Shown here one piece after another: positions 1 through 64,000 of a DNA stretch of 64,000 nucleotides (positions are counted from its first letter, which is position 1; every line of letters begins with the position of its first letter). Both the position numbers and the translations under genes were made by a program. The notes under the pieces were generated by a model. It saw only the letters and a program-made list of their open reading frames with translations. It had not been told where the DNA came from and ran no database searches. Source of the DNA: a virus; the IMG/VR virus record IMGVR_UViG_3300032116_000104, positions 1-64,000 of that record; one strand, 5' to 3'.

Positions 1-1
1 G

Positions 2-178
2 CGTAAAAACGGCGTTCATGCGCTTCTTATCCCATCTATGAATGGTGCTATCTGGACTTCTGAAACTAGAGCCAAGAAAGAAGCCAAAAAGATGGTCAAA
101 TGGGACAAGCGTATGGCTAGGCTAAACAAAATCCCACTCTCCCAGATTCCTAGAACAGAATGGGCTCAGAATCCATGA
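2..178 (+). CDS. Partial hypothetical protein (5' end outside window)
   Basis: Frame open from position 2 (RKNGVHALL...WAQNP). Its TGA at 176-178 overlaps the next ATG (ATGA coupling). Confidence 0.6.
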   Translation, partial: RKNGVHALLIPSMNGAIWTSETRAKKEAKKMVKWDKRMARLNKIPLSQIPRTEWAQNP

Positions 179-381
179 CCGATGACATTGTGACCCGACT
201 ACGAGATTTACGGGAAGTGTTGATGGGTAACCCGATTATGGCTCGTGAAGTTCAAGAGGCTATGGATGAGATTGAACGCCTACGGGCAGACCTTGAAAAT
301 GTGCGTGACATGAACGAGCAACTGACTGAGGAATTACAGACCTACTACAGCGAGGATGAACTAAATGCCGACTGGGAATGA
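175..381 (+). CDS. Small coiled-coil hypothetical protein (MTDDIVTRLR family)
   Basis: ATG at 175 coupled to the upstream stop; paralog of 594..803. Confidence 0.75.
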   Translation: MTDDIVTRLRDLREVLMGNPIMAREVQEAMDEIERLRADLENVRDMNEQLTEELQTYYSEDELNADWE

Positions 382-622
382 AGCAAAGTGCGATTGCGCC
401 AGTATGAATGGACAAATGTGTTATCCATGTTTAGTAAAAGATTACTACGCCATCTCTGCGGATAACTTTAGACTTATCCATGAGAACCAAAGCCTAAGAG
501 CGGAGCGCGACAAATGGGAAAAACTAGCCAAAGAGCGCAACCCAAATTCGTGGAGAAATCTTGTTCAAAAAAGGTACGGAATAGAGGATATATATGAGCG
601 ATGACATTGTGACCCGACTACG
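180..622 (+). repeat. 24-bp direct repeat CGATGACATTGTGACCCGACTACG at 180-203 and 599-622
   Basis: Identical copies at the 5' ends of two paralogous genes. Confidence 0.85.
365..604 (+). CDS. Hypothetical protein with Cys-rich N-terminus (CxC...CxxC)
   Basis: 79-aa ORF overlapping both neighbours in an operon-like arrangement. Confidence 0.65.
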   Translation: MPTGNEAKCDCASMNGQMCYPCLVKDYYAISADNFRLIHENQSLRAERDKWEKLAKERNPNSWRNLVQKRYGIEDIYER

Positions 623-803
623 GGAGACTGTTGACAGGAGAACATCTCTTGTTTCAAACGGCATTACGCGTGTCCGAGCCGAAACGCAGTTGATGATAGA
701 AGCCGCTGACGATATTGAACTCCTGCGGGCAGAAAACAAAAGGCTGAGTGATTGCCTGAGCGAAATATATTCAGTAGCGAGTTTTGCTGTTCACGGCGAA
801 TAA
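594..803 (+). CDS. Small coiled-coil hypothetical protein (MSDDIVTRLR family)
   Basis: GAGGA RBS; shares its N-terminus and an EA.D.IE.LRA motif with 175..381. Confidence 0.75.
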   Translation: MSDDIVTRLRETVDRRTSLVSNGITRVRAETQLMIEAADDIELLRAENKRLSDCLSEIYSVASFAVHGE

Positions 804-810
804 AATTCAC

Positions 811-885
811 TGGGGAATGGTGTAATTGGCAACACATCAGGTTTTGGTCCTGAGATTGAGGGTTCAAGTCCTTCTTCCCCAACCA
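811..885 (+). tRNA. tRNA-Gln(UUG)
   Basis: Acceptor stem TGGGGAA/TTCCCCA; anticodon arm TCAGG-TTTTGGT-CCTGA; GGTTCAA T-loop; encoded CCA. Confidence 0.95.
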
Positions 886-894
886 ACACAATCA

Positions 895-971
895 GCCCCT
901 ATGGCGCAGGCTGGTAGCGCATCGGACTTTTAATCCGCTGGTCGTAGGTTCAAATCCTACTGGGGGCACCA
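895..971 (+). tRNA. tRNA-Lys(UUU)
   Basis: Acceptor stem GCCCCTA/TGGGGGC; anticodon loop CTTTTAA; GGTTCAAATCC; encoded CCA. Confidence 0.95.
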
Positions 972-990
972 GGAACAAGGTGGTCAATCA

Positions 991-1443
991 ATGAAAAATA
1001 AACATGAAATGAAATGGCTTGAGGGTTGCGACCATCTCGCCAGGATTTTCTCCACCTGCTCCAAGCGTCAGTACGCCTCCGTCGTTCTTGCTCCCAACAA
1101 GCGTGTCGTGGGTTTCGGGTATAACGGCTCTCCCCCTGGTATGGCGCATTGCGTAGACGGAGGCTGTCCTAGGGCTCTAGAGACTGATATTCCAGGCTCC
1201 AATTACGACACCTGTATTGCGCAACATGCCGAGGCTGGGGCACTGCTGTGGTCAGACCCAGCGATGCGAAGCGGTGGGACGCTCATCGTGAACGGTCCCC
1301 CCTGTATGGGGTGCGCCAAGTTGGTTGCTTCCTCGGGAATAGCGAGAGTTGTTCATTACAACGACCCTAGATACAGTCAGTGGGGAGATGTGGCGCAATT
1401 TCTGGCAGATGCTGGAATAGTCGTTGTATCTCTAGATAGATGA
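991..1443 (+). CDS. dCMP deaminase (cytidine/deoxycytidylate deaminase family)
   Basis: STC.KRQ, GYNG.P.G..HC, HAE and PCxxC zinc motifs. Confidence 0.92.
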   Translation: MKNKHEMKWLEGCDHLARIFSTCSKRQYASVVLAPNKRVVGFGYNGSPPGMAHCVDGGCPRALETDIPGSNYDTCIAQHAEAGALLWSDPAMRSGGTLIVNGPPCMGCAKLVASSGIARVVHYNDPRYSQWGDVAQFLADAGIVVVSLDR

Positions 1444-1454
1444 AATGAGGAATC

Positions 1455-2327
1455 ATGAAGAAAATAATTACTATAACTGCACTGCTTTTGTCTGCCTGTG
1501 GTGGCTCTGGTGAGCAAAGTACCACCACGACCGAGGCCATAAAGCCAGTCACCATCGCCGCTGTTGGGGACATCTCCTGTAGCCAGTCTCAGCGCAAGAG
1601 CGGTAAGTACCTCTGTGAGGACGACAGGGTGGCCGACATCGTCCGCCAGCAGAATCCAGACCATCTCTTCCTTCTTGGCGATATCCAGTACCACAGCCAT
1701 ACTGTCAAGAACTTCAGGGAGAACTTCGCCCTCATCTGGGCTGACCTTCTTGATATCTCTAAGCCTATTCCTGGGAACCACGAGTATGTAGAGCGTGGAG
1801 CCAAGGGCTACTACGCCATATGGACAAAGTATCCCAATCCTGGGTACTACTCCTTTGAACTGAACGAGGACTGGATGGTTGTCGCCCTCAATACCAACGA
1901 CAACTGTTCCGACCTCCCCTGCAAGAAGGGGTCCGAGCAATACAGATGGCTTGAGGCTCAGTTGACGCAAAATCCAGACAAGTGCGTCATTGCGATGGCA
2001 CACCACCCCCGATTCTCCTCAGGGGCACATGGCTCTTCTGCATCCGTCAAGGACGCATACGACCTGATGACAAAGTACGGAGTTGTCATGCTTCTGAGCG
2101 GTCACGACCATCATTACGAGCGCTTCAATACCAGCCCCAAGCAATTTGTGGTCGGCACTGGCGGTAAGGATGTCCGTCGTGTGGGCAAGATTGAGAATTC
2201 CGTGTTCTCCTACAACAAGGGGAGCGGCGCCCTTTTCCTTGAGATTTATGGAAAAACGGTGTCTACTGAGTTCATTACCGTTGAAGGTAATGTTCTGGAC
2301 ACAGATGTGACTACCTGCTCAAAGTAG
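1455..2327 (+). CDS. Lipoprotein metallophosphoesterase (purple-acid-phosphatase type)
   Basis: Signal peptide with lipobox LSAC; motifs GD, GDIQY, GNHE, HHP and GHDH. Confidence 0.9.
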   Translation: MKKIITITALLLSACGGSGEQSTTTTEAIKPVTIAAVGDISCSQSQRKSGKYLCEDDRVADIVRQQNPDHLFLLGDIQYHSHTVKNFRENFALIWADLLDISKPIPGNHEYVERGAKGYYAIWTKYPNPGYYSFELNEDWMVVALNTNDNCSDLPCKKGSEQYRWLEAQLTQNPDKCVIAMAHHPRFSSGAHGSSASVKDAYDLMTKYGVVMLLSGHDHHYERFNTSPKQFVVGTGGKDVRRVGKIENSVFSYNKGSGALFLEIYGKTVSTEFITVEGNVLDTDVTTCSK

Positions 2328-2334
2328 GTGTCTC

Positions 2335-2407
2335 GCCGCTGAAGCATATATGGCTATGCACCCGCCTTGTAAGCGGGAGATAGTGGGTTCAAATCCCACC
2401 AGCGGCT
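2335..2407 (+). tRNA. tRNA-Thr(UGU)
   Basis: Acceptor stem GCCGCTG/CAGCGGC; anticodon arm CCCGC-CTTGTAA-GCGGG; GGTTCAAATCC; no encoded CCA. Confidence 0.92.
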
Positions 2408-3016
2408 CTAATCCATAGGCGGTAATTTCACCTTGGTTTCTATGAGTCTAATTGAATTTGTCCAACTGGAAGCCAGTTGTGAGCCAAGTTCAGTTACTTG
2501 GTCACCCCCATAGATAAAGCCACCCCAGTTGCCAGCGACATTGACGATGTCGGCAACATTGATGAGTTTCGTGGCCACCCTCTTTCTGCGGTGCTGTTCA
2601 GCGACATAAATCTGCTCAATCTTGGGGTCACCCATTCCCCACCTGATTGCCGCCGCCCTGCTGGATAGTTCTACGCCAGTCTTCAAGAACTCTTGCTGCT
2701 CTATGACGGTTCCGTCTGCATACATATCATTGGCAAAGCCTATGAGTGTCTGTTTCGGCGGGTACTCTCCGTATTCCCTGACCAGGAGATACCACATTGA
2801 CGGAGCATCTGGGAGATGCTCTTTCGGCACATGAACGAGCAGTTTTCCTCTGTCATCAAGAGAGGTGTATGACCATGGTTCGTCATTGGTCGGCTTTACT
2901 GGAGAGCGAGATAGTGATGGTTTTTCTCTCTCGTCGTTTGAGAATGAGTACGCCTCAAACCATTCAGCGTTTAACCGAGAAGCCTGCCAAAACCATAGAG
3001 TGACAAACTTGCCCAT
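2408..3016 (-). CDS. Putative GNAT-family acetyltransferase
   Basis: C-terminal IEQIYVAEQHRRKRVATKLI resembles the GNAT acetyl-CoA-binding motif A. Confidence 0.6.
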   Translation of the reverse strand: MGKFVTLWFWQASRLNAEWFEAYSFSNDEREKPSLSRSPVKPTNDEPWSYTSLDDRGKLLVHVPKEHLPDAPSMWYLLVREYGEYPPKQTLIGFANDMYADGTVIEQQEFLKTGVELSSRAAAIRWGMGDPKIEQIYVAEQHRRKRVATKLINVADIVNVAGNWGGFIYGGDQVTELGSQLASSWTNSIRLIETKVKLPPMD

Positions 3017-3025
3017 TGGGGCATA

Positions 3026-3559
3026 TTAGGGGATGGCTGGATACCTGGCGATAAGTTCCCAGGCAGTCGGGTCAGTGCTTGGCCTATAAGCGATTGTTAC
3101 TGTTGCCGAAGCAAGAGTGTAGTCAATCTCGTCAAAGTCTCCTGCCGTACCCTCAATCCAAAGGGCAAGGTAGTCGCGTGGACCCATAAGACCCTCTGAA
3201 AGGACTACGTTTTTATGCGTCTGAGTCACATCGCCAGAGGGAACGGTCAACCTTACGGTCTCGCTCACGGTGCTAATAACACCAGACTCAGCAATGGTCA
3301 CGACTGGCTTTTCGCTGTCACCGAACACTCCGAAAAGAGGAAATGCCTGCTCGGACAGGGGGTTCTCCTCGGTTGGTGTTGGATGGGCAACGACAGCGTA
3401 TAGAGACCACACTCTTGCTAGTTCCACGGAGCCAGCCGCCTCTGCGTTCACGGCAAACGAGACCGACTCAATCTGTACTTTTTGCGGGAAAGAGATGAGC
3501 CTATAATTGCTCGGGCTTGTCTCAAGATTGTCAATTTGGATGGTCATTAAATGGCTCAC
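3026..3559 (-). CDS. Hypothetical beta-rich protein
   Basis: GGAGG 6 nt before GTG at 3559 (alternative ATG at 3547); weak resemblance to 44623..44973. Confidence 0.65.
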   Translation of the reverse strand: MSHLMTIQIDNLETSPSNYRLISFPQKVQIESVSFAVNAEAAGSVELARVWSLYAVVAHPTPTEENPLSEQAFPLFGVFGDSEKPVVTIAESGVISTVSETVRLTVPSGDVTQTHKNVVLSEGLMGPRDYLALWIEGTAGDFDEIDYTLASATVTIAYRPSTDPTAWELIARYPAIP

Positions 3560-3615
3560 GATTAACCTCCGTGTCTGCCGCCATTGTACATTACGGGCGG
3601 AGGGGGTGCGGAAGG

Positions 3616-3644
3616 TTGCAAGCCTGGATTTCACGGGCTAGAGT
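3616..3644 (+). promoter_or_regulatory. Sigma70-type promoter for tRNA-Ser/tRNA-Leu
   Basis: TTGCAA-N17-TAGAGT ending 10 nt before tRNA-Ser. Confidence 0.6.
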
Positions 3645-3654
3645 GCTGGGACCA

Positions 3655-3741
3655 GGAAGGGTGGCAGAGTGGCCGAATGCGTCTGTCTTGAAAACAGAAT
3701 CAGGTGTGAGCCTGACGGGGGTTCAAATCCCTCCCCTTCCG
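3655..3741 (+). tRNA. tRNA-Ser(UGA)
   Basis: Acceptor stem GGAAGGG/CCCTTCC; anticodon arm TCTGT-CTTGAAA-ACAGA; long variable arm. Confidence 0.93.
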
Positions 3742-3743
3742 CT

Positions 3744-3791
3744 GGGTGGTGGCGTTGTGCGTCCGAACAATAAACGGCGTCACCACCCTTT
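3744..3791 (+). other. 15-bp stem-loop between tRNA-Ser and tRNA-Leu
   Basis: GGGTGGTGGCGTTGT pairs with ACGGCGTCACCACCC (three G-U pairs), followed by TTT. Confidence 0.6.
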
Positions 3792-3873
3792 GACCGAGTG
3801 GCGGAACTGGCAGACGCGCAGGATTTAGGTTCCTGTACCGTAAGGTGTGAGGGTTCAAGTCCCTCCTTGGTCA
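3792..3873 (+). tRNA. tRNA-Leu(UAG)
   Basis: Acceptor stem GACCGAG/CTTGGTC; anticodon arm CAGGA-TTTAGGT-TCCTG; variable arm. Confidence 0.93.
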
Positions 3874-3887
3874 CAAAGCGAGGATAC

Positions 3888-4418
3888 ATGTCGTACAACT
3901 ATGTACAGGCCTTCAAGGAGGGCCATTATTACAACGAGATTGTTGCTGGCTACCTGCGTTCGCATGGAATCAATTGTGTTGCCCCAGAACTAAAGATAGC
4001 CCAAAACTCTCAAGAAGTAAAAGAAATGACTCTTTCCGAGAAGGACGTTGTTATAAGCGCTTCTGGAAGCGTCATTGAAGTCAAGTCCAATAGGAGGGAG
4101 TTCTTCTGGGAGCCATCAGCATTCCCCTACAAGAGCATCATTGTTGACACTGTGAGTAGTTACGAGAGCAAAGAGGTCAAGCCCATTGCGTATGTCTTTG
4201 TCAGCCGCACAAATGGCGCGATGGTAACTATTGGTTCTTCTACATTCAAGAAATGGAAAAAAGTCAGTCTTTATGACAAGTATCAAAAAATTACTGACGA
4301 CTTCTATCTGGCTAATAAATCTGAAATCAGACCGATATCCGACCTTGTCCGACACATTCTTGATGGTCAAAACACAACCAACAACCGTGGACGCAATAGC
4401 GGTAGGTTGATAAAGTAA
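3888..4418 (+). CDS. PD-(D/E)xK nuclease-fold protein
   Basis: ATG at 3888 after GAGGA; E...D.......IEVKS catalytic-type pattern. Confidence 0.6.
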   Translation: MSYNYVQAFKEGHYYNEIVAGYLRSHGINCVAPELKIAQNSQEVKEMTLSEKDVVISASGSVIEVKSNRREFFWEPSAFPYKSIIVDTVSSYESKEVKPIAYVFVSRTNGAMVTIGSSTFKKWKKVSLYDKYQKITDDFYLANKSEIRPISDLVRHILDGQNTTNNRGRNSGRLIK

Positions 4419-4425
4419 AAATCTC

Positions 4426-4498
4426 GCCCTCGTGGCGCAGTGGATAGCGCAACGGACTTCTAATCCGCAGGTCGCAGGTTCAAATCCTGCCGAGGGCA
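4426..4498 (+). tRNA. tRNA-Arg(UCU)
   Basis: Acceptor stem GCCCTCG/CGAGGGC; anticodon loop CTTCTAA; GGTTCAAATCC. Confidence 0.94.
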
Positions 4499-4729
4499 CT
4501 ACTTGGCGAGTTTCTTGCCTTCAGGGGAAACCCTGATTGACCGCGCAATGCGTGGATTCATCTCAATGTATCCTTGACGAAGACATTGCTTGACAACCTT
4601 GTGGATTGTGGCAGAGGACGACAATCCAATCTCAGGACCAATTTCACGCATGTTGGGCGGATAGCCGTTCTGCTTGGTGTATTCCATTACAAAGCGGACA
4701 ATCTTCTTGAACTTCTCTTCTTGGGTCAT
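4499..4729 (-). CDS. LexA-like winged-helix DNA-binding protein (N-terminal domain only)
   Basis: GYPPNMREIG..IGLSS.ATIH......GYI...PRIARSI matches the LexA DNA-binding domain; no S24 peptidase domain. Confidence 0.85.
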   Translation of the reverse strand: MTQEEKFKKIVRFVMEYTKQNGYPPNMREIGPEIGLSSSATIHKVVKQCLRQGYIEMNPRIARSIRVSPEGKKLAK

Positions 4730-5049
4730 TTTGCCAATCCCTGATTTCTCTTGTTCCTCTTGGAAGCGGCGTCCATGGCTCGCTTTCTGATGTCTTGTGC
4801 AGCGACAGCAAAATTGTATTCCGCACCCCAGATTGCGGTGGGGTGAAGCCCCAGATGCTCGGCAATCTGCTCAGCACGGAGAAGGGTGACTCCAACCTTT
4901 TCCCATCTGAGAAAGGCACCCCTGCCAAAACCACACGCCTCAGCAATTTCGTAAACGCCTATCTCATCCCCATCAAAGAGGTCATAGACGGGCTGGAGTG
5001 AGAGGACTGGCTCTGGGTATTCGTTGTTCCTACCCACGCTTCCTCCCAA
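4726..5049 (-). CDS. Putative HTH (Cro/Xre-like) DNA-binding protein; start uncertain
   Basis: EIAEACGFGRGAFLRW...AEQIAEHLGLHPTAIWG; coupled to the LexA-like gene. Confidence 0.6.
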   Translation of the reverse strand: MGGSVGRNNEYPEPVLSLQPVYDLFDGDEIGVYEIAEACGFGRGAFLRWEKVGVTLLRAEQIAEHLGLHPTAIWGAEYNFAVAAQDIRKRAMDAASKRNKRNQGLAK

Positions 5050-5114
5050 AAAATGCTCCGACCAGCAGACCCATTACTGAGCCGATGATGATGCCGACGG
5101 TATAGAAGTACCAG

Positions 5115-5327
5115 TCATTCTTCATTTTTTGCCTCCTTAACAGCCTTGGTGAAAGCGTCACCATCTAGAACAAATTCTGGGATGTGGATGTTATTGCGTA
5201 TCTCAAGTAGCGCATTAATAACATCCCACACCTCCAGCAATGTCAGTCCACTGGTAGACCTATCATGGAGTTCCTTGATGTAGTCGTCCAGAGGGCTGAG
5301 GATTTCCATTACTTGGAATCTTTCCAC
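5115..5327 (-). CDS. Hypothetical protein
   Basis: 70-aa acidic ORF overlapping the upstream gene. Confidence 0.55.
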   Translation of the reverse strand: MERFQVMEILSPLDDYIKELHDRSTSGLTLLEVWDVINALLEIRNNIHIPEFVLDGDAFTKAVKEAKNEE

Positions 5328-5548
5328 AGCGGGTCAAGTTCAATGCCGTACAACTTGCGGAAATCCGAATAGATGGCCTTGATTGCCTTCGGTGTTCCGT
5401 GCGTCGTGTAAATGCGCTGTTCCTTGTTGGGTGGGTAAATCTTGAAGCAGTTCTTCAGGTGGACAACTCTGAATCCGAGTTTCTCAATCTCCCTGAAGAG
5501 AGCCTGCACTTCTTTGCTTCCGTGGTTCCTTGCCATAGTGACTGGCAT
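5309..5548 (-). CDS. HicA-like small protein
   Basis: KEV..L...IEKLGFRV......KIYPP.......HGTP resembles the HicA dsRBD-like fold. Confidence 0.5.
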   Translation of the reverse strand: MPVTMARNHGSKEVQALFREIEKLGFRVVHLKNCFKIYPPNKEQRIYTTHGTPKAIKAIYSDFRKLYGIELDPLWKDSK

Positions 5549-5564
5549 GGTAACTGGTTGTGGG

Positions 5565-5612
5565 AAAAAGACAACCCCCTGGCGAACAAATTTTCTCGCC
5601 AGGGGGTCGTCT
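5565..5612 (-). terminator. Intrinsic terminator after the histone-like gene
   Basis: 17-bp inverted repeat AGACAACCCCCTGGCGA/TCGCCAGGGGGTCGTCT followed by a U-run on the minus strand. Confidence 0.75.
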
Positions 5613-5621
5613 CCGACAGTC

Positions 5622-5909
5622 TTACTTTTTCAGCCAGACAAAAAAGCGAGTGAAGATTCCAGCCTGATTCTTGCGGAGTTTGTCGGCATTGAAGGACAGC
5701 GTCTCAACGATGTCATCCTCAATCTCGGCAACCTTCCGTGCAGGAGCCTTCTTGGTAGGCGCCTTCTTGGCGGGAGCCTTCTTCTTTGCTGGAGAGGTCT
5801 TGCTCGCAGCCTTCTTCGCTGGCGCCGCCTTTTTGGTGGTCGCCTTCTTGGAAGAAGCCTTCTTCGCAGGAGCCTTCTTTGCTGTCTTCTTAACTGGTTT
5901 ATTTGCCAT
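5622..5909 (-). CDS. Histone H1-like Lys/Ala/Pro-rich DNA-binding protein
   Basis: Tandem (P)AKKA repeats over about 60 aa; has its own promoter and terminator. Confidence 0.85.
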   Translation of the reverse strand: MANKPVKKTAKKAPAKKASSKKATTKKAAPAKKAASKTSPAKKKAPAKKAPTKKAPARKVAEIEDDIVETLSFNADKLRKNQAGIFTRFFVWLKK

Positions 5910-5915
5910 ACGGTC

Positions 5916-5944
5916 ATCCTAGCGGCTACTTGGTCGTTTCGCAA
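5916..5944 (-). promoter_or_regulatory. Leaderless promoter for the histone-like gene
   Basis: TTGCGA-N17-TAGGAT-N6-ATG. Confidence 0.7.
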
Positions 5945-5972
5945 GAACCGCCAGCAGGGATATGTATGAAGT

Positions 5973-6617
5973 ATGCTGAAAAGAGTGGAAGAATACGTTG
6001 AAGACCTAAGAAAATTAGCACTTGCCTTGACATCTGCTCAGATGGCCAAGTCTGTTTTCGTGTCCGAGGAGGGAATCGGGGAGGACATCGCTTTCAACTT
6101 TTTCTTCTGGAAAGAGAATAAAGTCGCCCTCATCATGCAACTAAATAAGGAACTGATGGGGCTTGACCATAGGCAAAGATTTATTGTCTGCGCCGACCTA
6201 TGCCTAGCCATCAGGCAGTATTGGGGAGTGGACGCCATAACCATGGTGGCAGAGGGGTACTGCTCCCAGGACCCCGAAAAGACAAAAGGCCTAGAATTGG
6301 CAAGAGAATTCCCTAAGCCAGACTCCAAGGTCATGGAGTGCATAACCATCACCCACGCTGAATATGGCCCCAAACCCGAGCCAAACATCCAACTAATGGC
6401 CTGCCCCTATGAGTACAAGCAGGGTCGCATCGTGGAGTTCCATGACCCAATCTACTATTCCGAGGGTGGCGGCAATATCCTGCGAGACAAAAAATACCCC
6501 GCAATGCTGGCAAAAGCACTCCAAAATGAAGTCCTTCCCAGTACTGACAAACTCAAAGATGAGATTTTGGATGAATTCCACGAAAGAGGAATATTCTCGC
6601 AGGACTTTGGGTTATGA
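5973..6617 (+). CDS. Hypothetical protein
   Basis: 214-aa ORF coupled to the next gene. Confidence 0.8.
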   Translation: MLKRVEEYVEDLRKLALALTSAQMAKSVFVSEEGIGEDIAFNFFFWKENKVALIMQLNKELMGLDHRQRFIVCADLCLAIRQYWGVDAITMVAEGYCSQDPEKTKGLELAREFPKPDSKVMECITITHAEYGPKPEPNIQLMACPYEYKQGRIVEFHDPIYYSEGGGNILRDKKYPAMLAKALQNEVLPSTDKLKDEILDEFHERGIFSQDFGL

Positions 6618-6931
6618 GTAATTGGCATTCTAATAGAAGCAGTGGTCCTGAAAAACTATTTGATGGCGTGTCAATAATTCGCGCCGACAGAATGCCATGC
6701 CCAGTCTGTGGTCATCCAACTGGGGATTGCACTGGAGACACTCCGCCCCCAAAGAAAATCGCAGGTATGGGTGGCGTGTATTCCGACCAAAAAGAAGTAG
6801 GCAAGATTCTTGTGGAAGAGGACATCAAAGAAGAGCGACAGATAACTCCGTTCTACAAAACGACAGTAGTTATCCACAGGAAAGGTTCGTACATCACGAA
6901 GGAAGAAGCAGAGAAGTTCGGACTTCTTTAG
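6614..6931 (+). CDS. Hypothetical protein with CPVCGH...C metal-binding motif
   Basis: 105-aa ORF with ATGA overlap. Confidence 0.75.
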   Translation: MSNWHSNRSSGPEKLFDGVSIIRADRMPCPVCGHPTGDCTGDTPPPKKIAGMGGVYSDQKEVGKILVEEDIKEERQITPFYKTTVVIHRKGSYITKEEAEKFGLL

Positions 6932-7001
6932 ACGCTTTCAGTATTTGATGCTAGGGTATCATCGTAGACCCTAAGAGTTTGCGATTAAGAAAGAGACGCC
7001 C

Positions 7002-8927
7002 ATGTCATCCCTGTCACCTGATTTCCTTTCCTCATATTCCCAGAAAGTTGTGCCGTGGGGCTTCAACGGAATGGGAGAGACTGTTTTCCTCCGCACATAC
7101 AGCCGCCAGAAAGAGAATGGTGACAACGAAACCTTCGTGGAGACTCTTGCTCGCGTCATCAATGGGGCAAATGACATTGGTGCCGAACTCACCACCGAAG
7201 AGGCCGAGAAACTGTTTGACCACTGCTTCAACCTGCGTTGCCTTCCGTCTGGTCGCTCTCTCTGGCAGTTGGGAACCCCCCTCGTCAAGAAGTTCAATGC
7301 CACATCGCTGAACAACTGCTATTTCACCAACATTGAGAAGGTTGAGGATTTTGAACTCCTCTTTGACTACCTCATGCTCGGTGGCGGAGTCGGTTTTTCT
7401 GTGGAGCGCTCCAAGATTCACGAACTGCCGAAGGTGAAGTCTGGTGTTTCCATCGTCCATGAGCGGACCAATGATGCCGACATTATCGTTCCCGATTCCC
7501 GCACTGGATGGCGTCGCTTGCTCCACAGCGTCCTGAAGTCGTACTTTGATACTGGGAAGTCTTTCTCCTACTCCACGATTCTCATTCGTGAGTTCGGTGC
7601 CCCACTGAAGACCTTTGGTGGTACTGCTTCTGGTCCTGGGGCGCTCATTGATGGAGTGACCGACATTTGCAAGGTTCTTGAGAACCGTGCTGGCAAGAAA
7701 CTCCGCTCCATTGATGTGCTGGATATCTGCAACATCATCGGTCGCATCGTCGTGTCTGGCTCTTCTCGTCGTTCAGCGCAAATTGCCATCGGTGACCCCG
7801 ACGATGTTCTTTTCCTTCGTGCAAAGAACTGGTCGTCTGGCAACGTCCCCGCCTATCGCGCCAACTCCAACAACAGCATCTATGCCGACCACTATGACGA
7901 AATCATGTCTGAACTCTGGAAGGGTTATGACGGAACTGGTGAGCCCTACGGTCTTGTAAATCGTCGCCTTGCTCGCACCTTCGGTCGTCTTGGCGAGAAG
8001 AAGCAGGATGACTCAATTGAGGGATTCAACCCGTGTGCCGAGATTGGTCTTGCCGATGGTGAGTCGTGCAACCTCGCAACAATCTTCCTCCCGAATGTGG
8101 AGTCCAGGGAGCAGTTGCTGGAGATTTCCTACCTTCTCTACCGAGTCCAGAAGAGCATCACCCGCATGGAGTACCCATACGAGAAGACGACTAACATCGT
8201 GCGTAAGAACGCTCGCCTTGGTCAGTCGGTGACTGGCATCCTTCAGGCTTCTGAGGAGCAGGTCTCTTGGCTTGACGAGGCGTACATTGCTCTCCGCAAG
8301 GAGGACGCAGCGTGGTCGTCAATGAAGGGGTGGCCAAAGTCGGTGCGCCTGACCACTGTTCAGCCTTCTGGCACTCTCTCGCTCCTCCCTGGAGTAACCC
8401 CAGGTATCCACCCTGCCTATGCGCGCTACTACATCCGTCGCGTGCGTTTCGGTGCCGCCGACCCGCTGGTTGATGCGTGCCGTAAGCGTGGATACAAGGT
8501 TCAGTGGGACATTGGGCTTGATGGGCGTGAGGACCACACCCGTTATGTGGTGGAGTTCCCCTGCAAGTCGCCTGACAATGCCGTTCTGGCATCGGAGATG
8601 ACCGCTGTTGACCAGTTGGAGTGGGTCAAGAAGATGCAGACCATCTGGGCGGACAATGCCGTTTCTGTGACCGTCTACTACCGCAAGGAAGAACTGCCAG
8701 AAATCAAGCAGTGGCTCTCGGAGAACTACGACACGAGCGTGAAGTCTGTTTCGTTCCTCCTGCATACTGACCACAATTTCCCGCTTCCTCCTTACGAGGA
8801 GTGCTCGGAGGAGGAGTACCAGAAGATGCTCGCCAAGGTTGATTTCAGCGTTCCGCTGTACGTCCCCAAGGGTGGGGATGACCTGGACCTTGATAACTGC
8901 GCAACTGGGGCTTGCCCAGTCAGGTAA
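7002..8927 (+). CDS. nrdJ: Adenosylcobalamin-dependent (class II) ribonucleotide reductase, monomeric type
   Basis: RTYSR, SGR.LW, LNNC, LMLGGGVG, RRSA.I, NPCAEI, TTV.PSGT.S and C-terminal CATGACP. Confidence 0.95.
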   Translation: MSSLSPDFLSSYSQKVVPWGFNGMGETVFLRTYSRQKENGDNETFVETLARVINGANDIGAELTTEEAEKLFDHCFNLRCLPSGRSLWQLGTPLVKKFNATSLNNCYFTNIEKVEDFELLFDYLMLGGGVGFSVERSKIHELPKVKSGVSIVHERTNDADIIVPDSRTGWRRLLHSVLKSYFDTGKSFSYSTILIREFGAPLKTFGGTASGPGALIDGVTDICKVLENRAGKKLRSIDVLDICNIIGRIVVSGSSRRSAQIAIGDPDDVLFLRAKNWSSGNVPAYRANSNNSIYADHYDEIMSELWKGYDGTGEPYGLVNRRLARTFGRLGEKKQDDSIEGFNPCAEIGLADGESCNLATIFLPNVESREQLLEISYLLYRVQKSITRMEYPYEKTTNIVRKNARLGQSVTGILQASEEQVSWLDEAYIALRKEDAAWSSMKGWPKSVRLTTVQPSGTLSLLPGVTPGIHPAYARYYIRRVRFGAADPLVDACRKRGYKVQWDIGLDGREDHTRYVVEFPCKSPDNAVLASEMTAVDQLEWVKKMQTIWADNAVSVTVYYRKEELPEIKQWLSENYDTSVKSVSFLLHTDHNFPLPPYEECSEEEYQKMLAKVDFSVPLYVPKGGDDLDLDNCATGACPVR

Positions 8928-9203
8928 TCAGTGCTCTTTGAGCAGACCGTCTCGGATTACCCACAACTTGCAGATTGCTGAGGGGGAAATATCTCCCTCA
9001 ACAATCTCGCATTTGCGGCCACCGAGGAAAAAGACGCAGTTTGAGCAGACCATTCCCTGCTTGCCGAACGGGGAATTGTCCACATAGTGGGCGCCGTCAG
9101 ACTTGACTCCCTTGTTCCATTGACCAAACTTCTTCGCCACCTCTTCAAAGAGATTGTAGAGTTCAACTTCTCTTTTCTTCAGGCCGTCAATATTGTCAGA
9201 CAT
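8928..9203 (-). CDS. HiPIP-like four-Cys protein, copy 2
   Basis: Y...CSNCVFF....CEIVEGDISP.AICKLW; start at MSDN (9203). Confidence 0.7.
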   Translation of the reverse strand: MSDNIDGLKKREVELYNLFEEVAKKFGQWNKGVKSDGAHYVDNSPFGKQGMVCSNCVFFLGGRKCEIVEGDISPSAICKLWVIRDGLLKEH

Positions 9204-9552
9204 TGTCACCCTTTTGCCACGACTTGACGACACCATCTGGGATGACGGCAAACCTGCACTTGCCTTCTGGGGCAACTGGCAGAGCAATGATTCTGCACTG
9301 GTCTCCTCCCTGATAAAGCACGCAGTTATCGCACTTCACCCCGATACGGGCATCCTCGTTGCTGGATGGCTCTTCATATCCAGCCCATATGCCAGTTCCA
9401 TCCTGGTTGAACTTGCCGTACTTCTGGGCGATTGTAACGAGCGCGTTGGCTAAGTCTCTCTCGTCATCCGAAAGTTTGATTTCTGGCTTTCTTACCTCAA
9501 CACGCATTCCAGACAGAATCATGTTGATAAGGGGGTGCATTTTCTCTGACAT
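9196..9552 (-). CDS. HiPIP-like four-Cys protein, copy 1
   Basis: Y...CDNCVLY....CRII..PVAPEGKCRF; paralog of 8928..9203. Confidence 0.7.
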   Translation of the reverse strand: MSEKMHPLINMILSGMRVEVRKPEIKLSDDERDLANALVTIAQKYGKFNQDGTGIWAGYEEPSSNEDARIGVKCDNCVLYQGGDQCRIIALPVAPEGKCRFAVIPDGVVKSWQKGDNV

Positions 9553-10223
9553 TACTTCTTTTTCTTTCTTTTTTCGTAACGCTCAAGCATGCGCCTACCC
9601 TTGGCTGCAAGTGCCGCAGCATCCTCTGCATTTTGCGGAACTGGTTCACCCCACGCTGCTGCCGACAGGGCAAGCCTAGTTGGGCGTCCTTTTTCGTCCT
9701 TCATTGGCCCAGAGGGGTTTGTAAAGAACCTGGTCAAGAAGGAGCCCTTGCGTCGCAGTTTCTCTGGCGTATCTGCTGGACCCATTACCCCTGGCTTGAG
9801 ATTTGCCCCTTCTGTTCTCTTGAAGAACTTTCTTCCAGCGGCAGTTAGCCCACCCTTAGGGTCCTTGAGTCTTGCTCTTTTGTAGTGGACGATATCTGTC
9901 TCTCTGGCAATGGCCCTTTTCATTCCAGGCTCACCGAGTTGACCAATGGCAAGCCATTTGACTTGGGCGATTAGTGCTGGAACGGAAGTGTCTCTTGAGT
10001 GTCTTGCAATCCACGCATCTCTTAGGTCAAGCACCTTTACTTGCTCTGGAGTCATGGCATACCCGTCTTGCTCTACAATCTCCATGAGGACATTGAAGAC
10101 ATAGTCGCCAGCAGTTCCGCTTGACTTCTCCCATAGTTCTGGATAATGGGTTTTCAGTTCAACAGCGTAAGATGGGTCAAATACTGCCGACCCTCTATTG
10201 TGGATGTAAAACTCGTCAATCAT
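9552..10223 (-). CDS. Head-region protein with basic C-terminal domain (DUF6321-like)
   Basis: KDPKGGLTAAGR.......NLKPGV......RRKGSFLTRF.....DEKGRPTRLAL...AW; start chosen at MIDE (overlaps upstream stop). Confidence 0.7.
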   Translation of the reverse strand: MIDEFYIHNRGSAVFDPSYAVELKTHYPELWEKSSGTAGDYVFNVLMEIVEQDGYAMTPEQVKVLDLRDAWIARHSRDTSVPALIAQVKWLAIGQLGEPGMKRAIARETDIVHYKRARLKDPKGGLTAAGRKFFKRTEGANLKPGVMGPADTPEKLRRKGSFLTRFFTNPSGPMKDEKGRPTRLALSAAAWGEPVPQNAEDAAALAAKGRRMLERYEKRKKKK

Positions 10224-10476
10224 TTTTCTCGTTCCGCAATTTTTTCTTGGAGCCAATGTATTCAGAAACCATAGAGTTCAGTAACTCATACTCCTCTTTT
10301 GAGTCCTCAGGAAGCGGGCCATATACGGACTCCCAGGCTTCCTCGTGAGGCATGAACTTTTTTAGTTTTTCATATTTTGCTAGATTTTCTAGATACTTAT
10401 TTCTAGATGCTTCCATTTCCATAACACGCATCATGAAATCATATTCTGATTCATTAGTTCTTTTTTGTGGGAGCAT
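10216..10476 (-). CDS. Hypothetical protein
   Basis: 86-aa ORF within the operon. Confidence 0.65.
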   Translation of the reverse strand: MLPQKRTNESEYDFMMRVMEMEASRNKYLENLAKYEKLKKFMPHEEAWESVYGPLPEDSKEEYELLNSMVSEYIGSKKKLRNEKND

Positions 10477-10477
10477 T

Positions 10478-10639
10478 TCAGTCTTCTTCGTAATTCTCTT
10501 CGCGTTTTTTCTTTTTGGGCAATCTAATACCGTTGTCTATTGCCCAGTCCTCAAAGTCGTCTGGAACGCCTTTTGAGTGTGCAGCGTATCTTAGGTACTC
10601 TTCAATTGACTCGTCGCCATCTTCTGGATTGTAACCCAT
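10478..10639 (-). CDS. Hypothetical acidic protein (leaderless start)
   Basis: TATGAT 6 nt before ATG at 10639. Confidence 0.6.
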   Translation of the reverse strand: MGYNPEDGDESIEEYLRYAAHSKGVPDDFEDWAIDNGIRLPKKKKREENYEED

Positions 10640-10661
10640 ACAACAATCATAGCCCATACGA

Positions 10662-10697
10662 CAATCACCCCCAGCCAATTAAGACTGGGGGTGATTG
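10662..10697 (-). terminator. Hairpin, putative terminator after the oxygenase gene
   Basis: CAATCACCCCCAG/CTGGGGGTGATTG 13-bp perfect inverted repeat. Confidence 0.65.
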
Positions 10698-10745
10698 CCT
10701 CCCAAGGTAGCGGGAGAACTAATAGTATTTTATCATCTATTGATT

Positions 10746-11279
10746 CTACCCTATATCAACTATTAAATGAATCCTATCTATATTTGAGTTGTTCTCAATG
10801 GAGTGATACCTATCGGTATTGTCAATGACCCACACTTCCCCGTATGGGATGTGCATCAATTCATTGCCAACAGTGAATACACATCCAGGACTGGTTACTA
10901 CTGGGACGTGTATGCGATGAGTTTTCTTGCTTATTGTTCCAACGTCCTTGTGTCTTGGTATTTTTCCCCCAGCCCTAAGTCGGGCAAAAAAAGCGCGTTT
11001 TATATCGCTTTCCCCGTATTTGGTAATGCCAAGACCTGCGACCTCATCAATATATTTGCTGAATATAGACATGTGTTCGTGTTCTTCCTGGGAGGCGACG
11101 GTGTCTACTTTGCCCCACAGGAGTGGAATTGTGTCCGTGTTGGCGCTTGCTGCTCCACCGCGATTCTTTCTTTCTTTGAACCCCAACCATTCCTCATTGG
11201 TTATTTTTTCCACATGTTCACGGAGGGATTCAATGCTTTCCAGTATTCCCAGTGGTACAAAACTCATTTCCTCATTCAT
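10746..11279 (-). CDS. 2OG-Fe(II) oxygenase, aspartyl/asparaginyl beta-hydroxylase family
   Basis: L..GG.I..HKD.......RIHVPV......GEVW.IDN...HSI.N.S..DRIHLIVD. Confidence 0.88.
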   Translation of the reverse strand: MNEEMSFVPLGILESIESLREHVEKITNEEWLGFKERKNRGGAASANTDTIPLLWGKVDTVASQEEHEHMSIFSKYIDEVAGLGITKYGESDIKRAFFARLRAGGKIPRHKDVGTISKKTHRIHVPVVTSPGCVFTVGNELMHIPYGEVWVIDNTDRYHSIENNSNIDRIHLIVDIG

Positions 11280-11290
11280 ATACACCGCCC

Positions 11291-11330
11291 AAAAGGAAAA
11301 ACCCCACCCTCCGAAGAGAGTGGGGTTTCC
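11291..11330 (-). terminator. Intrinsic terminator after the major capsid gene
   Basis: AAACCCCACTCTC-TTCG-GAGGGTGGGGTTT then TTCCTTTT; cUUCGg tetraloop. Confidence 0.88.
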
Positions 11331-11355
11331 CCTAACTAGATTGGCTAGTTGACTA

Positions 11356-12684
11356 TCAGGCCTCTGGAGCCGCGTCAAACGTCACCTTCACGAAGGCCTC
11401 TGGGCGCTTCACCGCGAGGGCAAGGCGCTGCTCGGCCAGGATGACAATGGCGTTGCGGACGAAGAAGTCCGAGTGCTGCTCTGAGATGCGGATGCTGGCC
11501 TGCTCACGGTCGTAGAGTTGCGCACCCGTACCGAAGGCACCGACGAGAGCGGTACCCTCAGGGATGGCTGGGGTCTCAACGACTGGCAGACGCCAGACTC
11601 GCGGCTCACCACCGAGGGCGACGGATACAGCGACCAGGTACTGGCCCTGTGAGTCCTTCGTCAACTCAATGTCTTCCCAGTCGTTCGGGTGGAGAACCAC
11701 ACCGCTCGGCTCGTAGTAAGCGAGGAAGGACAGCGTTGCCGCACGACGAATCGCATCAGCCTTGGTGTCGGGCACTGGGGTAACAGCGCCAGCCGACCAG
11801 TCATAGGTCTGGATGCCAGAGGTCTCAAGGACGCCAGTGAGGTTCTCACCAGTACCGTCGCCCGACAGAATCTGCGCATCCTCCTGGAGACGGAGGCCGT
11901 ACATGAGTTCGTTGTCAATGATGCTGCGGAGTTGCGGCTCATCGGCAAGCACGTTGCGGTGAGCAGCCTCCCAGTGCGCGATGGTGCGCACTGGAGCCTG
12001 GTGGCCCTCAAAGACCATTGACGACTGCGGCTTGGCAGCGAAGTTTCCACCTGAACGCTCAGCGACGGTCGCCGCGTTGTTGGTGCCACCGCCAGTCGTG
12101 GTGAAACCAAGCATGCGGAAGTACTCAATCACGGCAGCGGTCGTCGTGCGGGTCGGGAAGAGGTCACGGACTCTCTTGACTCGCATCGGCGGCACCACGA
12201 TTGGGTCACGCTGAATGGTACCGAACTCGCCAGGCGTACCCGATGGGAGGGCTGAGAAGACATCCTTCACGCGGTAGGCACCAGCAGTGGTGAGCGAAGC
12301 GCCGACCTGGAAAGGTGAAGGCATGTTCGCGCCATTGCGGCCACCCTGGAGGGACTTGAACTCGGCTGAATCCAGGAAGAGTTGACCGATTGTCTGCTGT
12401 GAGCCGAGGCCCTTCAGCGAGTAACCAGCAGCAGCGGCAGCGGCAACTGAATCGGCAGGAGCAGAGGTGCCCCACTCTTGAACCTGCGTGAAGGCCTCAA
12501 GACCCTCAATGAGGCCCTTGATTTCCTTGATGTCCTGCATGTTCTTGTCAAACGCTGACTTCTGCTCTGCAGAGACGACAACGGTGCCGTCCTGAATCTG
12601 GAATGAGTCTGCAATGGCCTTGTTGTCCGCCATCTTCTGGCGGAGCGCACCCTGCAACTCGTTGAGTCTTGACTTATCTGTCAT
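11356..12684 (-). CDS. Major capsid protein, HK97 fold, with N-terminal scaffolding (delta) domain
   Basis: AAKPQS, TIAHW.....LAD.PQLRS.ID..L.YGL...ED.QIL.GDG.G.NL.G, LHP.DW..I, F.RN....LAE.R.....RP.AF; AGGAG RBS; strong terminator. Confidence 0.96.
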   Translation of the reverse strand: MTDKSRLNELQGALRQKMADNKAIADSFQIQDGTVVVSAEQKSAFDKNMQDIKEIKGLIEGLEAFTQVQEWGTSAPADSVAAAAAAGYSLKGLGSQQTIGQLFLDSAEFKSLQGGRNGANMPSPFQVGASLTTAGAYRVKDVFSALPSGTPGEFGTIQRDPIVVPPMRVKRVRDLFPTRTTTAAVIEYFRMLGFTTTGGGTNNAATVAERSGGNFAAKPQSSMVFEGHQAPVRTIAHWEAAHRNVLADEPQLRSIIDNELMYGLRLQEDAQILSGDGTGENLTGVLETSGIQTYDWSAGAVTPVPDTKADAIRRAATLSFLAYYEPSGVVLHPNDWEDIELTKDSQGQYLVAVSVALGGEPRVWRLPVVETPAIPEGTALVGAFGTGAQLYDREQASIRISEQHSDFFVRNAIVILAEQRLALAVKRPEAFVKVTFDAAPEA

Positions 12685-12847
12685 TTGATTTGTCTCCTTA
12701 AAGACGTTTTGGGTTGGATGTGTTTTGACTGGCCTAGGTAAGCACCCAGCCCTATTGGAAATAATAACTTACTCACCAGTTCCGCAGTGCAACATTTAGG
12801 ACTTTATGGGTATTGCACTTATTTTTATAACTCTTGCTGCTATCAGT

Positions 12848-14593
12848 TCATCCCTTCTTGGAGGCAACTCCAGATAACTGCTTGTCACGACCATTGGCGT
12901 CTTTCTCCCACTGGTCGGCTCGGCTCTTTCCCTTAGCAAAATCCTCAAATTTGGGCCTATCAAAGATTTCCATGGCTTTGCCAGGAACCTTTCGGGCAAT
13001 GAGTTTCGGCACCCCATCGTCGGAATCATTGTCCCAAAGATAGAACTCGTCCATTAGTCCTTCACCGAAGGCCTCGGAAATTGAGTACGGAATGATTCCA
13101 GCCATCTTTCTGGCAAGCCTCACTGGTGTTTGCTGGGTGCTGGTTTGCGCCCTTCTTGTTGCCCGTCTTTCGGCAACATCGTCTGAGGCATAAACGAAAT
13201 GACCAACAGTCCTGTACCCGCTCCTCTTGGCGCCGCGAAGATGCTCCGTTCTTCTGCCAGTTCCCTGAACTATCACGTCCATCCCTTCGGACACCGCATC
13301 TTTAATGATTTTGTCCGTGGCTACTCTTGATGTGTTGTGCACCGCCTCAATACCGCGCCCATCGTTAAATCCTGGTATTCCGAGTTTGACGAAATCTGGG
13401 TCAACATGGGCAGCCTCATCGTCGTTCGGTATTAGGCCGTTGGCCTGAAGGTGCTTTTCAACAACAGTTCCCTTTCCAGAACCAACCGTTCCACCAATGA
13501 AATATGTGGTTTTCTGCCCTGGCTTATTGCGGTGTTCTGGGCGAACCCTTCCGAGGATTATTCTCCCCATTGCCCTTCCGCCGAGTTCAGCATATGGATT
13601 TGCTTTTGTAGCCTTTGGATTATCAGTAGGCGGAGTAGTTGAAGAACGAAGGCCAGCAGGCTTTGACATTGAACGAGCAATAGAGGCTCTTTCCTTGGGA
13701 CTCAACTCAGCGATGGCATCAATTGAGGGGCCGAATCTGTCCTCTCTCTCCTGCTCGGACATTGAGTGATACCACTCTTCTGCTGGCGCTCGCCTCTGCT
13801 TTTTACCAGCGATGACGCCTACTGCTTTTTGAATTTTTCCCGTAACGGCAGGTCTCTGAAACGGCGTGTTGTCCTGAAGTATTCCGTCTCCATCACCATC
13901 TTCAGCCTTGGGGTCAAACCTGGCAGAAACATTCCTCAAAGTTCTGCCCAGGCCCTTGTAGTCGTGAAGTTCTTCAGCGAGTGACTTCTTTCGTGTTCTG
14001 GAAGAATCTTTTAGAACGGTTCTCACGGCTCTGGTAAAAGCCTGCTGCTGGTGCCTTCTTCCTAGTGGTGTTGTGCCAGCAAGGCGGTCATAGTCGCTCA
14101 TATTTGTGCATGGCATCCATACAAGTTTTCCACTTTTGCTTACTCTTCTTGATACCCCGATGCAGCCCATTTGGCGCGAGCGCTTCCTAGCCGACTCAAT
14201 GTCAGTGAAAACATCCATATCCTCATCTCTAGGGGAATATGGAGCCTGGATTGCCTTGACCGACATGCCACGGGATTCAATAGAAGCGGTTGCTATTGGG
14301 GCGGAAACAAGACCCCCAGATGGAAGAGTGTCAATGCCAAGAACACCTCTTTCGCGCAACTTCTGGAAGCCACTGCGACGCTTTTTGCCTTTCTTCTTTC
14401 TTCTTGAATTCCAGTTCTCAATATCATCTTGAGTAATCCTAGAAACCCCAGCCTTGCGCATCATGGCGTCTTTGTACTCTGTGAACGAAGAACATGGCAT
14501 CCATTCTCCGTGTTCACCAACATGGGCGCCAGAACAGCCGAGTTCAGAAGCAGCACGAAGTGCTTTTGCTTGAAGCGCTGGCTCCGACGACAT
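12848..14593 (-). CDS. Modular head-region protein: two GC...WMPC (DUF3721-like) repeats, DGDGD tag, GLRS, zeta-toxin-like P-loop kinase
   Basis: GCSGAH...WMPC and GCIGV...WMPC; FDPKAEDGDGDGILQDNTPFQRPA; FIGGTVGSGKGT...VDPDFVK...DVIVQGT. Confidence 0.8.
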   Translation of the reverse strand: MSSEPALQAKALRAASELGCSGAHVGEHGEWMPCSSFTEYKDAMMRKAGVSRITQDDIENWNSRRKKKGKKRRSGFQKLRERGVLGIDTLPSGGLVSAPIATASIESRGMSVKAIQAPYSPRDEDMDVFTDIESARKRSRQMGCIGVSRRVSKSGKLVWMPCTNMSDYDRLAGTTPLGRRHQQQAFTRAVRTVLKDSSRTRKKSLAEELHDYKGLGRTLRNVSARFDPKAEDGDGDGILQDNTPFQRPAVTGKIQKAVGVIAGKKQRRAPAEEWYHSMSEQEREDRFGPSIDAIAELSPKERASIARSMSKPAGLRSSTTPPTDNPKATKANPYAELGGRAMGRIILGRVRPEHRNKPGQKTTYFIGGTVGSGKGTVVEKHLQANGLIPNDDEAAHVDPDFVKLGIPGFNDGRGIEAVHNTSRVATDKIIKDAVSEGMDVIVQGTGRRTEHLRGAKRSGYRTVGHFVYASDDVAERRATRRAQTSTQQTPVRLARKMAGIIPYSISEAFGEGLMDEFYLWDNDSDDGVPKLIARKVPGKAMEIFDRPKFEDFAKGKSRADQWEKDANGRDKQLSGVASKKG

Positions 14594-14595
14594 AA

Positions 14596-14985
14596 TTACT
14601 TCGCAGAAGGGTATAGAGGATAGATGTCTTCGTTCCAATCATCTGGGACGATATTGTTCAGTTTCATGGCTGCTTGCTGAGCGTCATATGGATTTCCATA
14701 GCGCTTCTGATATAGACGCGCCTCTTCCAGGTCATCATCCCACTTCACTTCAAGAGTTGAGAATGGTCTATCCCACTTATCGGTACGTGTCATCTCTTGT
14801 TCAGCAGAAATTATTCCGTCCTGAAACTCTTTGCGTTTTGTGCGGCTTATCGTAAATGGCGGATAATCAAGAAGTATTGATAACTCCTTGTGCTTGCCGT
14901 GGAAGGCGGCCATCTGCTCTTCCGTAGCATTTGGCGGAGTGGCCCATTCGCTCTTGTAAATTGTGTTGTTTTCTTCCATGTCCAT
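14596..14985 (-). CDS. Hypothetical acidic protein (candidate immunity or partner protein)
   Basis: 129-aa ORF between two effector-bearing genes. Confidence 0.7.
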   Translation of the reverse strand: MDMEENNTIYKSEWATPPNATEEQMAAFHGKHKELSILLDYPPFTISRTKRKEFQDGIISAEQEMTRTDKWDRPFSTLEVKWDDDLEEARLYQKRYGNPYDAQQAAMKLNNIVPDDWNEDIYPLYPSAK

Positions 14986-15004
14986 ACCTTAGCACTACTG
15001 TCAA

Positions 15005-18000
15005 TTAGCCGTAATTTTGGATAATCCACTGACGACGAGCAATGAGTTTACGAATCAATTCGGCCCTCTCATTGGGGTCTGAAATCGCATCAGAAACCAT
15101 TTGTGTAATCATCTGGTCGGTGATTTTCTTCAAGTCGTCAACTTGTTGCTTAATTTCTTGAGGAGTGATATCTCTGAGAATACCCGCGCCTCCTGGGTTG
15201 AAGTTCGGGTCTCTAAGTGTCTCCATCTCCCTGGCTTCATCACCGAACTGGGTTCCCTTGGGGGCGCCCTGGGCCCTGTAGTTCAATGAGCCACCATGGT
15301 CAATTCTAACGGCACGGCCCTGACCGTCGTTCTTGATATTTCCAGAGTTGGCAAAGGCATCCCAGTTGCCGAGCCATGCATCGGCAACATATCCTCTTCT
15401 CATTGCCATTCTTTCACCAAGGGTATTGCCAGACATTGGGCCAGACCCAGGAACCCATTCGGAAACTACCTGTACTTGTCCATTGTCATTGCCAATATCA
15501 ACGCGCGATGCTGGAACATTGAGCGCTCGGTACAGTGCTGATGCAAGAACTTCGTTTTCAACGTGGGACTGAGAGCGTCCCTGCTTTACATAATACTTCT
15601 TGCCATCTGGTGCGGTGTACTGACCGCCAGGATTTGAGCCAAGTTGTCCACCAGTTTTTGTCCATCCAGAAGTATCAATAACTTTTGCGCTTGAACTGCC
15701 TTTGGCGGCCTTGGGGGTCTTGGGGGTCTTTTGCTTCTTCGGTTCCGCTCCGCTGACAATTCCAGCCTGCGCGTCTCTTACGATTCTCTGACCCTGCTCG
15801 TTGGTTAGCGGCTTATTGACGGCAATAATTGCGCCTCTGTTGTGAACAACGAGAGGTCCACCGCTTTCCATATCAATAGCGTCATAGCCTAGAACTGGCG
15901 CCCAATAGTTCATGTCGTGAGCAAACATTTTGCCGACATGCTGCATTGCTACCCAAATATCTTCCGAGTCTTTTCCTGATGACTTCCCGTAATTGTCAAT
16001 TAACTGCCTATAGACCTGCCCAAGCGGCGTGTCCCAATCGGCATCCGTTACCCTGCCCTCAAGGTGTTGGAGCAAGCCAGTAACATAATCTTTCGGGTCT
16101 GTTTTTTCCGCTTCTCCCTCTGGGAATCCAGCATCATAGGCTCTGATGGCATCTTTTATCTTTCGGCCATCTTCAACAATTCTGTCAAGTTCAGACCTCT
16201 TAACGACCCTCGCTGATGGAGAAACGAATGCAAGCATTCTCGCGTCTCCGAAAGAACTGCTCCATGAAAAACTGTCACCCTCAAAAGCCCAGTATTCACC
16301 AATGCCATATGCTGAACCACCCTGTCCAGGAATGAATCTGTCTTCATCGGTGAGATAAGCGTCAACAAATCCAGTGTCATTGCCAACACCCCTGTTGATA
16401 GGTCTCCATCCAGCGGTGACAAGCATTTCAACCTGGTCTTCTCTGATTTGGGTTGGCAGGCCGTTCTGCTCCATGTTTTCCCAAATCAACAAAAGACTTT
16501 CGTTCGTAACCTTGCCAATTCTCTTGGATTCGGTTTTCTCTCCGCGCTTAAACCTAGACAGTTCGCCCTCAATGAACGCCATTCTTGATGTCCACTCGGG
16601 AGTAACCTTGACCTTGAGGTCTGCTGGCTTGTCTCCAGTTACGCTCAAGGGATGCTTCAGTCTTCCTGACTGATTTCTTCCAGCAATCTTTCCTGCTGTT
16701 TCTTGACCCCTGAGTCGTCCAGCAATCTCACGCCTTGCTCTTCTGATGCGGCGAGCAATACCCTTCTTCTCGGCTTCGGCTTGTCCAGCGGTTCGCCCGA
16801 CTCCAGCCTTACGTGCTTTGCGTCTTTCGCGGCGCGCAACTCTCTTTGGATTTGGGTCAAGAAGTCTTCTTGAAAGACCTTCAAGTCTTTCGCTAGTTCT
16901 TTTCTTGACTTTTGCTTTTTCTCCAGTTTCAAGAGTCTCTTCGGCAACATATTTCTTTGCACGCCCACTCTTGCCGTAGTATGTGGAATCAACTCTTCCC
17001 ATTGTTGGGAATGTTCCTTCAATCTTCGTTCCAGAATCCTTGCCCTTTCCAAGCGCAGCCTCTTTGGACGGTGGATGAAGATGCTCAAGCATTTCATGCG
17101 AATCGTTTTTCTGCATGTTCCTGATTGTGCGCAGGTCGTCAAACTGGCGATAAAAAGTTTGGAACGCCTTGTCGTTCTCGGCAAGTTTTTTATCCCTATC
17201 TGGGCCTGGCGCCATATCACTCATTATTCTGGTGATTGAATCGCGTTCCTGTTCCTGAATTTCGGCCTGCAGAACAACCATAAATTCATCGGTAAAGTCG
17301 CTGTCGCGTGAAATGCCTGGGTATTGCTTTTTTGTCTTCGGATTTGTGAGCCAGGCATCCCAAAGACCACTTTTCTTAAAGATGCCTTGCAGTTTCTGCT
17401 TTCTCTTTTCAAGGTTTTGAACTACTGCGCTTCTCTGCTCTTGCGTCATTGATGCCCATGCTGAGCCGTCTTTTGCATCAACTCTGTCAACACCAGCAGT
17501 AGCCCGTGTTTTCTTTTTAGTCTTTGGCGTCTTTGTGCGTGAACGCATTCCAGTCTCAACGGTGCCTCTCTCCATTCTGGAGCGAAGACCAGCGGCTGGG
17601 CGCGTTCCTCTTCTTGGCGCGGCATCAATTTCTTCGGATGCTGCTGGCTTGGTTGTGCTTCTTAGTGAAGTACGCTGCGGCTTTCCACGACCTTCCGCTT
17701 GCTGCATCTGCTGTCTGCGGCTCTGCTCATTCCATGCGCGAGTCGCCGCTCTGGTGTTGACTTTGCCGCCAGTTGACCTGTCATTGACACCTGGAATTGC
17801 TGGACGCTGGAATGGAGTGCTGTCCTGAACGATGCCGTCGCCATCTCCGTCCCAGGCATTGGGGTCAAATCTTGAAGTTATTGCTCTTCCGATTCTGCGG
17901 GCGCTTCTGGTGCCACCGCCGCCTCCGCCGATTGCGCGACCGAGAGCCTTCTCCTCTGTCTTAAAGAAGTCTCCGACCTTTCTGCGCTCACCCTGTTGAA

Positions 18001-18592
18001 CAATTGTCTTGAGAGCCTTTACTCCCAGTCTGCGCTCAAAAGAAGTGCTGACAGCCGACTCAATTCTCTCACGGATGAGCGACTTCTCTTCAATGGAAGG
18101 GCGAGGCATAAACTTGGCGCGGTCAATATCAAATGCGTATCCATTTGACTTTACTTCGCGCATCATTGATGACTTCTGGGCATCAAACCTGAAAGCAAGG
18201 CCCTTATAGTTGACGGCGTTTAGATATTGGGAGTTCTTGAAGTGACGAATGGGTGTGTCAAAGACTGCTGGTGTCTTTGACGCCGACTTAACCCGATTGG
18301 TTCCAGCAAACATGTAGTCTTTCCTGCTGGCTATTGCGACCTTTACGGAGTCAACATCTCCAGAAATCATCCTGTCAAAAATGGCATCTTCCATCTGCTT
18401 GAAGGCGCCAACGATTACCCCAGGCGGCATGTCAATGGCAGAGAGGCTCTTGACGTTCGTTGAGTTGGCCCATGATGCCCAGTTTGTACTATGGGTGTCA
18501 ACCCCATAGAACTCGTATGAAGCAGCACTCTTCACTACAAAGCCAAAATTAACGCCTTGAAGAGCGTCATGAAGAATGGCTACTTTTTTCAT
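15005..18592 (-). CDS. 1195-aa modular protein: leader, DGDGD tag, G[LM]RS sites, ADP-ribosyltransferase-like domain, HipA/PI3K-like kinase domain
   Basis: ART-like: NRGV...G.GG.AYG.GEY.A...LGYDAI...HNR. Kinase-like: GGQLGSNPGG.Y....YYVK...NEVLAS.LY...DAWLGNWD...N...RIDHG. Confidence 0.8.
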   Translation of the reverse strand: MKKVAILHDALQGVNFGFVVKSAASYEFYGVDTHSTNWASWANSTNVKSLSAIDMPPGVIVGAFKQMEDAIFDRMISGDVDSVKVAIASRKDYMFAGTNRVKSASKTPAVFDTPIRHFKNSQYLNAVNYKGLAFRFDAQKSSMMREVKSNGYAFDIDRAKFMPRPSIEEKSLIRERIESAVSTSFERRLGVKALKTIVQQGERRKVGDFFKTEEKALGRAIGGGGGGTRSARRIGRAITSRFDPNAWDGDGDGIVQDSTPFQRPAIPGVNDRSTGGKVNTRAATRAWNEQSRRQQMQQAEGRGKPQRTSLRSTTKPAASEEIDAAPRRGTRPAAGLRSRMERGTVETGMRSRTKTPKTKKKTRATAGVDRVDAKDGSAWASMTQEQRSAVVQNLEKRKQKLQGIFKKSGLWDAWLTNPKTKKQYPGISRDSDFTDEFMVVLQAEIQEQERDSITRIMSDMAPGPDRDKKLAENDKAFQTFYRQFDDLRTIRNMQKNDSHEMLEHLHPPSKEAALGKGKDSGTKIEGTFPTMGRVDSTYYGKSGRAKKYVAEETLETGEKAKVKKRTSERLEGLSRRLLDPNPKRVARRERRKARKAGVGRTAGQAEAEKKGIARRIRRARREIAGRLRGQETAGKIAGRNQSGRLKHPLSVTGDKPADLKVKVTPEWTSRMAFIEGELSRFKRGEKTESKRIGKVTNESLLLIWENMEQNGLPTQIREDQVEMLVTAGWRPINRGVGNDTGFVDAYLTDEDRFIPGQGGSAYGIGEYWAFEGDSFSWSSSFGDARMLAFVSPSARVVKRSELDRIVEDGRKIKDAIRAYDAGFPEGEAEKTDPKDYVTGLLQHLEGRVTDADWDTPLGQVYRQLIDNYGKSSGKDSEDIWVAMQHVGKMFAHDMNYWAPVLGYDAIDMESGGPLVVHNRGAIIAVNKPLTNEQGQRIVRDAQAGIVSGAEPKKQKTPKTPKAAKGSSSAKVIDTSGWTKTGGQLGSNPGGQYTAPDGKKYYVKQGRSQSHVENEVLASALYRALNVPASRVDIGNDNGQVQVVSEWVPGSGPMSGNTLGERMAMRRGYVADAWLGNWDAFANSGNIKNDGQGRAVRIDHGGSLNYRAQGAPKGTQFGDEAREMETLRDPNFNPGGAGILRDITPQEIKQQVDDLKKITDQMITQMVSDAISDPNERAELIRKLIARRQWIIQNYG

Positions 18593-20634
18593 TTCCTGTC
18601 CCCAATCACACGCAGTAGTGTCTGCTTGCTTGTTGTGAGTCTGTCAATTCTCTGTTCAACGATTCGCCCGAGAATGTCAATATGTGTTTTCTCAGCATCA
18701 GAAAGTTGTCCGTCGCTGTAGAGGCGAGTCTTGAAATTTGTGAAGTTGAACGCCCTGGCCCTCTTGAGCAAGGTGTCAATCATTTTTCTAAAAGCAAACC
18801 TCTGATTCTCTTTTAGTTCAGCCCAATACTGCCTATACATTGCCGCCCTCTGGGCGGAATAGAAATCATCCACACCCATCTTGCTGCGCTTGGCTACCTC
18901 AATTTTATCTAAATCAGTCAATCCTGAGGTGAAGTTATTGACCATTACTGGCTTGGGGTTCTTGCCGTCGGTAACGGGGATAATGCTGCCTGGGTCTCTA
19001 TCCCTCTGGTCAGATAGGTAGTCGGCAATCATCATTCGGGCTACGTCCTCTGGCTCGTAGTCCTTGAAGTCAATATTTCTGTCCATTCTGTAGCCGCGCA
19101 TCACGCTGTCGGCATCCTGGACTAGATACTTTCTATTGTCGCCTTTACCGACAAATAGGACATCTGGCGACTCAAGACCGAGGTGTTCTTGAATGTCTGA
19201 AGCCAACCTCTGGCCAATATGCTCGTATCTTCTTGACGGGCTATGGAGGGTGTACTTGGTGCCATCCTTGCCCTCTACCAAGGTTCTCTTTGCGTCAAGT
19301 TTGGTCATCTTGAGCAGTGCCTTCTGAGCAAGAACCTTTTGAAGGATGTCTGGGGATATGTCAGCAAAAGAACCACCAGCATTGACGTGCTCAATGGCGT
19401 CATCAATGTTGTTGATTTTCTTGCCAATCTGGGCAACTGAATCAGTGCCAGCGCGCACTTGGGATGTCGGCTTGGCCTTCTTGCCCTTGCCAAATACCTC
19501 ATCAACCCATCTCTGCGTTGGCTTCTTGCCTGGCTTGGCAACTATCTCGTTCGGATTGTCAATATTGACGAAGTCCTCTGAGTATCTGATTCCGTCACCA
19601 GTCTGAGCAACGACCTCCTTTAGTCTTGCCGTTGCGTCTCTATCCACTGGAATCTGGGCGGCAGAGTTGACGGTTCTGCCGAGTTTTCTTCTTTCACCAA
19701 CGGTCAGCGGACGAACTTTTTCAAGGCTGATTGTTGAGCCACCTGGAGTTACATAAGTCAGTTTTGTTACCCCAGTGTTTGATAGGAGTCCAAGTTCCTG
19801 TCCACCAATGTCGCTTGGCTGACCAACTGTGACCAGATAATTCGCGCCTTCCATGTCTCTGTTGTCTGGAATGGCGCGAAGAACTTGCGCTGGCACTACT
19901 GGCTCCAGAACATATCCATCTCTGCGGACCATTCTGGCGATTCCAGATTGACGCACCTCACCCATTTGGGTGGACAATTCTCTGGAGCGTTGCTGTGCCA
20001 ATCTGAGGTTCGCTACCCCAACGCGAGGAATTTGAGGACGGCGGGATTGAATTATTGAATCTGGCGGAGCGTCTCCAGTAATCAGTCGTGAATCGCCTTC
20101 TGTTAGGGCGGCATTGGCTCCACGAACCAGGCGGCGAATTGCGCCAATCGTTGCGCCAAGAGGCGAAGGAATATCAAAGAGTTTTTGTCCACACGTAGAA
20201 AGCCTGTTGTCCGTGAATCGGCCACCATACTGGTAGCCCTCAGGACAGCGTGATGTCCTATCCCGACCAGGCCCGCGAAGCGGAAGGTTCGGTTTTCCTG
20301 GCGTCAGCGCGCCCAATACTCCAGACCTGATTGGGCTACGGATTGGGCTGAGGTTTCCTGGAATAACCGTTGAGGCTACTCCTTGAGCAATCTGTCCAAT
20401 AGTTGAGTGGCTACCAATGAGGCCTACCTTGACATCGTAATTTTTAGAAATACCAGCCCTTTTAGCGAGCGCCTTGTACTCAACGATGTTCTGGTTGCGA
20501 TTGATTCTCTCATTCAGGATTCTGTGGGGTCGCTCAAATGACTTGTATGAGTTAGATACAAGTGAAATGCGCGTTACGGAAATGGGAATCATCCCATTGC
20601 AGCAATCGGAGTAATCAGCAGCAGCCATCGCCAT
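18589..20634 (-). CDS. 681-aa head-region protein with RCP..FTD..C motif and degenerate HipA-like kinase C-terminus
   Basis: HIGQRLASDIQEHLGLESPDV...IADYLSDQRDRDPGSI...VNN, where canonical catalytic residues appear altered. Confidence 0.75.
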   Translation of the reverse strand: MAMAAADYSDCCNGMIPISVTRISLVSNSYKSFERPHRILNERINRNQNIVEYKALAKRAGISKNYDVKVGLIGSHSTIGQIAQGVASTVIPGNLSPIRSPIRSGVLGALTPGKPNLPLRGPGRDRTSRCPEGYQYGGRFTDNRLSTCGQKLFDIPSPLGATIGAIRRLVRGANAALTEGDSRLITGDAPPDSIIQSRRPQIPRVGVANLRLAQQRSRELSTQMGEVRQSGIARMVRRDGYVLEPVVPAQVLRAIPDNRDMEGANYLVTVGQPSDIGGQELGLLSNTGVTKLTYVTPGGSTISLEKVRPLTVGERRKLGRTVNSAAQIPVDRDATARLKEVVAQTGDGIRYSEDFVNIDNPNEIVAKPGKKPTQRWVDEVFGKGKKAKPTSQVRAGTDSVAQIGKKINNIDDAIEHVNAGGSFADISPDILQKVLAQKALLKMTKLDAKRTLVEGKDGTKYTLHSPSRRYEHIGQRLASDIQEHLGLESPDVLFVGKGDNRKYLVQDADSVMRGYRMDRNIDFKDYEPEDVARMMIADYLSDQRDRDPGSIIPVTDGKNPKPVMVNNFTSGLTDLDKIEVAKRSKMGVDDFYSAQRAAMYRQYWAELKENQRFAFRKMIDTLLKRARAFNFTNFKTRLYSDGQLSDAEKTHIDILGRIVEQRIDRLTTSKQTLLRVIGDRK

Positions 20635-21214
20635 CCTTGCGAACGAAAGGCATGGACTTCATGGCCCCAGACCACTCGTCCTCTCCTTCAATTTCCCAGT
20701 TCTTGTCATCGTTGATGAGACTTACAAAGCCTTTCTCCATCTCAACGAAATCTGCTAGAACCTTCACTGCGTGCTGCATGTCGTCAACGGTGACGACGGC
20801 GTCCTCAAAGCCCTCTTCGTCAGCCATGTTGAGCATTTTCTTGCCAGCGATTCTACGAAGACGGTCGTTGAAGTCGCTGTCGCTCCAGACAGAACCACGA
20901 ACAACTCCCCTCATCTTCTTGCGACAGTTCTTCATGCCAGGGTGATGACAGCCCTCGTTTGGCCAGAGACCAGTTGTCTCATGGTGGAGCCAAGCGCAAA
21001 TGTTGTTGAGTGGATACAACTCTGGGTGGTTTGCGAGAATCACCTTGCATCGGCGGAATCCACCAGGCTTGCGCATGATGGGACGCCAGTATCTGAGAAG
21101 CCTCTCAAGGTTGCCTCTTCTTGGGCCACGACCTCTGAGAATGTCGCCAGTGAGTTGCTCCTGCGGAACATCAAAGAGAACGTCCTGCGGAGCCTTAATC
21201 TCAAAATCACTCAT
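20615..21214 (-). CDS. Head-region protein with His/Cys-rich domain
   Basis: GNLERLLRYW...PGGFRRC...ICAWLHHETTGLWP..GCHH....C; similar motif recalled from actinophage head accessory proteins. Confidence 0.75.
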   Translation of the reverse strand: MSDFEIKAPQDVLFDVPQEQLTGDILRGRGPRRGNLERLLRYWRPIMRKPGGFRRCKVILANHPELYPLNNICAWLHHETTGLWPNEGCHHPGMKNCRKKMRGVVRGSVWSDSDFNDRLRRIAGKKMLNMADEEGFEDAVVTVDDMQHAVKVLADFVEMEKGFVSLINDDKNWEIEGEDEWSGAMKSMPFVRKDGDGCC

Positions 21215-21216
21215 TC

Positions 21217-21621
21217 TTATACTTCCTTGTTTTCAGCAGAACTGTTTACTGGGCTGGAGAGTTCCACCCTGAAGGAGACGGCTTTTTCGTATAAGCCCTT
21301 CTGCTTCTTTCCACTCTTCATTATGTCAGACCTGATTTGTACGCCGTTGAGCATACTGTCTTTAATTTTCTGATTTTTTCTTACGAAGATTCTATACCAT
21401 CTCTCCATCTCGTCCTTGTCAGGAGTTGACCATAGATATCGGTGAAATTCCGTCTCCATGCTTTTGCGCAGACCAATGGCAAAGCGCACCGTATCCCAGA
21501 AAGAAACAACAGTGGGTTCAGCCCCCTCTGGGACAACCACACCATCAGACAATGGGCTTTCCGAGTCCAGAATGTAATAGAGATTGGACTTGTCAATCTT
21601 TGCTACGAATACTGCCTTCAC
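21217..21621 (-). CDS. Hypothetical protein
   Basis: 134-aa ORF coupled on both sides. Confidence 0.75.
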   Translation of the reverse strand: MKAVFVAKIDKSNLYYILDSESPLSDGVVVPEGAEPTVVSFWDTVRFAIGLRKSMETEFHRYLWSTPDKDEMERWYRIFVRKNQKIKDSMLNGVQIRSDIMKSGKKQKGLYEKAVSFRVELSSPVNSSAENKEV

Positions 21622-23267
21622 TTCTTCTTGTCCTTCTCTTTGAGGAACTTCTTGACAGCGTCTGGCAGTGCGGCATCTACTTCCTCAATTGCCTTTTGAG
21701 ACACAATGCGGTCACCAGACTCCAGAAGTTTGGTAGTCATGTCCTGAAAGGAATAAGGGTCAAAGATGTCAACGCCTTCTGAGTTGACAAATCTAATTTC
21801 AGAAATGTTGAGCGGACTCAACTCAACCTTCACTTTGTCTGCCGCTTTCTGCTGGAGATAGATGGTGACTGCTGGGAGATTAAGCCCGCCCCCGATTGGG
21901 CCGCCGCCCTGCATGAATAGAACAGCATCCTCGTCGCTCAATTTCATCTTCTTTAGTTTCAATGCTATGACATCTTTGCCAACAACTGGGTCGCGAGGGG
22001 GAACCTCTACCGAATTTATGTCCAGCATTGACAGTGGGTAGTGGATGACCTCAACCTCGCTCTTGTTGATTCCACCGAGAATGTAGGCCTTGAATCCAGG
22101 ACTATTGGCATGTCCAATGAGTTGCGAATAATCGCCAGTAATGGCTGCCTCAATGTAAATCTCCAGAAGTTCAAGGTTCCTGGCTTCGCTATTACGGGAG
22201 TTGATGTTCCCCAGAACAGCAAGGGCAATGTTCTCAGAATCCTCTGACATGGTTGAAACGGAGTAGGCGTTATCAAATATGCCAGTGTTTCTTGAGTATC
22301 CCGTGCGTCCAAAAACCTCTGGTTTGAGCAGGATGTGAATCTTGTCGTTCATTGAGAAGAACTCGGACTTGTAGTTCTTCTTCTTGTTATTGGGCTCGGC
22401 GGACTTGAATCCAGAGTGGTGCATCCACCCAGAGATGGGGCGAGCCTCGTCTCCCGTCTTTCTGCTGATTCCCAAAGTTAGGTCAGCATCTCTCTGGATG
22501 TCCGCTTGTGAGCCAGACGACCTATCTCTTACTATTTTCTTTCTCTCGGCTAGAAGAAATAGTGTCTCCACAGACGCATCAACAGAGACAAATCTCTCAA
22601 ACCCAGCATGCAATCTGAAAGCCAATTTCTCTAGAATCTCTATAATCTCTTCGTTGGTCTTTTTTTCCACCGCTTTCTTCAGGTATTTAGATACCTCAAC
22701 ATCGTTTTCCCTGACAGATACGGACGGCATTCGGATATCGTCTAGAATCTTCATTACAGTGTCGGTGAAGTCGTCGTAAGCGTCGTCAATATCCGTCGCA
22801 TAGTTGGTGCCGTACATCTCATCCAACTTTGAGATGTCATTCATCATGGACTTAGATGCACTGAAGTGGTCAAATGGCTTGCCGCCAGCAGCCTTAATCT
22901 CCCTGATAACAGACTCATTGCGGCGAGAAATTTCTAGGGCATTGCTTGACTTCTTGGTTGACTTGCCGCGACGCTGTTTCTCCTCTTGACGCACATCTCT
23001 AATGGCATCAATAAGCAAGCCAGCCTCTCTCCGCTCATCGCCAGTCATTGTTGCCGAGGCTTTTTGGGCACGTCGCTCCATGTCGGACATGACCTTATCC
23101 AGGCCGTCTTGCTCAATAACTTCAAGAACCATGGTGCCATCTGGGTCAGGCTGACCCACCCTCAGTTTGGCTGGAGGTAGGACAACATCCTCTTTCTGAC
23201 GGTCTTTGTTGGACTTGAATATTCCCTTGGACCCAGCAGGAAGTTTTACACGAACTTTCTTGCTCAT
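21618..23267 (-). CDS. 549-aa head-region protein, possible degenerate DUF3626/ART-like fold
   Basis: R.AD..LG......ARPISG and FKAYILGGI...EVEVI loosely echo RP.YG and YIEAQIHG of DUF3626. Confidence 0.7.
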   Translation of the reverse strand: MSKKVRVKLPAGSKGIFKSNKDRQKEDVVLPPAKLRVGQPDPDGTMVLEVIEQDGLDKVMSDMERRAQKASATMTGDERREAGLLIDAIRDVRQEEKQRRGKSTKKSSNALEISRRNESVIREIKAAGGKPFDHFSASKSMMNDISKLDEMYGTNYATDIDDAYDDFTDTVMKILDDIRMPSVSVRENDVEVSKYLKKAVEKKTNEEIIEILEKLAFRLHAGFERFVSVDASVETLFLLAERKKIVRDRSSGSQADIQRDADLTLGISRKTGDEARPISGWMHHSGFKSAEPNNKKKNYKSEFFSMNDKIHILLKPEVFGRTGYSRNTGIFDNAYSVSTMSEDSENIALAVLGNINSRNSEARNLELLEIYIEAAITGDYSQLIGHANSPGFKAYILGGINKSEVEVIHYPLSMLDINSVEVPPRDPVVGKDVIALKLKKMKLSDEDAVLFMQGGGPIGGGLNLPAVTIYLQQKAADKVKVELSPLNISEIRFVNSEGVDIFDPYSFQDMTTKLLESGDRIVSQKAIEEVDAALPDAVKKFLKEKDKKK

Positions 23268-26200
23268 TAGACAACGCTTTCTTTGCGATTTGGGTCAGGT
23301 ATTTGACGTGATGAAATCCATCTATCACCTACAGCGAGACGAAGTATTGCATTTTCACTCATTGTTGCCAGTTCATTAACATACAGGCGCATTTTAACAT
23401 CCCGAACCCTTAATCTTTCTGTTTCCGCCTGAACGCCAGCATTGGCCATATGATTTGTTACGCCAAGTTCATCAGCGATACCGCTAATTCTTTTTTCAGC
23501 CGTGGCAACATTCCACCCAAGTCCTGAACTGTCTCCCGATAGTTTTACTTCCCTGGGCATGCCCATTTCTTCTAGTAAATTGGCAACAATTTCTCCCCTT
23601 TTTGATTCCCTAGTTAGGCCAGCCATGGCAAAGGAGCCTTTTGGTATGACCAATCCAGAACCTGGAGCGGCAGATGCGTATGTATCAACTCCATAAAGAT
23701 TATCCAAAGCATCTGGATTATGTTTTATAAATTCCCTTAGTGGTATAACTATGGCACGACTTGACTCTGGAGTTTCCCTCGCTGAATGGCCAGAAACAAT
23801 ATGGTTCAGGGCAAAGTGAACGGTGCCCCTATTGAGCGGAATATAGTAATATCCAGTACTTTCTGTGCCCATAGGCATTGTCGCCCCATAATCTCCAGAT
23901 GGGCGCAAAATCAAATTTCCGTCCTCGTCAACTTCTGGTTCATAGGGAGTTTCATGAACCAGGAATAAGTCGTCCACCGAAAGTCCAGAGAAGTCGCTAT
24001 CTCGTGATGGGCGCAAAAGTCTTTCTTTCGTTTCGTCACTTATGTCCATCGCTTCAACTTGTTCAATCCATTTCTGTCTTTCTTCTTTTTCTTTCCTTAT
24101 TCCTTCTTCTCTTTGAATTTGCAATTTTTTCCTTGATTCTTCAACCATCTGGCGGCCAATGCGTGCCATTTCCTTTAATGTTTTTTCGGCTTCTGTATCA
24201 CCTCTTGATGACGCATAAAGAAGCGCTGCGACAAATGCTGATTCATCAAGACTCCCTTCACTGTTTGCATATGTAACTGCATATATAAAGTCAGATGCAG
24301 CCTGTTTTCCTTCTTCAGATGATTCTGGAAATCCAGATATAACATAAGGATTCAGGGGCATATCTTTTATTTCTGGGTTGTTCGCAACAACTTCTGGTCG
24401 GGCACCAAACATGACTTTTTCACCAGCAAAATCCCAAACTTCTATTTCCCAAACCGTTCTAAAGCCCTCCAGACCCTCGTCCGAAAGTATTGTAGTTTTT
24501 TCTCCCTTGAACTCTCCTGGCTGAAGTCGCTTGGGTGTACCAGACCTTAATCCCCTGCCAGTTGAACTGCGTAATCCCCTGCCGCTAAACGGGTCGCTTG
24601 GGTCAAATACCGTAGGCTCCTCATCCATCCCCATTCTTTCCCGAATTCTTCTCATCGTCCTTCTGCCTGCATCTGCAGCCCTAGATACACCGTCGTTGGT
24701 ATCTGGTGGAGGAAATGGATTACCGAACGGGTCGCTGGGGTTTTGTGTTGACTCTTCTCTAGTGAGCCTGCCTCTCGCCCTTGATGCGGCAGAAGAAACT
24801 CCTTGTCTTGCCGAGCGCGCCCTCTCCCTGTTTTTTTCTGTATCAATTCTTGCCCTTGCAAATCGCCCAGCATTGACGGCAGCATCCTTGAGTGGGTCGG
24901 GAAGTCCTTCTGGGGCAATTCTGTCAAGGCGCGAAGTTATTGCATTGGCTTGTCTTTGACTAAGTTTTCCGTCTTCAACAAGTTTGCCGACAACATAATC
25001 TGCGACATCCCTACCGCCCCTCCGCGCAAGTTCAAGACCTAGTTTCGTAATAGCAGCCTTGGGTCCAAATTTCATCGCTAAAGCAGTATCAAGAATCATT
25101 CCCGCTACTTCTTTTTCACCCTCGTCAAGGCCCATCCTCTCGGCAATAGCGTCAAGCGCCCTACCCTTGAGTCGCTCCCCAAGTCCACCTTTTCTCTTCT
25201 TTCTTTCTCTTCTCGGGCGAGATGTGTCAACTTCTGGAGTGGTCACTTCTGGAAGAGCAAACGGGTCGGCAAATGGGTCGCTTGAGTCATAGGTGCCAGG
25301 GGTTGTAGCAGGTGTTGTGGCAATTGTTCTTATAGGAGTTGCAAACGGGTCGGCAAATGGGTCTGCAAATGGGTCACTGCTAGACCTGAGGCCGCGAGAT
25401 TCACCCCTCATTAGCCCAGTATGTGTAATTTCTGTTCCTGGAGTCATTGAGGCAATATCGCCAATATCTCCGAGGTCATCTGCATCAATCTCAACAACGG
25501 CGTCAAATAGGAGTGGATTCTCCTCCATTGCAGAAAGCATTGGGGCCATATAGTTCTTGACTTGCTCGTCAAGCAGGGATGAATCAGATGACTTCGGTGT
25601 TCCTCTGGAGCCCATCAGTCTTGTGTCGTTGAGCAGTCTTCTTATTTCAGCGCTCTCTCTCAAAGAAGAAGAAACACTTCTCAGCCCAAGGTCGCTTGAC
25701 ATGTATGGGGCGTTTCCAGATAGTGCGTCTTCAACAGAGCGAGCCTGCTCCCTTGACATATTGCGCTGTGTAGTTACTGCTTGTATTCTAGAACTGCTTC
25801 TGGAGCCCATACGCATGGGGACTTCATCCATTTCCTCCCTATCAAAATTTGATAGGTCAAATCCGTATTCGGGTATCACCTCAATGCCATGCTCTTTTAC
25901 AGCCTGCAAGTCAGCAAGGTCATCTATTGATGACATAAAGCGCTTGAGGGCCAGAGCCTGATTGCGCTTTCTTCTCTGGAAGGTTCCCTCATCTGGCCTT
26001 TTTTCATTGCCAGATGCACGCATGGCTTCATCTGCGGCATTCTTAACAGCGGCCTTTAGTTGCATTAACTGGTCTTCATCAAGTTCCCTAAGGTCGGTCG
26101 TCCCAAAGTTCTCTTGTGAATACTCGCGGACAAAACTTAAATTCGTGGTTGGACCATATCTCCCATCATCCCCGCCATTAACACGGGCATTGATGTCATC

Positions 26201-29104
26201 AATCTCTTGTTGTATTTGTGATTTTGTAATGTTGTCCCTGGATGACGGGTCTTTTGTACTGCGCGCCTTCTTCAGGCGTTCCCAAATTCTGCTTCTTCTT
26301 TCTTTCCTTACCGTATTATTGAACTTCTTGCCGTCTGGACGCTTTGATGGCTCGGGCCCAGCAGGAGCATCAGCGGGCCGCCTCTCTGGCTGTGGCGATA
26401 CTGGGCGAGGAGCGCTAGGCACAACATCCAGTTCGTCCACTATGTCTGGGTCATTGACAACAGATTCTGGGGTGTCTGGTCTTGACGCTGGCTCAACACC
26501 AGGCGACTCTCTGCGCCGTCTCTCACGACGCAGTTGAATCATCTTCCTCATATCTGAGGCAATGTCACGGAAACTCTTCTCAAGCGTGTCGTCGCCAAAG
26601 TCTCTGTACCCATCGGCGCGGGCGTCTAGAGCCCTCGCAAGAATCTCTAATTCGCGGTCGTTGAGTTGCCCGAGGTTGTCTTTTCCGAACGATTGCTTGA
26701 TGTAGAAGTCAATAAAGTCTTTGCGCTGCTGATGCACCTTTGAGCGGCTTCTGGCTCTCTTCATAATCTTTGAATAGAGTTCCTGCATCTCTTCTGGGGT
26801 CATTGACTCAAGACCGTCAATCTCCCCCATGCTGAATCCGCCTGGAGCCCAATTATCTCTGCCCCCAGATAGCGCGGCAGGTACTTGTGGTGTCGGTACT
26901 CCTAGTTCTTCGGCAAGGTCTGGAGCGACGCTCGCTGGAGGTGCTGCTGGAGATACGGGGGGTTCATAACTCTGGGCAACCCTAGGCTTCGGACGCTCCA
27001 TGAACTCAATGGCATCATCAACCTGCTCGCCAGAAATCACGCCCCTTTTCTTCAGTGCAAATAGTTCTGCAGTTGTTTCAAGGTAGGCGACAGAACGAGC
27101 ATCTTGAATTGTAGAGGCAGATTCACCGCCTTGAATTGCTGCCGCAATTTCCATTTGCTCCCTGTAAGACCTTTTTCCAGCAAGCAGGTCAACTTTTTGA
27201 GCAATAAGTTGCTCTATATCGCTTCCAGCGTATTTTGATGTATCAACACCGCCAGTAAGTGCATCCATAACCATCTCGCTAATTTCGGCGTTTGTCATGT
27301 CATTAGTTATGACTCCAGCGCCTCTTAGGAAGTCCTCAACCTGCTCCATTTGCAAAACGTGACCGAATTCGTGGTACACAAAGTGAGTACCCCTCTCGGT
27401 AAATCCACCTTCTGCTGCTGCCAAGTCAATTGCGAACTTTGAGGAATAGTCTTGGAGAAGTTTTAGTTCGGCTGCAGCACGAGCAACCGCCATGGCGTTT
27501 TCCGCATCAGTGCCCTCTGTTCCTTCCTTTACCTGAAGGAGAAATGTCTCATCTGCCTGAAGTTTTTGAAGAGATGTTTCATCTACTTTAAGAATCTCAA
27601 GAGGATTGTACTCTATTGCATATAGCGTATTTCCTTGACCATCTGTTGTTCTTATTGCTTGCCCTTGGTCTCCAGCCTGGAAAAATGCAGTCCTGAGAAC
27701 CATTTTTTGTGTAACTTCTGGATAGTCGTATGACACTTCGGCAAACGCTTCAAGTTGTCCATTGAGTTGGTCAAACATTCTCGTCGTTTGACGACCAACT
27801 AGGTCTTTGTCTGGATAATCCTGACCAGCGAGATGGCTTCGGGCATGCCTGAGCGCATCGGCATCGTTATAACCAAGATTGCGTAACGCTGTATGTACGA
27901 AGACTGCTTCGTGTGCTCTCAGTTTCTCTTCAATAGAAGAATTTGCGGACAGGTTAATTCCGAGTTCTTGAAGGATTCTCTGTAGTTCTTGATGTTCAAT
28001 TCCAAAACTTTTATTTTTGTCAACTTTAATTGACTCCGAAAACGGACTAAGAAGAAAATCGTCAATCCTAAAATCTGGATTCATTCTTCCAGAATCAATC
28101 ATTGCTTGAAACAGGCTTGTTAGTGCCGCTGTTCTATCGCCACTCATATCCACGCCAAGACTGTCGGCAAGAAGTTGAACTGTTTTCATTCTGCGCTCAA
28201 TGGCGAGTTTCATACCCTCCTCACGCTGAGCAAGTGCAAGCACTTGTTCTGTGACTTGCGATGTTCTTTGGGCTGGCGGCACCCTGCCCATGACCTGGCG
28301 AGCCCTGTCAATAAAACTGGTTCTTGACCTGAGTCCTCTTGCTTCCGAAACAACCTCAGCGACATTGACGGCAGCAATGCCTACGCTGGAGAGCGTGGGT
28401 CTTCCAGAAAATGCTTGAGATATTTCAGAAATGATGTTGCCTATGTCAGCAACGGAAAGGGTGAAGCAGTTTGAGCCCTGGGCGTCCGTGAACTGGTTGG
28501 CCGCTGGAACTCCAGGAGGGCAACGCAATCTGCCTAACGCATCAACAACCATTCCAGCCCGCACGGCGGCACGGTTCACGAGTTTTCCAGCAGGATTGCG
28601 CTCGCCTATGCTCCGCCCAAGAGCCTTGACCTCTATTGGAGTCTTGTTTATTTGACCAGTCTTAGGGTTGATTTTGTGCTTTGTGATTTCAACTTGCGGA
28701 CCATTGACCAGTGAATCTCTGGCTTCCATGAAACTGGTTTTCTTAGGGCTGACCCATCCGTAATTCGGCTCGGTATCAAGACCCTGGGAGGCCATGAATG
28801 CCTCCCTATCGGTAACCCAATGCTTGAAGAACTGCCCTGGCTTCCGCTTGGCACTCGGGTCCCAAATTATGCCAGTGCGTTCCTTGTTGGCATTTTCGCC
28901 CTGTGTTCTTTTCTTGCCGTCGGTATTGCCTTTTTTGGGCATGGCGGCAGCAGATACATTGGCGTTTAGGCTCGCCTGCTTAGAGAGTATTCCGCTGATG
29001 GCCTTGAAGGCGACCGCTCTTTCGTTGAAGTCAGGGCGTGTGCTTTCTGCCTCAAACACTCTGGGCGCATAATAGCGATATTTGTTAAAACGCGCCCCCG
29101 TCAT
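23267..29104 (-). CDS. 1945-aa polyvalent-type protein with zincin metallopeptidase, five GLRS sites and DPF repeats
   Basis: KALG, RCPPG..NQFTD..C, HEFGH (27359-27373) with downstream ETTAELF; C-terminal LVHET...RGTVHFALNH domain. Confidence 0.85.
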   Translation of the reverse strand: MTGARFNKYRYYAPRVFEAESTRPDFNERAVAFKAISGILSKQASLNANVSAAAMPKKGNTDGKKRTQGENANKERTGIIWDPSAKRKPGQFFKHWVTDREAFMASQGLDTEPNYGWVSPKKTSFMEARDSLVNGPQVEITKHKINPKTGQINKTPIEVKALGRSIGERNPAGKLVNRAAVRAGMVVDALGRLRCPPGVPAANQFTDAQGSNCFTLSVADIGNIISEISQAFSGRPTLSSVGIAAVNVAEVVSEARGLRSRTSFIDRARQVMGRVPPAQRTSQVTEQVLALAQREEGMKLAIERRMKTVQLLADSLGVDMSGDRTAALTSLFQAMIDSGRMNPDFRIDDFLLSPFSESIKVDKNKSFGIEHQELQRILQELGINLSANSSIEEKLRAHEAVFVHTALRNLGYNDADALRHARSHLAGQDYPDKDLVGRQTTRMFDQLNGQLEAFAEVSYDYPEVTQKMVLRTAFFQAGDQGQAIRTTDGQGNTLYAIEYNPLEILKVDETSLQKLQADETFLLQVKEGTEGTDAENAMAVARAAAELKLLQDYSSKFAIDLAAAEGGFTERGTHFVYHEFGHVLQMEQVEDFLRGAGVITNDMTNAEISEMVMDALTGGVDTSKYAGSDIEQLIAQKVDLLAGKRSYREQMEIAAAIQGGESASTIQDARSVAYLETTAELFALKKRGVISGEQVDDAIEFMERPKPRVAQSYEPPVSPAAPPASVAPDLAEELGVPTPQVPAALSGGRDNWAPGGFSMGEIDGLESMTPEEMQELYSKIMKRARSRSKVHQQRKDFIDFYIKQSFGKDNLGQLNDRELEILARALDARADGYRDFGDDTLEKSFRDIASDMRKMIQLRRERRRRESPGVEPASRPDTPESVVNDPDIVDELDVVPSAPRPVSPQPERRPADAPAGPEPSKRPDGKKFNNTVRKERRSRIWERLKKARSTKDPSSRDNITKSQIQQEIDDINARVNGGDDGRYGPTTNLSFVREYSQENFGTTDLRELDEDQLMQLKAAVKNAADEAMRASGNEKRPDEGTFQRRKRNQALALKRFMSSIDDLADLQAVKEHGIEVIPEYGFDLSNFDREEMDEVPMRMGSRSSSRIQAVTTQRNMSREQARSVEDALSGNAPYMSSDLGLRSVSSSLRESAEIRRLLNDTRLMGSRGTPKSSDSSLLDEQVKNYMAPMLSAMEENPLLFDAVVEIDADDLGDIGDIASMTPGTEITHTGLMRGESRGLRSSSDPFADPFADPFATPIRTIATTPATTPGTYDSSDPFADPFALPEVTTPEVDTSRPRRERKKRKGGLGERLKGRALDAIAERMGLDEGEKEVAGMILDTALAMKFGPKAAITKLGLELARRGGRDVADYVVGKLVEDGKLSQRQANAITSRLDRIAPEGLPDPLKDAAVNAGRFARARIDTEKNRERARSARQGVSSAASRARGRLTREESTQNPSDPFGNPFPPPDTNDGVSRAADAGRRTMRRIRERMGMDEEPTVFDPSDPFSGRGLRSSTGRGLRSGTPKRLQPGEFKGEKTTILSDEGLEGFRTVWEIEVWDFAGEKVMFGARPEVVANNPEIKDMPLNPYVISGFPESSEEGKQAASDFIYAVTYANSEGSLDESAFVAALLYASSRGDTEAEKTLKEMARIGRQMVEESRKKLQIQREEGIRKEKEERQKWIEQVEAMDISDETKERLLRPSRDSDFSGLSVDDLFLVHETPYEPEVDEDGNLILRPSGDYGATMPMGTESTGYYYIPLNRGTVHFALNHIVSGHSARETPESSRAIVIPLREFIKHNPDALDNLYGVDTYASAAPGSGLVIPKGSFAMAGLTRESKRGEIVANLLEEMGMPREVKLSGDSSGLGWNVATAEKRISGIADELGVTNHMANAGVQAETERLRVRDVKMRLYVNELATMSENAILRLAVGDRWISSRQIPDPNRKESVV
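25340..25375 (-). repeat. Tandem 12-bp repeat encoding (DPFA)3; further DPF copies near 25260-25285, 24715-24733 and 24588-24606
   Basis: Units of GCAAA(C/T)GGGTC plus one base on the + strand. Confidence 0.8.
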
Positions 29105-29121
29105 AGGGATTCACTTTCTTT

Positions 29122-30630
29122 TCAGGAAAGGTCTGACCCGTTGCCCTCAATTTCCGAGTTGAGAAGTTCAAACTCAACAAGGGATGAGATGAACGAATCT
29201 GAACCATCGCCAGACTTCTCTTCCATCATCTTGGCTCCGCCAGTCAGCCAGTTCACTGGAATCATGCTCTCCTTGCCAAGTTCCTTGGCACGCTTCATGA
29301 TGTGACGCTTTGCGGCCTCTTTGTCCTTGGCGCGACCATAGGCCTGAATGGCGTTCTGGAGGTCAGACTCATTGGCAATCGGGAACGAACCATCAGGAAG
29401 GGCATTGCCCTCCTTGGCCATGGCGGTGCGCTGGTCCTCAGTAAAGGCGCGCTTGAGTGCAATCTCGGCAGCCTCGGCCTCAATCGCCTCGGCCTCCTCT
29501 GGCTCGTACTTGTCGTAACCGAGCACCTCACCATCAAGGGCAACAAAGACATCGTATGACTTGCCGTCAATGCCGTTAATCTCAACGGCATAGGCGTCAA
29601 AGCCCTCAAAGATGTCTGGCTCAACAGAAATAGCCTCGCCCTCAATGGACTTGACGGCAATCTCTACTGCCTCAGACATATCAATAACTAACATTGAATC
29701 AAGCGCTGACTTCTGCTCAAAAGAGTTCTCGTCAAGTTTCTTCCAGCCAAGCACCTCGGAGGTGGTGCCATCAATGAACATTTCTACAGCCCGACCATCT
29801 TTTGCCTCAACATCAACGACGAACATGTCGGCGTCAGATGAGTACCCAGAGTCAAGTACCTTGCCATCAAACATGGTTTCGGCAATACCCTCGGCGTGCA
29901 AAAGACCTGGCATTCCAGCCTCAGGCACGCATCCGCCTGGGCAGTCAGCGCAAACAGCGGCACCACCTGGGTACACCTTGCGCTCAATGGAGCAAAGATA
30001 AGCGTTTCTTCCGACCTCGGCGGCCTTGACACCAAGGGACTGGAGGCGGCGCTTGCGCATCTTCTCCATATCGCCTGGGATACCCATGCCGTAGCCCTTC
30101 ATGGACTCCTCGTCGTCTTCTTCCTCGTCGTCCTCCTCCTCCATGTCCATGTCCTCGTCGTCCATGTCCATTTCGGGCTTGGCCATTGCGCCCTTCATCT
30201 TCTTTTTGCGCTTGGGCATCATGTAATCGCCATCCATGCCCCAGCCCTTCTCGTCGGACTCATCCTCCATGTCCTCGTCCTCCATCTCCTCCTCGTCGGG
30301 AGCCATCATGGAGGCTTTCATCTTCTTCTTCTTGCGCTTGGGCATCATGTAGTCCTCGCCCATGCCCCAGCCCTTTTCATCGGACTCGTCTTCCATATCC
30401 TCTTCGTCGTCTTCCATGTCCATCTCGGCCATGGAAGCGGCCTTCTCGTAGAGGTCATCAAAGTCCTCATTAATTGGAACCATCTTCATCTGAACGGGCA
30501 CGGCGCCACACTTGGCGCACACCTTCGCACCAGGGACGAAACCGCACTCAGCAGCATCGGCACCCTTGGCGCACTTAAGAACATTGCCATCGGCATCAAT
30601 GCTGACTTCGGCCTTCTCGTCATATCCCAT
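29122..30630 (-). CDS. Capsid-maturation-associated protein: Cys-rich domains, acidic Met-rich repeats, PepSY-like domains, C-terminal DUF6582-like domain
   Basis: C..G...CG......C..CG; EAVEIAVK...G....VE......Y.VEI...DG..Y.V.V..DG.VLG (PepSY-like); ALPDGSFPI...DL.NAI.AYGRA. Confidence 0.8.
   Translation of the reverse strand: MGYDEKAEVSIDADGNVLKCAKGADAAECGFVPGAKVCAKCGAVPVQMKMVPINEDFDDLYEKAASMAEMDMEDDEEDMEDESDEKGWGMGEDYMMPKRKKKKMKASMMAPDEEEMEDEDMEDESDEKGWGMDGDYMMPKRKKKMKGAMAKPEMDMDDEDMDMEEEDDEEEDDEESMKGYGMGIPGDMEKMRKRRLQSLGVKAAEVGRNAYLCSIERKVYPGGAAVCADCPGGCVPEAGMPGLLHAEGIAETMFDGKVLDSGYSSDADMFVVDVEAKDGRAVEMFIDGTTSEVLGWKKLDENSFEQKSALDSMLVIDMSEAVEIAVKSIEGEAISVEPDIFEGFDAYAVEINGIDGKSYDVFVALDGEVLGYDKYEPEEAEAIEAEAAEIALKRAFTEDQRTAMAKEGNALPDGSFPIANESDLQNAIQAYGRAKDKEAAKRHIMKRAKELGKESMIPVNWLTGGAKMMEEKSGDGSDSFISSLVEFELLNSEIEGNGSDLS
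30203..30405 (-). repeat. 126-bp-period imperfect duplication encoding EDMEDESDEKGWGMxxDYMMPKRKKK twice
   Basis: GCGCTTGGGCATCATGT at 30208 and 30334. Confidence 0.8.
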
Positions 30631-30725
30631 TGGTCGGCTCCTTAATGTAAACCGTCGTAGAGTTTATCTGTACTGTGTAAAAGTATACCCTACACACACG
30701 TCGTGTAGGAAGGTATTACTGCGTA

Positions 30726-33700
30726 TTAGAGGTCTTGAATCTCAACTTCTCTTCCGCGCTGATTGCGTCGGTTGACCGTTCTGGAACTCAACTCCTCAAC
30801 CGTTCTGTCAATGAATGTAGCCATGGCTGCTTTAGCGAGCATGTCAAGCATGGTTGCAAACTTCTGCTGACGCTCGTTGCCTCCGATGGCACCTTGACGG
30901 TCAATGACCACCATCATGGCGTCAAGGATTTCATCAACTTCATCTCTGGTCATCAGGATGCGCCCAGCGTTGGTTCTTCTGCTGCCCAACTTGGCTGCCT
31001 CTTGACGACTGATGAGGTCTTGAAGCGCCTTGAGGGCGTCTGATGTTCTCTTGTCCTGAGCCTTGTCTGCCTCACGGATTTCCTTCGGCAGTGAGTCAAG
31101 AATATCTTTGAAGAAAGTGGCTTCTGCCTTGATTTCCGTGCGGCCCTGCTTGGAGTCGGTTGACGACCTCAGGCCTCTCGTGTTCCGCGAGCGGGCGGCC
31201 ACATAATCCCTAACTTCCTGGGACACCACCCTGTTGGCATTGACTGGGACACTTGAGCGGAGACCCTCACCCATGCGTCGGGTAATGACTTCTCCTGCTG
31301 CTGGCTCCGCGTCTGGAGTTGGGACATTGTCGTCAATGTCCAGTGGGCGGCCCTCAACTCTCCTGACAACACCGCCAGTATCGTCAAACGCATCGTCTGA
31401 AATGTCGGCAATGTCGGCAGCAGCGCGACCCCTTCTCGGTGCAACCTCTATCTCTGGTCCATCCTTAATGAACTTGTCATTCTTGTAATAAGTGTCCAGT
31501 CCGTTAAGGGTTCTCAAGAGTGTTTCTGCTCGCTGAATAATCTTCTCTGCTGGACCATCGGTATCGTCGGCTTCCTCGGCGTCAGCGAGGTAGTTCTTAA
31601 CTCTCTGGATGGCAGCCTTGATTTGGTTCCTGCTCAGGTCTTCGCTGTCCATAATGTCAGCGATTTCATCCCAGGCCTCAGCATGGAGTTCATCAATTCT
31701 GCCCCTGTCTGAAAGTCTTGAAGCGTCGTTGACGGTCTTGTCAAGGAAGTTGTTGATTCTTCTTGAGTCGTCTCTACGCTCCGTGGTTGCGTCTTCGTCA
31801 TTTGCAGGACGAGGCTTGACGGCAACTTCTTTTGGCCCCTGTTGTGGCTGGCGTTGTGTCGGCTGCACTGGGCCCCTCTCGGCACGACGAGCCCCACGCT
31901 CTGCCCTTCTTTCGTCAGAAGCCTCTCTATCAAGCACTTCCTTCATAACGCGCTCATAGTCAACTTTGCGCATTCCACTTCTCTCTGGAGAGTGGTCTGC
32001 CATCCAGTTGAACTGTTGTTCTGCCGTCATGCCATCCCAGTTATCTGGCTTCATGCTCTGGAATGTCTTGCCCTTGCTGTCTTCCTTGGCCCTAGAGCCC
32101 ATCGGGCGTCCTTTGCTGCCACTGCGACCAGTATCACCGAGTCCTGTTACGCGGATTCCACCTCCGCCAGTATCGTCATCGCTGGTTGATGAACGCATGC
32201 CACGACCACTTGACTTCTTGGGATTGGCATCGCCAGTAATATTGCTGTACAGGGTATCAAGGGCCTTCCAGTCCTTCGCAAGAAGCGTTCCGTCCCCACG
32301 CCTGTTGTACTCCTCTCGGATTCTCATTGAGACGCCGAGGCTTCCACCCCTTGCGCTGTTCATGAAGAACACGAGTTTCTTCTGGCGGGCCTCATCAATG
32401 TCCGCAGGAGCGCCATTGTTATTATTTGAACGAAGGCCTAGGTTGCCGCGCTTGCCAGCCTGCTGGTCTTCCCAGTTGAGGCTCACATACTTTCCGCCCT
32501 CTGATTCGGCGGCCTGGTCAATTACGCCCTGAATGTCGGAGGTAACAACTGTTCTGCCGTCTCGGCGTGGCTCTTTTGCCGACTCAATGGCGTCTTCAAT
32601 CTGCTCAACCTCGTCTGGGGTGAGGTCAACTTTGCCATTCCTTGCGTTTTTAAGTTTCTCGTCAAGAGCATCAAGCGCTGCACCATTGGCAGAAAAACGC
32701 TTGAGCATTGGAATCTCGTCGCGAAGTTGTGCAATCTCATCGTCGCTGAGCGTCATTGATAGATTGTTTGCAACTCTTCTTGTTGAAGAACGCATTCCCT
32801 CATCTGAATCGGTCCGTGACTGTTGTGCCGCCTCGCGACGACGCATTGCACGCAGTTCCGCCTTGCGAACATCTTCACGACGCATTCCGAGAGACTCGGC
32901 CACTTCCTGGAGTGATTCACCTGCCTCGCGGCGTCTCAGAATTCGGTTTTCCGTTTTTTCTCTTTTTGCCCTTTCAAGACCTTCCTTGACGGTGGGTCTT
33001 GGTTTCCTGGCGGCGCGCGCAGTTGTGACCGCCCTGTCTTTCCCAGTCCAGTCCTTGAAAATCCTTGCCCTGGTCGCAAAATCACCTATTCCTTTATCGT
33101 CCCATGCATCAAAAACTCTTTCAGTTATTCCATCACCCCATGGGCCCATCATTTCCCTAACAGACGGGTTCTGCACTGGGAAGTCATCATCTATGCCCAG
33201 AGCGCTGGCAATTTGCTCGGCAACGATTTCCCCAAAACCGTTCAATACATCAACGAATGCCGATTCTTCTCCTTCGTCCCCAAATAGTCCATCAGACATG
33301 AGCCTGACCGCATCCTCTGCGAGAGAATCCATGCGAGAACGCATATTTTCTCTGGTAAATGGGGTGTTGGCAGCCGCATCAAAGAGTTCTTCAGTCCTGC
33401 TCCGAGACGACTCATCCAGGTCACGAATCATTGACCTTCCTGACTCCCTTTTACGCACATCAGACACTCTGTCTTTTCTGTCACGAGTTGACGACATCAG
33501 ACCTCTAATGCGTGCCTTTTGCTTATCGTTTGGATTTGGACGAATGGGCAATTTTTCAATATTGCGCTCCATGCGGTCACGCCAGTCATCCAGAAGTTCA
33601 ATTATCTCATCTTTGCTGAAAGAGTCCCAGTTTCGCAGCCACTCTCCCGTTGGGTCATCTGGGTCAGGGAGATACTCATTATCTGGGATGTTCGCTGCCT

Positions 33701-36700
33701 TGACTCTTTCCTCAAGAAGGTCACGAGCAAGGTAGGCAATATCAGTGACAGCCGTTCTATCTCCGCCACCTCCAGTGTTTCTGACACCATTTGCGGCTAT
33801 GTCAATTATTGACTGACGGATACGATTTAGTTCATCGCCAATGTTTTCTGGAGTTATGTCAGTGAGAACTATTGATTCAAAAAGTTCCATCGCTCTGTCT
33901 GCTGTGGCGGCATCCCATCCACCGCCCTGCTGCCCAGGCTGCATGAACCCCCTGATGTCACGCAACTCTTTTGACGCATCAAGTCTTGCCTGACGCGCCT
34001 GTTGTGCTGCCGCAGATGCGCGCCCTGCCTCTACGTCCCTCATATTGACGACTTCTACATCGCCAGTGCTGGAACGGACTCCTGTAGTTGGAAATTTGTT
34101 ATTTAACCCATTGGTCAGGGTATTGATTTCGTCTTCTGAGAATCCAAGTTCTCTGAGTTTGCCAACAATGTCTGACTCAATTTTCTGACGCGCCTCGCGA
34201 GACTCCGTTGGGTCAATCTTGCCCTTTTCATCACGCTTGACCATTCCAGAGCCGCGCTTACCGAGGTTCTCGGTCGTGGAGCGCATTCCACTACGGCGAC
34301 GCGCTGGGTTCAGGTTCTCAAGTTCTTCTTTAGAAACACCTTCAACAATGACCCTTCTTGCGGTCTTGGCGACTTCAAGTTGTCTGGCGAGCCTGGCTTC
34401 GTCTGGGCTTGGCTTGGCTCTCTCCATGTTCATATCGTCAACAGCAAGTTTGAGAACTCTATTCATGTCCTCAAAGTTGGTAGTCCCATTCTTCATGTCA
34501 CGAATGAGGCCATCAACCCAATCCTTGTCAAGGCCGCCCCTTGCCGAGTAGGCGGTTGGATAGTCTTCTAGTGACTCTTCAATATCTCTCAGAAACTCTG
34601 AAATTCTTCTGCCGCGACGGTCGGTAATTGACAGCGGTGAGTCCATTGAAGAACTCCTGAGACCACGAGCACGATTCATGCGTGGGTCTCCTCTGGTCTC
34701 TGCAATCTCCCATGCACGGAGGTCTTCCGCTCTGACGCCAAGGATTCCAGCAAGTTCACGAACTGGCGTTCCTTCAAAGCGCTTACGCAAGATGAATTCA
34801 GCAAGAGCCCTATCGGTGTCCTGGAATCGCGGCTCCTGACCTGGCTCCCCTCGTTGCGCAAGTTGTGCTGGTGTTCGTGCTGGGATGAGGTCTTTCGCCC
34901 TCTTCTTAATTTCCTGAATTTCTAGTTTCCGCACTTCTTCGCGCGACATACCATACTCTTCAGCAACATCATCAAGTACTTTGCCAGCAAGACGAGCATC
35001 AACAATCGCCCTGTCTCTGTCAATCTCAACCTGCATATCGTCCAGCAGCGCATCAACATCGTCTCTATCGGTTGAGGAACGAAGGCCTCTTCTTGAGCCA
35101 CCCGCATCTATGGAATCAGCAAGTTGCTGAATATCCTCAAACGGACCACCACGGTCTCTTCCGTATGCAGAGAGAGTGGCTATTAAAGCCAGTCTTGCGT
35201 TGTTCTTATCGTCCTCGCTAAGAGGAGACTTTGGCCTTCTTCTGCTCGGAAAGAATTTTGTAAAATCATCTCTGTCGCCGTCAGACAGTTTTATATATTG
35301 GTCTTTAAGTGTTGAAATAAGGTCGCTTAGTTCTTCTGCGCCAGGAAATTCGTCTGGAATGTCGCCTTGCATTACTGATGCAACTGTCCAGTCTGAACCA
35401 GGCTGCGGGGGAAAGTAATCGCCCTGTTCGCTAGGCATAAACCGCGAAAGAACCTCCCCGAGGTTTTCAAGGAGAATTTCATCTACATCATCCATTGATG
35501 TATCACCGTCATTGCCAAGACTTGCGTCAAGCGCCTCTATTGCTCGCTGAAGTGCTTTTGTCTGCTCATCTATGGTCATTTCCGCAAAGCGGTCTCCCAT
35601 TGCGTCAATAATTTCTCTTTGCTCTACGCTATTGGCCTTTGCCGTTCTTGAGCGAAGCCCATCAGGGCGACCCTTGGAGTCTCCAGCACTTTGCATGCTA
35701 CGCACCATGTTACGAAGCGCATCAGAGTTTTGCTTATCCGTACTACGAACTCGCTTGTTATTTACTGAGTCAAGAACTGTGCCGAGGGCAAGAAGAGACG
35801 CAATTTGGTCGTCTTCTGACACTGCTCTCTTCCCTCTGGTTTTATACATGTCACCAAAGCGACCCTTGCCGCCAAGTTTTTCATAGGCATCCTGGACTTC
35901 ACTCAGAAGGTCACTGACGCTCTCTTTGTCAACGCTCTCTGAACCATCAAGAATTTTGGATGCTGAGTAATCACCCGATGGCGCTTCCACGGATAGAAAA
36001 TCACTCATTAGTTCAGACAGGTATTCTCTGTAGAAATCAATTTCATCGTCACCAGTGGCATCAAACAATTCCAACTGGTCTTTAACGATATTTCTAAAAG
36101 CCTCTTTTCTTTCAGATGGAGACATTTTTGCCATTGATTCAATTGCTGTTCCAGAACGCAGTCCACCATCACGACGGTTCTTGGCCTCAAGTTCGGCTTG
36201 TCGCACATCCTCGCGACGCATGTTGAGCGACTGAGCAACATCCTGTAGTGACTCCCCAGCCTCGCGGCGCTTGAGAATCTCATCGTTTGTCTTGCGCTTT
36301 GCATCGCGCTGGCGGATTGCCCGAAGTTCAGCCTTTCGCACGTCTTCGCGGCGCATGCCAAGGGACTCGGCTACGTCCTGCAAGGACTCTCCAGCCTCAC
36401 GGCGCTTCAAGATGGAGGCGTCGTCGTTGCTGTCTTTTCCACCAGATGAACGGAGACCACGACCAGTGTTGATGCCCTGCCCCTGGGCGGCCTGAATTGC
36501 CGCCTGAGTATTTACGCGACCACGCGTTGACCTGTCGTTGACGCCTGGAATCGCAGGTCTTTGGAACGGTGTCCCTTCTTGAACGATGCCATCGCCGTCA
36601 CCGTCCCAAGCGTTGGGGTCAAATCTAGCGGTTAGGCCTCTTGCGAGGCGGCGTCCTTTTCCCCCTCCGCCACCACCAATCGCTCGCCCGATGCGATTGC

Positions 36701-38015
36701 CAAGCCCCTTCTTTAGAGTTTCAACTGCATCAATGAACTCGGGAGTGACACCAGAGGTAATCACGATTCCCTTTTCAGAGACATATGAATCTACGCGGTG
36801 GTAATCCATGATTGGGTCAAGGAGTTGCTTCGTGTGGAAAGCATTATTGATGTCAACTGGGATGACATACTCTGCTGACTTCACTTCAACTTCCTTCTCT
36901 GCCGAAGCAAGGACATCTTGGAGCATTTCCATGACATTCTTCAGTTTTGCAAGGTTGCGCTTGTTGAGCGAGCGGCCAATCTTCTCCTCAATGTCATCAA
37001 GGAAGAAGTCGTCAAAGTCCAAGTCGTCGGACTTTCCTGGCATTGGCATGAAGTCGTCTGGGTCATCCCCAAGATAGGCGTCCCCCTGCGGCTTCATTGA
37101 CACAGCAAAAGCCTGTGCTGGAGATGACGGTATGGCGGGAATCTCTGGCGTGTAGACAGTCTGACTCTGGACGCGCTCAGGCTTGCCAAACATGAATTGA
37201 CCATCCTGGAAGTGGAATGCCACTCTGTATGTTGACGACTCACCGTCGCTTGTCAGTCTGTCAAAAACAACAGTGTTCTCTGTTGCGGCCCTCACGATGA
37301 CGTTGGAGCCAGACCGCTTGACAAGTTCCCTTCTGAGGGCAACCATCAGCGGGTTCTCTGGGGCAGATGGACGAACTGGGCGAACGGCCTGCTGTGGCTT
37401 CGGCGCCATTGGCTTCATCATTCCAGACGGCATTCCAGGGCTGTGCGGCATGCCTGGCATGCCCATCATTCCGTGACCCTTCTCCTCATCCGCCAGAGTA
37501 GTATCTGACTTAACCGAAATCGTGCCAGTCAGTTGGTTGGCTCCATGAAGAACTGGGGAAACCTCGTAAAGTTCCACCTCTCTGAGGATGTTGGCCTGAA
37601 GATTAGGGTCAAAAGACGCCTGAATGGTCTTGTAGCCAATTGACCACTCCTGCTCCTCACCAAAGAAGGCAACATTGGCGAAAGCCTCACGGCCCTTCTC
37701 TGAATTGAGGTTGAACTGAACGCGAGCGTAAAGACCGCCGATTCCAGCAGCCTTCATCTTTCCTGGCAGTCTTGAGTCGGTTGGGGGAACTTCGTAAATC
37801 TCCAAAACCTTGCCGATGGGGTCATTCCAGTTGTGTCCCCAGACGACTCTTGGCTTGCGTCGCTTCAGACTTGAGTTAAAAGCACCTGGGAGAAGAACAT
37901 CACCGACGCTGTCCTTGTTTCCGACGCCAGCAACGAAGCACTCAACGATGCCCTGAGCCTGGTCAACATTGAATGTTCCAGAACTCGCTTTGAACTCAAT
38001 ATCAGAAAAAGACAT
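30726..38015 (-). CDS. Prohead (HK97-type, S78) protease fused to a ~2250-aa modular polyprotein
   Basis: N-terminal ~170 aa: G.VE.FV...GNKDS.GD...PGAF..SL......W.HNW..PIG...WSIGY...LYEVSPVL.GAN. Lies between portal and capsid genes. Confidence 0.92.
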   Translation of the reverse strand: MSFSDIEFKASSGTFNVDQAQGIVECFVAGVGNKDSVGDVLLPGAFNSSLKRRKPRVVWGHNWNDPIGKVLEIYEVPPTDSRLPGKMKAAGIGGLYARVQFNLNSEKGREAFANVAFFGEEQEWSIGYKTIQASFDPNLQANILREVELYEVSPVLHGANQLTGTISVKSDTTLADEEKGHGMMGMPGMPHSPGMPSGMMKPMAPKPQQAVRPVRPSAPENPLMVALRRELVKRSGSNVIVRAATENTVVFDRLTSDGESSTYRVAFHFQDGQFMFGKPERVQSQTVYTPEIPAIPSSPAQAFAVSMKPQGDAYLGDDPDDFMPMPGKSDDLDFDDFFLDDIEEKIGRSLNKRNLAKLKNVMEMLQDVLASAEKEVEVKSAEYVIPVDINNAFHTKQLLDPIMDYHRVDSYVSEKGIVITSGVTPEFIDAVETLKKGLGNRIGRAIGGGGGGKGRRLARGLTARFDPNAWDGDGDGIVQEGTPFQRPAIPGVNDRSTRGRVNTQAAIQAAQGQGINTGRGLRSSGGKDSNDDASILKRREAGESLQDVAESLGMRREDVRKAELRAIRQRDAKRKTNDEILKRREAGESLQDVAQSLNMRREDVRQAELEAKNRRDGGLRSGTAIESMAKMSPSERKEAFRNIVKDQLELFDATGDDEIDFYREYLSELMSDFLSVEAPSGDYSASKILDGSESVDKESVSDLLSEVQDAYEKLGGKGRFGDMYKTRGKRAVSEDDQIASLLALGTVLDSVNNKRVRSTDKQNSDALRNMVRSMQSAGDSKGRPDGLRSRTAKANSVEQREIIDAMGDRFAEMTIDEQTKALQRAIEALDASLGNDGDTSMDDVDEILLENLGEVLSRFMPSEQGDYFPPQPGSDWTVASVMQGDIPDEFPGAEELSDLISTLKDQYIKLSDGDRDDFTKFFPSRRRPKSPLSEDDKNNARLALIATLSAYGRDRGGPFEDIQQLADSIDAGGSRRGLRSSTDRDDVDALLDDMQVEIDRDRAIVDARLAGKVLDDVAEEYGMSREEVRKLEIQEIKKRAKDLIPARTPAQLAQRGEPGQEPRFQDTDRALAEFILRKRFEGTPVRELAGILGVRAEDLRAWEIAETRGDPRMNRARGLRSSSMDSPLSITDRRGRRISEFLRDIEESLEDYPTAYSARGGLDKDWVDGLIRDMKNGTTNFEDMNRVLKLAVDDMNMERAKPSPDEARLARQLEVAKTARRVIVEGVSKEELENLNPARRRSGMRSTTENLGKRGSGMVKRDEKGKIDPTESREARQKIESDIVGKLRELGFSEDEINTLTNGLNNKFPTTGVRSSTGDVEVVNMRDVEAGRASAAAQQARQARLDASKELRDIRGFMQPGQQGGGWDAATADRAMELFESIVLTDITPENIGDELNRIRQSIIDIAANGVRNTGGGGDRTAVTDIAYLARDLLEERVKAANIPDNEYLPDPDDPTGEWLRNWDSFSKDEIIELLDDWRDRMERNIEKLPIRPNPNDKQKARIRGLMSSTRDRKDRVSDVRKRESGRSMIRDLDESSRSRTEELFDAAANTPFTRENMRSRMDSLAEDAVRLMSDGLFGDEGEESAFVDVLNGFGEIVAEQIASALGIDDDFPVQNPSVREMMGPWGDGITERVFDAWDDKGIGDFATRARIFKDWTGKDRAVTTARAARKPRPTVKEGLERAKREKTENRILRRREAGESLQEVAESLGMRREDVRKAELRAMRRREAAQQSRTDSDEGMRSSTRRVANNLSMTLSDDEIAQLRDEIPMLKRFSANGAALDALDEKLKNARNGKVDLTPDEVEQIEDAIESAKEPRRDGRTVVTSDIQGVIDQAAESEGGKYVSLNWEDQQAGKRGNLGLRSNNNNGAPADIDEARQKKLVFFMNSARGGSLGVSMRIREEYNRRGDGTLLAKDWKALDTLYSNITGDANPKKSSGRGMRSSTSDDDTGGGGIRVTGLGDTGRSGSKGRPMGSRAKEDSKGKTFQSMKPDNWDGMTAEQQFNWMADHSPERSGMRKVDYERVMKEVLDREASDERRAERGARRAERGPVQPTQRQPQQGPKEVAVKPRPANDEDATTERRDDSRRINNFLDKTVNDASRLSDRGRIDELHAEAWDEIADIMDSEDLSRNQIKAAIQRVKNYLADAEEADDTDGPAEKIIQRAETLLRTLNGLDTYYKNDKFIKDGPEIEVAPRRGRAAADIADISDDAFDDTGGVVRRVEGRPLDIDDNVPTPDAEPAAGEVITRRMGEGLRSSVPVNANRVVSQEVRDYVAARSRNTRGLRSSTDSKQGRTEIKAEATFFKDILDSLPKEIREADKAQDKRTSDALKALQDLISRQEAAKLGSRRTNAGRILMTRDEVDEILDAMMVVIDRQGAIGGNERQQKFATMLDMLAKAAMATFIDRTVEELSSRTVNRRNQRGREVEIQDL

Positions 38016-38105
38016 AAGACTCCCTTGGTCTTCTTTGATAATAAACGAACGGCGGGTCCTGTTGATGCAAGTAATGACGCTTATGCGTATGTTTCAGTAA
38101 ATTAT

Positions 38106-40202
38106 TTACTGAAATGACCCTTGGACGCCAGCGTTCCACGCACGACGGGCTTCCTGTTCAGCGATTTCTGGCCTCTTCTTGCCCAAGAGGTTAGTGAACG
38201 TAGAGACGATTGAACTCCTGAAAAGCGTGCTTCGGATGTCCTCATCTGGGGCGTTGAGGGAAGTGAACATTGACGCACTCAGTTCACCAAATGTCTCGTC
38301 ATTCACTAGATTGATGCGCTCAATCTGGGAATTCACATGAGCGATGGCATCCTCTCGGGTGAATGGGGCAATCGGTAGACGCTTCTCCGCATAGGTTTCG
38401 CGGGCATCATTCATGATGGAAGTCAGGACTGGCCTGATGTCTTCCTCAATCTGTCTAGTCCATGTCTCCCTGTTGAAGATGGAGTCAATTTCCAAGGATG
38501 CCGTGGCGAGTTGCTTCTTCGCCTTGGCTCCGCTGGCCTTTTCCAGAACGACCCTCTGTTGCCTCTCAAAGATTCTCTCTAGGCTTCTGTCAAGAATCTG
38601 GGTCCATCTAGTGAGGGCAATATTGGACGCTTGGTCCAATTCTTGGTCCACCTTGGTTTGAATTGGCGAGTTAGCCAACGCCGACATTTGTTGTGGTGCT
38701 GGTGGCTCTTCTGTGGTGGCCATTTCGGGTGGAGCATCGTTTGGCCCCATTGGTGCTGGCGGCTCCGCTGCTTGGGCAGCAATTTGCATGGCGCCCTGCA
38801 TGGTCGTTGCATCTGGCGGTCCTTCTGGGGCGGCGTCAGTTGGCGGCATTCCTGGCATTCCTGGCATTCCTGGAGCACCTGGGGCACCTGGCATCCCTGG
38901 CATCCCTGGCATCCCTGGCATTCCTGGAGCACCTGGCATCTGTGCCTGCGGACCCTCTTCCATCTTCTTCTTGGTATTGGCGATGGGGGTGAGATTCGGG
39001 TTCATGAGAAGCGAGTCAGCAAGGTCGCTCTGAACATCCTTGCGTCCAGAATTAATTCTGTACTCGTTGGTACTGATGAGTCCATTCTGGAACTCATCCA
39101 TGAGGTAGCGCTGGCGCTCCTGCTCGTACAGAATCAGGACTGGAACATCCGATGTATCAAAGTCAATGTAATTGTTTTCATCAAGTTCGTCAAGGGCGCG
39201 ACCGAGAATTTCCAGATGCGGAAGCATTGTTTCGTTCCAGAAGACTCTGTGCTCCTCTGCGGCGTTGCTGAATGTCCTGCCCGCAGCGTTGCCAATGACC
39301 GACTCTGGCACTCCGAATGAAGCAAGAATCTCCTCTTTTGTGATTTGCCTCATCTGCATGTAGGCCGCATCACGGGGAGACGCAGATGTGTCAACATAAT
39401 CAACACCTTCGTCCGAAGAAATAACCGTTGTCTGACCCGTTCTGCTCAGGTTTCCACGGAAACGATTCTTGATTTCCTCTTTGTCGTCCTCGTCAATTTC
39501 CCCCCTGAGGACGATTAGTCCACCAGGACGACCGTCATTCAGCAAGTAGTTTCTGTTATAGACCTTTGCAAGATTCTCAATCTCTACGGCGACACCAGCG
39601 GACTCAAGAGGCGTCATTGAGAGGTACGGGTCAAGCGGGTGTGGCTTGCGAATCCAGACCACATCATCTGGCTTCATGATGATTGTTCTGCCGTCTGGCA
39701 TGATGACCTCATAGCCAGCGACAAAGTTCTTTGGGTCTGGAATTGGCGCGGTGGACTGCGGTGGCAAAAGGTTCAGGGCGATAACGGTTCCGTCTCTGGA
39801 ACGAATCTTCTCAATGAACGCACCTCTGGTGCTCATGAGAATCTGTGAGGAAAGCCTGTATCGGAAGATGAAGGAGTTCTCTCCTATGTTCGCTTTGGTA
39901 TTGAAGATTTTCAACAGGGGGCTGTCCTTAGCCGCCTTGCCGCCAAGAATCTGCCCGTCAGGTGAGTTATCCTTGCGAAGAATGACTGGAAGCCTTGCCT
40001 GGTTTCCAGCGATGGCATCAATGCATCGCGACACCCAAGTGACCTTCTGCATGCCCTCGCGATAAACGCGCTCAATGTCCCATGAGTCCTTGTAGCCACG
40101 GCCTGCATAGGCGGGGTTCATTGCGATGGGGGCGCCAGGACCTATTGCCGCCTTGGAAGAACCTGAGTTCAGTGACTTATTTTGATAACTATTCCAGGCC
40201 AT
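38106..40202 (-). CDS. Portal protein (HK97-like) with MPG low-complexity linker and MuF-like C-terminal extension
   Basis: V.RCID.IA...A.LP, G.A.I, P.DP..S..PL, N.GRPGG, I...FGVP...G; C-terminal RI..VNDET...IAEQE.RRAWNAG. Confidence 0.93.
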   Translation of the reverse strand: MAWNSYQNKSLNSGSSKAAIGPGAPIAMNPAYAGRGYKDSWDIERVYREGMQKVTWVSRCIDAIAGNQARLPVILRKDNSPDGQILGGKAAKDSPLLKIFNTKANIGENSFIFRYRLSSQILMSTRGAFIEKIRSRDGTVIALNLLPPQSTAPIPDPKNFVAGYEVIMPDGRTIIMKPDDVVWIRKPHPLDPYLSMTPLESAGVAVEIENLAKVYNRNYLLNDGRPGGLIVLRGEIDEDDKEEIKNRFRGNLSRTGQTTVISSDEGVDYVDTSASPRDAAYMQMRQITKEEILASFGVPESVIGNAAGRTFSNAAEEHRVFWNETMLPHLEILGRALDELDENNYIDFDTSDVPVLILYEQERQRYLMDEFQNGLISTNEYRINSGRKDVQSDLADSLLMNPNLTPIANTKKKMEEGPQAQMPGAPGMPGMPGMPGMPGAPGAPGMPGMPGMPPTDAAPEGPPDATTMQGAMQIAAQAAEPPAPMGPNDAPPEMATTEEPPAPQQMSALANSPIQTKVDQELDQASNIALTRWTQILDRSLERIFERQQRVVLEKASGAKAKKQLATASLEIDSIFNRETWTRQIEEDIRPVLTSIMNDARETYAEKRLPIAPFTREDAIAHVNSQIERINLVNDETFGELSASMFTSLNAPDEDIRSTLFRSSIVSTFTNLLGKKRPEIAEQEARRAWNAGVQGSFQ
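38845..38939 (-). repeat. 9-bp tandem repeat encoding (MPG/APG)n inside the portal gene
   Basis: CCTGGCAT(T/C) units on the + strand. Confidence 0.85.
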
Positions 40203-40205
40203 TTT

Positions 40206-40445
40206 TTACTCAAGCCCTAAAAGGAATCCGAATATTCCGCATGCCACACCAGCCACAATAAAACCAAGGGCAGGGTTGAATAATCCCGCGCCAATACTGG
40301 TCAACAGTATAAACGACAGCATAAAGAGGTTGGCGAATGTCTGCCTAGTAAGTATCGCTTTGATGTAGCGTTGAATGGAGACCCAAAACACGCGAAGGCG
40401 GGCTTTGGCTCTTTGCTGTAGTGATGGTTTTGGCTGCCTTGGCAT
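40206..40445 (-). CDS. Small two-TM membrane protein upstream of portal
   Basis: Hydrophobic LFMLSFILLTSIGAGLF and ALGFIVAGVACGIFGFLLG; leaderless TAATGT-N7-ATG. Confidence 0.8.
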   Translation of the reverse strand: MPRQPKPSLQQRAKARLRVFWVSIQRYIKAILTRQTFANLFMLSFILLTSIGAGLFNPALGFIVAGVACGIFGFLLGLE

Positions 40446-40493
40446 ATGAACAACATTACCTTATACGACGAACGGCTGTCGGAGGGCATATTT

Positions 40494-41801
40494 ATGTCAA
40501 CAGATTGGAACAAAGTTTTAGAGTATCTTCAGCCGAAGATGCCTGGGTTTTGTCCAGAACAGCCATCCATAACCCAGAAGGTATTTCTAAGAACCTATGC
40601 CATTGAGGCGCTGTTCGGGGGAGCGGCTGGTGGAGGCAAGTCATCCGCTCTTCTGATGTCAGCATTGCAGTATGTGGATATTCCTGGCTATTCAGCCATT
40701 CTTTTCCGCCGCACCTTCGCTGACTTGTCGCTCCCAGGAGCACTCATGGACCGCTTCAAGTCATGGATTGACAATTACGACGACGTTCATTGGAACGCCA
40801 ACTCCTATGTTGCGACTTTCCCATCTGGGGCCAGAATCTCCTTCGGATACCTGAACAACACGAACGACTACCTCCGATACAAGGGTTCTGAGTTCCAGTT
40901 CATCGGCATGGATGAGGTCACTGAAATTCGTGAATCTGACTATAGGTACCTGTTCTCCCGACTGCGTCGCCCTGCTACTGGACCACTTTCCAAGGTTCCC
41001 CTCCGAATGAGGGCCGCATCCAACCCAGCACCCAACTGGGTGAGACAAAGATTTATTGTTGAGGGCATTGATAATGGCAGAATTTTCGTGCCCTCCAAAC
41101 TGACCGACAACCCTGGAATTGATGCCACCTCGTACCGTCAAGCCCTTTCTGCCCTTGACCCTATTGAGAGAAGAAGGCTGGAGGAGGGCGACTGGTTTGC
41201 CACCACCCTAGGGACGCTCTTTGACAGAACATCGGCAATCATCATTGACCACTCAGAAATACCTCAGGTCCAGTCATCGGCTCGTGTTGTCCGTTTCTGG
41301 GACTTGGCGGCTACAGAGCCAAGTTATTCAAACCCCAATCCAGACTGGACTGTCGGTACATTGATGATGTTTGACCAAGGAATCGCCTACGTTTTGGATG
41401 TCAAGAAAGCCAGAGTGCGCGGCGAGAAGGTTGAGCAGTTGATTGCCCAAACCGCCTATGAGGACGGACATGCTGTCCCCATCAGAATGGAGCAAGAACC
41501 TGGTTCTTCTGGAAAAGCCCTAGTTGACCAATACGCAAGATATGTGCTTCCTGGATACGATTTTCAGGGCATTCGCTCTACTGGGGACAAGGTCACAAGG
41601 GCTAGACCATTTTCTGCCGCGTTTGCTAATGGCAATGTCAGGGTCGCAAGGGGGGCATGGCTGACTGATTGGCTTGATGAATTTTCGTCATTTCCTGAGG
41701 CCTGTGACCACGACGACCAAGTGGACTCCGCCGTAGGAGCATTCACATATTTGGCTGGACTTGGGTTGCCACAGAGACGAGCAATCAGTATCATCGTCTA
41801 G
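40494..41801 (+). CDS. terL: Terminase large subunit
   Basis: Walker A GGAAGGGKS, Walker B IGMDE, ASNP; nuclease motifs WDLA...PDWT and HDDQVD; GGAGG RBS. Confidence 0.95.
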   Translation: MSTDWNKVLEYLQPKMPGFCPEQPSITQKVFLRTYAIEALFGGAAGGGKSSALLMSALQYVDIPGYSAILFRRTFADLSLPGALMDRFKSWIDNYDDVHWNANSYVATFPSGARISFGYLNNTNDYLRYKGSEFQFIGMDEVTEIRESDYRYLFSRLRRPATGPLSKVPLRMRAASNPAPNWVRQRFIVEGIDNGRIFVPSKLTDNPGIDATSYRQALSALDPIERRRLEEGDWFATTLGTLFDRTSAIIIDHSEIPQVQSSARVVRFWDLAATEPSYSNPNPDWTVGTLMMFDQGIAYVLDVKKARVRGEKVEQLIAQTAYEDGHAVPIRMEQEPGSSGKALVDQYARYVLPGYDFQGIRSTGDKVTRARPFSAAFANGNVRVARGAWLTDWLDEFSSFPEACDHDDQVDSAVGAFTYLAGLGLPQRRAISIIV

Positions 41802-41826
41802 CAAACCCGACTTACTAGGAGAATAA

Positions 41827-42342
41827 GTGGTCCCAGACGACCTCAGAGTTGCCATTGGCGCACTCAGACAAACAATCCTTGACCTTGATGCCATGGTCTT
41901 GGAATATTCATATGCCGAGCCGACGATGGAGCATGCCTCTGAGGCACTTCTTCAACTCAATCTCGCAAAAAGGGACGTTGCCTCCGTCTACGACGGTCTT
42001 GCCGCCTTCGTGTCTCACTTGATGGAAAACTTGTCCACCAAAGACCTTGCGCTTTCCAATGGTGCCCAAATTGAGCGCAAAGTTGCTTTTGACAGAAAAG
42101 GCTGGCGTCACGCTGACCTTGCCAGGGATGTGGCGCACAGGCTTATTGAGTCTTCCGTGGATATGGACACTGGTGAGGTGTTGTTGACAAATGAAGAACT
42201 TGTCGCTAAACTCCTTGACTACGTTCAGCCCTCCTATTGGCGGGTTGGCGAACTAAATAAAATCGGCATCAACGCCGATAATTACTGCGAAACTGGCGAA
42301 GCAAAAGCCAGCCTTGTTGTTAGAAAAGGAGAAAACCAATGA
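41827..42342 (+). CDS. Hypothetical protein
   Basis: 171-aa ORF with AGGAG RBS and GTG start. Confidence 0.8.
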   Translation: MVPDDLRVAIGALRQTILDLDAMVLEYSYAEPTMEHASEALLQLNLAKRDVASVYDGLAAFVSHLMENLSTKDLALSNGAQIERKVAFDRKGWRHADLARDVAHRLIESSVDMDTGEVLLTNEELVAKLLDYVQPSYWRVGELNKIGINADNYCETGEAKASLVVRKGENQ

Positions 42343-43007
42343 GTGATATTTACAAGCAGTTTGCCGAACCCTTCCCCAAGGAAGTTGAGCGTCAACTCAA
42401 GAAAGGTGGGGCGTACCTCACCTACATTCCCGTCAGCGAGGTCATCACCAGACTCAACAAGGTTGTTGGCGTTGGTCGCTGGAACTTCCAAATCAACAAG
42501 TGCGAGCGTGACGCTCTTGACCCTGATTTCATCGTCGCCCATGTGACCCTTGAGGCAATCATTGAGAATCCCGCTGGTCAGAACGTCCTCGTCAAGCGAG
42601 ACGGTATCGGTGGGCAGAAAATCAAGCGCACTAAGCAGGACGACATTGTTGACCTCGGTGACGAGATGAAGGGCGCCGTGTCCGACGCACTCAAGAAAGC
42701 AGCACAGACTCTTGGCATTGGCCTCTACCTCGCTCGCACCGAAGAGGCGATGGAATACGATGTGGTTGAGGAGGCTCCTCAGGTTGCTCCGAAGATTTCC
42801 CAGTTGTGGGAACAGTTTGTTTCCCTCAGCAAGTCTCTCAGCGCAGACCAGCGCAATGAGTTGAACTCTTTCTGGACCAACTGGTCTGGTGGTGCCCCCA
42901 AGCCCACGAAGACCACGGCAACGGAAGAACAACTTGATGCTCTCATCACACAGTGCGTCGCTCTTTCGCTAAACGCCACTGTTGTGGATGAAGATGCCGA
43001 TTCATAA
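42339..43007 (+). CDS. Rad52/Sak-like ssDNA-annealing protein
   Basis: LTYI....V..RLNKVVG...W.F......K.AVSDALKKAA..LGIGLYL. Confidence 0.88.
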   Translation: MSDIYKQFAEPFPKEVERQLKKGGAYLTYIPVSEVITRLNKVVGVGRWNFQINKCERDALDPDFIVAHVTLEAIIENPAGQNVLVKRDGIGGQKIKRTKQDDIVDLGDEMKGAVSDALKKAAQTLGIGLYLARTEEAMEYDVVEEAPQVAPKISQLWEQFVSLSKSLSADQRNELNSFWTNWSGGAPKPTKTTATEEQLDALITQCVALSLNATVVDEDADS

Positions 43008-43758
43008 TCCGCCTCCTCATCTCTCTGCATCATCCATAGGCACTTTCAACCAGTGTCCGCTGAAATTCAAGTTCAGCAAAATTGATGGGATAACTGACGA
43101 CCCAACAGAGGCAACCCTGATGGGAAACTTCGTCCATGACATCATGGAGGAGTTCTATCGTCACGACCCAGAACTGAGGGATATTGCCCTTGCTCGCACT
43201 CTTGCTTCCAAGATTTGGGAAGAAAAGTGGCGAGATGAGGTAACCCCATGGGTGAAGGGCGACAAGCAACTGCACATGTTCCGATGGAACTCGTGGTGGT
43301 GCGTGGAGAACCTGTGGAAACTTGAAGACCCCATGAGTATCTCACCGACTGGACTTGAGCGAGAAGTGAATGGTCTGGTTGGCGGAGTAAAAATCAAGGG
43401 GTTCATAGACAGGTTTGTCGTCAATAATGGGAAGATAACCATCTCCGACTACAAGACTGGCAAGGTGCCCAAGCCTCAGTATGCAGGCGAGAAGTTCTTC
43501 CAGTTGAACCTGTATGCCCATCTCTTGCGCTCGGAAGGCGTTGGTGAACCCGAAGAAGTTGAACTCCTGTTCCTGAAAGAGGGCAAGCGGCTTAGGGACA
43601 AGGTCACCGAAAAAAGCCTCACCAGTGCCGAGCAACTTGTTGTGTCAACAAAAGAACAGATTGACGTTTGCTGTGAAACTGGCGAGTTTGAGCCAATAAA
43701 GTCAATTCTGTGTAACTGGTGCTCTTATCAATCAATCTGTCCAGCGTGGAGAAAGTGA
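42994..43758 (+). CDS. RecB-family PD-(D/E)xK exonuclease with Fe-S-type Cys
   Basis: LS.SS...F.QCP, G..VH, GFIDR...DYKTG, QL.LY, C..C.Y...CP. Confidence 0.88.
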   Translation: MPIHNPPPHLSASSIGTFNQCPLKFKFSKIDGITDDPTEATLMGNFVHDIMEEFYRHDPELRDIALARTLASKIWEEKWRDEVTPWVKGDKQLHMFRWNSWWCVENLWKLEDPMSISPTGLEREVNGLVGGVKIKGFIDRFVVNNGKITISDYKTGKVPKPQYAGEKFFQLNLYAHLLRSEGVGEPEEVELLFLKEGKRLRDKVTEKSLTSAEQLVVSTKEQIDVCCETGEFEPIKSILCNWCSYQSICPAWRK

Positions 43759-44264
43759 TGATTACCGACGACGTTTTTGCTCGGATGGTCGCAGAAGAGG
43801 TGAAAAATCGCCTCTCGCCCAACCAAAAAATAATCCTGATGGAGCCAGAAAACTGGGGCAGGTGGAAGACCGCCCTTACCTATTTGGTAGAAAACCTGGA
43901 AGAGCAGATTGACAACATCAAGGCCGACGCAATCAACGATGCCGAGCGTTATCAGAAAATGGGCCATCACGGCAAGAAGTTGCTTGTTGAGTCAGAAAAG
44001 GCTTACAAACTCAAAATCACCAAGGTGGAGCGCTTTCTATTTCATGTCCAGCGTCGTCTTGATGATGTCGTTTCAATGATTGAGACTGGCGAAGTGGCCA
44101 AGTCAGACGGCTGGCAGGAAGTCTCGTTTCTCAAGAGGGCAATAACAAAACACCGCGCCATGCTTAGGGACTACGACCTTGAGGAAACGGCTATTGATAG
44201 GTCTCTCTGGGATGCCCTTGACAACAGGTGGACTTTTGACGACATTGACCCTGGGAGCATCTAA
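43755..44264 (+). CDS. Hypothetical coiled-coil protein
   Basis: GTGA-coupled ORF. Confidence 0.75.
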   Translation: MMITDDVFARMVAEEVKNRLSPNQKIILMEPENWGRWKTALTYLVENLEEQIDNIKADAINDAERYQKMGHHGKKLLVESEKAYKLKITKVERFLFHVQRRLDDVVSMIETGEVAKSDGWQEVSFLKRAITKHRAMLRDYDLEETAIDRSLWDALDNRWTFDDIDPGSI

Positions 44265-44265
44265 A

Positions 44266-44565
44266 TTGCGCCACAGGTCAAAGAAGAAGGAAGCGGAGTA
44301 CAGGCTACGCCGACCGCTGGTTGAGAGGCTTCTCAGCGAAAACCCAATGTGCCAAGCCTGTCCAGTGTTCGCTGAACATGATGGTGTGGCCACCTACACG
44401 CGCAAGCGTTCAGTAGATGTTCACGAGATAGTGAGACGCTCTCAGGGTGGCTCTATCCTTGATGAGAACAATCTCATGTGCGTCTGTCGTGACTGCCATA
44501 GGCGGATTGGAAACTATCCGCAACTGGCTTTTGAACTAGGCCTAGCGAAGCATAACTGGCAATAA
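44266..44565 (+). CDS. HNH endonuclease
   Basis: CQAC...DVHE...RSQGG....NNL..VC..CH; TTG start inferred. Confidence 0.8.
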   Translation: MRHRSKKKEAEYRLRRPLVERLLSENPMCQACPVFAEHDGVATYTRKRSVDVHEIVRRSQGGSILDENNLMCVCRDCHRRIGNYPQLAFELGLAKHNWQ

Positions 44566-44575
44566 TTTGGGCAAC

Positions 44576-44601
44576 AAAAAAGCGCCCCCGAAGGGACGCT
44601 T
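44576..44601 (-). terminator. Intrinsic terminator between convergent genes
   Basis: AAGCGTCCC-TTCG-GGGGCGCTTTTTT on the minus strand. Confidence 0.85.
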
Positions 44602-44622
44602 CTCTGCAGTTTTGAAAACTGA

Positions 44623-44973
44623 TTACTTGTTGTAGACGGTGAAGGCGCACACGATGTTGGCACCAGCAGTGCCCGAGCCGATACCCGAGATGTCCAGGGT
44701 CACGATGTCGCCAGCGGCGAAATCGCAGTTGGCAGCAGTGAGGGTGCCGTCATCAGATGTGCCAGCAGCCGCGATTGAGAAGGCGGCAGCAACATCCGAA
44801 CCAACCTTGAGGTCGGCGGTGAGGGCGGAACCTACTGGGGCGGTGGTAACTGCTACCGTGGCCGACGTGATAACGCCAGCGAAAGGCATACGAACCTTGA
44901 CCTCGCTCGTGGTTGCCAGGGTGCCTGGAATACCAAGCGTCATGGTAATTGGGGCTGAAATTCCTGTTGACAT
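44623..44973 (-). CDS. Small beta-rich protein, probable virion/capsid decoration protein
   Basis: Ala/Thr/Gly/Val-rich 116 aa; GGAG RBS; own terminator. Confidence 0.6.
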   Translation of the reverse strand: MSTGISAPITMTLGIPGTLATTSEVKVRMPFAGVITSATVAVTTAPVGSALTADLKVGSDVAAAFSIAAAGTSDDGTLTAANCDFAAGDIVTLDISGIGSGTAGANIVCAFTVYNK

Positions 44974-45059
44974 TAATGTTCTCCATTTGACTCAGGGGGA
45001 CGCATTCAATATACCATCTCAACCTTGTGCCGATTGTTAAGTAAGATGATTTTTACATT

Positions 45060-45605
45060 ATGAGCAACATCAACATCATCGCCCTGGACCTATCCCTGAC
45101 CTCAAGTGGGGTTAGTTTCGGTTCACAACTCAACCTCATTACGACCAACAAACGTGGTGCAGAAAGACTGTTTCATATCTCCTCAGAGATTATGAAACTT
45201 GTTGTTGCCCAAAACATCACCCACGCTGTTATTGAGGGCTACTCATTTGCCTCTCGCAATAGTCAAGCCCACAGTATTGGGGAACTTGGTGGTTGCGTCA
45301 GAATGAGGCTCTGGGAAAACGGCATCCCATATGTGGAGGTACCGCCAACATCAAGGGCAAAGTTTGCAACTGGCAAGGGGAACGCCTCTAAGGGAGAAGT
45401 TATTTCTGCCATATCTGCCAAAACTGGAATTGTCTTTGCTGGCTCTGGGGGGAACGACATGTGCGATGCATGGGTTCTGATGGAAATGGCCCAAGCCAGG
45501 CTCGGACTGTCCGAATGGTCATGGTCAAAAACCCAACTGGAAGCACTGGACAAAGTTGACTGGTCCCCGCTAGAATCGGGGACCACTACAACAAACGGAG
45601 AATAA
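45060..45605 (+). CDS. ruvC: RuvC-like Holliday junction resolvase
   Basis: IALDLSLT.SG, VIEGY, K.ATGKGNA.K, D..DA. Confidence 0.88.
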   Translation: MSNINIIALDLSLTSSGVSFGSQLNLITTNKRGAERLFHISSEIMKLVVAQNITHAVIEGYSFASRNSQAHSIGELGGCVRMRLWENGIPYVEVPPTSRAKFATGKGNASKGEVISAISAKTGIVFAGSGGNDMCDAWVLMEMAQARLGLSEWSWSKTQLEALDKVDWSPLESGTTTTNGE

Positions 45606-45606
45606 A

Positions 45607-45954
45607 TTGATTTCCAGGAATGCTCCAATTAGTCAAGTTGACATTGAGCACGAATTGCTCCGACTGATTGACGAACTTGAGGAAGAGACTGAGGCTTTTG
45701 AGAAGTTGGCTGAAGATGCCTCCAAGAAAGAGTCTCTCTACAAGTCCAACTGGGCAAAGGAGTACCTGTCAGCCAAGGGTTCAATCAAAGAGCGCGAGGC
45801 ATGGGCCGACTACAAGATGGCTGACGAGAACTTTGACTACAAAATTTCAGAAGCACTTGTCAAGGCAAAACGCGAGAAACTGCTTTCTCTGCGAACTGCC
45901 ATTGATGCCATGCGAACACTGAACGCCAATGTGAGAGTACAGGTGAATAATTGA
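45607..45954 (+). CDS. Hypothetical coiled-coil protein
   Basis: 115-aa ORF with GGAG RBS and TTG start. Confidence 0.75.
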   Translation: MISRNAPISQVDIEHELLRLIDELEEETEAFEKLAEDASKKESLYKSNWAKEYLSAKGSIKEREAWADYKMADENFDYKISEALVKAKREKLLSLRTAIDAMRTLNANVRVQVNN

Positions 45955-46754
45955 AACACAATGTTGCGCAGGCACTTGAGGGATTGCTGGTTCCAATTGA
46001 AACCCTTATCCCACTTGAGAACAATCCTCGTCGTGGCGACATAGGCGCGATTATGGCCTCCTATGCAGAGTTTGGTCAGGTGAAGCCGATTGTCGTGCGC
46101 CCCAATGAAGACGGCACATCAACTGTTATTGCTGGTAACCACCAACTAGAGGCAGCCAGGCGTCTTGGGTGGAGCCACATTGCCGCCGTCGGCTATGAAG
46201 TGGACGACAGCAGGGCTATTGCTTTTGCTCTTGCTGACAACCGCACGATGGAACTTGGACACACTGAGGCATCAGCACTCAATGAGATGTTGGTTGAGGT
46301 GGCGGATATTTATCCAGAGTTGTTTGAAGGTCTTGGCTGGGATGAATTTGAAATTGCCGAGATGGAAGAGCAGGTTGAGCGAAAGACCTGGAACGACGAG
46401 CAGACATCGTCCTACACGACCCCAGTGATTCAACCCATCATCAATGCTGCCGCAGAAATGGCTGGTAGGGCAATATCCGCCCTGGTTAGCGAAGATGAGG
46501 ATGGTGAACTGCGCATCAATGCCCCTAAGGATGCTGACCATCGGGAAATCGCCACACAGGGCAGCACTGTCACTCAGGGCGGTGCGGCAACTGCTCCACA
46601 GGCGGTTGTTCAATACACAATCGTGTTTGACAACCCTCAACAGCAGCGTCGTTGGTATGAATTCATCAAGTGGCTTCGTAACGACCCAGCGGTTGCTGGG
46701 AACACGGTTGCGGAGAAATTGATTGACTTCATTGACCAACACATAGAGGTCTAG
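45951..46754 (+). CDS. ParB/Srx-like N-terminal domain protein
   Basis: NNPR.GD...I..S...FGQ..PIVV......VIAGNH..EAA..LG...ADNR. Confidence 0.88.
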   Translation: MKHNVAQALEGLLVPIETLIPLENNPRRGDIGAIMASYAEFGQVKPIVVRPNEDGTSTVIAGNHQLEAARRLGWSHIAAVGYEVDDSRAIAFALADNRTMELGHTEASALNEMLVEVADIYPELFEGLGWDEFEIAEMEEQVERKTWNDEQTSSYTTPVIQPIINAAAEMAGRAISALVSEDEDGELRINAPKDADHREIATQGSTVTQGGAATAPQAVVQYTIVFDNPQQQRRWYEFIKWLRNDPAVAGNTVAEKLIDFIDQHIEV

Positions 46755-46756
46755 TA

Positions 46757-47911
46757 ATGACGCGACAGCGGATGTTTCTTGACATAGATGTGGTTGAGGC
46801 CGCGAGACAGAGGATTAGACATGTCTATGATACTTTTGATACTGTTTGCGTTCAGTTTTCTGGAGGAAAAGACAGCACAGCGGTTCTTTACCTTGCTAAA
46901 GAAATTCATGAGGAGAGGGGACTCGGACCTGTAAAGGTCATCTTCCGTGACGAAGAGATGGTCAGCCCGCTTGTTGCCAACTACGCGATGAAGATTCGCG
47001 AATACGACTGGGTTGACATGGAGTGGTACTGCCTAACATCTGGCAGCGAGGTGTGGACTCTTGGCACTAGAGACCCAGTTGTGCTCTGGGGTCATGAGAG
47101 GCGAGATACTGGTCGTTGGGTGCGTCCAATGCCACCTTTCGCAATCACTCCAGCGCACTTCGGAATCCCAGATGGGCAAGCCCTGACGGAAGCAATTGAT
47201 TACTACACAATGCAGGGCAAAAAGGGCAAAGTGGCCTTCATTACTGGCGTTAGGGCTGCTGAGTCAATGGTTCGCTATCGCTCTTGTGTGCAAAAATTGC
47301 ACGAAAACTACATAGTTACCCCATACAGGCTCAAAAAGTCAATTCCGTTGAAATTTGCCAAAATTATCTACGACTGGCAAATTGACGATGTATTCAAATT
47401 CATCACGGAAGAGCACAATGCCGAATATTGCGAGTATTACGACCTTGCGGCACTTACTGGCTCAAACACCAGAGTTGGCATTCCGCTCCACTCGGTCGCT
47501 ATTCGCCGTATTGGTGACCTGATTGCTACCGAGCCAGAATTCTATGACAGGCTCGTGGAGATTTGGCCCAATATTGATGCCCAGAGGCGTTGGTGGCCAG
47601 AATTTGACATTGAGAAACTCATTGAGTACTACGCTAGCCAAGGCATTGACGGAGCGAAGGAGTGCATAGAGACGCACTACTTGTCTGAGGATGATAAGCG
47701 ACGGGCAAAGGCATATGTAGCCGACTTTAGACGCAAGCACGCCGCCGACCCTTATTCGTACCCCATGAACTGGCTCATCAGGAACATTTTGCATAACGAA
47801 ATCTCCGTACATGCCGCCGCCCCAGTTGGGCCGAAGACAAAGGCACATACACTCAGAGTGAAGGCTGCACAAAAAGCCGCAGAAGAGGAAATAAATGAAT
47901 ATGAAGATTGA
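46757..47911 (+). CDS. PAPS-reductase-family (IbrA-like) adenine nucleotide alpha-hydrolase
   Basis: FSGGKDS PP-loop, F.DEE, G.RA.ES..R, IYDW..DDV. Confidence 0.88.
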   Translation: MTRQRMFLDIDVVEAARQRIRHVYDTFDTVCVQFSGGKDSTAVLYLAKEIHEERGLGPVKVIFRDEEMVSPLVANYAMKIREYDWVDMEWYCLTSGSEVWTLGTRDPVVLWGHERRDTGRWVRPMPPFAITPAHFGIPDGQALTEAIDYYTMQGKKGKVAFITGVRAAESMVRYRSCVQKLHENYIVTPYRLKKSIPLKFAKIIYDWQIDDVFKFITEEHNAEYCEYYDLAALTGSNTRVGIPLHSVAIRRIGDLIATEPEFYDRLVEIWPNIDAQRRWWPEFDIEKLIEYYASQGIDGAKECIETHYLSEDDKRRAKAYVADFRRKHAADPYSYPMNWLIRNILHNEISVHAAAPVGPKTKAHTLRVKAAQKAAEEEINEYED

Positions 47912-48452
47912 TTACATCAATGTTGATGAACTGGTTATTGCGCCATACAAGTCAACCTATATTCTCAGGCCAGACCTGTTGACTCTTTCTTCTTCCTTGA
48001 TGGACCTCGGTTTCATCGCGCCAGTCACAGTCCATGCCTCCACGATGGAAGTTATTGACGGCAATGAGCGCGTACTCCTCGCAAAGAATGTCAAGAATAT
48101 TAGAGAAAAGTGCGATGGGCTGGTTCCTTGCGTCCTGATTGATTGTGGAAAGTACGACGCCATGCTCATGCATCTTCGCCTCAATCGCGGGCGAGGCGCT
48201 CTCGTTGCCAAGCCCATGTCTGCGATTGTGCGTAAACTTGTTGCATCAGGTCACAGCGACAGACCATCGCTGGATAGGACTCTTTGCATGAAAAAGATGG
48301 AATTTGACCTAATGATGGACAACACCATCATCAAGCAACGCAAAACCTCGGAACACAAGTATTCGCGCGCATGGGTGCCAGTTGAGGCTCCGCCTGGAGC
48401 GGTAGAGAAGGGTGGCATCTCCATTGAAACGCCACCAAACCCAGACAGATAA
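47895..48452 (+). CDS. ParB-like (IbrB-like) protein
   Basis: L..SL...GF..P.......IDG.ER...RLNR.RG. Confidence 0.8.
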   Translation: MNMKIDYINVDELVIAPYKSTYILRPDLLTLSSSLMDLGFIAPVTVHASTMEVIDGNERVLLAKNVKNIREKCDGLVPCVLIDCGKYDAMLMHLRLNRGRGALVAKPMSAIVRKLVASGHSDRPSLDRTLCMKKMEFDLMMDNTIIKQRKTSEHKYSRAWVPVEAPPGAVEKGGISIETPPNPDR

Positions 48453-48489
48453 ATGCTACACTTGCCGTAAACAACCCTAAGGAGTGTTT

Positions 48490-48669
48490 ATGCCAGGAGC
48501 AAGACTTACAGCGAGAGAGCGTACTGCCCGTTCATTGGGCCTGCTGCGTCGCCTTGGCCGCTCAGTCACGCAGAATGTCCGTCGTCGCGTCGGTGGTGGT
48601 GAGGTTGAGGCGGAGCGTCCAGTAGACGTAATCCGCGAGGGCGCCCGCAGACTTCGCCGTCGTCGCTGA
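48490..48669 (+). CDS. Small Arg-rich basic protein
   Basis: 59 aa, about 30% Arg; AAGGAG RBS. Confidence 0.7.
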   Translation: MPGARLTARERTARSLGLLRRLGRSVTQNVRRRVGGGEVEAERPVDVIREGARRLRRRR

Positions 48670-48707
48670 ATCTACGTGTCTATTCGGACACGTTTTCATA
48701 GGAGAAG

Positions 48708-49361
48708 ATGATGCTTGTTTCAGTGTCTGAATTAGTCACGTACATGGACATCTCTTTCTCGCTGCGCCAGCAAGATGCGGCAGAAATCGTTCTTGAAGGA
48801 CTGCAGAGCGAACTTGAGGCTTACCTGAATAGACCCATTGAGTTACAAGAGTTTACGGAGACCTATGTTGTTCCTGGGGTCAACGACCCGATGCCGATGA
48901 CATCGTTCTTCTACAACACCAGCACCGAGAGTTCTTTTTACACATATCCAGGCAATACAGCAAACTCAATCGTCAACTACTCAATGCCTCCAGAAACCAT
49001 CTATTTGAGAAACAGTCCTGTAGTTGAGGTTGAGGAAGTCAAACTTACCCCATTTAACGGGGTAGAGAGAACTTTGGAGACAACCGAGTACATCGTCAGA
49101 AGATTTGGCATTGACATTGCTAATCTCATTGGAAACGACACGGTAGAGGTCACGTACACCGCTGGTCTTGATGGAACGCAAATTCCTATGTTCAGAAGTC
49201 TTATTCTCAGAGCAGCAACCCGTGAGATGCAAAACATGCATGATGACGTTGTGGGTGTCAAAGACCTAAATACAAGAAATGTCGCTCCATTGGAGACTGG
49301 GTTTTCCGAGCGCGAACTCATGTCGGTCAGGAAATACAGAAGACGCAAGGTCGTTGGCTGA
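48708..49361 (+). CDS. Head-tail adaptor (neck) protein
   Basis: LVS..EL..Y....A...L....LE.YL.R, V.YTAG....P; first gene of the tail operon. Confidence 0.75.
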   Translation: MMLVSVSELVTYMDISFSLRQQDAAEIVLEGLQSELEAYLNRPIELQEFTETYVVPGVNDPMPMTSFFYNTSTESSFYTYPGNTANSIVNYSMPPETIYLRNSPVVEVEEVKLTPFNGVERTLETTEYIVRRFGIDIANLIGNDTVEVTYTAGLDGTQIPMFRSLILRAATREMQNMHDDVVGVKDLNTRNVAPLETGFSERELMSVRKYRRRKVVG

Positions 49362-49855
49362 TGGCTAGAAACAATAGAGATGTCTACGTCATAATGATTG
49401 GCGAAGATGATGTCTACGACCTGATGGACGACATGCAGGAAAGAGCCAAAAATCTCAAGCCAGTTTTCAATTGGGCTAAGAGAAAACTTGAACTCGCTAA
49501 CGCCGAGAACTTCGCCCAGGCTGGCCTACCGTCTGGCGGATGGAAGCCATTGTCCCCACGCTATGGGGCATGGAAATCAAGAAACTTTCCTGGGGCACCC
49601 ATTCTTTTTAGAAGCGGCAAACTGTTCAGGTCGGTCACTTCTTTTGCAGCAGCAGACACTACAATAAATGACACAAGTGCTTCATTTAGCACTTCGGTTG
49701 AGTTCGCCAAATTTCATCAGTACGGCACCTCTCGTATGCCAGCGAGAAAAGTCATTTTTGAGCCACCTAGATTCGCCAGAGAACTGGGAGAAGAGGTCGC
49801 TCAGTATGTCGTTGGTGGCGAGAAGGAAATCGGCGCACTGGGTGGTGGCTCATGA
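49361..49855 (+). CDS. Virion morphogenesis (Mu gpG/P2 S-like) protein
   Basis: WKPLSP....L..SGKL..S....A..HQYGT.RMPAR. Confidence 0.82.
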   Translation: MARNNRDVYVIMIGEDDVYDLMDDMQERAKNLKPVFNWAKRKLELANAENFAQAGLPSGGWKPLSPRYGAWKSRNFPGAPILFRSGKLFRSVTSFAAADTTINDTSASFSTSVEFAKFHQYGTSRMPARKVIFEPPRFARELGEEVAQYVVGGEKEIGALGGGS

Positions 49856-50436
49856 CAACTCCATACCTAATGCATGGTCCACAGTTTGCCAAGCAATATG
49901 TCAACGACTACCTTCAACGAGACATCCCAACACGACTCGTTGATTACCGCAATGGCTGGAATGTGGACGACATCACTCTTCCTACTCCAGTTTCGTTTTT
50001 TACCTATGAGCCGCTGGCTCTGGACAGTTGGCCCACCATTATCACCGTGGCCATATCAACCAATGGCATGGAGAGAATTGACTTCTCTGGTTCTGACCCC
50101 CTCTACAACGTGACTTATTCAATGAGAACTTATGTTTGGGTAAGGACAGAGGGGTCGTATGAGTCAACGCTCATGAGGGACAGGTTGACAACAGTGCTTC
50201 GCTCAGCCCTGCTTGACTATCCATGCCTTCAGGCCCAGGACCCAAGAAACACATTCAAGGCCGTAATTGACGAGTCGTCACTCAGAGAAGAATTCTCTGA
50301 CCTCACGCTGCTCAAGGGCGACAGGGTTCTCGCTGGTTCCTACCTCTCATACACTCTTTCAATCCATGAAATTGTCTCAAGAAGAACTCTTGGGCAAATT
50401 CAAGAGATTGATGTAACTTATGGGATGATTACCTGA
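49852..50436 (+). CDS. Putative tail terminator/completion protein
   Basis: Position between neck and sheath genes; 194 aa. Confidence 0.6.
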   Translation: MTTPYLMHGPQFAKQYVNDYLQRDIPTRLVDYRNGWNVDDITLPTPVSFFTYEPLALDSWPTIITVAISTNGMERIDFSGSDPLYNVTYSMRTYVWVRTEGSYESTLMRDRLTTVLRSALLDYPCLQAQDPRNTFKAVIDESSLREEFSDLTLLKGDRVLAGSYLSYTLSIHEIVSRRTLGQIQEIDVTYGMIT

Positions 50437-50497
50437 ATTGGGCACACGAAACCTTTGCGTGTTGTACAATCTAGACATTCGGAGCATGGAGTAGTCA

Positions 50498-50893
50498 ATG
50501 CAGAATAAAGTCGTCAACGTCAAGGTCAAGAAGGGTGATTCCCTATCGGGGTTCCCTGCTGGTTCTGTCGTAGTTAAAAACGTCGCTGGAAGAACTATTG
50601 AGGTTGGTGAGCCAAGACTTGCTCTCTTCCCAGGGGAAATTGCTGTTTTCGCTGGCTCCGCCAGGGGCGTTGCCGAGGGGCTTGCCAACAAGACGCTCAA
50701 GTCTGTTCAGGTCGTTGATGCCTATGAAGAGCCTAAGTCGTATATCTCTAGCAAGAAAAAGAAGAATGATGTTCCAGCGCCAGATGAGGAAACTGTTTCT
50801 GAAACAGTTGCATCGGAGGAGCCAGAGTCATCTGTACAATTGGGGCTTGTAGACACCGAGTCTTCCCCCTCTGACCAGCAGGAAGGTAACTAA
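50498..50893 (+). CDS. Hypothetical protein upstream of sheath
   Basis: GGAG RBS; acidic disordered C-terminus; TAATG coupling to sheath. Confidence 0.7.
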   Translation: MQNKVVNVKVKKGDSLSGFPAGSVVVKNVAGRTIEVGEPRLALFPGEIAVFAGSARGVAEGLANKTLKSVQVVDAYEEPKSYISSKKKKNDVPAPDEETVSETVASEEPESSVQLGLVDTESSPSDQQEGN

Positions 50894-52356
50894 TGCCAGG
50901 CATTGTAATTGAAACAGCAGTAAGAACTGGTCCCTCAACCGCGACTGTTCGTGCGTCTTCACAGTTCTTTGTTGTTGGTCTCGCTGAGCGCGGCACCACC
51001 ACTGCTCCAGTCAAGGTTGAGAGCCTTGAGCAGTTTGAGACCTACTTCGGCGGTTATCAGTCCTACTCATACCTCCACCCGACAGTCCAGACCTTCTTTG
51101 AGGAGGGCGGTACTCGCGCCTATGTCGCAAGAGTGGTTGGTTCGGCTGCTGACTCTGGTTCGTTGACTCTTGATGACGGCGACGACGATAACACCATCAC
51201 TATCACTGCTGTTGGCGAGGGCAACTGGTCAACCAGAATCAAGGTTCAGGTTGTTGATGCCTCTGGTGACAGAAACGTCAAGATTCTTCTTGACGATGTG
51301 GAGATTTTCGCAACTGGCGCCCAGTCAACCGTGACTGGCATTATCAACGCCATCAACACCAGCGTTGAGGCTTCTCCGTATGTGGTTGCGAGCAACGATA
51401 ACTCAACCAACAACAACCCACTCCCAGCGGTTCTCGCTGCTACGGCGCTTTCTGCTGGTGACGATGATAGGGCTGCAGTTGTTGCTGCTGACTATGTCAA
51501 TGCTCTTGAACTGTTCAATGACTCATACGGCGATGGCGCCGTGGCGGTTGTGGAGAATACCTCCGACACGGTAAAAGAGGGTCTGGTTGAGCACGCCAAC
51601 ACTCACAGCAGAATCGCCCTTCTCCACTCAGCCTCTGGCACTTCTGTGTCAACGGTAATTGCTGATGCTGAGGAAATCACCGACCTTGAGCATGCCGAGC
51701 ACGCGGCCTACTACTTCCCGTGGGTGTATGTGCCGACTAGCGTGAATGGCGTGAATCGCCTGATTCCTCCGACTGGCTATGTGGCTGCCAAGCGTGCGCA
51801 GGCTCACAACCAGACTGGACCTCACGCTCCTGCTGCTGGCCTGATGTCACGCTCGCGCTTCGTCAATGGAGTTGAGACAGATATTGACCGCACCAACGGC
51901 GACCTTCTTGACAACGGCAAGGTCAACGCTATCCGCGTTCTGAGCAACACCATCCGTATCTACGGTGCACGCTCATGCTCGTCTGATGTCGCCAACTTCC
52001 GCTTCTACACTGCTCAGGATGTTCTGAACTCAGTGGTGACGCAAGCCTTCACCTCGCTTGAGGACCTGGTGTTCTCTGTCATTGACGGCAGAAACATCGT
52101 CCTGGCTTCGGTGGAGTCGCGCCTTGTGAGTCTCCTTGAGGGTCTCAAGAACCTCGGCGCCCTGTACCCATCGTTTGATGCCTTTGGTGTTCAGGTTGAC
52201 CCTGGCTACACGGTCAAGTGCAACCCATCCATCAACCCACTCACCCAACTAGCCGATGGCACCATCAAGGCCGAGGTTGGAATCAGGGTGTCCAGCATTG
52301 GCGACAAGATTAACGTCACAATCGTCAAGTCCAACCTGACTACATCTATTGTCTAG
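50893..52356 (+). CDS. Tail sheath protein
   Basis: MPG..I, G..ERG....V.S..QFE..FG, FF.EGG..AYV.RV, Y.PW......PP.G..A, VN.IR.....IYGAR. Confidence 0.93.
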   Translation: MPGIVIETAVRTGPSTATVRASSQFFVVGLAERGTTTAPVKVESLEQFETYFGGYQSYSYLHPTVQTFFEEGGTRAYVARVVGSAADSGSLTLDDGDDDNTITITAVGEGNWSTRIKVQVVDASGDRNVKILLDDVEIFATGAQSTVTGIINAINTSVEASPYVVASNDNSTNNNPLPAVLAATALSAGDDDRAAVVAADYVNALELFNDSYGDGAVAVVENTSDTVKEGLVEHANTHSRIALLHSASGTSVSTVIADAEEITDLEHAEHAAYYFPWVYVPTSVNGVNRLIPPTGYVAAKRAQAHNQTGPHAPAAGLMSRSRFVNGVETDIDRTNGDLLDNGKVNAIRVLSNTIRIYGARSCSSDVANFRFYTAQDVLNSVVTQAFTSLEDLVFSVIDGRNIVLASVESRLVSLLEGLKNLGALYPSFDAFGVQVDPGYTVKCNPSINPLTQLADGTIKAEVGIRVSSIGDKINVTIVKSNLTTSIV

Positions 52357-52369
52357 GAGTAGATAAACA

Positions 52370-52843
52370 ATGGCAAAAGTATCCCAGAGACAGGTCCTTG
52401 CGACAATTGACCCAGTGACCACTGGGGCCCCAAAGTGGAATGAGTTCCGCTTTGCCCAGGTGTCAGGTGGAGAAATCACCGCGTCTGTGGAGAAAATCTA
52501 CGAGGGTGGTGCTCAGTTCCCGACGGTGCTGTGCGCCCCATACGAGATTGGCGACATCACGCTAACCGCCCACTTTGACGATGACGTAACTCCGTCTGAT
52601 GACTACAATGGTATTGCCTACAAACTGCGTCTACTCCGCGACAGAGTTGGCAAGGCCTACTACAACATCACGGTTGCTACATACGACTGTGACCTCAAGG
52701 TGAACGGCAACGACCGCATCTACAGCAACTGCCTCCTGGTTGGCCTGACCGAGCCAGACGGCGACTCTTCATCGGGTGCCCCAGCGACGTTTGCTCTGAC
52801 CTTCTCGGTCCAGAACGTCACTGGTCCTAGCACCAACGCCTGA
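52370..52843 (+). CDS. Tail tube protein
   Basis: Follows sheath; F..VSGG......Y.GG.......ITL...DGDS.S....LT. Confidence 0.85.
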   Translation: MAKVSQRQVLATIDPVTTGAPKWNEFRFAQVSGGEITASVEKIYEGGAQFPTVLCAPYEIGDITLTAHFDDDVTPSDDYNGIAYKLRLLRDRVGKAYYNITVATYDCDLKVNGNDRIYSNCLLVGLTEPDGDSSSGAPATFALTFSVQNVTGPSTNA

Positions 52844-52905
52844 TTAGTTAATCTCTTTACAGGGTAGTTTCCCACGGGGTGGGTGCTGTGTGCTAGGTTT
52901 CTGGC

Positions 52906-53421
52906 ATGAGCGAAAACTCCCTTTACCTAGAAGAAACCCCCGAGCCAAAGAAGGGCGCCAAGTCGGCCCCTGCGCAGCCAACTGTCCTTGACCGCCTGAA
53001 GGAGACAATCTCCAAGAAGGTTGAGCGCCAGACTGTTCACCTTGAGGTTCCAGAGCGTCCGAATGTGACCCTCATCATCTCCCCTAACATCAGTCAGCAT
53101 GATATGCGTCGTTGGCGCAAGGCTGCTGGCGAGGACAGCAAGAACGGCATGGATGCCACCCGCTTTGCTTGTTCGGTAATCGGACACACCACCGTCGGAA
53201 TCGCCTTTGACGGCGAAGAGGTCATGGACGAAGAGGGCTATCCGCTGAACTTTGCCTCTCCAGTAATCATGGAGATGACGGATACTAGCCGTCCAATCCC
53301 AGAGGCAGTTCGTGCATTCTTCGGAATTGACCCACATATTGAGGCTGCTGCCCTCGCGATTCTTGATGCGGCTGGCTACGGGGAGACCGTAGATACCGTG
53401 GACCCTACGAAGGGGTCATAG
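52906..53421 (+). CDS. Tail assembly chaperone (G-like)
   Basis: Between tube and tape measure; ends DPTKGS; leaderless TAGGTT-N6-ATG. Confidence 0.8.
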   Translation: MSENSLYLEETPEPKKGAKSAPAQPTVLDRLKETISKKVERQTVHLEVPERPNVTLIISPNISQHDMRRWRKAAGEDSKNGMDATRFACSVIGHTTVGIAFDGEEVMDEEGYPLNFASPVIMEMTDTSRPIPEAVRAFFGIDPHIEAAALAILDAAGYGETVDTVDPTKGS

Positions 53422-53591
53422 AAGACTTAGCCGATGAGGCTGTAATTATCTCAGCCGCGAGGCTGGGAGAAGTCTTCGGAACTGACCCAGTCAGGATTCT
53501 TGACTCAACTGATGACGAATGGGTCATTAGGCTTGCTTGTGCTAAAGTGGTTGCCAGAGACCGCGAAGAACAGGCCAAGAAAAACAAGTAG
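53403..53591 (+). CDS. -1 frame extension of the tail chaperone (GT-like product)
   Basis: The -1 frame is open from 53367 to TAG at 53591 (PYEGVIEDLADEA...KKNK) and has no usable start codon. Confidence 0.7.
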   Translation, partial: PYEGVIEDLADEAVIISAARLGEVFGTDPVRILDSTDDEWVIRLACAKVVARDREEQAKKNK

Positions 53592-53627
53592 TTTCTTGGT
53601 CTTCGCGTCGTTGCGCACGGAGATGGC

Positions 53628-56600
53628 ATGGCTGACGAAAAAGTCACAATCAAGATTGAAGTCAACTCTGACGTTCGTGGCGCAAAAAGAGTCAATCGGG
53701 AACTCAAAGAAATTGCCCGCACTGCCGACCGCATCAATGCCCATTCTGGCATGCGGAGCAGTACAAAAAACCTCACTGGAATGCTCAATGGGCAGCAAGT
53801 GGTCTGGAAGAAGCACTTTGATGAACTTGACAAGTTGACCAAGATGTTCGGCAAGGGCATGCAAATGGGCATGAAACTTGCCACCAAAGCCGTTATTGCC
53901 GAACTAGCGATTCTCAGCGTCTCGCTCGTTGGTATCCATGGACTGTTTGCCGCTGGTCAGGGGATAATGAAAGCCTACCGATGGGCCCTTGATGCCACTG
54001 GCGCTGCGGCTACTGGACTTGTTTTTGCCTTGTCAACAGTTGCTGCTGCATTGAGAGAACAACAGGCGGCAATGTACGCCTACAAGACCAATACTCTTCC
54101 GCAGTTCGGCTCTGGGCTGAACCAGACGAGAGTTCTGATGAGGGCTCTTAGTTCCGACAGTGAGATGGCTTTCATCGGTGTTGAGAATCTCAACAAGGCA
54201 TTTGCTGCAGTATCCAAGAACTCAACATGGACCGCAAATAGTCAGCAACTCCTTAGAGGACTCATGGACTTTGCGGCTGCTGGTCAGCCACTTGAGCAAG
54301 GTGTTGAGAAGGCTGGAGAACTCATCGGCTTGCTCCAGGACACCAAGTCATCCTGGGGTTCTATCAAGAAAGCAGCCGAAGCATCAAGCCCTGCAATGAA
54401 AAAGGCTCTTGAAGAAGCCAAGAAGCAGGGAATCAATACAAGAGAAGAACTCATCAATGCCATCAATAGCGGCCAGTTGTCTTCGCTAGGTGGAGTGAGT
54501 GGTCAGTTTGACGCCGTGAGCGGAACCCTCATTAACCAACTCAAGGGGTACTTCAACATTGTTCGCGGAAGATTTGCTGACCTTGGACAGCAGTTTCTTG
54601 CGCCAGTCAAAGAGGCCATGAGCGAGTTGATGAACATCTTCAATAGAATGTTCATCAGAACAATCCCAGCCCTCTCCAAGAGGGGAATCAACTCGTTCAC
54701 TGATGGAATTGTCAATGTTGCAGAAAAGATAGAAAGACTCTATTCAAAAATTATCTACCAATACACTGAAAGAACTGAGGGAGTTTTTGAGGGCATTTCC
54801 AAATGGTGGGCAAAGTTCAGACAGGGATGGGAAGACACAAAAGAAGCCCTAAGACCGTTTATTGAGGGTGCTCGCGTCATTGAGGACGCCCTAAAGGCGG
54901 CGTTCCAGCCCATCAAGGAGACTGTCTCTGGAAAGTTTGGCGACTTCAATGAATGGCTTCAGGAGAACAGGGGGGAAGTCGTTGAGTTTGGCGACAAGAT
55001 GGGCAAACTTGTTTCTGCGATATTGAAACTTTTTGGGGAAATTGGCAAACTTTATAGAACCCTTCTGCCGTTCATTAACAGACTCGTTGACGGACTTACA
55101 CAGGTAGTTAACCTGACATCCAGCATGTTTGGCATGTTTAGTGGCATGGGGCAATTTGGCGGTCTATTTGCCCTACTTGGAATGCGTCAACTTGGAGGAA
55201 AGTTGGCTGGCACCAGAGGTGGATTTATAGGTGTGGGTGCTGGCGCTGCTGGTTCTGCACCTGCTGGAAGTTATGGACCATATGGTTCAAACTTCGCCAC
55301 AATGCAGCAACAGGCAGCACAAAGACAAGGCATGGGGGTAAGAAGCGGTGGCCTGAGGAGCAGCACTGGCGCTGCCGCTGCCGCTGGCACTGCTGGTCGT
55401 GGTGGTTTTAGAGGATTCATGTCAAATGTCGGTACAAGATTCGGCAACTATGCATCACAGCAGTTCGGCCCCATGGACATGGCTGAGTACAGGAGAATAG
55501 AGAAAGGGGCGCAACAGCCGACTGCATTTCAAAGAAGCAGCACCATGCAGGCCCTAAGAAGGGCAAGATACAGAAACCAGGGGCTTCAAAAATTCCAGCA
55601 AAGCGGTGGAGCAAAACTGGGAGTCGGCATGGGACTTGGAATGCTGAGTGCCGTCGCTCCAGCCGAGATGCAGGGTGCCCTTGCGCTCGGCGGCATGGCT
55701 GCCCAAATCAATCCGATGCTTGGTTTGGCAGTCGGCGGCCTTGGTGCCGCCATGAATGCCCAGGGTGGCTTGAGTGGAGCGCTGGCTGGCGCTGGCGGTG
55801 GAGCCGCACTCGGTGCCATGGTTGGAGGACCAGTTGGGGCAATGGTCGGAGCCGCTCTTGGTGGCATTGCTGGAGCAATTAGGGGCTGGACCAATAAGAG
55901 CAAAACACAAGCAAAAATGGCCAGGAAAGCAGTTACTGATACCCTAACAAGCATTACTACTGGTGCTGCAGAGTTTGCTATTGCCGAACTGATGGCTGGC
56001 CCAGGGAGGGGTGCTAACCCAATCAGGGAAGCACTGCAAAAACAAAAGTCGCAAGCACAGTCATTCGGAGATGTTGTTCGTTCTGGAATGGGAAACAGGG
56101 CGCAAAACAAAGAACTATTGCAGGACCTTTTTGACAATCAACTAACGCTTGGCATCAAAATCACTGAGAGCCAATTGAAAGACATGATGGAAAAGCCAGA
56201 TACCGCAGTATCTGAGTACATCAAGCAGACCAATGCCCAGATGGGTGCAAGCGAAATTGTCATGGACTCTTTCAATACCAAAATGCAGTTCTTGCAGAAT
56301 TACACTGGTCAAACAGAAGACCAAATTCTTGCGCTAGCAAAGACCATGGGAGTAAATCTCCTTGACGGAACCCAGACAGCGATGGAAGCCCTTGAGGAAA
56401 TGGGCAAATTGCAAGTCAAGACAGCGGAACAAATGAAAAACGTCTTCACAGAGGCATACGCATCTGCTGAAGGCGTGTTTGACAAAATCATCAAGCAAAA
56501 AGAAGCACCTAAAATTCTTGATGAAATGGCGAAAGCATTGTCTGGCAAACTTCAGCGTGGTGGTGGAGAGAAACAAATTCTAGATTTCTTCAAAGAGTCA

Positions 56601-57623
56601 ATGCCAGCATTGATAGCCCAATTTGGTAGTGGCGACCTTGCCATGGCTCAACTAGTTACGAGTTTTTTTGGTCCAAATGCAACCGCATTCCAGAAGGGCG
56701 GACCATTTGAGGGAATGCAAGGGCAATTTGCTTCTGTTCAAGATGAACTTATGCTTGTTATAAAAGAATTTGCTGGCGGAGCAGTTCCAGGCATCATTGA
56801 CCAGATACAAAATACCCTTCCAGAAGGAAGGCAGTTGGGTGATGTTGGCGGCCTAACGACTGCACTAACTAGTCTTCTGTCAACCAATCCAGAGTTGTTT
56901 GCACAAATTACAACTGGTTCCGTTAACCAATTTGGTGGCGACCCACTAAAGTTCTTTCAAAATTTTGGCGTTGGACTCACAACAGTGGCCACAGAAGATA
57001 CTACCCGTGACAATTTAGATGAACTTCCAACTGAACTCAAGACACAATATGAAGCGCTGGTCAAAGAGTTTGACAAAGTATTTGCAAAATATACAGAAAA
57101 ACCAGACTGGATGACTGATAAGTTTATTAAATTTGTTGATGAAAACAACGATACGGCAACCCCTCGCGGCGCTGGCATTGGGGACACAACATCCTCGCGC
57201 CTAGCAGTAACAATGAACCGTCACTCAGTAATGGACGACATGTTGACTGGCAAGAGAAATGTTACTTCTGCATGGAGAAACTGGGGACTCGGCTCCATGA
57301 ACTCTGACCATGTGACGGGAAGGGCCTATGACCTAACTGGGCAGAACCTTGGGGGATATCAGCAACTTGTTCAGAGCACTGGTGGATTTGCGGAGTTCCA
57401 TGGGACTAACGCCAGTAGGCATCTCCACGTCGTTCCAGGCCCAGTTGGTGACACAGCCGTTCCAGCCATGACAACTCCAGGACCAATGATGGCCACTGGC
57501 GGGTCAACCTACAATAACTACAATTTTACTGTGTCCAGCAATTCATCCGACCCAGAAGTGGTTGCTAATGTCGTGATGCGAAAGATTGAAGAAACACAAA
57601 GGGACAAGAGGGAACGCAAGTGA
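53628..57623 (+). CDS. Tape measure protein with C-terminal M15-like peptidoglycan peptidase domain
   Basis: Long helical, Gly/Ala-rich protein; C-terminal VTS.WR......SDH.TGRAYDL...HLHV. Confidence 0.92.
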   Translation: MADEKVTIKIEVNSDVRGAKRVNRELKEIARTADRINAHSGMRSSTKNLTGMLNGQQVVWKKHFDELDKLTKMFGKGMQMGMKLATKAVIAELAILSVSLVGIHGLFAAGQGIMKAYRWALDATGAAATGLVFALSTVAAALREQQAAMYAYKTNTLPQFGSGLNQTRVLMRALSSDSEMAFIGVENLNKAFAAVSKNSTWTANSQQLLRGLMDFAAAGQPLEQGVEKAGELIGLLQDTKSSWGSIKKAAEASSPAMKKALEEAKKQGINTREELINAINSGQLSSLGGVSGQFDAVSGTLINQLKGYFNIVRGRFADLGQQFLAPVKEAMSELMNIFNRMFIRTIPALSKRGINSFTDGIVNVAEKIERLYSKIIYQYTERTEGVFEGISKWWAKFRQGWEDTKEALRPFIEGARVIEDALKAAFQPIKETVSGKFGDFNEWLQENRGEVVEFGDKMGKLVSAILKLFGEIGKLYRTLLPFINRLVDGLTQVVNLTSSMFGMFSGMGQFGGLFALLGMRQLGGKLAGTRGGFIGVGAGAAGSAPAGSYGPYGSNFATMQQQAAQRQGMGVRSGGLRSSTGAAAAAGTAGRGGFRGFMSNVGTRFGNYASQQFGPMDMAEYRRIEKGAQQPTAFQRSSTMQALRRARYRNQGLQKFQQSGGAKLGVGMGLGMLSAVAPAEMQGALALGGMAAQINPMLGLAVGGLGAAMNAQGGLSGALAGAGGGAALGAMVGGPVGAMVGAALGGIAGAIRGWTNKSKTQAKMARKAVTDTLTSITTGAAEFAIAELMAGPGRGANPIREALQKQKSQAQSFGDVVRSGMGNRAQNKELLQDLFDNQLTLGIKITESQLKDMMEKPDTAVSEYIKQTNAQMGASEIVMDSFNTKMQFLQNYTGQTEDQILALAKTMGVNLLDGTQTAMEALEEMGKLQVKTAEQMKNVFTEAYASAEGVFDKIIKQKEAPKILDEMAKALSGKLQRGGGEKQILDFFKESMPALIAQFGSGDLAMAQLVTSFFGPNATAFQKGGPFEGMQGQFASVQDELMLVIKEFAGGAVPGIIDQIQNTLPEGRQLGDVGGLTTALTSLLSTNPELFAQITTGSVNQFGGDPLKFFQNFGVGLTTVATEDTTRDNLDELPTELKTQYEALVKEFDKVFAKYTEKPDWMTDKFIKFVDENNDTATPRGAGIGDTTSSRLAVTMNRHSVMDDMLTGKRNVTSAWRNWGLGSMNSDHVTGRAYDLTGQNLGGYQQLVQSTGGFAEFHGTNASRHLHVVPGPVGDTAVPAMTTPGPMMATGGSTYNNYNFTVSSNSSDPEVVANVVMRKIEETQRDKRERK

Positions 57624-59047
57624 CAACTCAAATAACTATTCCTGATTCAGTTTATGATGGCACTCTTCCGACAATGCAGACACGTGTTACAGGTAGGGCG
57701 GTTTTTGAGAATCTCGGTGGAGCAGGAAGATGGATTGCCGTTAATTACAAAGGACAAAAAAAATATTTCAGAGGCACTGGCGAAACAATTCTCAGAGACT
57801 TTCTGATAACTGACGGTAATAGTAATGGTTCCAATTTAGCGGGATACGACATACGCTTTCCAATATTCAGGCAACTAATTCAAAACAATGGAACATGGGC
57901 GATGTCAGTCACGAGGTTTATACCATCATTTGCTGGTGGAAGCACTGAAAAAAATAATACAAAATTGGTCAGCGCTGGCCCCAATCCAAGAATAACAATG
58001 CTAATTCTTGATAGCGCACCTTTGTCTAGAAGTTACAGTTTTGTGTACAGGGGAAGGACAATAACTGGAAATACAAACAGCCTGAGTGCGGTTACAACTA
58101 ACTATCAATTTAGGGCTCCGACAGTTTCAGTACCTTCTTCTGCAGCGAATGCGCGGATGTTTGAGATGGGCGACCTGCAAAGACTCGCACAAGCCGCGCG
58201 AGCAGCAGAAGCGGCTAACTCAAACGGTCGTTCCTCCTCTTCATCAAGAACGTCTAGGCGACCAGGTGCGCCAGCAGTAGCACCTCCTGCGAGATTCACT
58301 CCAAGACCACAGCCAGCACCTATTACTGTTGACTTTGGTCCAGGACTGCAGTTTGGACCGTCTCCGTCGGAATTGGCGAATAAGCCATACCTTATGCAGA
58401 GATTTGTCATTACTGGTGCTGACGGCAATCCTCAACAGGTTACTCGCAGATTTCTCCTCAAAATTATTCCCAACTCCTTCCAGTACAGCAATGTCAATGC
58501 TGCGTGGAACGAAGTTGATAGGCCAGGAAACTTTGCTATTACTGACTGGGCAAAATACAATCTATTAAAAGTTTCTTTCAAGTTCCTTATTGCCGCCGAT
58601 GTATCACCAGACAGGTTGATAGACGATTCCCCTTCAAGTATTCCTCGTGATGGATTGCTCTCAAGCATTGAACCAGAACTAAGAGAAATCAGGGCAATTG
58701 CTGGAGCGCCGCATCCAGTTTCACTGATTAATTTTCAGTCGTATCTTACCAATACAATGCGGTTTCCATTCATTGAGGATAAGTCTGGAGCAAAGTTTGT
58801 TATCGCAGACATGAGCGTAACAACATCAAGATTCTTGCCAAGCGGCATAATGGATGCAAGCGCTGCTGAAGTATCAATGACGCTAACTGAGTTTGTTGAG
58901 CCAGTCACTCAATTGGCAAAACTGCCACCCATTCAGTCACAACAGAGACCACCGAGTACTTCAACAAACAGACCACCAGCAGCCAATAATCGCGGTCTAT
59001 ATAGCGATTCGTGGACAATACCTATCCCCAGGACACAGCAGCCGTAA
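57620..59047 (+). CDS. Tail tube initiator / baseplate protein
   Basis: C-terminal P.SFQYS....W.E.DRPG......L..VSF...A.VS.TL.E; follows tape measure. Confidence 0.65.
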   Translation: MTTQITIPDSVYDGTLPTMQTRVTGRAVFENLGGAGRWIAVNYKGQKKYFRGTGETILRDFLITDGNSNGSNLAGYDIRFPIFRQLIQNNGTWAMSVTRFIPSFAGGSTEKNNTKLVSAGPNPRITMLILDSAPLSRSYSFVYRGRTITGNTNSLSAVTTNYQFRAPTVSVPSSAANARMFEMGDLQRLAQAARAAEAANSNGRSSSSSRTSRRPGAPAVAPPARFTPRPQPAPITVDFGPGLQFGPSPSELANKPYLMQRFVITGADGNPQQVTRRFLLKIIPNSFQYSNVNAAWNEVDRPGNFAITDWAKYNLLKVSFKFLIAADVSPDRLIDDSPSSIPRDGLLSSIEPELREIRAIAGAPHPVSLINFQSYLTNTMRFPFIEDKSGAKFVIADMSVTTSRFLPSGIMDASAAEVSMTLTEFVEPVTQLAKLPPIQSQQRPPSTSTNRPPAANNRGLYSDSWTIPIPRTQQP

Positions 59048-59053
59048 TCAGCC

Positions 59054-60601
59054 ATGCTTGATAAGAACTCAATTCAAATTGCCTCTCTATCAACACGGCA
59101 AGTTCAGGAAATAGCAGAGGCAATTACATCTCTTGATGTCAATTACTCCATTGATGAGGCCAGTCAAATCTCTTTTCAGGTCATTGACCCCCAGTTCAAG
59201 ATGGCGGAAAACGGTTACTTCACCGTTGGTAGAGAAGTCATTTTTACAGCATCAACCGTCTCGCCGTTTCTCGTGAATAGTTTTGGCAAATTTATTAGCA
59301 ACTATGCAGATGGTGGAGAATTCGCAAGAGCAAGCCTTTTTTACGAAATGGCATCTGTGACTGTTGGCCAGAATGGAAGCAATTCACCGACTTGGACCAT
59401 CAAGGCTCGTCCCAAGGCTGTTCAGCAGATGAAGAGAGACAGAGAACCAAAAAATATCAAAGGTTCTGGAAGTGAATTTGTTCAGAATGCTGCCAGAAGG
59501 TACGGGCTTTTTCCAGTTACACAAAACACCAACAAGAGTTACAAAATCAATAGCGCCAATGGCTCACAGCAGGCAACCTCTACATGGGACGCAATGAAGA
59601 GCATTGCTGACGAAGCAGAATTTGTGCTCTTTGAGGCAGATGGAGTTCTTTATTTTGGGCAGGAAAAATGGCTTTTGAACAAATGGGGCACACACGCCAG
59701 TGGAGGAAATCAAATTTTTGACGCGAGGGGAAGGGCGGTTCTGGATAAAAACGGTAATCCTAAATTCAGGCCATACAAGCGCTTTATCCCAATGTCTTGG
59801 CCGCCTGGCTCATCCACTATGACCGAAGATTTCAGACTTATTGAAATACCCAGCATCACTCAGTCAGACAATGACGCCTATATTGCTGATGGTTCTTTCA
59901 ACTGCGAAAGGATGAATGGCACGAGAATGCGTCCTGGCATGACAGTGAAATTCATTAACATTCCGAACTTTGCTGGAGAATATCTTGTCACACAGGTTTC
60001 CTATCGCGAGCAGTCCACGGACCCAGTATCGGTGTCTTTTAGAACTCCAACAAAACTTAAAGATGAAAAAATAAAAGACATTGCTATCGGCACGGTTGTA
60101 GACAACATATATAAAATCTATAGAGGAACTGAGAGAGATAGGGCAGTTCCTGTTGCTGCCGCCAACGTAGGAACAGTAAGACCTGTTTACAGGCAGTCAC
60201 CGACGCCGACCGCCGCCCGACCAATGGTTTACCCAGCGCCCAACTTTGATGAATCGTTCATCATTGAGGCTGGAAACATCTCTCTATGGGATAGACCTAT
60301 CTATGTTGAAAATAGAAGAGCCGTTACAACGCGACCATTTATCCATGTAGATTCTGGAGATTATGTTGTTCTGGAGAGGGTTTGGTGCCAGAGTGGCTCA
60401 CCAGCACTTCTTTCAGAAGCAGCAGCAATCACCAAATACGGGATTGATGACCAGCACCTAGGCAAATTTTCCGACGAAAGCGCAGCAAGGTCATGGGTTG
60501 AGCAACTTCTTCAGTTGGCCCCCATCGTGATACAGAAGAAGTTTCCCACCTCATATCGGAGCATTCTTGCTGGGGTTGTCCCAGTGGGATACGGTTGCTG
60601 A
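59054..60601 (+). CDS. Baseplate hub (gp27/GPD-like) protein
   Basis: AS..SFQV.DP, S.WD....A......FE..G.LYFG, RPG.TV........G.YLVT.V. Confidence 0.75.
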   Translation: MLDKNSIQIASLSTRQVQEIAEAITSLDVNYSIDEASQISFQVIDPQFKMAENGYFTVGREVIFTASTVSPFLVNSFGKFISNYADGGEFARASLFYEMASVTVGQNGSNSPTWTIKARPKAVQQMKRDREPKNIKGSGSEFVQNAARRYGLFPVTQNTNKSYKINSANGSQQATSTWDAMKSIADEAEFVLFEADGVLYFGQEKWLLNKWGTHASGGNQIFDARGRAVLDKNGNPKFRPYKRFIPMSWPPGSSTMTEDFRLIEIPSITQSDNDAYIADGSFNCERMNGTRMRPGMTVKFINIPNFAGEYLVTQVSYREQSTDPVSVSFRTPTKLKDEKIKDIAIGTVVDNIYKIYRGTERDRAVPVAAANVGTVRPVYRQSPTPTAARPMVYPAPNFDESFIIEAGNISLWDRPIYVENRRAVTTRPFIHVDSGDYVVLERVWCQSGSPALLSEAAAITKYGIDDQHLGKFSDESAARSWVEQLLQLAPIVIQKKFPTSYRSILAGVVPVGYGC

Positions 60602-60602
60602 C

Positions 60603-61190
60603 ATGACCAAGTTTGTTAACAGGGAAAAGGCCTCATCTCACCCGCTTGCTCCAGGGGGTCTCTACGTTGGCGTTGTCAAGTCCATGCTCTCGGATGGAAG
60701 GGTCAATGTCTTTGTCCCACGACTCAACTCTCATTATGGTCCACTGAGAATTGCTGGACAATCAGCAATAACCCGTATTGAACCAGAGCAGCAGGTGGTG
60801 TTGGCATTTATGAACTCTGGAACATCAGAGATAATTGTCATTGCAGACTTGGACATAAATCCAAAAATCATAAAATCAACACTTGACGAAGATGATACGC
60901 CTGTTGAGATTTATCGCCATCCGATTCAGGGCAACTCGGCAACCAAGTTGTGCTTATTGCTAGAGAATGAAACTATAGGCAAGTTGTACGAAGAACTGGT
61001 CATTCTGATTGTCGGCGGAACGCCATACGTCAAGCGAATGCAATATGATGAAGAAACTACAATATCAGTTCACGGTAGATTGACTTTTGATGCCGTGCTA
61101 AGTGATGGTCATGTCGTTGTTTCCTGCGAGGCAAACAATGCGGGTACTTACCCATATTCCCTAACTACCACAAGGCTTATCTCGCTGTAG
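60603..61190 (+). CDS. Baseplate spike (gp5/gpV OB-fold) protein
   Basis: GLY.GVV.....GRV.V.VP.L.....QV..AF. Confidence 0.7.
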   Translation: MTKFVNREKASSHPLAPGGLYVGVVKSMLSDGRVNVFVPRLNSHYGPLRIAGQSAITRIEPEQQVVLAFMNSGTSEIIVIADLDINPKIIKSTLDEDDTPVEIYRHPIQGNSATKLCLLLENETIGKLYEELVILIVGGTPYVKRMQYDEETTISVHGRLTFDAVLSDGHVVVSCEANNAGTYPYSLTTTRLISL

Positions 61191-61215
61191 GTCAATGATG
61201 TGGGAGAATGTTTAG

Positions 61216-61533
61216 ATGGACACCATAAAGTTTCCGATTTCTTTTGATTCCACTGGTTTCAATAAACTTGAAGAAGGAACATACGATTATTACAGACAAC
61301 TATTGACAATTGCCCTGCTCACTGAGCCTGGGGACAATCCTTTGACCCCAGACTTTGGTGTTGCCGACCCTGCATTCAATGGCCTTGACGGCGGGTTGTT
61401 TATCTACAATGCTGCAAGATTTGTTCCAGAAGTCAATGTTAGGGACGTATCCTCAAGTGTTAACGAAAAGACTGGCAAATACTCTGTAAAATTCACTTTT
61501 GACATACGAGAGGTCGCAGACGATGCCAATTGA
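61216..61533 (+). CDS. Baseplate gp25/gpW-like sheath initiator
   Basis: KFP.......LLTEPG..P..PDFG. Confidence 0.82.
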   Translation: MDTIKFPISFDSTGFNKLEEGTYDYYRQLLTIALLTEPGDNPLTPDFGVADPAFNGLDGGLFIYNAARFVPEVNVRDVSSSVNEKTGKYSVKFTFDIREVADDAN

Positions 61534-62722
61534 TTATTCTGACTACATTGACCTCACGGTCTTTAATGAGGCTCCATCGGATATTTATCTAGAATCCCTT
61601 GAGTATGCCCGTCTGTTGATGCCAGAACTGACTATTCGTCAGGGCACGCCAGAGGATGCAATTCTTCAGGCATGTGCATATATTGGCTCTGCGAACCTGA
61701 GTGCCATCAATTCATTGCCCAACAGACTGATGAGTGGTGTTCTCAATCTTCTTGGCGTACCAAGAAATGAAGGGGAATTCCCACTCATTGAGGTTGAATT
61801 CACTGCCGCCACTCACGATGGAGCAGTTATTGAGGCTGGAACTCTCTTGAGATACGACTTTAACCTTTTGGAGCCGCCAATAACCGTATATTTTGAGACT
61901 ACGGAAGAGTTGCAGATTGCAGCAATAACAAATACTGGCAATACCCCCCTTCCGACTGGAATAGTTGAGGCAAGGGGTACAGAGGCTCTTGTTCTTCTTC
62001 CAGTAGATAACGGTTCTCTTCTTGCCATTGAATCTACTAATGCTGACATTTATACGGCCACTATTGACTCAACAACAGAACAGGGAATTGAGCCAGAATC
62101 TGATGACGAGTATCTGAACCGTGCATCAACGTACATAGGCTCTTTGTCTTCATCGTTTGGTAAGGCTTCACAGATTGAGGCGTTTATTCTGTCCACGTTT
62201 CCAGCAGTCAGTAGGGTAAAGGTTTATGACCTGACAGACCATACTGGTGGCCTTGACTTTGCCGACGCTGCCGAACCTGGACATATCACCATCTTCGTTT
62301 ATGGCCGTGGAGCAACTTTGTCTTCCGCAGTCAAGTACGAGATTCTTACAGAAGTTGCCGATAGGGCAATCGCTGGCTTAACTATTGGTGTTCTTGATGT
62401 CGTGCTAGCAGATTTGGACGCCACCATTGATGCCGTCTATGACCCAGCATTTGACCCGCTCATTGTTGAAGAAAATATCAAGGAAGCGGTTGATGTTGCA
62501 GTTAATGCTTCTTCATATTCCTTCACTGACAAACTGCGCAGAAACTCCCTCATTCCAGTAATTAGTGACGTACCTGGAGTGCTATTTGTCTCGTCAATTA
62601 CGCTGAGTAATAACGATGCTAACTCCACAATAGTCAGCGGTGAAGCGGAGTTTGCACAGAAAGGCACTCTTCCAGAAATTGCATCTGTAAACATAACGGT
62701 CAACCTAACTGTCAATCAGTAG
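61523..62722 (+). CDS. Baseplate J-like wedge protein
   Basis: LLG.PR, I.AGT, G..PESD.EY..R, VSRVKV, PG.ITI.V, VPGV..V. Confidence 0.87.
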   Translation: MPIDYSDYIDLTVFNEAPSDIYLESLEYARLLMPELTIRQGTPEDAILQACAYIGSANLSAINSLPNRLMSGVLNLLGVPRNEGEFPLIEVEFTAATHDGAVIEAGTLLRYDFNLLEPPITVYFETTEELQIAAITNTGNTPLPTGIVEARGTEALVLLPVDNGSLLAIESTNADIYTATIDSTTEQGIEPESDDEYLNRASTYIGSLSSSFGKASQIEAFILSTFPAVSRVKVYDLTDHTGGLDFADAAEPGHITIFVYGRGATLSSAVKYEILTEVADRAIAGLTIGVLDVVLADLDATIDAVYDPAFDPLIVEENIKEAVDVAVNASSYSFTDKLRRNSLIPVISDVPGVLFVSSITLSNNDANSTIVSGEAEFAQKGTLPEIASVNITVNLTVNQ

Positions 62723-62724
62723 CC

Positions 62725-63912
62725 ATGGCCAGGACGCTCCAGAGACTCACAGAGCGACAGGCTCTCTACAACGTCAATATTATTGGCGCGCCTTTGCCTA
62801 TTGCTGACTACAATCTTTCAACTTATTGGACAGTTACCAACGGCACCGCATCGCTCATCAATGATGACTTCTTTGTAAGTAATAGATATGTGATGAAGAT
62901 TATTCCTTCATCCTCTGCGCCAGTAACTATTAGTACGAATGCAACAAACGGAATCCTGGAGGGAGATAGCGGACTCAACATTGTCTTTACGTCTGTCTTT
63001 AAGTTTGGAGTCAATGCTGCACAGACAGAAACGAAAATATACAAAAACTCAGAGATAGTTGCTGGGGAGACAAAAGCACACAATGCATCCGTCTGGAGTG
63101 TTGTTCGCTCCAACAGAATGACCTATCAATACTCAGTTGGGACAACGGTTACAGCCAAGGTTGAAGTTTCAAATCATGGCTCTCAACCGATTTACATGAC
63201 GATGCCAGCCGTGGTAAATGACGACGCATTCATCAATGCTCCAGCGGTTCTGGCATCAAAGGTTTATATGCCTGACTTTTACTGGCAGTTTGATGGTCAG
63301 TCCGTCAGCCCAACTTACCCTCTCTTCAGGTTTGTGGATATCTGTACATGGCCGATTTCAGAGGCTGCACAGATGTATGCCAACTGGTTTGAGTATGAAA
63401 CTGGTGAACTGCCATACAACACTTCTCGTGATGATTTGAGAACAAGAAGCGCCCTTCTTCATCCAGACAACTTCTATCTCGCTTATAGAAACTGGATATG
63501 GCAATTCATCGGCTCTCCATTTTTAAGAAACGTCTATGACCCAGCAGATAACGCGGCTTACATTGCTGACGAAGAGGAGTACGCCAGGTGGCAGGCCAGA
63601 ACTGCACACTTCGGGCATGGGGCTGGTAGCAGGAAAGCCATCAGGGAAGCAGCGGAATTCGTTTTGTCTGGAACTAAAACTGTTGTTATTACACCCAAAT
63701 TTAGCGGAGACCCTTTTCAGATTTCCGTCAAGACTCTGGTATCTGAAACACCAGACGTTGCTATGGATGGTGATGTAAGCGCAGCCGTCCTGGCTGCCGT
63801 TGAGTCAGCGAGACCAGTAGGTTTCAAGATTGTTCATGAAGCAGTTGATGAAATCATCTTCACGCTTGACGATATTGAGCAGGGACTGCTTGACGTTGGA
63901 CAACTTGGATAA
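62725..63912 (+). CDS. Baseplate wedge / gpI-like tail protein
   Basis: Y.P..Y...D......L.RF, W..QF.G, GS..AI..A, RP.G. Confidence 0.7.
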   Translation: MARTLQRLTERQALYNVNIIGAPLPIADYNLSTYWTVTNGTASLINDDFFVSNRYVMKIIPSSSAPVTISTNATNGILEGDSGLNIVFTSVFKFGVNAAQTETKIYKNSEIVAGETKAHNASVWSVVRSNRMTYQYSVGTTVTAKVEVSNHGSQPIYMTMPAVVNDDAFINAPAVLASKVYMPDFYWQFDGQSVSPTYPLFRFVDICTWPISEAAQMYANWFEYETGELPYNTSRDDLRTRSALLHPDNFYLAYRNWIWQFIGSPFLRNVYDPADNAAYIADEEEYARWQARTAHFGHGAGSRKAIREAAEFVLSGTKTVVITPKFSGDPFQISVKTLVSETPDVAMDGDVSAAVLAAVESARPVGFKIVHEAVDEIIFTLDDIEQGLLDVGQLG

Positions 63913-63971
63913 TTGCCTTCTATAAGACGGAGACACAATCGTCTATAATCAAATAAAACCTTGGAGAAAAG

Positions 63972-64000
63972 ATGATTGCTGGCATCTACAACATGCTGAT
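63972..64000 (+). CDS. Start of the next tail-region gene (MIAGIYNML...), truncated by window end
   Basis: GGAG RBS and upstream TATAAT. Confidence 0.5.

Follow-up and report, generated by a model that had tools for sequence, protein, structure and literature searches.

What is encoded in the 25 kb that part the portal gene of this phage from its major capsid protein (MCP) gene, and what becomes of the giant modular proteins made from it? The window analysed here comprises 64,000 nucleotides (positions 1 to 64,000 of IMG/VR virus record IMGVR_UViG_3300032116_000104), and its source is an uncultured phage with a contractile tail, about 150 kb in size and belonging to a large group from freshwater. 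About 25.4 kb of co-oriented genes had been proposed to lie between portal and MCP; this was borne out, with 25,421 nt from the portal stop to the MCP start and all ten intervening ORFs on the minus strand. Nine gene sizes in the original prediction stood, while the protein given there as 581 aa is 596 aa long when read from the first TTG, the shorter version being the same frame started at the ATG of residue 16. From portal to capsid, the genes are as follows.

38106..40202, minus strand: portal protein, 698 aa (Pfam Phage_portal, 1e-49; phrog_2662, 2.2e-67)
30726..38015, minus strand: giant 1 (p2429), 2429 aa
29122..30630, minus strand: p502, 502 aa, acidic, conserved and motif-free
23267..29104, minus strand: giant 2 (p1945), 1945 aa
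21618..23267, minus strand: p549, 549 aa, motif-free
21217..21621, minus strand: p134, 134 aa, motif-free and conserved
20615..21214, minus strand: p199, 199 aa, motif-free and conserved
18589..20634, minus strand: p681, 681 aa, motif-free and conserved
15005..18592, minus strand: giant 3 (p1195), 1195 aa
14596..14985, minus strand: p129, 129 aa, motif-free and conserved
12848..14638, minus strand: giant 4 (p596), 596 aa from the first TTG
11356..12684, minus strand: HK97-fold MCP (HK97 gp5 chains 1ohg/2gp1, ~1e-54)

The cassette is syntenic in all five relatives compared (G001 to G005), fixed between portal and MCP, and the cassette, its tag and its motif grammar are real, as first supposed, and conserved in these relatives. 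Between their protease and MCP lie 23.5-46.7 kb, and the protease is carried by at least 596 viral contigs. The portal protein contains a low-complexity stretch rich in PGMP and is extended at its C-terminus. The answer preferred here, with a probability of about 0.5, is that the giants may be protease-processed, virion-loaded effector polyproteins.

Part of this answer lies at the N-terminus of giant 1, which had been described as a leader and is instead a Peptidase_S78 prohead protease followed by a conserved segment of about 250 aa (Pfam, PHROG). The parts of giant 1 are the following.

37479..38006, minus strand: Peptidase_S78 (HK97-type) prohead protease domain, aa 4-179 (Pfam and PHROG)
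36708..37478, minus strand: conserved post-protease segment, aa 180-436 (comparison with G005)
36459..36707, minus strand: K-G-L-G-N-R-I-G boundary and tag, FDPNAWDGDGDG..PFQRPAIPGVNDRST (tag profile hmmsearch, E 5e-31)
36447..36458, minus strand: first GLRS, directly after the tag
30729..31166, minus strand: conserved C-terminal module, aa 2284-2429, directly after the last GLRS

Pfam model PF04586 covers aa 19-166 of giant 1 and scores 45.2 bits there (cut-off 21; E 1.5e-11), and the N-terminus matches phrog_80, 'head maturation protease', at 4.5e-29. The S78 domain is about 40% identical to proteins annotated as capsid maturation proteases in phages of Gordonia and Brevibacterium, had no match among PDB sequences, and occupies the canonical gene position, after portal and between portal and MCP. 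At the level of motifs, WGH.W and WS[IV]GY are present in giant 1 and kept in 76 of 80 related loci; we take their His and Ser to be catalytic, as in HK97 gp4. In G005 the protease is a gene of its own and the tag begins at residue 1 of the next giant; since this separate 494-aa protease gene includes the post-protease segment, the segment is part of the protease and not cargo. In giant 1 the protease, the post-protease segment, K-G-L-G and the tag are followed by 13 motif-delimited modules and then the conserved C-terminal module. Among the modules are sigma-4-like HTH units (Sigma70_r4, Pfam 6e-10), a payload that had been predicted. The C-terminal module recurs with 46-54% identity at the end of the equivalent giant in G002, G003, G004 and G005 and is absent from G001.

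All four giants follow one plan, each with its own N-terminal part, a K-x-[LI]-G boundary, a tag and linker-separated folded modules. K[AG]LG occurs once in each (p2429 aa 436, p1945 aa 160, p1195 aa 215, p596 aa 228), and the conserved form of the boundary ahead of the tag is K-x-[LI]-G-[RQP]-x-[IL]-G. DGDGDG and PFQRPA are found once each in p2429, p1195 and p596, in agreement with the order of leader, K[AG]LG, tag, G[LM]RS and payload proposed for giants 1, 3 and 4. Giant 2 also conforms to what had been proposed for it (KALG, a distinct Cys motif, then GLRS): a conserved leader is followed by K-A-L-G-R-S-I-G, the Cys motif RCPPGxPAANQFT..NCF and five GLRS motifs.

The tag profile matched 849 protein clusters at E<=1e-3, of which 183 remained at E<=1e-10. 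Loss of the tag from homologous phages had been named as a result that would count against the idea; in the relatives compared the tag is conserved. D41, D43, D45 and G46 are invariant in 16 tags, position 12 of the DxDxDG loop is Thr or Gly and not Glu, and Excalibur was found on one tag-profile match. The tag in giants 1, 3 and 4 is a DxDxDG peptide that may resemble the calcium loops of the EF-hand/Excalibur/dockerin-like kind, in which a hydrophobic residue is expected at position 8 and an acidic ligand at position 12; giant 2 has the Cys motif in its stead. Tags of one genome are more alike than orthologous tags between genomes, evolving in concert within each genome. Asp-Pro self-cleavage of the tag, of the FrpC-like kind, was considered and set aside: the tags of G005 and G001 lack the D-P pair, and nothing but DxDxDG is invariant. 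A complex prediction for MCP (30-row alignment) and tag (16-row alignment) gave no answer, its score of 0.00 without controls speaking neither for nor against binding.

Eleven of the top 31 tag-profile matches contain Peptidase_S78, and ART-PolyVal, PI3_PI4_kinase, HipA_2, Sigma70_r4 and GmrSD_C are also found among these 31. It is highly improbable that the giants are cytoplasmic polyvalent proteins, expressed late, placed in the head operon by chance and not virion-associated: this sampled share of tag-bearing proteins with a prohead-type protease, the fusion of giant 1 to such a protease and the fixed place of the cassette in five of five relatives all argue against it.

The modules are joined by a short recurring peptide, G[LMVI][RM]S in this genome, with 13 copies in p2429, five in p1945, two in p1195 and one in p596. 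These 21 copies compare with a mean of 0.98 in residue shuffles of the four giants (maximum 6, n=2000), and there were 0 in ten other head proteins checked. Across 22 motif sites each of the four residues (Gly, Leu, Arg, Ser) is encoded by freely varying codons, so selection acts on the peptide; a DNA-level origin of the motif (recombination site or recent duplication) was discarded because the codons differ at all four positions. The flanks of the motif are 16% hydrophobic compared to 26% overall, and 33 of 87 internal homology-block ends lie no more than 20 aa from a motif site (13.9 +/- 3.4 by chance), which supports the placement of the motif in polar linkers at module boundaries. The repeated short peptide between modules is probably a cutting site.

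Across lineages the motif takes the general form x-[LMF]-[RAS]-S, with the variants GLRS, GLAS, GMAS, GFAS, xLSS and RFSS, and Ser is its only invariant position. The dominant motifs are GLRS (15 copies) and GMRS (4) in the present genome (G000), RFSS (14) in G001, GLAS in G002 (11) and G003 (15), GMAS (13) in G004, and GMSS (16) and GMRS (14) in G005. Every genome's own variant is spread over all its giants, and the variants follow the clades of the protease tree (76 loci). The first motif after the tag of giant 4 is GLRS, GLAS, GMAS or GLSS in four genomes, in each case the genome's own code or, in G005, a minor variant (GLSS, 2 copies). Within the protease, the motif classes (at position 1, 2 or 3 of the motif) are not told apart by any S78 alignment column in 39 loci with at least three copies of the dominant motif, so there is no visible co-evolution of S78 and motif, and the idea that visible S78 substitutions account for the variants found no support. 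A further idea, that the motif equals a gene boundary, failed at p549. This protein is a separate gene in G000 and G003 and part of giant 2 in G004 and G005, and the fused p549-like modules have no motif within about 120 aa upstream; some junctions therefore lack the code. The only gene split that fits a motif-boundary idea is that between protease and giant 1 in G005, at the leader/tag junction.

Prohead proteases of HK97 and T4 cut capsid, scaffold and internal proteins inside procapsids. The N-terminal delta-like domain of MCP, about 90 aa long, is conserved, and K-G-L-G-S stands at aa 91-95 (12400-12414); K[AG]LG, noted at first in the cassette giants, is thus also present in MCP, at aa 91-94. 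The junction of the present genome reads GLGS. Where the junction is QLSSRE, all six loci have S-class cargo motifs, and where it is GLRE, eight of eight have R-class cargo motifs; in nine R-class loci the MCP junction is without a matching motif. K[AG]LG itself is not conserved at the MCP junction among the five relatives and is kept there only as a G-L-x-S-like variant, and in the alignment with HK97 gp5 the mature N-terminus of that protein falls about 48 residues after KGLG. For these two reasons, K[AG]LG was rejected as a conserved MCP maturation site.

The matching motif at the MCP scaffold junction in many lineages makes the S78 domain the favoured cutter. The motif might instead be a flexible linker or a site of Ser modification, such as phosphorylation by co-encoded kinases, with the giants acting at full length. 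Ser is indeed the one position that never varies and kinases are encoded within the cassette, and large packaged proteins that stay uncut are known, among them the N4 vRNAP (passages of PMC5512222) and the 250-kDa P1 DarB (passages of PMC9024508). However, this alternative is very unlikely, since it can hardly explain why the scaffold junction of MCP, an expected place of cleavage, should carry a matching motif; the fusion of a protease to giant 1 and the G005 gene boundary exactly at the leader/tag junction also speak against it.

Outside the cassette region, G[LM]RS is also carried by the tail tape-measure protein (TMP), at the following positions.

53628..57623, plus strand: TMP, 1331 aa (phrog_4070, 'tape measure', 5.5e-7)
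53748..53759: GMRS in TMP, aa 41
55335..55361: GVRS and GLRS in TMP, aa 570 and 575

In four of six genomes the genome's own dominant motif is present in TMP at two conserved places, and the remaining two have near-variants at the same places. A lineage-specific motif is common to the cargo giants, TMP (4/6 genomes) and, in part, the MCP scaffold junction, which is a new observation. TMP is not a procapsid component, and its motif is hard to square with a protease confined to the procapsid, which should not reach it. It is possible, though unlikely, that the cargo is the same but is cut by another enzyme (the zincin of giant 2) or at another time, after ejection in the infected cell, where head cargo and TMP would meet the co-delivered protease. 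This would suit the motif in TMP and the failure of S78 residues to track motif class, and the HExxH of giant 2 is kept in all six orthologues; zincins of polyvalent proteins have been proposed to process them in the head or after injection (Iyer et al., passages of PMC5512222). On the other hand, the MCP scaffold junction, a textbook prohead-protease substrate, has a class-matched motif in 14 loci, and the zincin is called from its motif.

The payloads indicate what such cutting could release, namely DNA-binding HTH units, an ART-like domain, two kinds of kinase and a zincin. The features of giants 2, 3 and 4 are listed here.

28616..28627, minus strand: K-A-L-G-R-S-I-G of giant 2
27359..27373, minus strand: HEFGH of giant 2 (HExxH motif)
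15752..16675, minus strand: ART-like domain of giant 3, aa 640-947 (AF2 model, pLDDT 85.4)
15008..15691, minus strand: atypical kinase-like domain of giant 3, aa 968-1195 (AF2 model, pLDDT 87.5)
13112..13525, minus strand: zeta-toxin-like P-loop kinase of giant 4, aa 372-509 (Pfam Zeta_toxin)

For giant 2, sequences from six genomes were compared, and the downstream E..AEL accompanies HExxH in five of them; giant 2 had no match in Pfam, PHROG, PDB sequences or the phage collection. The predicted zincin is weakly supported by the conserved HExxH...E, and neither HMM nor PDB sequence searches matched it.

Giant 3 runs from a conserved leader through K-A-L-G, the tag and SLRS/GLRS/GMRS to an 845-aa payload. 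Structure prediction of individual modules had been suggested as a check, and AF2 runs on two modules of giant 3 suggested an ART-like fold for the one and gave a kinase-like fold for the other; p1195 had only chance-level matches among PDB sequences. The best VIA matches of the first model are Spx (Z 6.4), cholix (5.9) and exotoxin A (5.7), followed by PARPs and ParT. The Z of 6.4 and an Atlas lead to ART-PolyVal (PF18760) at 0.90-0.91 lend weak support to the predicted ART-like payload, on which Pfam found nothing. The second model matched CtkA (3akl) in Foldseek at E 4.6e-5 and, in VIA, CtkA at Z 16.4 (rmsd 3.0, 200 aligned), CotH at 14.2, PI4KIIa at 13.8 and HipA at 10.8-11.9. GSNPGG, YVK, AWLGNWD, N and DxGG are conserved in this domain in a 26-sequence alignment, and its homologues co-occur with ADPrib_exo_Tox, NUDIX and MuF. 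Pfam gave no match of p1195 to HipA_C, HipA_2 or PI3_PI4_kinase, for which there were Atlas leads at 0.92 only. The fold supports the HipA/PI3K-like kinase that had been predicted, and on the strength of the model the domain is filed as having a kinase-like fold and not as HipA.

Giant 4 consists of two DUF3721 units (Pfam 3.3e-9), K-G-L-G-R, the tag, GLRS and a zeta-toxin-like P-loop kinase, and its N-terminal architecture can be aligned across five genomes. Zeta_toxin (PF06414) matches at 3.1e-13 (50.1 bits, cut-off 22.3) and a Walker A, GTVGSGKGT, is visible in the translation, in support of the zeta-like kinase originally predicted. Unlike domains are thus joined in one polypeptide in three giants: ART-like and kinase-like in p1195, protease and Sigma70_r4 in p2429, and DUF3721 and Zeta_toxin in p596.

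These domains bear on whether the giants could be structural, forming an inner scaffold, inner body or ejectosome (for head sizing or as a DNA conduit) that the motif serves to dismantle, with the enzyme-like domains secondary. The interval between protease and capsid genes is the usual place of a scaffold, leaders and C-terminal module alike show conservation, no enzyme family can be recognised in many of the modules, and the motif is common to TMP, itself a structural ejected protein. Nevertheless, a structural role is quite unlikely. The middle modules are highly variable, several of those in G000 being found only there among the six genomes compared, which is unusual for structural parts; the modules that could be identified belong to conflict or effector types (zeta kinase, CtkA/HipA-like kinase, ART-like, sigma-4 HTH), and MCP already has its own N-terminal delta-like domain.

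If the giants are effector polyproteins, their N-terminal parts or tags, together with the protease, would bring them into the procapsid. A phage-encoded protease, with the S78 domain as the favoured candidate, would then cut them at the linkers into separate proteins; the pieces would remain inside the head until infection and pass into the host along with the DNA. TMP leaves the virion at infection and carries the same code, so cutting may not be limited to the procapsid. More tentatively, and by extension from the shared motifs, one protease and one lineage-specific code could mature everything that leaves the virion (MCP junction, joints of the giants and TMP), perhaps finishing in the newly infected cell, while the concerted DxDxDG tag could act as a portable head-loading address; together they would permit plug-and-play swapping of effectors, a possible but doubtful scheme.

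Several known systems resemble parts of this arrangement. In T4, internal proteins and Alt have a short N-terminal capsid targeting sequence that directs their loading into the core of the procapsid and that the head protease then cleaves off; the cleavage motif is L/I-x-E and the head cargo includes an ADP-ribosyltransferase. The T4 signal, protease family and cleavage motif are other than those described here, and the cargo is small and single-domain compared to the giants. Herpesviruses have a UL26-type assemblin, an N-terminal maturation protease on a longer assembly protein that releases itself at small residue-Ser sites; the fused part there is a scaffold with two sites, whereas in giant 1 it is about 2250 aa long, has 13 sites and consists of enzyme or HTH modules. 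Phage SPN3US has a T4 gp21-like protease, gp245. Membership of the T4/phiKZ group goes with a gp21-type protease and a motif ending in Glu (LxE or AXE); the system found here has neither and is functionally similar without being a member.

In SPN3US and phiKZ, many proteins are packaged in the head and then ejected (PMC10052503, PMC7411985 and PMC5694885). Head and ejection proteins of SPN3US lose N-terminal propeptides of 20-254 aa through cleavage by the prohead protease at AXE, and some propeptides of these phages have several cleavage sites (PMC10052503). Cleavage by gp245 follows AXE, whereas the present locus has S78 and x-[LMF]-[RAS]-S; there, individual proteins serve as substrates, and here polyproteins, one of them fused to the protease. 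The passages of PMC10052503 mention T4 propeptide targeting and do not describe cleavage of TMP in SPN3US/phiKZ, while TMP carries the motif here. The 250-kDa anti-restriction protein DarB of P1 is, like the giants, encoded beside portal and prohead-protease genes, and is packaged into virions through an N-terminal capsid localisation signal; it differs in its domains and, according to passages of PMC9024508, in having no repeated internal motif and no protease fusion.

The closest likeness is to the polyvalent proteins of phages and conjugative elements (Iyer, Burroughs, Anand, de Souza and Aravind 2017, passages of PMC5512222), which are also very large and combine several domains of conflict type in one chain (ART, kinases, zincin peptidases, HTH). 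They have virion-gene neighbours and are predicted to be packaged, processed and injected, and the gene context here is the same. A zincin-like MPTase is their commonest hub domain, though not obligatory, and some contain assemblin-like (prohead-protease-type) peptidases expected to process proteins; those peptidases are 'always at the C termini', in contrast to the N-terminal S78 of giant 1. The UL26-type fusion is cited in the same paper as ref. 56. As compared with the passages of that paper, the present proteins add a repeated lineage-specific linker, a DxDxDG tag, a K-x-L-G boundary and a code common to TMP and MCP. In a literature search with subscription journals and supplements outside it, no N-terminal S78 protease fused to motif-delimited cargo and no motif common to cargo and TMP was found described; the supplements of PMC5512222, with their domain architectures, may bear on this.

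If the preferred reading is true, a freshwater phage group of at least 596 contigs gives 15-30% of its genome to injected self-processing polyproteins, and would offer the clearest example to date of HK97-type head machinery turned to bulk effector delivery. A defined set of protease, motif and tag would then be open to in vitro work, and there would be a candidate portable capsid-loading signal and a large catalogue of modules, probably active in the first minutes of infection, in host takeover or anti-defence. ADP-ribosyltransferases of freshwater phages have been interpreted as 'Trojan horse' toxins directed at grazers (passages of PMC6802176); they would instead be one module of a virion cargo aimed at the bacterial host. 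The code common to TMP also raises a directly testable mechanistic question.

The motif-free proteins of the cassette (p502, p549, p134, p199, p681 and p129) had no family at E <= 1e-3 among the Pfam and PHROGs models, and the only matches were sub-threshold (p502 to PepSY, 0.002; p199 to phrog_6439, 5e-4; p681 to phrog_20983, 7e-3). Orthologues of p502 occupy the same position in five of five relatives, and we infer that it is a candidate scaffold or core protein. Matches to p129 were found in three of the five relatives. The proteins p134, p199 and p681 recur in all five with 27-70% identity, and the G005 match of p134 is the N-terminus of a 1070-aa protein.

The parent IMG/VR record comprises 84,372 bases and is rated ~56% complete; the window is its first 64 kb. 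As originally predicted, the portal and major capsid genes lie far apart, with 25,421 nt from portal stop to capsid start and ten genes between them. Nine sizes in the predicted list of these ten proteins were recovered, while the last protein measures 596 aa from the first TTG and only a start at the ATG at residue 16 gives the predicted 581 aa. The four giants among them are numbered 1 to 4 here (p2429, p1945, p1195 and p596, each named by its length).

Head and tail genes of the window
38106-40202, minus strand: portal gene (Pfam Phage_portal, 1e-49; phrog_2662, 2e-67)
Portal to capsid, minus strand: ten closely packed genes (2429, 502, 1945, 549, 134, 199, 681, 1195, 129 and 596 aa)
11356-12684, minus strand: major capsid protein, HK97-fold (matches HK97 gp5 chains, ~1e-54)
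40446-41801, opposite to head module: large terminase
50893-52356, opposite to head module: tail sheath
53628-57623, plus strand, opposite to head module: tape-measure protein

One baseplate gene is also oriented opposite to the head module, and the presence of tail sheath, tape-measure and baseplate genes indicates a contractile-tailed phage. The nearest cultured relatives of the protease and capsid protein, at 40-49% identity, are Actinomycetota phages (Gordonia, Brevibacterium, Arthrobacter), in which the two genes are ~1 kb apart; since the closest cultured relatives infect Actinomycetota, we infer an actinobacterial host. The portal protein has a C-terminal extension of ~200 aa past the Phage_portal domain and, at aa ~420-460, a low-complexity PGMPGMPGMP run that is kept in all five relatives compared.

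The protease of this module is fused to the first giant. Residues 4-179 of giant 1 form a Peptidase_S78 prohead protease (Pfam 45.2 bits, cut-off 21; phrog_80 'head maturation protease', 4.5e-29), so that the canonical order of portal, protease and capsid is kept, with ~2250 extra residues on the protease and nine genes inserted after it. The stretch preceding K-G-L-G in giant 1, predicted to be a leader, is not a cargo leader, consisting instead of the S78 protease plus aa 180-436. The latter segment, itself conserved, belongs to the protease, because in one relative (G005) its counterpart lies inside a separate 494-aa protease gene. A C-terminal module of ~146 aa, directly after the last linker motif, is common to the protease fusions of the window (G000) and three relatives (G002, G003 and G004) and to giant 1 of G005. 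The 3963-aa protease fusion of the remaining relative, G001, is without this module and ends in a HELVHWTGH...EE..AE segment, which we take to resemble an ArdC-type zincin.

Related loci were drawn from a protease-domain scan of viral contigs (at least 599 stretches, at least 596 of them confirmed; the best 80, at 76-85% identity, were used) and a capsid-protein scan (456 confirmed stretches; counts refer to the best 80 loci), and the full portal-to-capsid region was compared in five records, one of which (G001) is complete, at 148 kb and with terminal repeats. Gene order is the same in all five: portal, protease (fused or separate), an acidic protein of ~500 aa, giant 2, proteins of ~136, 200-219 and 670-688 aa, giant 3, a protein of ~110-136 aa, giant 4 and capsid. 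In G001, proteins of 239 and 384 aa stand in place of giants 3 and 4, and the ~110-136-aa protein was not found in the portal-to-capsid region. The distance from protease start to capsid gene is 23.5-46.7 kb in the relatives.

The giants of the window carry a short repeated peptide, G[LMVI][RM]S, in 13, 5, 2 and 1 copies in giants 1 to 4, respectively. This total of 21 compares with an average of 0.98 over 2000 residue shuffles of the giants, none of which gave more than 6, and no copy occurs in ten other head-region proteins checked; one extra SLRS in p1195 brings the sites to 22. Gly, Leu, Arg and Ser codons differ among sites, so the constraint acts on the peptide rather than the DNA. Flanking residues are polar (16% hydrophobic versus 26% overall). 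Of the 87 ends of blocks homologous to relatives, 33 fall within 20 aa of a motif (13.9 +/- 3.4 by chance, maximum 25, 2000 trials), the blocks being mutually non-independent. Together these two properties mark the motif as a sign of inter-module linkers. Each genome has its own dominant variant, which recurs in every giant but hardly occurs in the conserved small proteins. The enrichment and the genome-specific variants bear out the proposed G[LM]RS processing grammar, in the general form x-[LMF]-[RAS]-S with Ser as the sole invariant residue.

Dominant motif variants of the six genomes (copies)
G000 (window): GLRS 15, GMRS 4
G001: RFSS 14, RLSS 5
G002: GLAS 11
G003: GLAS 15
G004: GMAS 13
G005: GMSS 16, GMRS 14, GMAS 6

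Among the 76 of 80 loci with a parsable protease ORF, the variants GMRS, GLAS, GFSS, GFAS, GLSS, KLSS and RLSS/RFSS track clades of the protease-domain tree, an agreement that is not independent evidence since the loci share ancestry. When the N-termini of giant 4 are aligned, the first motif after the tag falls in one column and in four genomes reads GLRS, GLAS, GMAS or GLSS, in each case the code of its own genome or, in G005, a minor variant (GLSS).

Upstream of the linkers, giants 2, 3 and 4 each have a leader that is conserved between genomes. Its terminal boundary, K-[AGS]-[LI]-G-[RQP]-x-[IL]-G, is constant across lineages. In giants 1, 3 and 4 the boundary is followed by a basic stretch and then by the tag, [FL]DPxAxDxDxDG[ILVM]..[DE]G.P..RP, in which D41, D43, D45 and G46 are invariant among 16 aligned tags; giant 2 carries RCPPGxPAANQFT..NCF instead, the Cys motif that had been noted for the 1945-aa protein. 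The predicted conservation of the tag in related phages was borne out by a search of 1.84 billion cluster representatives with the 16-tag profile, which returned 849 at E<=1e-3 (183 of them at E<=1e-10 and a single one at E<=1e-30), mostly matching at ~residue 210-290 or 430-520 of proteins of 700-3300 aa. A Pfam scan of 31 top matches identified Peptidase_S78 in 11 and, in others, Sigma70_r4 or other HTH domains, ART-PolyVal, PI3_PI4_kinase, HipA_2, pentapeptide repeats, GmrSD_C and DUF3721. Within the whole 84-kb record the tag occurs in three giants only. Tags within one genome are more alike than orthologous tags across genomes (all three tags of G002 read LDPRKRRDVDGDGMIFDGTW), and such concerted evolution suggests that all tags of a genome share one partner. 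The protease gene of G005 stops at the boundary and the following giant begins with the tag at residue 1; the tag can thus occupy a free N-terminus, and the protease fusion is not obligatory.

Several of the predicted payload domains were recovered: a zeta toxin with a Walker A loop in p596 (Pfam Zeta_toxin, 3e-13), a sigma-4 HTH in p2429 (Pfam Sigma70_r4, 6e-10) and, for the HipA/PI3K-like kinase, aa 968-1195 of p1195, which have no Pfam hit and whose AF2 model (pLDDT 87.5) matches CtkA (Z 16.4), CotH (14.2), PI4KIIa (13.8) and HipA (10.8-11.9). The ART and zincin assignments are weak. The top matches of p1195 aa 640-947 (pLDDT 85.4) are ART toxins at low Z (5.7-6.4), with an Atlas lead to ART-PolyVal, and the zincin candidate of p1945 is defined at motif level only (HExxH in 6/6 orthologues, a downstream Glu in 5/6). 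Proteins that contain homologues of the kinase-like domain also have ADPrib_exo_Tox, NUDIX, MuF and portal-like domains. For several modules in the middle of giant 1, the five relatives have no counterpart. A module of p1195 is found within giant 1 of G005, indicating that modules move between giants. An unrelated lake actinophage, Actinomycetia phage DSL-LC01 (OQ999401, locus 10635-32978), has a portal-capsid gap of ~19 kb. The gap holds three genes with the annotation capsid maturation protease and encodes a 3289-aa hypothetical protein, part of which is homologous to the kinase-like domain of p1195.

In the capsid protein, the first ~90 residues are strongly conserved and are followed by a variable junction, which in the window reads S-L-K-G-L-G-S and thus fits both K[AG]LG and G-L-x-S; the mature HK97 N-terminus aligns ~48 residues after this KGLG. 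Among 51 parsable junctions from the best 80 capsid loci, Q-L-S-S-R-E was found at 6 loci (upstream cargo motif S-class in 6/6), Q-L-T-S-R-E at 5, G-L-R-E at 8 (cargo GLRS or GMRS in 8/8) and K-[GS]-L-G-[SAR] at 7. Although partial, this match is the strongest connection of the motif to the enzyme that should trim the capsid protein. The giants are most economically explained as polyproteins that are loaded into the virion and cut at their linkers by a phage protease. This view draws on the fusion to the head protease, the constant location of the cassette, the agreement at the capsid junction, the portability of the tag and the effector character of the modules. Protease-processed virion cargo with S78 as the favoured cutter is assigned a probability of roughly 0.5, with packaging, cutting and injection all deduced from sequence; readings of the giants as structural, uncut or non-virion proteins take what is left after the alternative of a second protease or post-ejection cutting given below.

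Several results argue against a simple model in which S78 cuts everything inside the procapsid. In the tape-measure protein of the window, the motif appears as GMRS (aa 41), GVRS (aa 570) and GLRS (aa 575), so the code is not confined to proteins that enter the procapsid. The own-genome variant is present in the tape measures of four of the six genomes (3 sites in G001, 4 in G002, 3 in G003 and 2 strict in G000; shuffle P <=0.001 each), and near-variants occupy the two corresponding positions (~aa 24-57 and aa 575-750) in those of G004 and G005. In addition, no S78 residues were found to track motif class, nine of the 51 loci, with GMRS-type cargo, have nothing motif-like at the capsid junction, and fused p549-like modules are without the motif. 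It is therefore possible, if rather unlikely, that the same cargo is cut by a second protease, for which the conserved candidate zincin of giant 2 could serve, or after ejection, a timing that would reconcile head cargo with the tape measure. These four results, the zincin and the post-ejection option set the balance between this alternative and the favoured S78 processing.

Functionally, the cassette is, judging from its genes, a member of the polyvalent-protein class. According to PMC5512222, some polyvalent proteins have assemblin-like peptidases 'always at the C termini', whereas the S78 protease here is N-terminal. In its presumed mechanism the cassette resembles the ejection proteins of SPN3US/phiKZ and the internal proteins of T4, but it does not belong to that type because protease family and motif both differ. 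A further analogue of the presumed packaging is P1 Dar (PMC9024508), in which very large proteins bear a capsid signal at the N-terminus and are packaged. The literature covered (openly available main texts) contains no description of an N-terminal S78 fusion, a lineage-specific linker code, the DxDxDG tag or a code common to tape measure and capsid.

Additional genes flank the head module. A gene for an Asp/Asn beta-hydroxylase (10746-11378, minus strand; Pfam Asp_Arg_Hydrox, 1.3e-15) overlaps the capsid gene at its end, and 21 of 80 related loci have a homologue in this position. In eukaryotes, this family hydroxylates Asp/Asn of calcium-binding EGF domains, and the putative hydroxylase could conceivably act on the DxDxDG tags or on the capsid protein. 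A 234-aa DUF6321 protein (9552-10256, minus strand; 4.4e-29) is encoded just downstream of the head module. Six tRNA genes (Gln-TTG, Lys-TTT, Thr-TGT, Ser-TGA, Leu-TAG and Arg-TCT) lie amid small ORFs at 811-4499 on the plus strand, which also carries two auxiliary metabolic genes, one PAPS-reductase-like (46757-47911; phrog_2302, 1.6e-75) and one encoding a B12-dependent class II ribonucleotide reductase (7002-8927; Pfam RNR_Alpha, Ribonuc_red_lgC and RNR-II_ins_dom).

Follow-up and report, generated by a model that had tools for sequence, protein, structure and literature searches.

In HK97-type phages, the selection of cargo for the capsid is understood, to our knowledge, for a handful of model phages only, and the short signal differs from one to the next. 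Known capsid-targeting signals include the CTS of T4 internal proteins, the C-terminal tail of the HK97 protease and the N-terminus of P1 DarB. Encapsulins load their cargo by means of peptides that are short, C-terminal, hydrophobic or Gly-rich, and devoid of a metal site.

Phages and conjugative elements also encode polyvalent proteins, which are packaged (Iyer et al., 2017; PMC5512222). As for calcium loops, a Dx[DN]xDG core is common to EF-hands and other loops of this kind (PMC3123361), while the Excalibur motif (PF05901), known from extracellular bacterial proteins, reads DxDxDGxxCE (PMC8391695). For Excalibur-like motifs in disordered chains, calcium binding (at about 100 uM) and an effect on compaction have been described (PMC8391695).

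Here, we analyse a window of 64,000 nucleotides (positions 1 to 64,000 of the IMG/VR virus record IMGVR_UViG_3300032116_000104), for which an initial annotation, made from the sequence alone, had proposed that three otherwise unrelated proteins share a portable, possibly calcium-dependent docking tag analogous to encapsulin cargo-loading peptides. This tag is widespread yet restricted to phage-like DNA, and might be a docking handle for proteins carried inside the capsid.

Three copies of a tag in a head-gene block

The window is a fragment of a phage record, in which all three carrier genes lie between the genes for the portal and the HK97-type capsid protein. The head block reads as follows.

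38106..40202, minus strand: portal protein, upstream limit of the head block
30726..38015, minus strand: 2429-aa carrier, with an S78 prohead protease (residues 19-166), the tag and then a long part
29122..30630, minus strand: 502-aa protein, very acidic (pI 4.2), directly after the protease gene
15005..18592, minus strand: 1195-aa carrier, unassigned in Pfam and PHROGs
12848..14593, minus strand: 581-aa carrier, with two DUF3721 units, the tag and a Zeta_toxin/AAA_33 kinase domain
11356..12684, minus strand: major capsid protein of the HK97 type, delta-like region at its N-terminus; bounds the head block downstream

The named domains in these carriers are the protease, HTH and zeta-kinase domains, and most of the chain length is without a family. 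The long part of the 2429-aa protein gives Sigma70_r4-like HTH matches and contains 12 G[LMV]RS motifs, while the C-terminal 256 aa of the 1195-aa protein show a likeness to PI3/PI4-kinase/HipA-like clusters, which is a lead only. The length of the 581-aa protein is counted from an ATG and would be 596 aa from an upstream TTG. The acidic 502-aa protein, which is kept in all cassettes examined, is a candidate scaffold or partner.

Translation of the window yields three copies of a 26-residue core, all on the minus strand, that fit the motif [FY][DN]P.A.D[GA]D[GN]DG[IL]VQ[ED]GT.[FWY][EQ]RP. The three peptides match exactly those initially annotated, and the plus-strand frames hold stops.

36699..36710, minus strand: KGLG element of tag 1, 29 residues upstream of it, with GGGGGG and an Arg-rich stretch next
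36546..36623, minus strand: core of tag copy 1, FDPNAWDGDGDGIVQEGTPFQRPAIP, residues 465-490 of the 2429-aa protease fusion (E 2.1e-29)
17939..17950, minus strand: KALG element upstream of tag 2, then GGGGGG and an Arg-rich stretch
17792..17869, minus strand: core of tag copy 2, residues 242-267 of the 1195-aa protein (E 2.2e-28)
13946..13957, minus strand: KGLG element upstream of tag 3
13841..13918, minus strand: core of tag copy 3, FDPKAEDGDGDGILQDNTPFQRPAVT, residues 226-251 of the 581-aa protein (E 2.0e-23)

These E-values, computed in the 84-kb record with a profile built from 22 tags, argue that the three-copy match is not due to chance; the same profile finds no fourth tag site in that record at E <= 1. 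The flanking elements that had been annotated are likewise present in all three proteins. The K[AG]LG residue and the F of FDP lie at 436 and 465 (2429-aa), 215 and 242 (1195-aa), and 213 and 226 (581-aa), that is, with a gap of 13-29 residues, which includes GGGGGG in the two larger carriers, and the first G[LMV]RS past the tag is found at residues 520, 335 and 314, respectively.

The carriers are otherwise unrelated. In BLASTP among the three, the 2429-aa protein aligns with the two others through the tag region alone (its residues 455-513 with 232-290 of the 1195-aa protein, and its residues 452-491 with residues 229-267 in the 596-aa form), and the other pair aligns over a slightly wider stretch (189-317 of the 1195-aa protein with 192-328 of the 596-aa form, 33% identity). 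In the two best copies, 23 of the 43 identical residues are specified by different codons and nucleotide identity is 72%, which indicates that the copies are old and that selection acts on the peptide rather than on the DNA.

Conservation of the tag and likeness to calcium loops

Over 156 tags in 131 carriers (counted by regex), the loop aspartates at positions 1, 3 and 5 are found in 156/156, 154/156 (Asn in 2) and 156/156, the glycine at position 6 in 148/156, and position 10 is acidic in 155/156 (Glu in 102, Asp in 53). The DxDxDG signature recognised in the initial annotation is thereby extended, as every calcium-ligand position of a DxDxDG/Excalibur-type loop is kept. Near-invariance reaches well into residues that are not metal ligands, that is F/Y (154), P (154), A (152), the Gln at loop position 9 (152, with Cys in none), the Thr at loop position 12 (148), R (153) and P (151).

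The tag profile finds two true Excalibur repeat proteins, P0013 and P0138 (7 and 4 stretches according to Pfam; E 1.6e-23 and 4.8e-12), with whose repeats it aligns as P-x-A-x-D-G-D-x-D-G-h-V-x-E-x-T. It differs from them by Gln instead of Cys at loop position 9 and by its flanks, which are F-D-P on the N-terminal side of the loop and aromatic-[EQ]-R-P on the C-terminal side. Moreover, Excalibur belongs to extracellular bacterial proteins, whereas the tag is found in phage head-block proteins and is almost absent from cellular genomes. The Pfam Excalibur model left the three tag segments of the window unscored at E <= 10, and its best score among small tag proteins was E 1.8 (9.4 bits vs a cut-off of 22). 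The tag also has the Dx[DN]xDG core of EF-hands, but it is not a canonical EF-hand, in which a bidentate Glu/Asp occupies position 12 and helices flank the loop, since it has Thr there in most tags and a predicted coil instead.

The FrpC self-processing module undergoes calcium-dependent self-cleavage at an Asp-Pro bond. A similar activity of the tag was considered and rejected, because 26/156 tags have N for the D of FDP and 2 have R for its P, while the corresponding residues of variant-type tags are K-A or P-R.

Tags tend to be found early in their carriers (median relative position 0.2), starting within the first 60 residues in 50/156 cases, although those in the window are internal (residues 226, 242 and 465), and 23/131 carriers have 2 or 4 tags (regex). 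In the structural model, the tag is a coil without flanking helices and belongs to a linker of low confidence (pLDDT < 50) that connects folded domains. For small two-tag proteins, whose C-terminal part looks peptidoglycan-binding-like by eye, AlphaFold2 with an 8-row alignment gave no usable fold (mean pLDDT 46).

The tag profile retrieves 841 protein clusters of 1.84 billion at E <= 1e-3, and there are 160 confirmed tag stretches in IMG/VR, whereas among 185,579 species genomes a mere 6 have a tag locus, each on a MAG contig. No tag was found in the nearest cultured relatives, and a tblastn search of 50,697 cultured phage records with two variants of the tag returned no match at E <= 1; mycobacteriophage matches at E 5-7, seen at E <= 10, were taken for noise. 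Scans of the tag segments against Pfam (E <= 10) and NCBIfam (E <= 1) named no family, and PHROGs gave a single match, to phrog_7924 of unknown function (E 2.3e-4). Profile matches in the PDB were designed ankyrin repeats (E 0.84-5.5), dropped as a chance DPNAxDxDG likeness, and a word-indexed homologue search with the 596-aa tag region returned only itself among 3 candidates. In the main-text literature on phage DGDGDG, DUF3721 and Excalibur/DxDxDG, we found no account of the tag.

Carrier proteins and their gene position

An S78 protease is fused in 8/17 giant carriers, and P0113 is fused to a portal with a weak MuF match. Zeta_toxin is present in 11/61 carriers and ADPrib_exo_Tox in 2, and further domains include NUDIX, RelA_SpoT, RNase_T, UvrD, ArdcN with MPTase-PolyVal, GNAT, pentapeptide and PI3_PI4_kinase/HipA_2. 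By this mixture of unrelated effector domains in each chain and by their packaging-gene context, the carriers are polyvalent proteins. The polyvalent proteins of PMC5512222 are similarly giant multidomain chains, with ArdC-N together with MPTase, NUDIX, RelA/SpoT, ART, GNAT and helicase domains, and are anchored by MuF/portal, just as the carriers here include protease and portal (with MuF-like) fusions. The tag does not seem to be among the domains described in the main text of that paper, where 'calcium' and 'EF-hand' are absent.

The portability initially ascribed to the tag is borne out by at least five unrelated N-terminal contexts that precede it, or by the tag being the N-terminus itself. 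Moreover, in other phages, tag-bearing proteins begin with homologues of tag-less cassette proteins (p134; p199 together with p681), so that the tag is placed where a conserved portion of the head cassette meets an extension that varies.

In the five records in which both landmarks were located (G000, G001, G004, G005 and G007, the latter on two contigs), 18/21 tags fall in the interval from the S78 protease gene to the HK97 capsid gene, on the same strand, and in G009, G011 and G012 they are upstream of the capsid gene and on its strand. The tag is thus tied to head-region genes, whose products vary in their enzymatic C-terminal parts, although not throughout. Indeed, 3/21 mapped tags are outside the protease-capsid interval, two of which adjoin nucleotide-metabolism or replication genes, as are related genes in fragments L076 and L082, and a 2515-aa gene with 3 tags in G006 is ~24 kb from the capsid gene and on the opposite strand. 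In L085, a related phage, the protease (444 aa) has no tag. The idea that this protease corresponds to the pre-tag part of the 2429-aa protein was abandoned, its BLASTP match being confined to the protease domain (residues 4-169).

A tentative docking handle, and its alternatives

The tag resembles the signals of T4, HK97 and P1 in being a short peptide common to otherwise unrelated head proteins (one of them the prohead protease), with an N-terminal bias and candidate protease sites alongside. It differs in being longer, in its cation-loop signature and in being often internal or repeated, and we know of no sequence likeness to any of these signals. As would be expected of a targeting peptide, its carriers are encoded with, or fused to, head-assembly proteins (18/21 tags; S78 in 8/17, portal in 1). 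What encapsulins share with it is the idea of a portable peptide docking cargo inside an HK97-fold shell, shell binding by the tag being hypothetical.

The best explanation at present, although we would stop a little short of calling it probable, is that the tag is the docking handle of capsid-internal cargo. This reading is favoured because (i) near-invariance extends to residues that are not metal ligands, (ii) carriers are fused to proteins that are necessarily in the head (S78 protease, portal), (iii) their effector-type domains match those of packaged polyvalent proteins (PMC5512222), (iv) the tag is widespread yet phage-restricted, with a protease-capsid gene position and an N-terminal bias, and (v) it is predicted to lie in a low-confidence linker, as docking peptides often do.

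While the motif, its conservation, its confinement to phage-like DNA, its place among the genes and the character of its carriers are observed, docking and cation binding are inferences, as are cleavage and transfer into the host. The tag would be a portable mini-module specific to phages, ~26 residues long, which follows an Arg-rich stretch and, in most cases, a K-x-[LIM]-G element, and would mark where the cargo part begins in proteins inside the capsid. Its loop, D-x-D-x-D-G-x-x-Q-[ED], is a putative Excalibur-type site for calcium or another divalent cation, while the equally invariant residues that are not ligands (F, P, A, V, Q, T, aromatic, R and P) would most likely form a small docking surface. 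The receptor would be a conserved component of the procapsid interior, be it the portal, the scaffold-like acidic protein of 502 aa or the capsid protein itself (delta region or shell), and docking would load cargo and hold it while the capsid assembles. The prohead protease might then separate anchor, tag and effector at nearby basic residues, in K|[AG]LG ahead of the tag and in G[LM]RS past it, and the cargo would probably be delivered to the host with the DNA, as polyvalent or ejection proteins.

Several observations weaken the docking reading, and complicate the analogy with encapsulins. The tags in the window are internal rather than terminal, some chains have 2-5 tags where one loading signal would suffice, tags are missing from the L085 protease and the nearest cultured relatives, and the genes outside the protease-capsid interval do not fit readily. 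As chains already fused to protease or portal still have the tag, its role cannot be entry alone, and the peptidoglycan-binding-like end of the small two-tag proteins hints at an action on the envelope. Free calcium is scarce in the cytoplasm, the site of procapsid assembly, which makes calcium-dependent docking at that stage doubtful.

A cation-dependent switch of fold or stability is a first alternative, which we find unlikely. The tag would be an Excalibur-like clasp, loaded with calcium in the free virion, whose surroundings are rich in calcium, and emptied in the calcium-poor cytoplasm of the host, and would thereby compact or unlock long cargo for storage, tail threading or activation once delivered, with no need for a specific partner. 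The conservation of all DxDxDGxx[CQ]E ligand positions over the 156 tags, the retrieval of true Excalibur proteins by the tag profile, the calcium-dependent compaction described for disordered Excalibur-like chains (PMC8391695), the multiple copies per chain, which suit a structural clasp, and the end of small two-tag proteins, peptidoglycan-binding-like by eye, are all in keeping with it. However, ion binding alone leaves unexplained some ten invariant non-ligand residues across unrelated carriers, as well as the N-terminal bias, the Arg-rich lead-in and the near-absence from cellular genomes, and a natural variant in L055, DGDHDM, breaks the loop glycine.

A leader for exit, which we regard as quite improbable, would instead arise from a cut at K|[AG]LG that makes the Gly-rich/Arg-rich stretch and the tag the new N-terminus of the cargo, which would dock at the portal, tail entrance or DNA end and ensure ordered exit during infection. 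In its favour, K.[LIM]G is found within 45 residues upstream of 84/136 tags vs 5.7% of random 45-residue windows, the 12 residues upstream of tags are 23% Arg vs 8% in the background, and retention of the tag in protease- or portal-fused chains suits a role after loading. The HK97 delta domain is removed after a lysine, at a position that we take to correspond to about capsid residues 91-94 here, which is where the capsid protein has a KGLG. Nevertheless, the cleavage site is a guess. In place of KGLG, capsid orthologues read KSL, KSV, KEAV or NGR, so that KGLG as a capsid maturation site is no more than a lead, and a 1945-aa protein has IEVKALGRSIG without a tag.

The least probable reading is that the tag docks the S78 prohead protease, or zincin domains of the carriers, to mark cuts in polyproteins, for although 3-5 motif copies punctuate the variant-type polyproteins P0113, P0119 and P0036 at intervals of ~200-700 residues, at least one tag is in or adjoins the cassette of the protease gene in 7/10 records searched for the S78 family, and candidate cut sites flank the tag on both sides, the capsid protein, necessarily cut by the same protease, is without a tag, the window has 20 G[LMIV]RS motifs for 3 tags, both tag-bearing proteins of L085 are without any G[LMIV]RS, and twenty-six invariant residues far exceed the needs of viral protease sites.

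Significance

Uncultured aquatic phages have the tag on giant proteins laden with enzyme domains, which number in the hundreds, and it has no Pfam, NCBIfam or PDB entry. Were it only a calcium clasp, it would provide a new context for the DxDxDG loop. The boldest possibility, which is decidedly unlikely, is that of an ion-gated universal handle by which diverse effector chains are held at the portal or on the inner wall of an HK97-type capsid, to be released when calcium changes between the outside and the cytoplasm; if true, a single 26-residue sequence would govern the loading, storage and timed release of an injected arsenal. If the docking reading is correct and the tag is a handle for loading or holding cargo, it would offer (i) a simple marker by which metagenomes could be searched for effectors that virions deliver (kinases, ADP-ribosyltransferases, anti-restriction modules), (ii) a defined peptide for packaging tests in a reconstituted procapsid and (iii) a candidate tag for putting foreign proteins into capsids.

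Three tag carriers in one head-gene block

All three peptides reported by the initial annotation were found, to the exact coordinate, on the minus strand (the plus-strand frames there contain stops). They score E 2e-29 to 2e-23 against a profile from 22 tags, which finds no fourth site at E <= 1 in the 84-kb source record (84,372 bases in IMG/VR, estimated completeness 56%, the window being its first 64 kb).

Head-gene block of the window
40446-41801, divergent from the block: large terminase
38106-40202, minus: portal, opens the block
30726-38015, minus: tag-bearing ORF, 2429 aa, after the portal, with an S78 prohead protease in its first 166 residues
29122-30630, minus: very acidic 502-aa protein, directly after the protease fusion gene
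23267-29104, minus: 1945-aa protein, after the 502-aa gene
Minus, between the 1945- and 1195-aa genes: 549-, 134-, 199- and 681-aa proteins, in that order (the last three at 18589-21621, without tag)
15005-18592, minus: tag-bearing ORF, 1195 aa
Minus, after the 1195-aa gene: 129-aa protein
12848-14593, minus: tag-bearing ORF, 581 aa from ATG (596 aa from an upstream TTG, 12848-14638), last before the capsid gene
11356-12684, minus: HK97-type capsid protein with delta-like N-terminal region, closes the block

The carriers had been described as otherwise unrelated, and BLASTP indeed aligns the tag region alone, save for the 1195- and 596-aa proteins, which align slightly beyond it (33% over about 130 residues). 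Since 23 of 43 identical residues in the two best copies use different codons, the peptide is maintained by selection, recent DNA copying not being its source.

In the 581-aa protein, Pfam recognises two DUF3721 units, followed by the tag and a Zeta_toxin/AAA_33 kinase domain; an AlphaFold2 model (18-row alignment, mean pLDDT 66.6) includes the units and the kinase domain, and has residues 210-267, tag included, as coil with pLDDT under 50. The 1195-aa protein matched no family, and the likeness of its last 256 residues to PI3/PI4-kinase/HipA-like clusters (feature scores 0.89-0.92) is a lead only. The 502-aa protein (pI 4.2, 25% D+E, a Cys-rich motif, two PepSY-like repeats at a Pfam E of 0.002, below cut-off), found after the protease gene in all cassettes examined, is a candidate scaffold. 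It ends in a conserved SLIEFELL helix, kept as SL[IV]EFELL in 13 of 15 aligned homologues, the two most distant ending in SLMELQMM and SLMEMQMM (related loci L085 and L086). In the 2429-aa protein, Sigma70_r4/HTH-like segments recur at residues about 568-607 and 1693-1726 (Pfam E 6e-10), and the repeat ILKRREAGESLQDVA.SLGMRREDVRKAELRA is seen three times.

Anatomy of the tag

Among the 149 best database matches, a regex found 156 tags in 131 proteins (one in 108, two in 22, four in 1), with the consensus [FY]-[DN]-P-[NKD]-A-x-D-[GA]-D-[GN]-D-G-[IL]-V-Q-[ED]-G-T-[PA]-[FWY]-[EQ]-R-P-A-x-P. Conservation exceeds 90% at most of these positions and extends to residues outside the set of metal ligands. 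Tags are biased toward the N-terminus (median relative position 0.2; 50 of 156 begin within the first 60 residues), and Arg makes up 23% of the 12 preceding residues, against a background of 8%. Carriers of a variant type (core RDGDGDGFIYDGTPxERPAP) have 3-5 copies, hundreds of residues apart. PDB chains, Pfam models and NCBIfam models gave no match to the tag.

Two further observations concern its variants. In an orthologue of the 581-aa protein (L055, 9383-12124) the loop reads DGDHDM, the position-6 glycine being lost and the remaining tag intact. Five small proteins of 134-211 aa (P0116, P0085, P0093, P0111 and P0133, alignment A8) carry two tandem tags ~25 residues apart; beyond a linker, their C-terminal stretches resemble, by eye, a peptidoglycan-binding domain.

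An Excalibur-like loop

The DxDxDG of the tag had been recognised as a Ca2+-loop signature. By sequence, the Excalibur motif DxDxDGxxCE accommodates D-G-D-G-D-G-I-V-Q-E, Gln standing where Excalibur has Cys; the calcium ligands of Excalibur are three Asp and a Glu (PMC8391695). The two align as P-x-A-x-D-G-D-x-D-G-h-V-x-E-x-T, and the tag profile retrieves two proteins whose Excalibur repeats are confirmed by Pfam. The flanks of the tag are its own and its model score falls short of PF05901, so it is best seen as an Excalibur-like loop outside that family. Such a loop could act as a cation-dependent fold switch, a reading that we consider unlikely.

Candidate cleavage motifs

As the initial annotation had it, K[AG]LG lies shortly ahead of each tag in the window (13-29 residues), GGGGGG is present in two carriers (2429 and 1195 aa), and the first G[LMV]RS comes after the tag (residues 520, 335 and 314). 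Across the larger set, 84 of 136 tags have K-x-[LIM]-G in the 45 residues ahead of them, against 5.7% of random windows of that length. The capsid protein has KGLG at residues 91-94 (12403-12414, minus strand), near the expected end of the delta-like region, and the tag-less 1945-aa protein has IEVKALGRSIG (K[AG]LG at residues 160-163, 28615-28626, minus strand). The two may be a shared protease site, but the capsid KGLG is not kept in capsid orthologues, and the cleavage sites are guesses. Cutting at K|[AG]LG would expose the tag as an exit leader, a reading that seems to us improbable.

G[LMIV]RS is found 12 times in the 2429-aa protein, 5 times in the 1945-aa, twice in the 1195-aa and once in the 596-aa protein, and is missing from the portal, the capsid protein and six other cassette proteins. 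Both tag-bearing giants of L085 have none, which argues that this punctuation is lineage-specific and independent of the tag; a role of the tag as a processing determinant is the least probable reading.

Carriers

The C-terminal parts vary, Pfam naming unrelated domains in the two subsets that we chose.

Pfam matches of tag carriers
61 shorter carriers (about 1,215 aa or shorter): Zeta_toxin 11; DUF3721 10; AAA_33 7; ADPrib_exo_Tox 2; Excalibur 2; NUDIX, RNase_T, DUF3626, GmrSD_C, RelA_SpoT, Peptidase_Mx, EAD1 and others 1 each
17 giant carriers (longer than 2,100 aa): Peptidase_S78 8; UvrD helicase 4; NUDIX 4; MPTase-PolyVal 2; ArdcN 2; GNAT 2; Portal, pentapeptide repeats and Sigma70_r4 1 each

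In one retrieved protein (P0113), a portal with a weak MuF match precedes the first tag-like copy, at residue 824, a GNAT domain and four further copies; another (P0036) has four copies alongside matches to PI3_PI4_kinase and HipA_2. Tag carriers are polyvalent proteins, which Iyer et al. proposed to be packed in capsids and delivered with DNA (PMC5512222).

The tag is also portable, as had been proposed: the parts preceding it belong to distinct families (protease, 1195-N, DUF3721 and 134-like). A 1670-aa protein of L085 joins 199- and 681-aa homologues ahead of a tag at residue 654; proteins of L054 and L081 have a 134-aa homologue there instead, with the tag at about residue 150-166. The cassette genes were thus split and fused around the tag, homologues of the tag-less 134-, 199- and 681-aa proteins being N-terminal parts of tag-bearing proteins in other phages. 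The tag lies either where a conserved cassette part meets a variable extension or right at the beginning of a free-standing cargo gene.

Distribution and gene position

Against 1.84 billion representatives, the tag profile matched 841 clusters at E <= 1e-3 (a few being true Excalibur repeat proteins) and 173 at E <= 1e-10; ten tag clusters looked up had no informative names. In IMG/VR, 160 of 238 pattern matches were confirmed as tags. One genome per species from 185,579 prokaryote species gave six confirmed loci, all on MAG contigs and at least three clearly phage cassettes, and the tag is absent from all 50,697 cultured phage records searched. No host or phage of this group is in culture; among cultured phages, actinophages have the closest capsid proteins (Brevibacterium phage Cantare, 49%; Gordonia GMA6/DalanDe-like phages, about 47%). 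DalanDe (ON755184.1, 22424-27325, L095) encodes a 1633-aa 'capsid maturation protease' in which about 1,120 residues precede the S78 domain, and its capsid gene comes directly after. This giant fusion has the opposite polarity to that of the window and lacks the tag.

The cassette as a whole is syntenic among 79 IMG/VR loci (terminase, portal, protease fusion, 502, 1945, 549, 134, 199, 681, 1195, 129, 596, capsid). Tag context was followed in 14 records, as compared with 841 clusters found by the profile.

Tag-profile matches per record; in brackets, same-strand tags between S78 protease and PF05065 capsid gene, where both were located
G000 (the window's record): 3 (3/3)
G001: 5 (4/5)
G002: 1
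G003: 1
G004: 4 (3/4)
G005: 5 (4/5)
G006: 3
G007: 4 (4/4, two contigs)
G008: 1
G009: 3
G010: 1, weak
G011: 6
G012: 1
G013: 1, weak

The initial annotation had proposed checking whether the tag is confined to head-region proteins. In the five bracketed records, 18 of 21 tags fall between the protease and capsid genes, and in G009, G011 and G012 the tags precede the capsid gene and share its strand. Exceptions are (i) an 811-aa gene of G001 amid genes for ribonucleotide reductase, endonuclease VII and primase, with relatives in a similar setting on fragments L076 and L082, (ii) a 3112-aa gene of G004 (tag at residue 58), beyond the capsid gene and adjoining homologues of window genes at 3.8-10.3 kb, (iii) a 135-aa ORF of G005 outside the interval and (iv) a 2515-aa gene of G006 with three tags, on the strand opposite to the capsid gene and about 24 kb away from it.

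A docking handle for head cargo?

A common protein partner within the procapsid is suggested by ~10 invariant non-ligand residues on unrelated carriers, together with restriction to phage DNA, head-block position, fusion to protease and portal, and N-terminal bias. That the tag is a docking handle of capsid-internal cargo is, in our estimate, tentative, at somewhat below an even chance. Against it count a related protease that lacks the tag, the scarcity of calcium at the site of procapsid assembly, and tags that are repeated along one chain or kept in proteins already fused to protease or portal; these last show that entry into the capsid is not the tag's whole role. The rival readings (fold switch, exit leader, processing determinant) are not mutually exclusive.

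Both capsid-targeting signals of short length and loops of the DxDxDG kind are already known. Neither the literature searched nor the family libraries describe a cation-loop peptide that recurs as a signature of the head cargo of phages. As a docking handle, the tag would attach cargo chains to one common partner of the procapsid interior, which might be (i) the strongly conserved delta-like region of the capsid protein, (ii) the acidic 502-aa protein or (iii) the portal.

Follow-up and report, generated by a model that had tools for sequence, protein, structure and literature searches.

We think it probable that a lethal-factor-like endopeptidase, packaged and injected, forms the core of a family of giant phage proteins, one member of which (P0001, 1945 aa) is encoded by an uncultured, 84-kb phage. 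In the window (the whole stretch of DNA that was analysed, 64,000 nucleotides), the gene for this protein and the parts of its product that carry the argument are placed as follows.

23267..29104, minus strand: gene for P0001, the giant head-cassette protein of 1945 aa, from the ORF list and its translation
28337..29104, minus strand: conserved N-terminal module, aa 1–256, with 16 columns invariant in 42 sequences
28463–28525, minus strand: N-module motif RCPPGVPAANQFTDAQGSNCF, aa 194–214; the module also bears the motif K160-A-L-G
26960..27787, minus strand: zincin metallopeptidase domain, aa 440–715, as delimited by the AF2 model and structural matches
27359..27373, minus strand: HEFGH, aa 578–582, with two His as predicted zinc ligands and E579 as predicted general base
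27065..27082, minus strand: LETTAE, aa 675–680, with E676 as predicted third zinc ligand and E680 as predicted supporting acid (ExxxE/D)

The segments HFVYHEFGH (aa 574–582, 27359–27385, minus strand) and YLETTAELFA (aa 674–683, 27056–27085, minus strand), which a first-pass annotation had pointed out in the 1945-aa protein, are real, and they lie almost exactly where it put them: its interval ends at 27373, the first base of His578, and starts at 27061, with YLETTAELFA extending five bases beyond, to 27056. The spacing that it gave as about 100 aa is 96 aa from H578 to Y674. A glutamine after HEFGH, Q585, completes a HExxHxxQ signature, which we take to resemble that of DUF4157; identity with that family was considered and dropped, as Pfam gave no supporting match.

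HExxH occurs once in P0001, where 0.015 occurrences are expected from composition. A single HExxH somewhere in the full proteome of a phage may still be a coincidence, and what counts is therefore whether it is conserved. In an alignment of 36 diverse sequences (A4), invariance is confined to five columns, H578, E579, H582, E676 and E680, and the HExxH residues are also invariant in two further alignments (A1 and A2). Among 60 distinct domain sequences, the H, E and H of HExxH are kept in all 60 and Q585 in 56; E676 and E680 are aligned in 53, and the remaining seven have the same helix ~170 aa past HExxH. There are 209 relatives of P0001 in IMG/VR, and we fetched the loci of 80; HExx(x)H is kept in 76 of the 76 whose ORF reaches the site, the other four ending before it and so standing outside the count. 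One locus (L030) has HEVGAH, an HExxxH variant that an HExxH regular expression misses, with the Glu helix intact. A search for natural zincin knock-outs in phages with the motifs treated below as punctuation found none. In the mechanism we propose, aa ~440–715 would be a zinc endopeptidase of gluzincin type, catalytically competent and folded like lethal factor, in which H578, H582 and E676 would hold the zinc, E579 would activate the water and E680 would back the site.

The AlphaFold (AF2) model of the domain (pLDDT 80.6, pTM 0.81) presents an N-terminal helix, three strands, the HExxH helix and the Glu helix, which is the element order of the zincin fold. HEFGH falls within a model helix spanning 119–156 and E676 and E680 within another spanning 228–247 (domain numbering), and from these helix positions we infer that H578, H582 and E676 converge. 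A wide structural search with VIA-align, independent of Foldseek and covering 48,161 chains, gave as its best match the lethal factor (LF) catalytic domain (1yqy_A residues 592–778; rmsd 4.3 over 153 residues, 12% identity) at Z 9.3, a score that by the tool's own caution stands only moderately above the reach of unrelated, largely helical models and that is only ~2–3 units over other zincin families. Further matches include PPEP-3 (Z 6.3), PPEP-2 (Z 6.2), neprilysin and thermolysin, among others, and about 40 of the best 50 matches listed are zinc peptidases or LF-type domains, judged by title. Foldseek itself returned zero matches to the PDB at E <= 0.001; realignment of its top 1000 placed the LF N-domain first (Z 7.0), followed by PprI and SPRTN. 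In BFVD there is one clear match, an uncultured-phage protein that is probably a member of the P0001 family, and the weak matches there are proteins of MuF-like or minor capsid type and phage proteins that carry an M34 or lethal factor label. In a protein atlas, ATLF (PF07737; score 0.87) is the closest of the named clusters, which we treat as a lead only. The first-pass reading of the two motifs as a zincin signature thus holds up: five invariant catalytic residues and a zincin fold point to a true gluzincin-type domain, and we are fairly confident that it is an active metallopeptidase.

The same fold list bears on two other readings. In one, the domain is a zincin-fold module that lacks peptidase activity and serves as a metal-binding structural or docking domain or as some other metal-dependent hydrolase. 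The absence of a sequence-family match and the presence of YbeY nucleases and an HExxH oxygenase domain low in the fold list (Z 4.2–5.3) would suit such a module, but peptidases top the structural matches, and the general-base Glu and the ExxxE pair are invariant together with the ligands, which is the set of a peptidase and goes beyond metal binding; we hold this to be highly improbable. In the other, the zincin is a wall-breaching enzyme, ejected before or with the DNA, that degrades peptidoglycan peptides for an envelope conduit. The usual wall metallopeptidases (M23 and M15) are not known to use HExxH. Cell-wall peptidase families are absent from the Pfam, NCBIfam and PHROG scans, and the top structural matches (lethal factor, Pro-Pro endopeptidases, neprilysin) are long-cleft protein endopeptidases. 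Wall breaching therefore seems to us very unlikely here, even though one preprint proposes it for the metallopeptidase domain of the phi24B virion protein gp47 (bioRxiv 10.64898/2026.04.10.717836) and another describes a muralytic metallopeptidase motif in the T5 tape measure protein (bioRxiv 10.1101/2022.09.20.507954).

Sequence models pass over the endopeptidase domain. Pfam had zero matches at E <= 1 on the whole of P0001 and nothing meaningful on 15 domain members, the best being DUF6055 (0.015, in 2 of 15) and Peptidase_M50 (0.21, in 1 of 15); PHROGs and NCBIfam left the domain unrecognised, PDB sequence profiles built from A1 and A4 left it unmatched, LF and PPEP chains included, and the PF07737 (ATLF) sequence model matched neither P0001 nor the 15 members. 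Comparison by hhalign with the MPTase region of N4 vRNAP (aa 2130–2448) gave a probability of 1.5%, the alignment being confined to the HExxH helix, and one of 0.2% when the profile was deeper; the template in both cases was a single sequence, and the power of the comparison is low. Because Pfam, PHROG, NCBIfam and PDB sequence models all miss it, we regard the domain as a new family of the polyvalent-protein zincin kind. By sequence, then, it is a new family of known design, although the alignments or clade lists of Iyer 2017 might contain it.

P0001 is built in a fixed order, with the conserved N-module followed by the zincin core and then a variable C-terminal part. Members of the family range from 1337 to 3798 aa, and the N-module (RCPPGTPAANQFT...C) and the zincin together would make up its constant core of ~1,140 aa, with a C-terminal part that differs in each member. 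The N-module yields a poor model (pLDDT 66), with all matches in the fold search at Z <= 2.6, and the C-terminal 424 aa of P0001 have zero matches in the protein atlas. A tblastn search with the zincin segment and the N-module against 50,697 phage records (cultured phages) also returned zero matches. In this group of uncultured phages the zincin gene sits within the head-gene block, between the portal and protease genes and the capsid gene, and in the related loci examined the order portal, protease-headed polyprotein, ~460–675-aa protein and zincin gene is kept. The portal itself is ~25–44% identical to portals of actinobacterial and Ralstonia phages. The third gene in this order is always directly upstream of the zincin gene.

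29122..30630, minus strand: gene for a 502-aa protein with a PepSY-like domain below threshold

This protein is found at 50 of 50 loci with 57–78% identity, and PepSY is its only Pfam match, in 8 of 10 orthologues at 13.6–22.7 bits, all under the cut-off of 24. That it restrains the zincin in the producing cell is a weak lead only. Going by gene position only, P0001 would be packaged in the capsid and ejected along with the DNA; the peptidase would then act inside the infected cell. There its main substrates may be host proteins or co-ejected phage proteins, a proposal to which we give somewhat less than an even chance; the first-pass suggestion that it attacks host defence proteins is possible.

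Several of the phage's own proteins bear short repeated motifs, hereafter punctuation, which are the other proposed target.

28325..28336, minus strand: first GLRS of P0001, aa 257–260, between the N-module and the zincin segment; only some lineages have it there
25676..25687, minus strand: second GLRS of P0001, aa 1140–1143, at the end of the conserved core
24542..25393, minus strand: GLRS copies 3–5 of P0001, aa 1238, 1510 and 1518
30726..38015, minus strand: polyprotein of 2429 aa that opens with an S78 prohead protease and contains 12 G[LMV]RS copies (Peptidase_S78 1.5e-11, phrog_80 4.5e-29)
53748..55361, plus strand: GMRS (aa 41), GVRS (aa 570) and GLRS (aa 575) of the 1331-aa tape measure protein
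12400..12414, minus strand: K-G-L-G-S, aa 91–95 of the major capsid protein (442 aa), where its delta-domain is predicted to end

As had been noted, the segment that follows the first GLRS is indeed the one with the zincin, and a punctuation site at ~aa 1138–1166 recurs in five relatives examined. The first-pass annotation had gone on to propose a two-step maturation in which the prohead protease removes leaders at Lys sites and the zincin cuts at GLRS. In the form that we weighed, the zincin would be a dedicated protease for G-[LMF]-[RAS]-S punctuation (GLRS here), with S78 only removing leaders, and it would work in the capsid or once ejected, freeing modules from the head polyproteins, its own chain and the tape measure protein. 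Several observations fit. Tape measure orthologues bear their own lineage's motif at matching places (for example, the RLSSG lineage has RLSSG at aa 41 and 564, and the GLAS lineage has GLAS at aa 27, 586 and 595), and because a tail protein never meets a protease confined to the prohead, these motifs favour a second reader or one outside the head. All punctuated lineages examined have the zincin gene. Across loci, zincin identity is down to 23–36%, whereas S78 is 73–89% identical (it was not captured in the loci of the xLSSG clade) although the punctuation varies; the capsid protein is 71–89% identical. On these sequence comparisons, the fast divergence of the zincin fits a host-facing enzyme or a co-evolving one. 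Autoprocessing by such peptidases has also been proposed: Iyer 2017 (PMC5512222) indeed puts forward, as the first-pass annotation says, that phage polyvalent-protein metallopeptidases process their own proteins.

The capsid protein argues the other way. Its predicted maturation site, the expected target of S78, is K-GLGS or K-SLGS and so resembles the punctuation in type. When compared across 21 lineages, this site becomes [HQ]L[ST]S in a clade of eight (exactly LSS in five and LTS in three), seven of which have xLSSG punctuation, and EGLRE in three GLRS/GMRS lineages. The likeness of the capsid site to the punctuation, and the way both change together in one clade, make the S78 prohead protease the simpler candidate for the cutter; it also heads the most heavily punctuated protein. 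The proposed division into two classes of site is therefore unsupported, the capsid SLK-GLGS being itself G-L-x-S. Moreover, one clade (L019) has an intact zincin and lacks the punctuation motif. Motif classes track clades. In several phages R, A and S occur side by side at the third motif position, which implies a tolerant reader and means that co-evolution is not required. Given the shift of the capsid site and the L019 zincin, the tests lend no support to the zincin as the GLRS cutter, and we consider it unlikely that the zincin is the dedicated punctuation protease. A bolder version, in which a virion-delivered zincin reads its lineage's own 4- to 5-residue word (for example GLRS, GMAS, GFSS or RLSSG) and, in the new host, cuts the head polyproteins, its own chain and the tape measure protein into modules, with the PepSY-like neighbour silencing it in the producer, is in our judgement also unlikely.

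Among the modules of giant injected phage proteins, zinc peptidase domains are the most frequent, and to our knowledge a substrate or cut site has been established for none of them. The present phages offer a test bed, with one strictly conserved zincin, an adjacent S78 protease, hundreds of natural variants and exact, lineage-specific candidate cut sites on the head cargo, the tape measure protein and the capsid protein. Knowing which enzyme reads the punctuation would reveal how the protein cargo of these phages is unpacked, and also whether the zincin serves in processing or as an anti-host weapon. If the unpacking version were true, phages would have their own equivalent of the way eukaryotic RNA viruses process polyproteins, and the protease would co-evolve with its site.

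Returning to the injected endopeptidase that we favour, three known systems invite comparison, the first being the peptidases of polyvalent proteins (Pfam MPTase-PolyVal, presumably PF18818). Polyvalent phage and plasmid proteins with zincin-like MPTase domains were described by Iyer, Burroughs, Anand, de Souza and Aravind in 2017 (PMC5512222), who tie these domains to lethal factor by profile comparison. The P0001 domain is like the MPTases described there in having HExxH with a Glu on a later helix and in being embedded in a giant protein of many modules whose gene lies with late or virion genes; the HExxxH variant mentioned in the same paper has its counterpart in the HEVGAH locus. Unlike them, the P0001 family has its own constant RCPPGTPAANQFT N-module and HExxHxxQ, and none of the companion domains named in PMC5512222 was detected in it. 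In the virions of phi24B, a giant protein with a metallopeptidase has been detected (bioRxiv 10.64898/2026.04.10.717836).

A second likeness is to lethal factor and the Pro-Pro endopeptidases (MEROPS M34, ATLF PF07737), which are also gluzincins and supply the best structural match. The lethal factor motif is likewise HEFGH, and its gap from His to the Glu helix is ~45 residues. In P0001 the Glu helix comes 94 residues past the second His, a distance that includes five inserted short helices and that reaches ~170 in some relatives.

The third comparison is with the internal proteins of T4 and the ejection proteins of phiKZ, head cargo that is processed by the prohead protease. Like these and the ejection proteins of SPN3US, P0001 and its neighbours are large head-block proteins, presumed to be packed with the DNA, in which short repeated candidate cut sites are combined with a dedicated prohead protease. 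For T4, phiKZ and SPN3US no processing enzyme other than the prohead protease is known to have been described, and their cargo is not known to have a peptidase of its own. Unlike that cargo, the P0001 cargo carries a second predicted protease, and a strictly conserved one.

The motif pair singled out in the first-pass annotation, HFVYHEFGH and YLETTAELFA in the segment after the first GLRS of a 1945-aa protein, falls at the coordinates given for it in that open reading frame (ORF). The virus record is a single contig of 84,372 bp, of which the window covers the first 64 kb. The neighbouring genes share one strand and run in the order portal, S78 polyprotein, 502-aa protein, 1945-aa protein, large proteins and capsid, an order likewise kept in related loci. 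GLRS is the 'punctuation' of this phage, a short repeated candidate cut word that takes other forms in its relatives.

38106-40202, minus strand: portal gene, upstream of the 1945-aa gene
30726-38015, minus strand: 2429-aa protein beginning with the S78 prohead protease (S78 polyprotein), also upstream
29122-30630, minus strand: 502-aa protein, between the S78 polyprotein gene and the 1945-aa gene
23267-29104, minus strand: 1945-aa ORF, the zincin-bearing giant protein (ORF list and translation)
28325-28336, minus strand: first of its five GLRS words, aa 257-260
27359-27373, minus strand: HEFGH core of the nine-residue HFVYHEFGH (the nine residues being aa 574-582)
27056-27085, minus strand: YLETTAELFA, aa 674-683
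11356-12684, minus strand: 442-aa major capsid protein, downstream, beyond further large proteins
12400-12414, minus strand: predicted capsid delta-domain boundary K-GLGS, aa 91-95
53748-55361: tape measure punctuation sites

HExxH occurs once in the 1945-aa protein (0.015 expected from composition). With aa 261-720 as query, an exhaustive phmmer search matched 14 proteins, 13 of them giants of 1337-2347 aa matched at the same relative place and the last a 155-aa fragment; a word-indexed search gave two further homologues (45% identity). Alignment of 15 full-length proteins reveals two conserved modules, an N-terminal module and the zincin, the latter with G567, H578, E579, H582, Q585, E676, G688 and D696 invariant, and the sequence past about aa 1140 is all variable. 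From this alignment we obtained 209 IMG/VR relatives and kept 80 loci with 50 distinct N-termini. The ORF reaches the zincin site in 76 of the 80, and all 76 have HExxH, counting the HExxxH form (HEVGAH) of locus L030; no natural zincin knock-out was found among them. All 60 distinct domain sequences retain H, E and H, and 56 retain the Gln three residues past HExxH, the four exceptions being of the L019 type; the Glu helix aligned in 53 and was placed about 170 residues past HExxH in the other seven. Across 36 diverse domains in a tool-built alignment, H578, E579, H582, E676 and E680 are the sole invariant columns, which at the level of sequence is exactly the gluzincin set, with predicted roles as two His ligands, general base, Glu ligand and its supporting acid.

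The clade of L019, L021, L023, L024, L029 and L045 has HE[WF]GH with His replacing the usual Gln, an N-module without its first ~75-80 residues, a short protease protein, and no punctuation word. Six relatives (L009 aa 1617, L063 aa 1383, L070 aa 2458, L022 aa 2068, L073 aa 2177 and P0016 aa 1534) carry a second HExxH a long way past the first, inside the variable C-terminal region; these copies may be additional zincin modules.

In an AlphaFold2 model of the domain, built on a 15-sequence alignment (pLDDT 80.6, pTM 0.81), an N-terminal helix leads into three strands, after which come a backing helix, the long HExxH helix, five short helices and, separate from these, the helix bearing E676 and E680; from this model we infer the zinc-ligand geometry. 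Foldseek found no convincing match in the PDB. In a Foldseek-independent structural search of 48,161 chains, the top match was the anthrax lethal factor catalytic domain (1yqy_A 592-778; Z 9.3, rmsd 4.3, 153 residues), followed by the LF-type N-domains of lethal factor, Certhrax and edema factor (Z about 7) and the Pro-Pro endopeptidases PPEP-3 (Z 6.3) and PPEP-2 (Z 6.2), with neprilysin/PepO, PprI, DPP III, M32, M3 and M1 enzymes, SPRTN, selecase and thermolysin lower down. About 40 of the 50 matches listed have titles that mark them as zinc peptidases or LF-type domains; among the others are YbeY-type hydrolases and a single HExxH oxygenase domain. A Z of 9.3 is by itself moderate, and what gives the assignment weight is the coherence of the matches combined with the invariance of the catalytic residues. 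Independently, a protein atlas placed the domain closest to ATLF among its named clusters (score 0.87), only a lead. The earlier reading of HExxH...ExxAE as a zincin is thus upheld: judged from conservation and predicted structure, this is a genuine zincin domain whose catalytic set is complete and whose fold resembles that of lethal factor.

The same annotation proposed a two-step maturation in which the prohead protease removes leaders at Lys sites and the zincin cuts the GLRS sites. The genome contains 23 copies of G[LMV]RS (1.6 expected), confined to five proteins: the 596-aa protein (1 copy), the 1195-aa protein (2), the 1945-aa protein (5), the S78 polyprotein (12) and the tape measure (3). 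Related loci use lineage-specific words (GLRS/GMRS, GLAS/GMAS/GFAS, GFSS or [GRK]LSSG), with R, A and S mixed at the third position in some phages. HK97 is cut at K|SLGS. Here the predicted capsid boundary, SLK-GLGS, is itself a G-L-x-S word, which leans towards S78 as the reader. Extending the comparison to 21 more lineages, we read K[GS]LGS or something close to it in a group of eight that includes the window's; EGLRE in three GLRS/GMRS lineages and [HQ]L[ST]S in eight lineages of one capsid clade (exact LSS in five, LTS in three) lean the same way, seven of these eight having xLSSG punctuation and the eighth, L019, none, although such matches are clade-level coincidences, perhaps two or three events, and so are suggestive, not statistical proof. 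The L019 clade also favours S78: it has a short protease protein (896-aa ORF) and no punctuation motif, yet an intact zincin is retained in a 2029-aa protein.

On the other side, the word used by each lineage reappears at corresponding positions in its tape measure protein, as seen in four orthologues of about 40% identity: RLSSG at aa 41 and 564; GLAS at 27, 586 and 595; GLAS, GFAS and GMSS in the GFAS lineage; and, a weaker case, GFRS and GMSS in the GMAS lineage. The motif's reader therefore also meets a tail protein, and cleavage of the tape measure in tail assembly, by proteases other than the prohead enzyme, has precedent in T5 and lambda. Moreover, punctuation varies among phages whose S78 domains (captured in 35 of 50 loci) are 73-89% identical, whereas the zincin has drifted to 23-36% identity, tblastn still detecting it in 25 of 50 loci. 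The tape measure words and this divergence lean towards the zincin, or at least towards a reader acting outside the prohead. The first interpretation is thus only partly supported: the zincin's identity stands, but that it cuts GLRS we consider unlikely.

The N-terminal module (~230 aa), in which no known fold was detectable, has R194, C195, P196, G198, A202, N203, F205, T206, G210 and C213 among its invariants. Its core RCPPGxPAANQFT..G..C (28463-28525) has a shorter look-alike, RCPEG....RFTD.....C, elsewhere in the window, and the L019 and L024 loci have 'RCP' three times. Every group retains the module's K-x-L-G (aa 160-163), irrespective of capsid site or punctuation word. K-[AG]-L-G also comes after a long N-terminal leader in the 2429-aa (aa 436), 1195-aa (aa 215) and 596-aa (aa 228) proteins, as in the 1945-aa protein (aa 160), and recurs at the capsid boundary (aa 91).

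18589-20634: 681-aa protein with the look-alike from aa 129 on
36710-36699 area, 17950 area and 13960 area: K[AG]LG sites, nucleotide positions approximate

The first GLRS, at the junction of N-module and zincin, is restricted to a subset of lineages; another punctuation site, around aa 1138-1166, is common to the window (aa 1140) and five relatives (L004, L009, L010, L020 and L031), and divides the constant core from the variable tail. Within aa 1238-1945 (23267-25393), DPFADPFADPFA repeats and more SDPF words adjoin GLRS copies 3-5, and a conserved A.AF...GP.G.....ARRG.RD stretch is common to relatives; the last 424 aa matched nothing in any library tried. The upstream 502-aa protein, well conserved (57-78% identity across 50 loci), has PepSY as the sole Pfam match in eight of ten orthologues, every score below threshold. 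Its N-terminus is rich in Cys (C..C pairs), it contains long acidic repeats of the EDMED type, its C-terminal part is the one that resembles PepSY below threshold, and it carries no punctuation. That it and the zincin might form an inhibitor-peptidase pair is a lead, not a finding.

Our best reading is that the 1945-aa protein is a packaged, ejected endopeptidase. It would be packaged in the virion and then ejected, after which it might unpack phage cargo or attack host proteins, roles that are distinguishable using the exact sites listed here.

The domain went unrecognised by Pfam, PHROGs, NCBIfam and PDB sequence profiles, hhalign gave no support for a relation to the N4 virion RNA polymerase region (the MPTase of Iyer et al.), and neither zincin segment nor N-module was found in 50,697 cultured-phage records; the zincin is thus a family new at sequence level, though of a kind already known. 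In the giant 'polyvalent' proteins of phages and plasmids, zincin peptidases are described as the most frequent module, linked to lethal factor, with variable inserts and an HExxxH variant, and with autoprocessing or effector roles proposed (Iyer et al. 2017, PMC5512222); that variant has its counterpart here in L030. The sequence family as such carries no annotation, and a zinc peptidase within a giant phage virion protein is a design already published.
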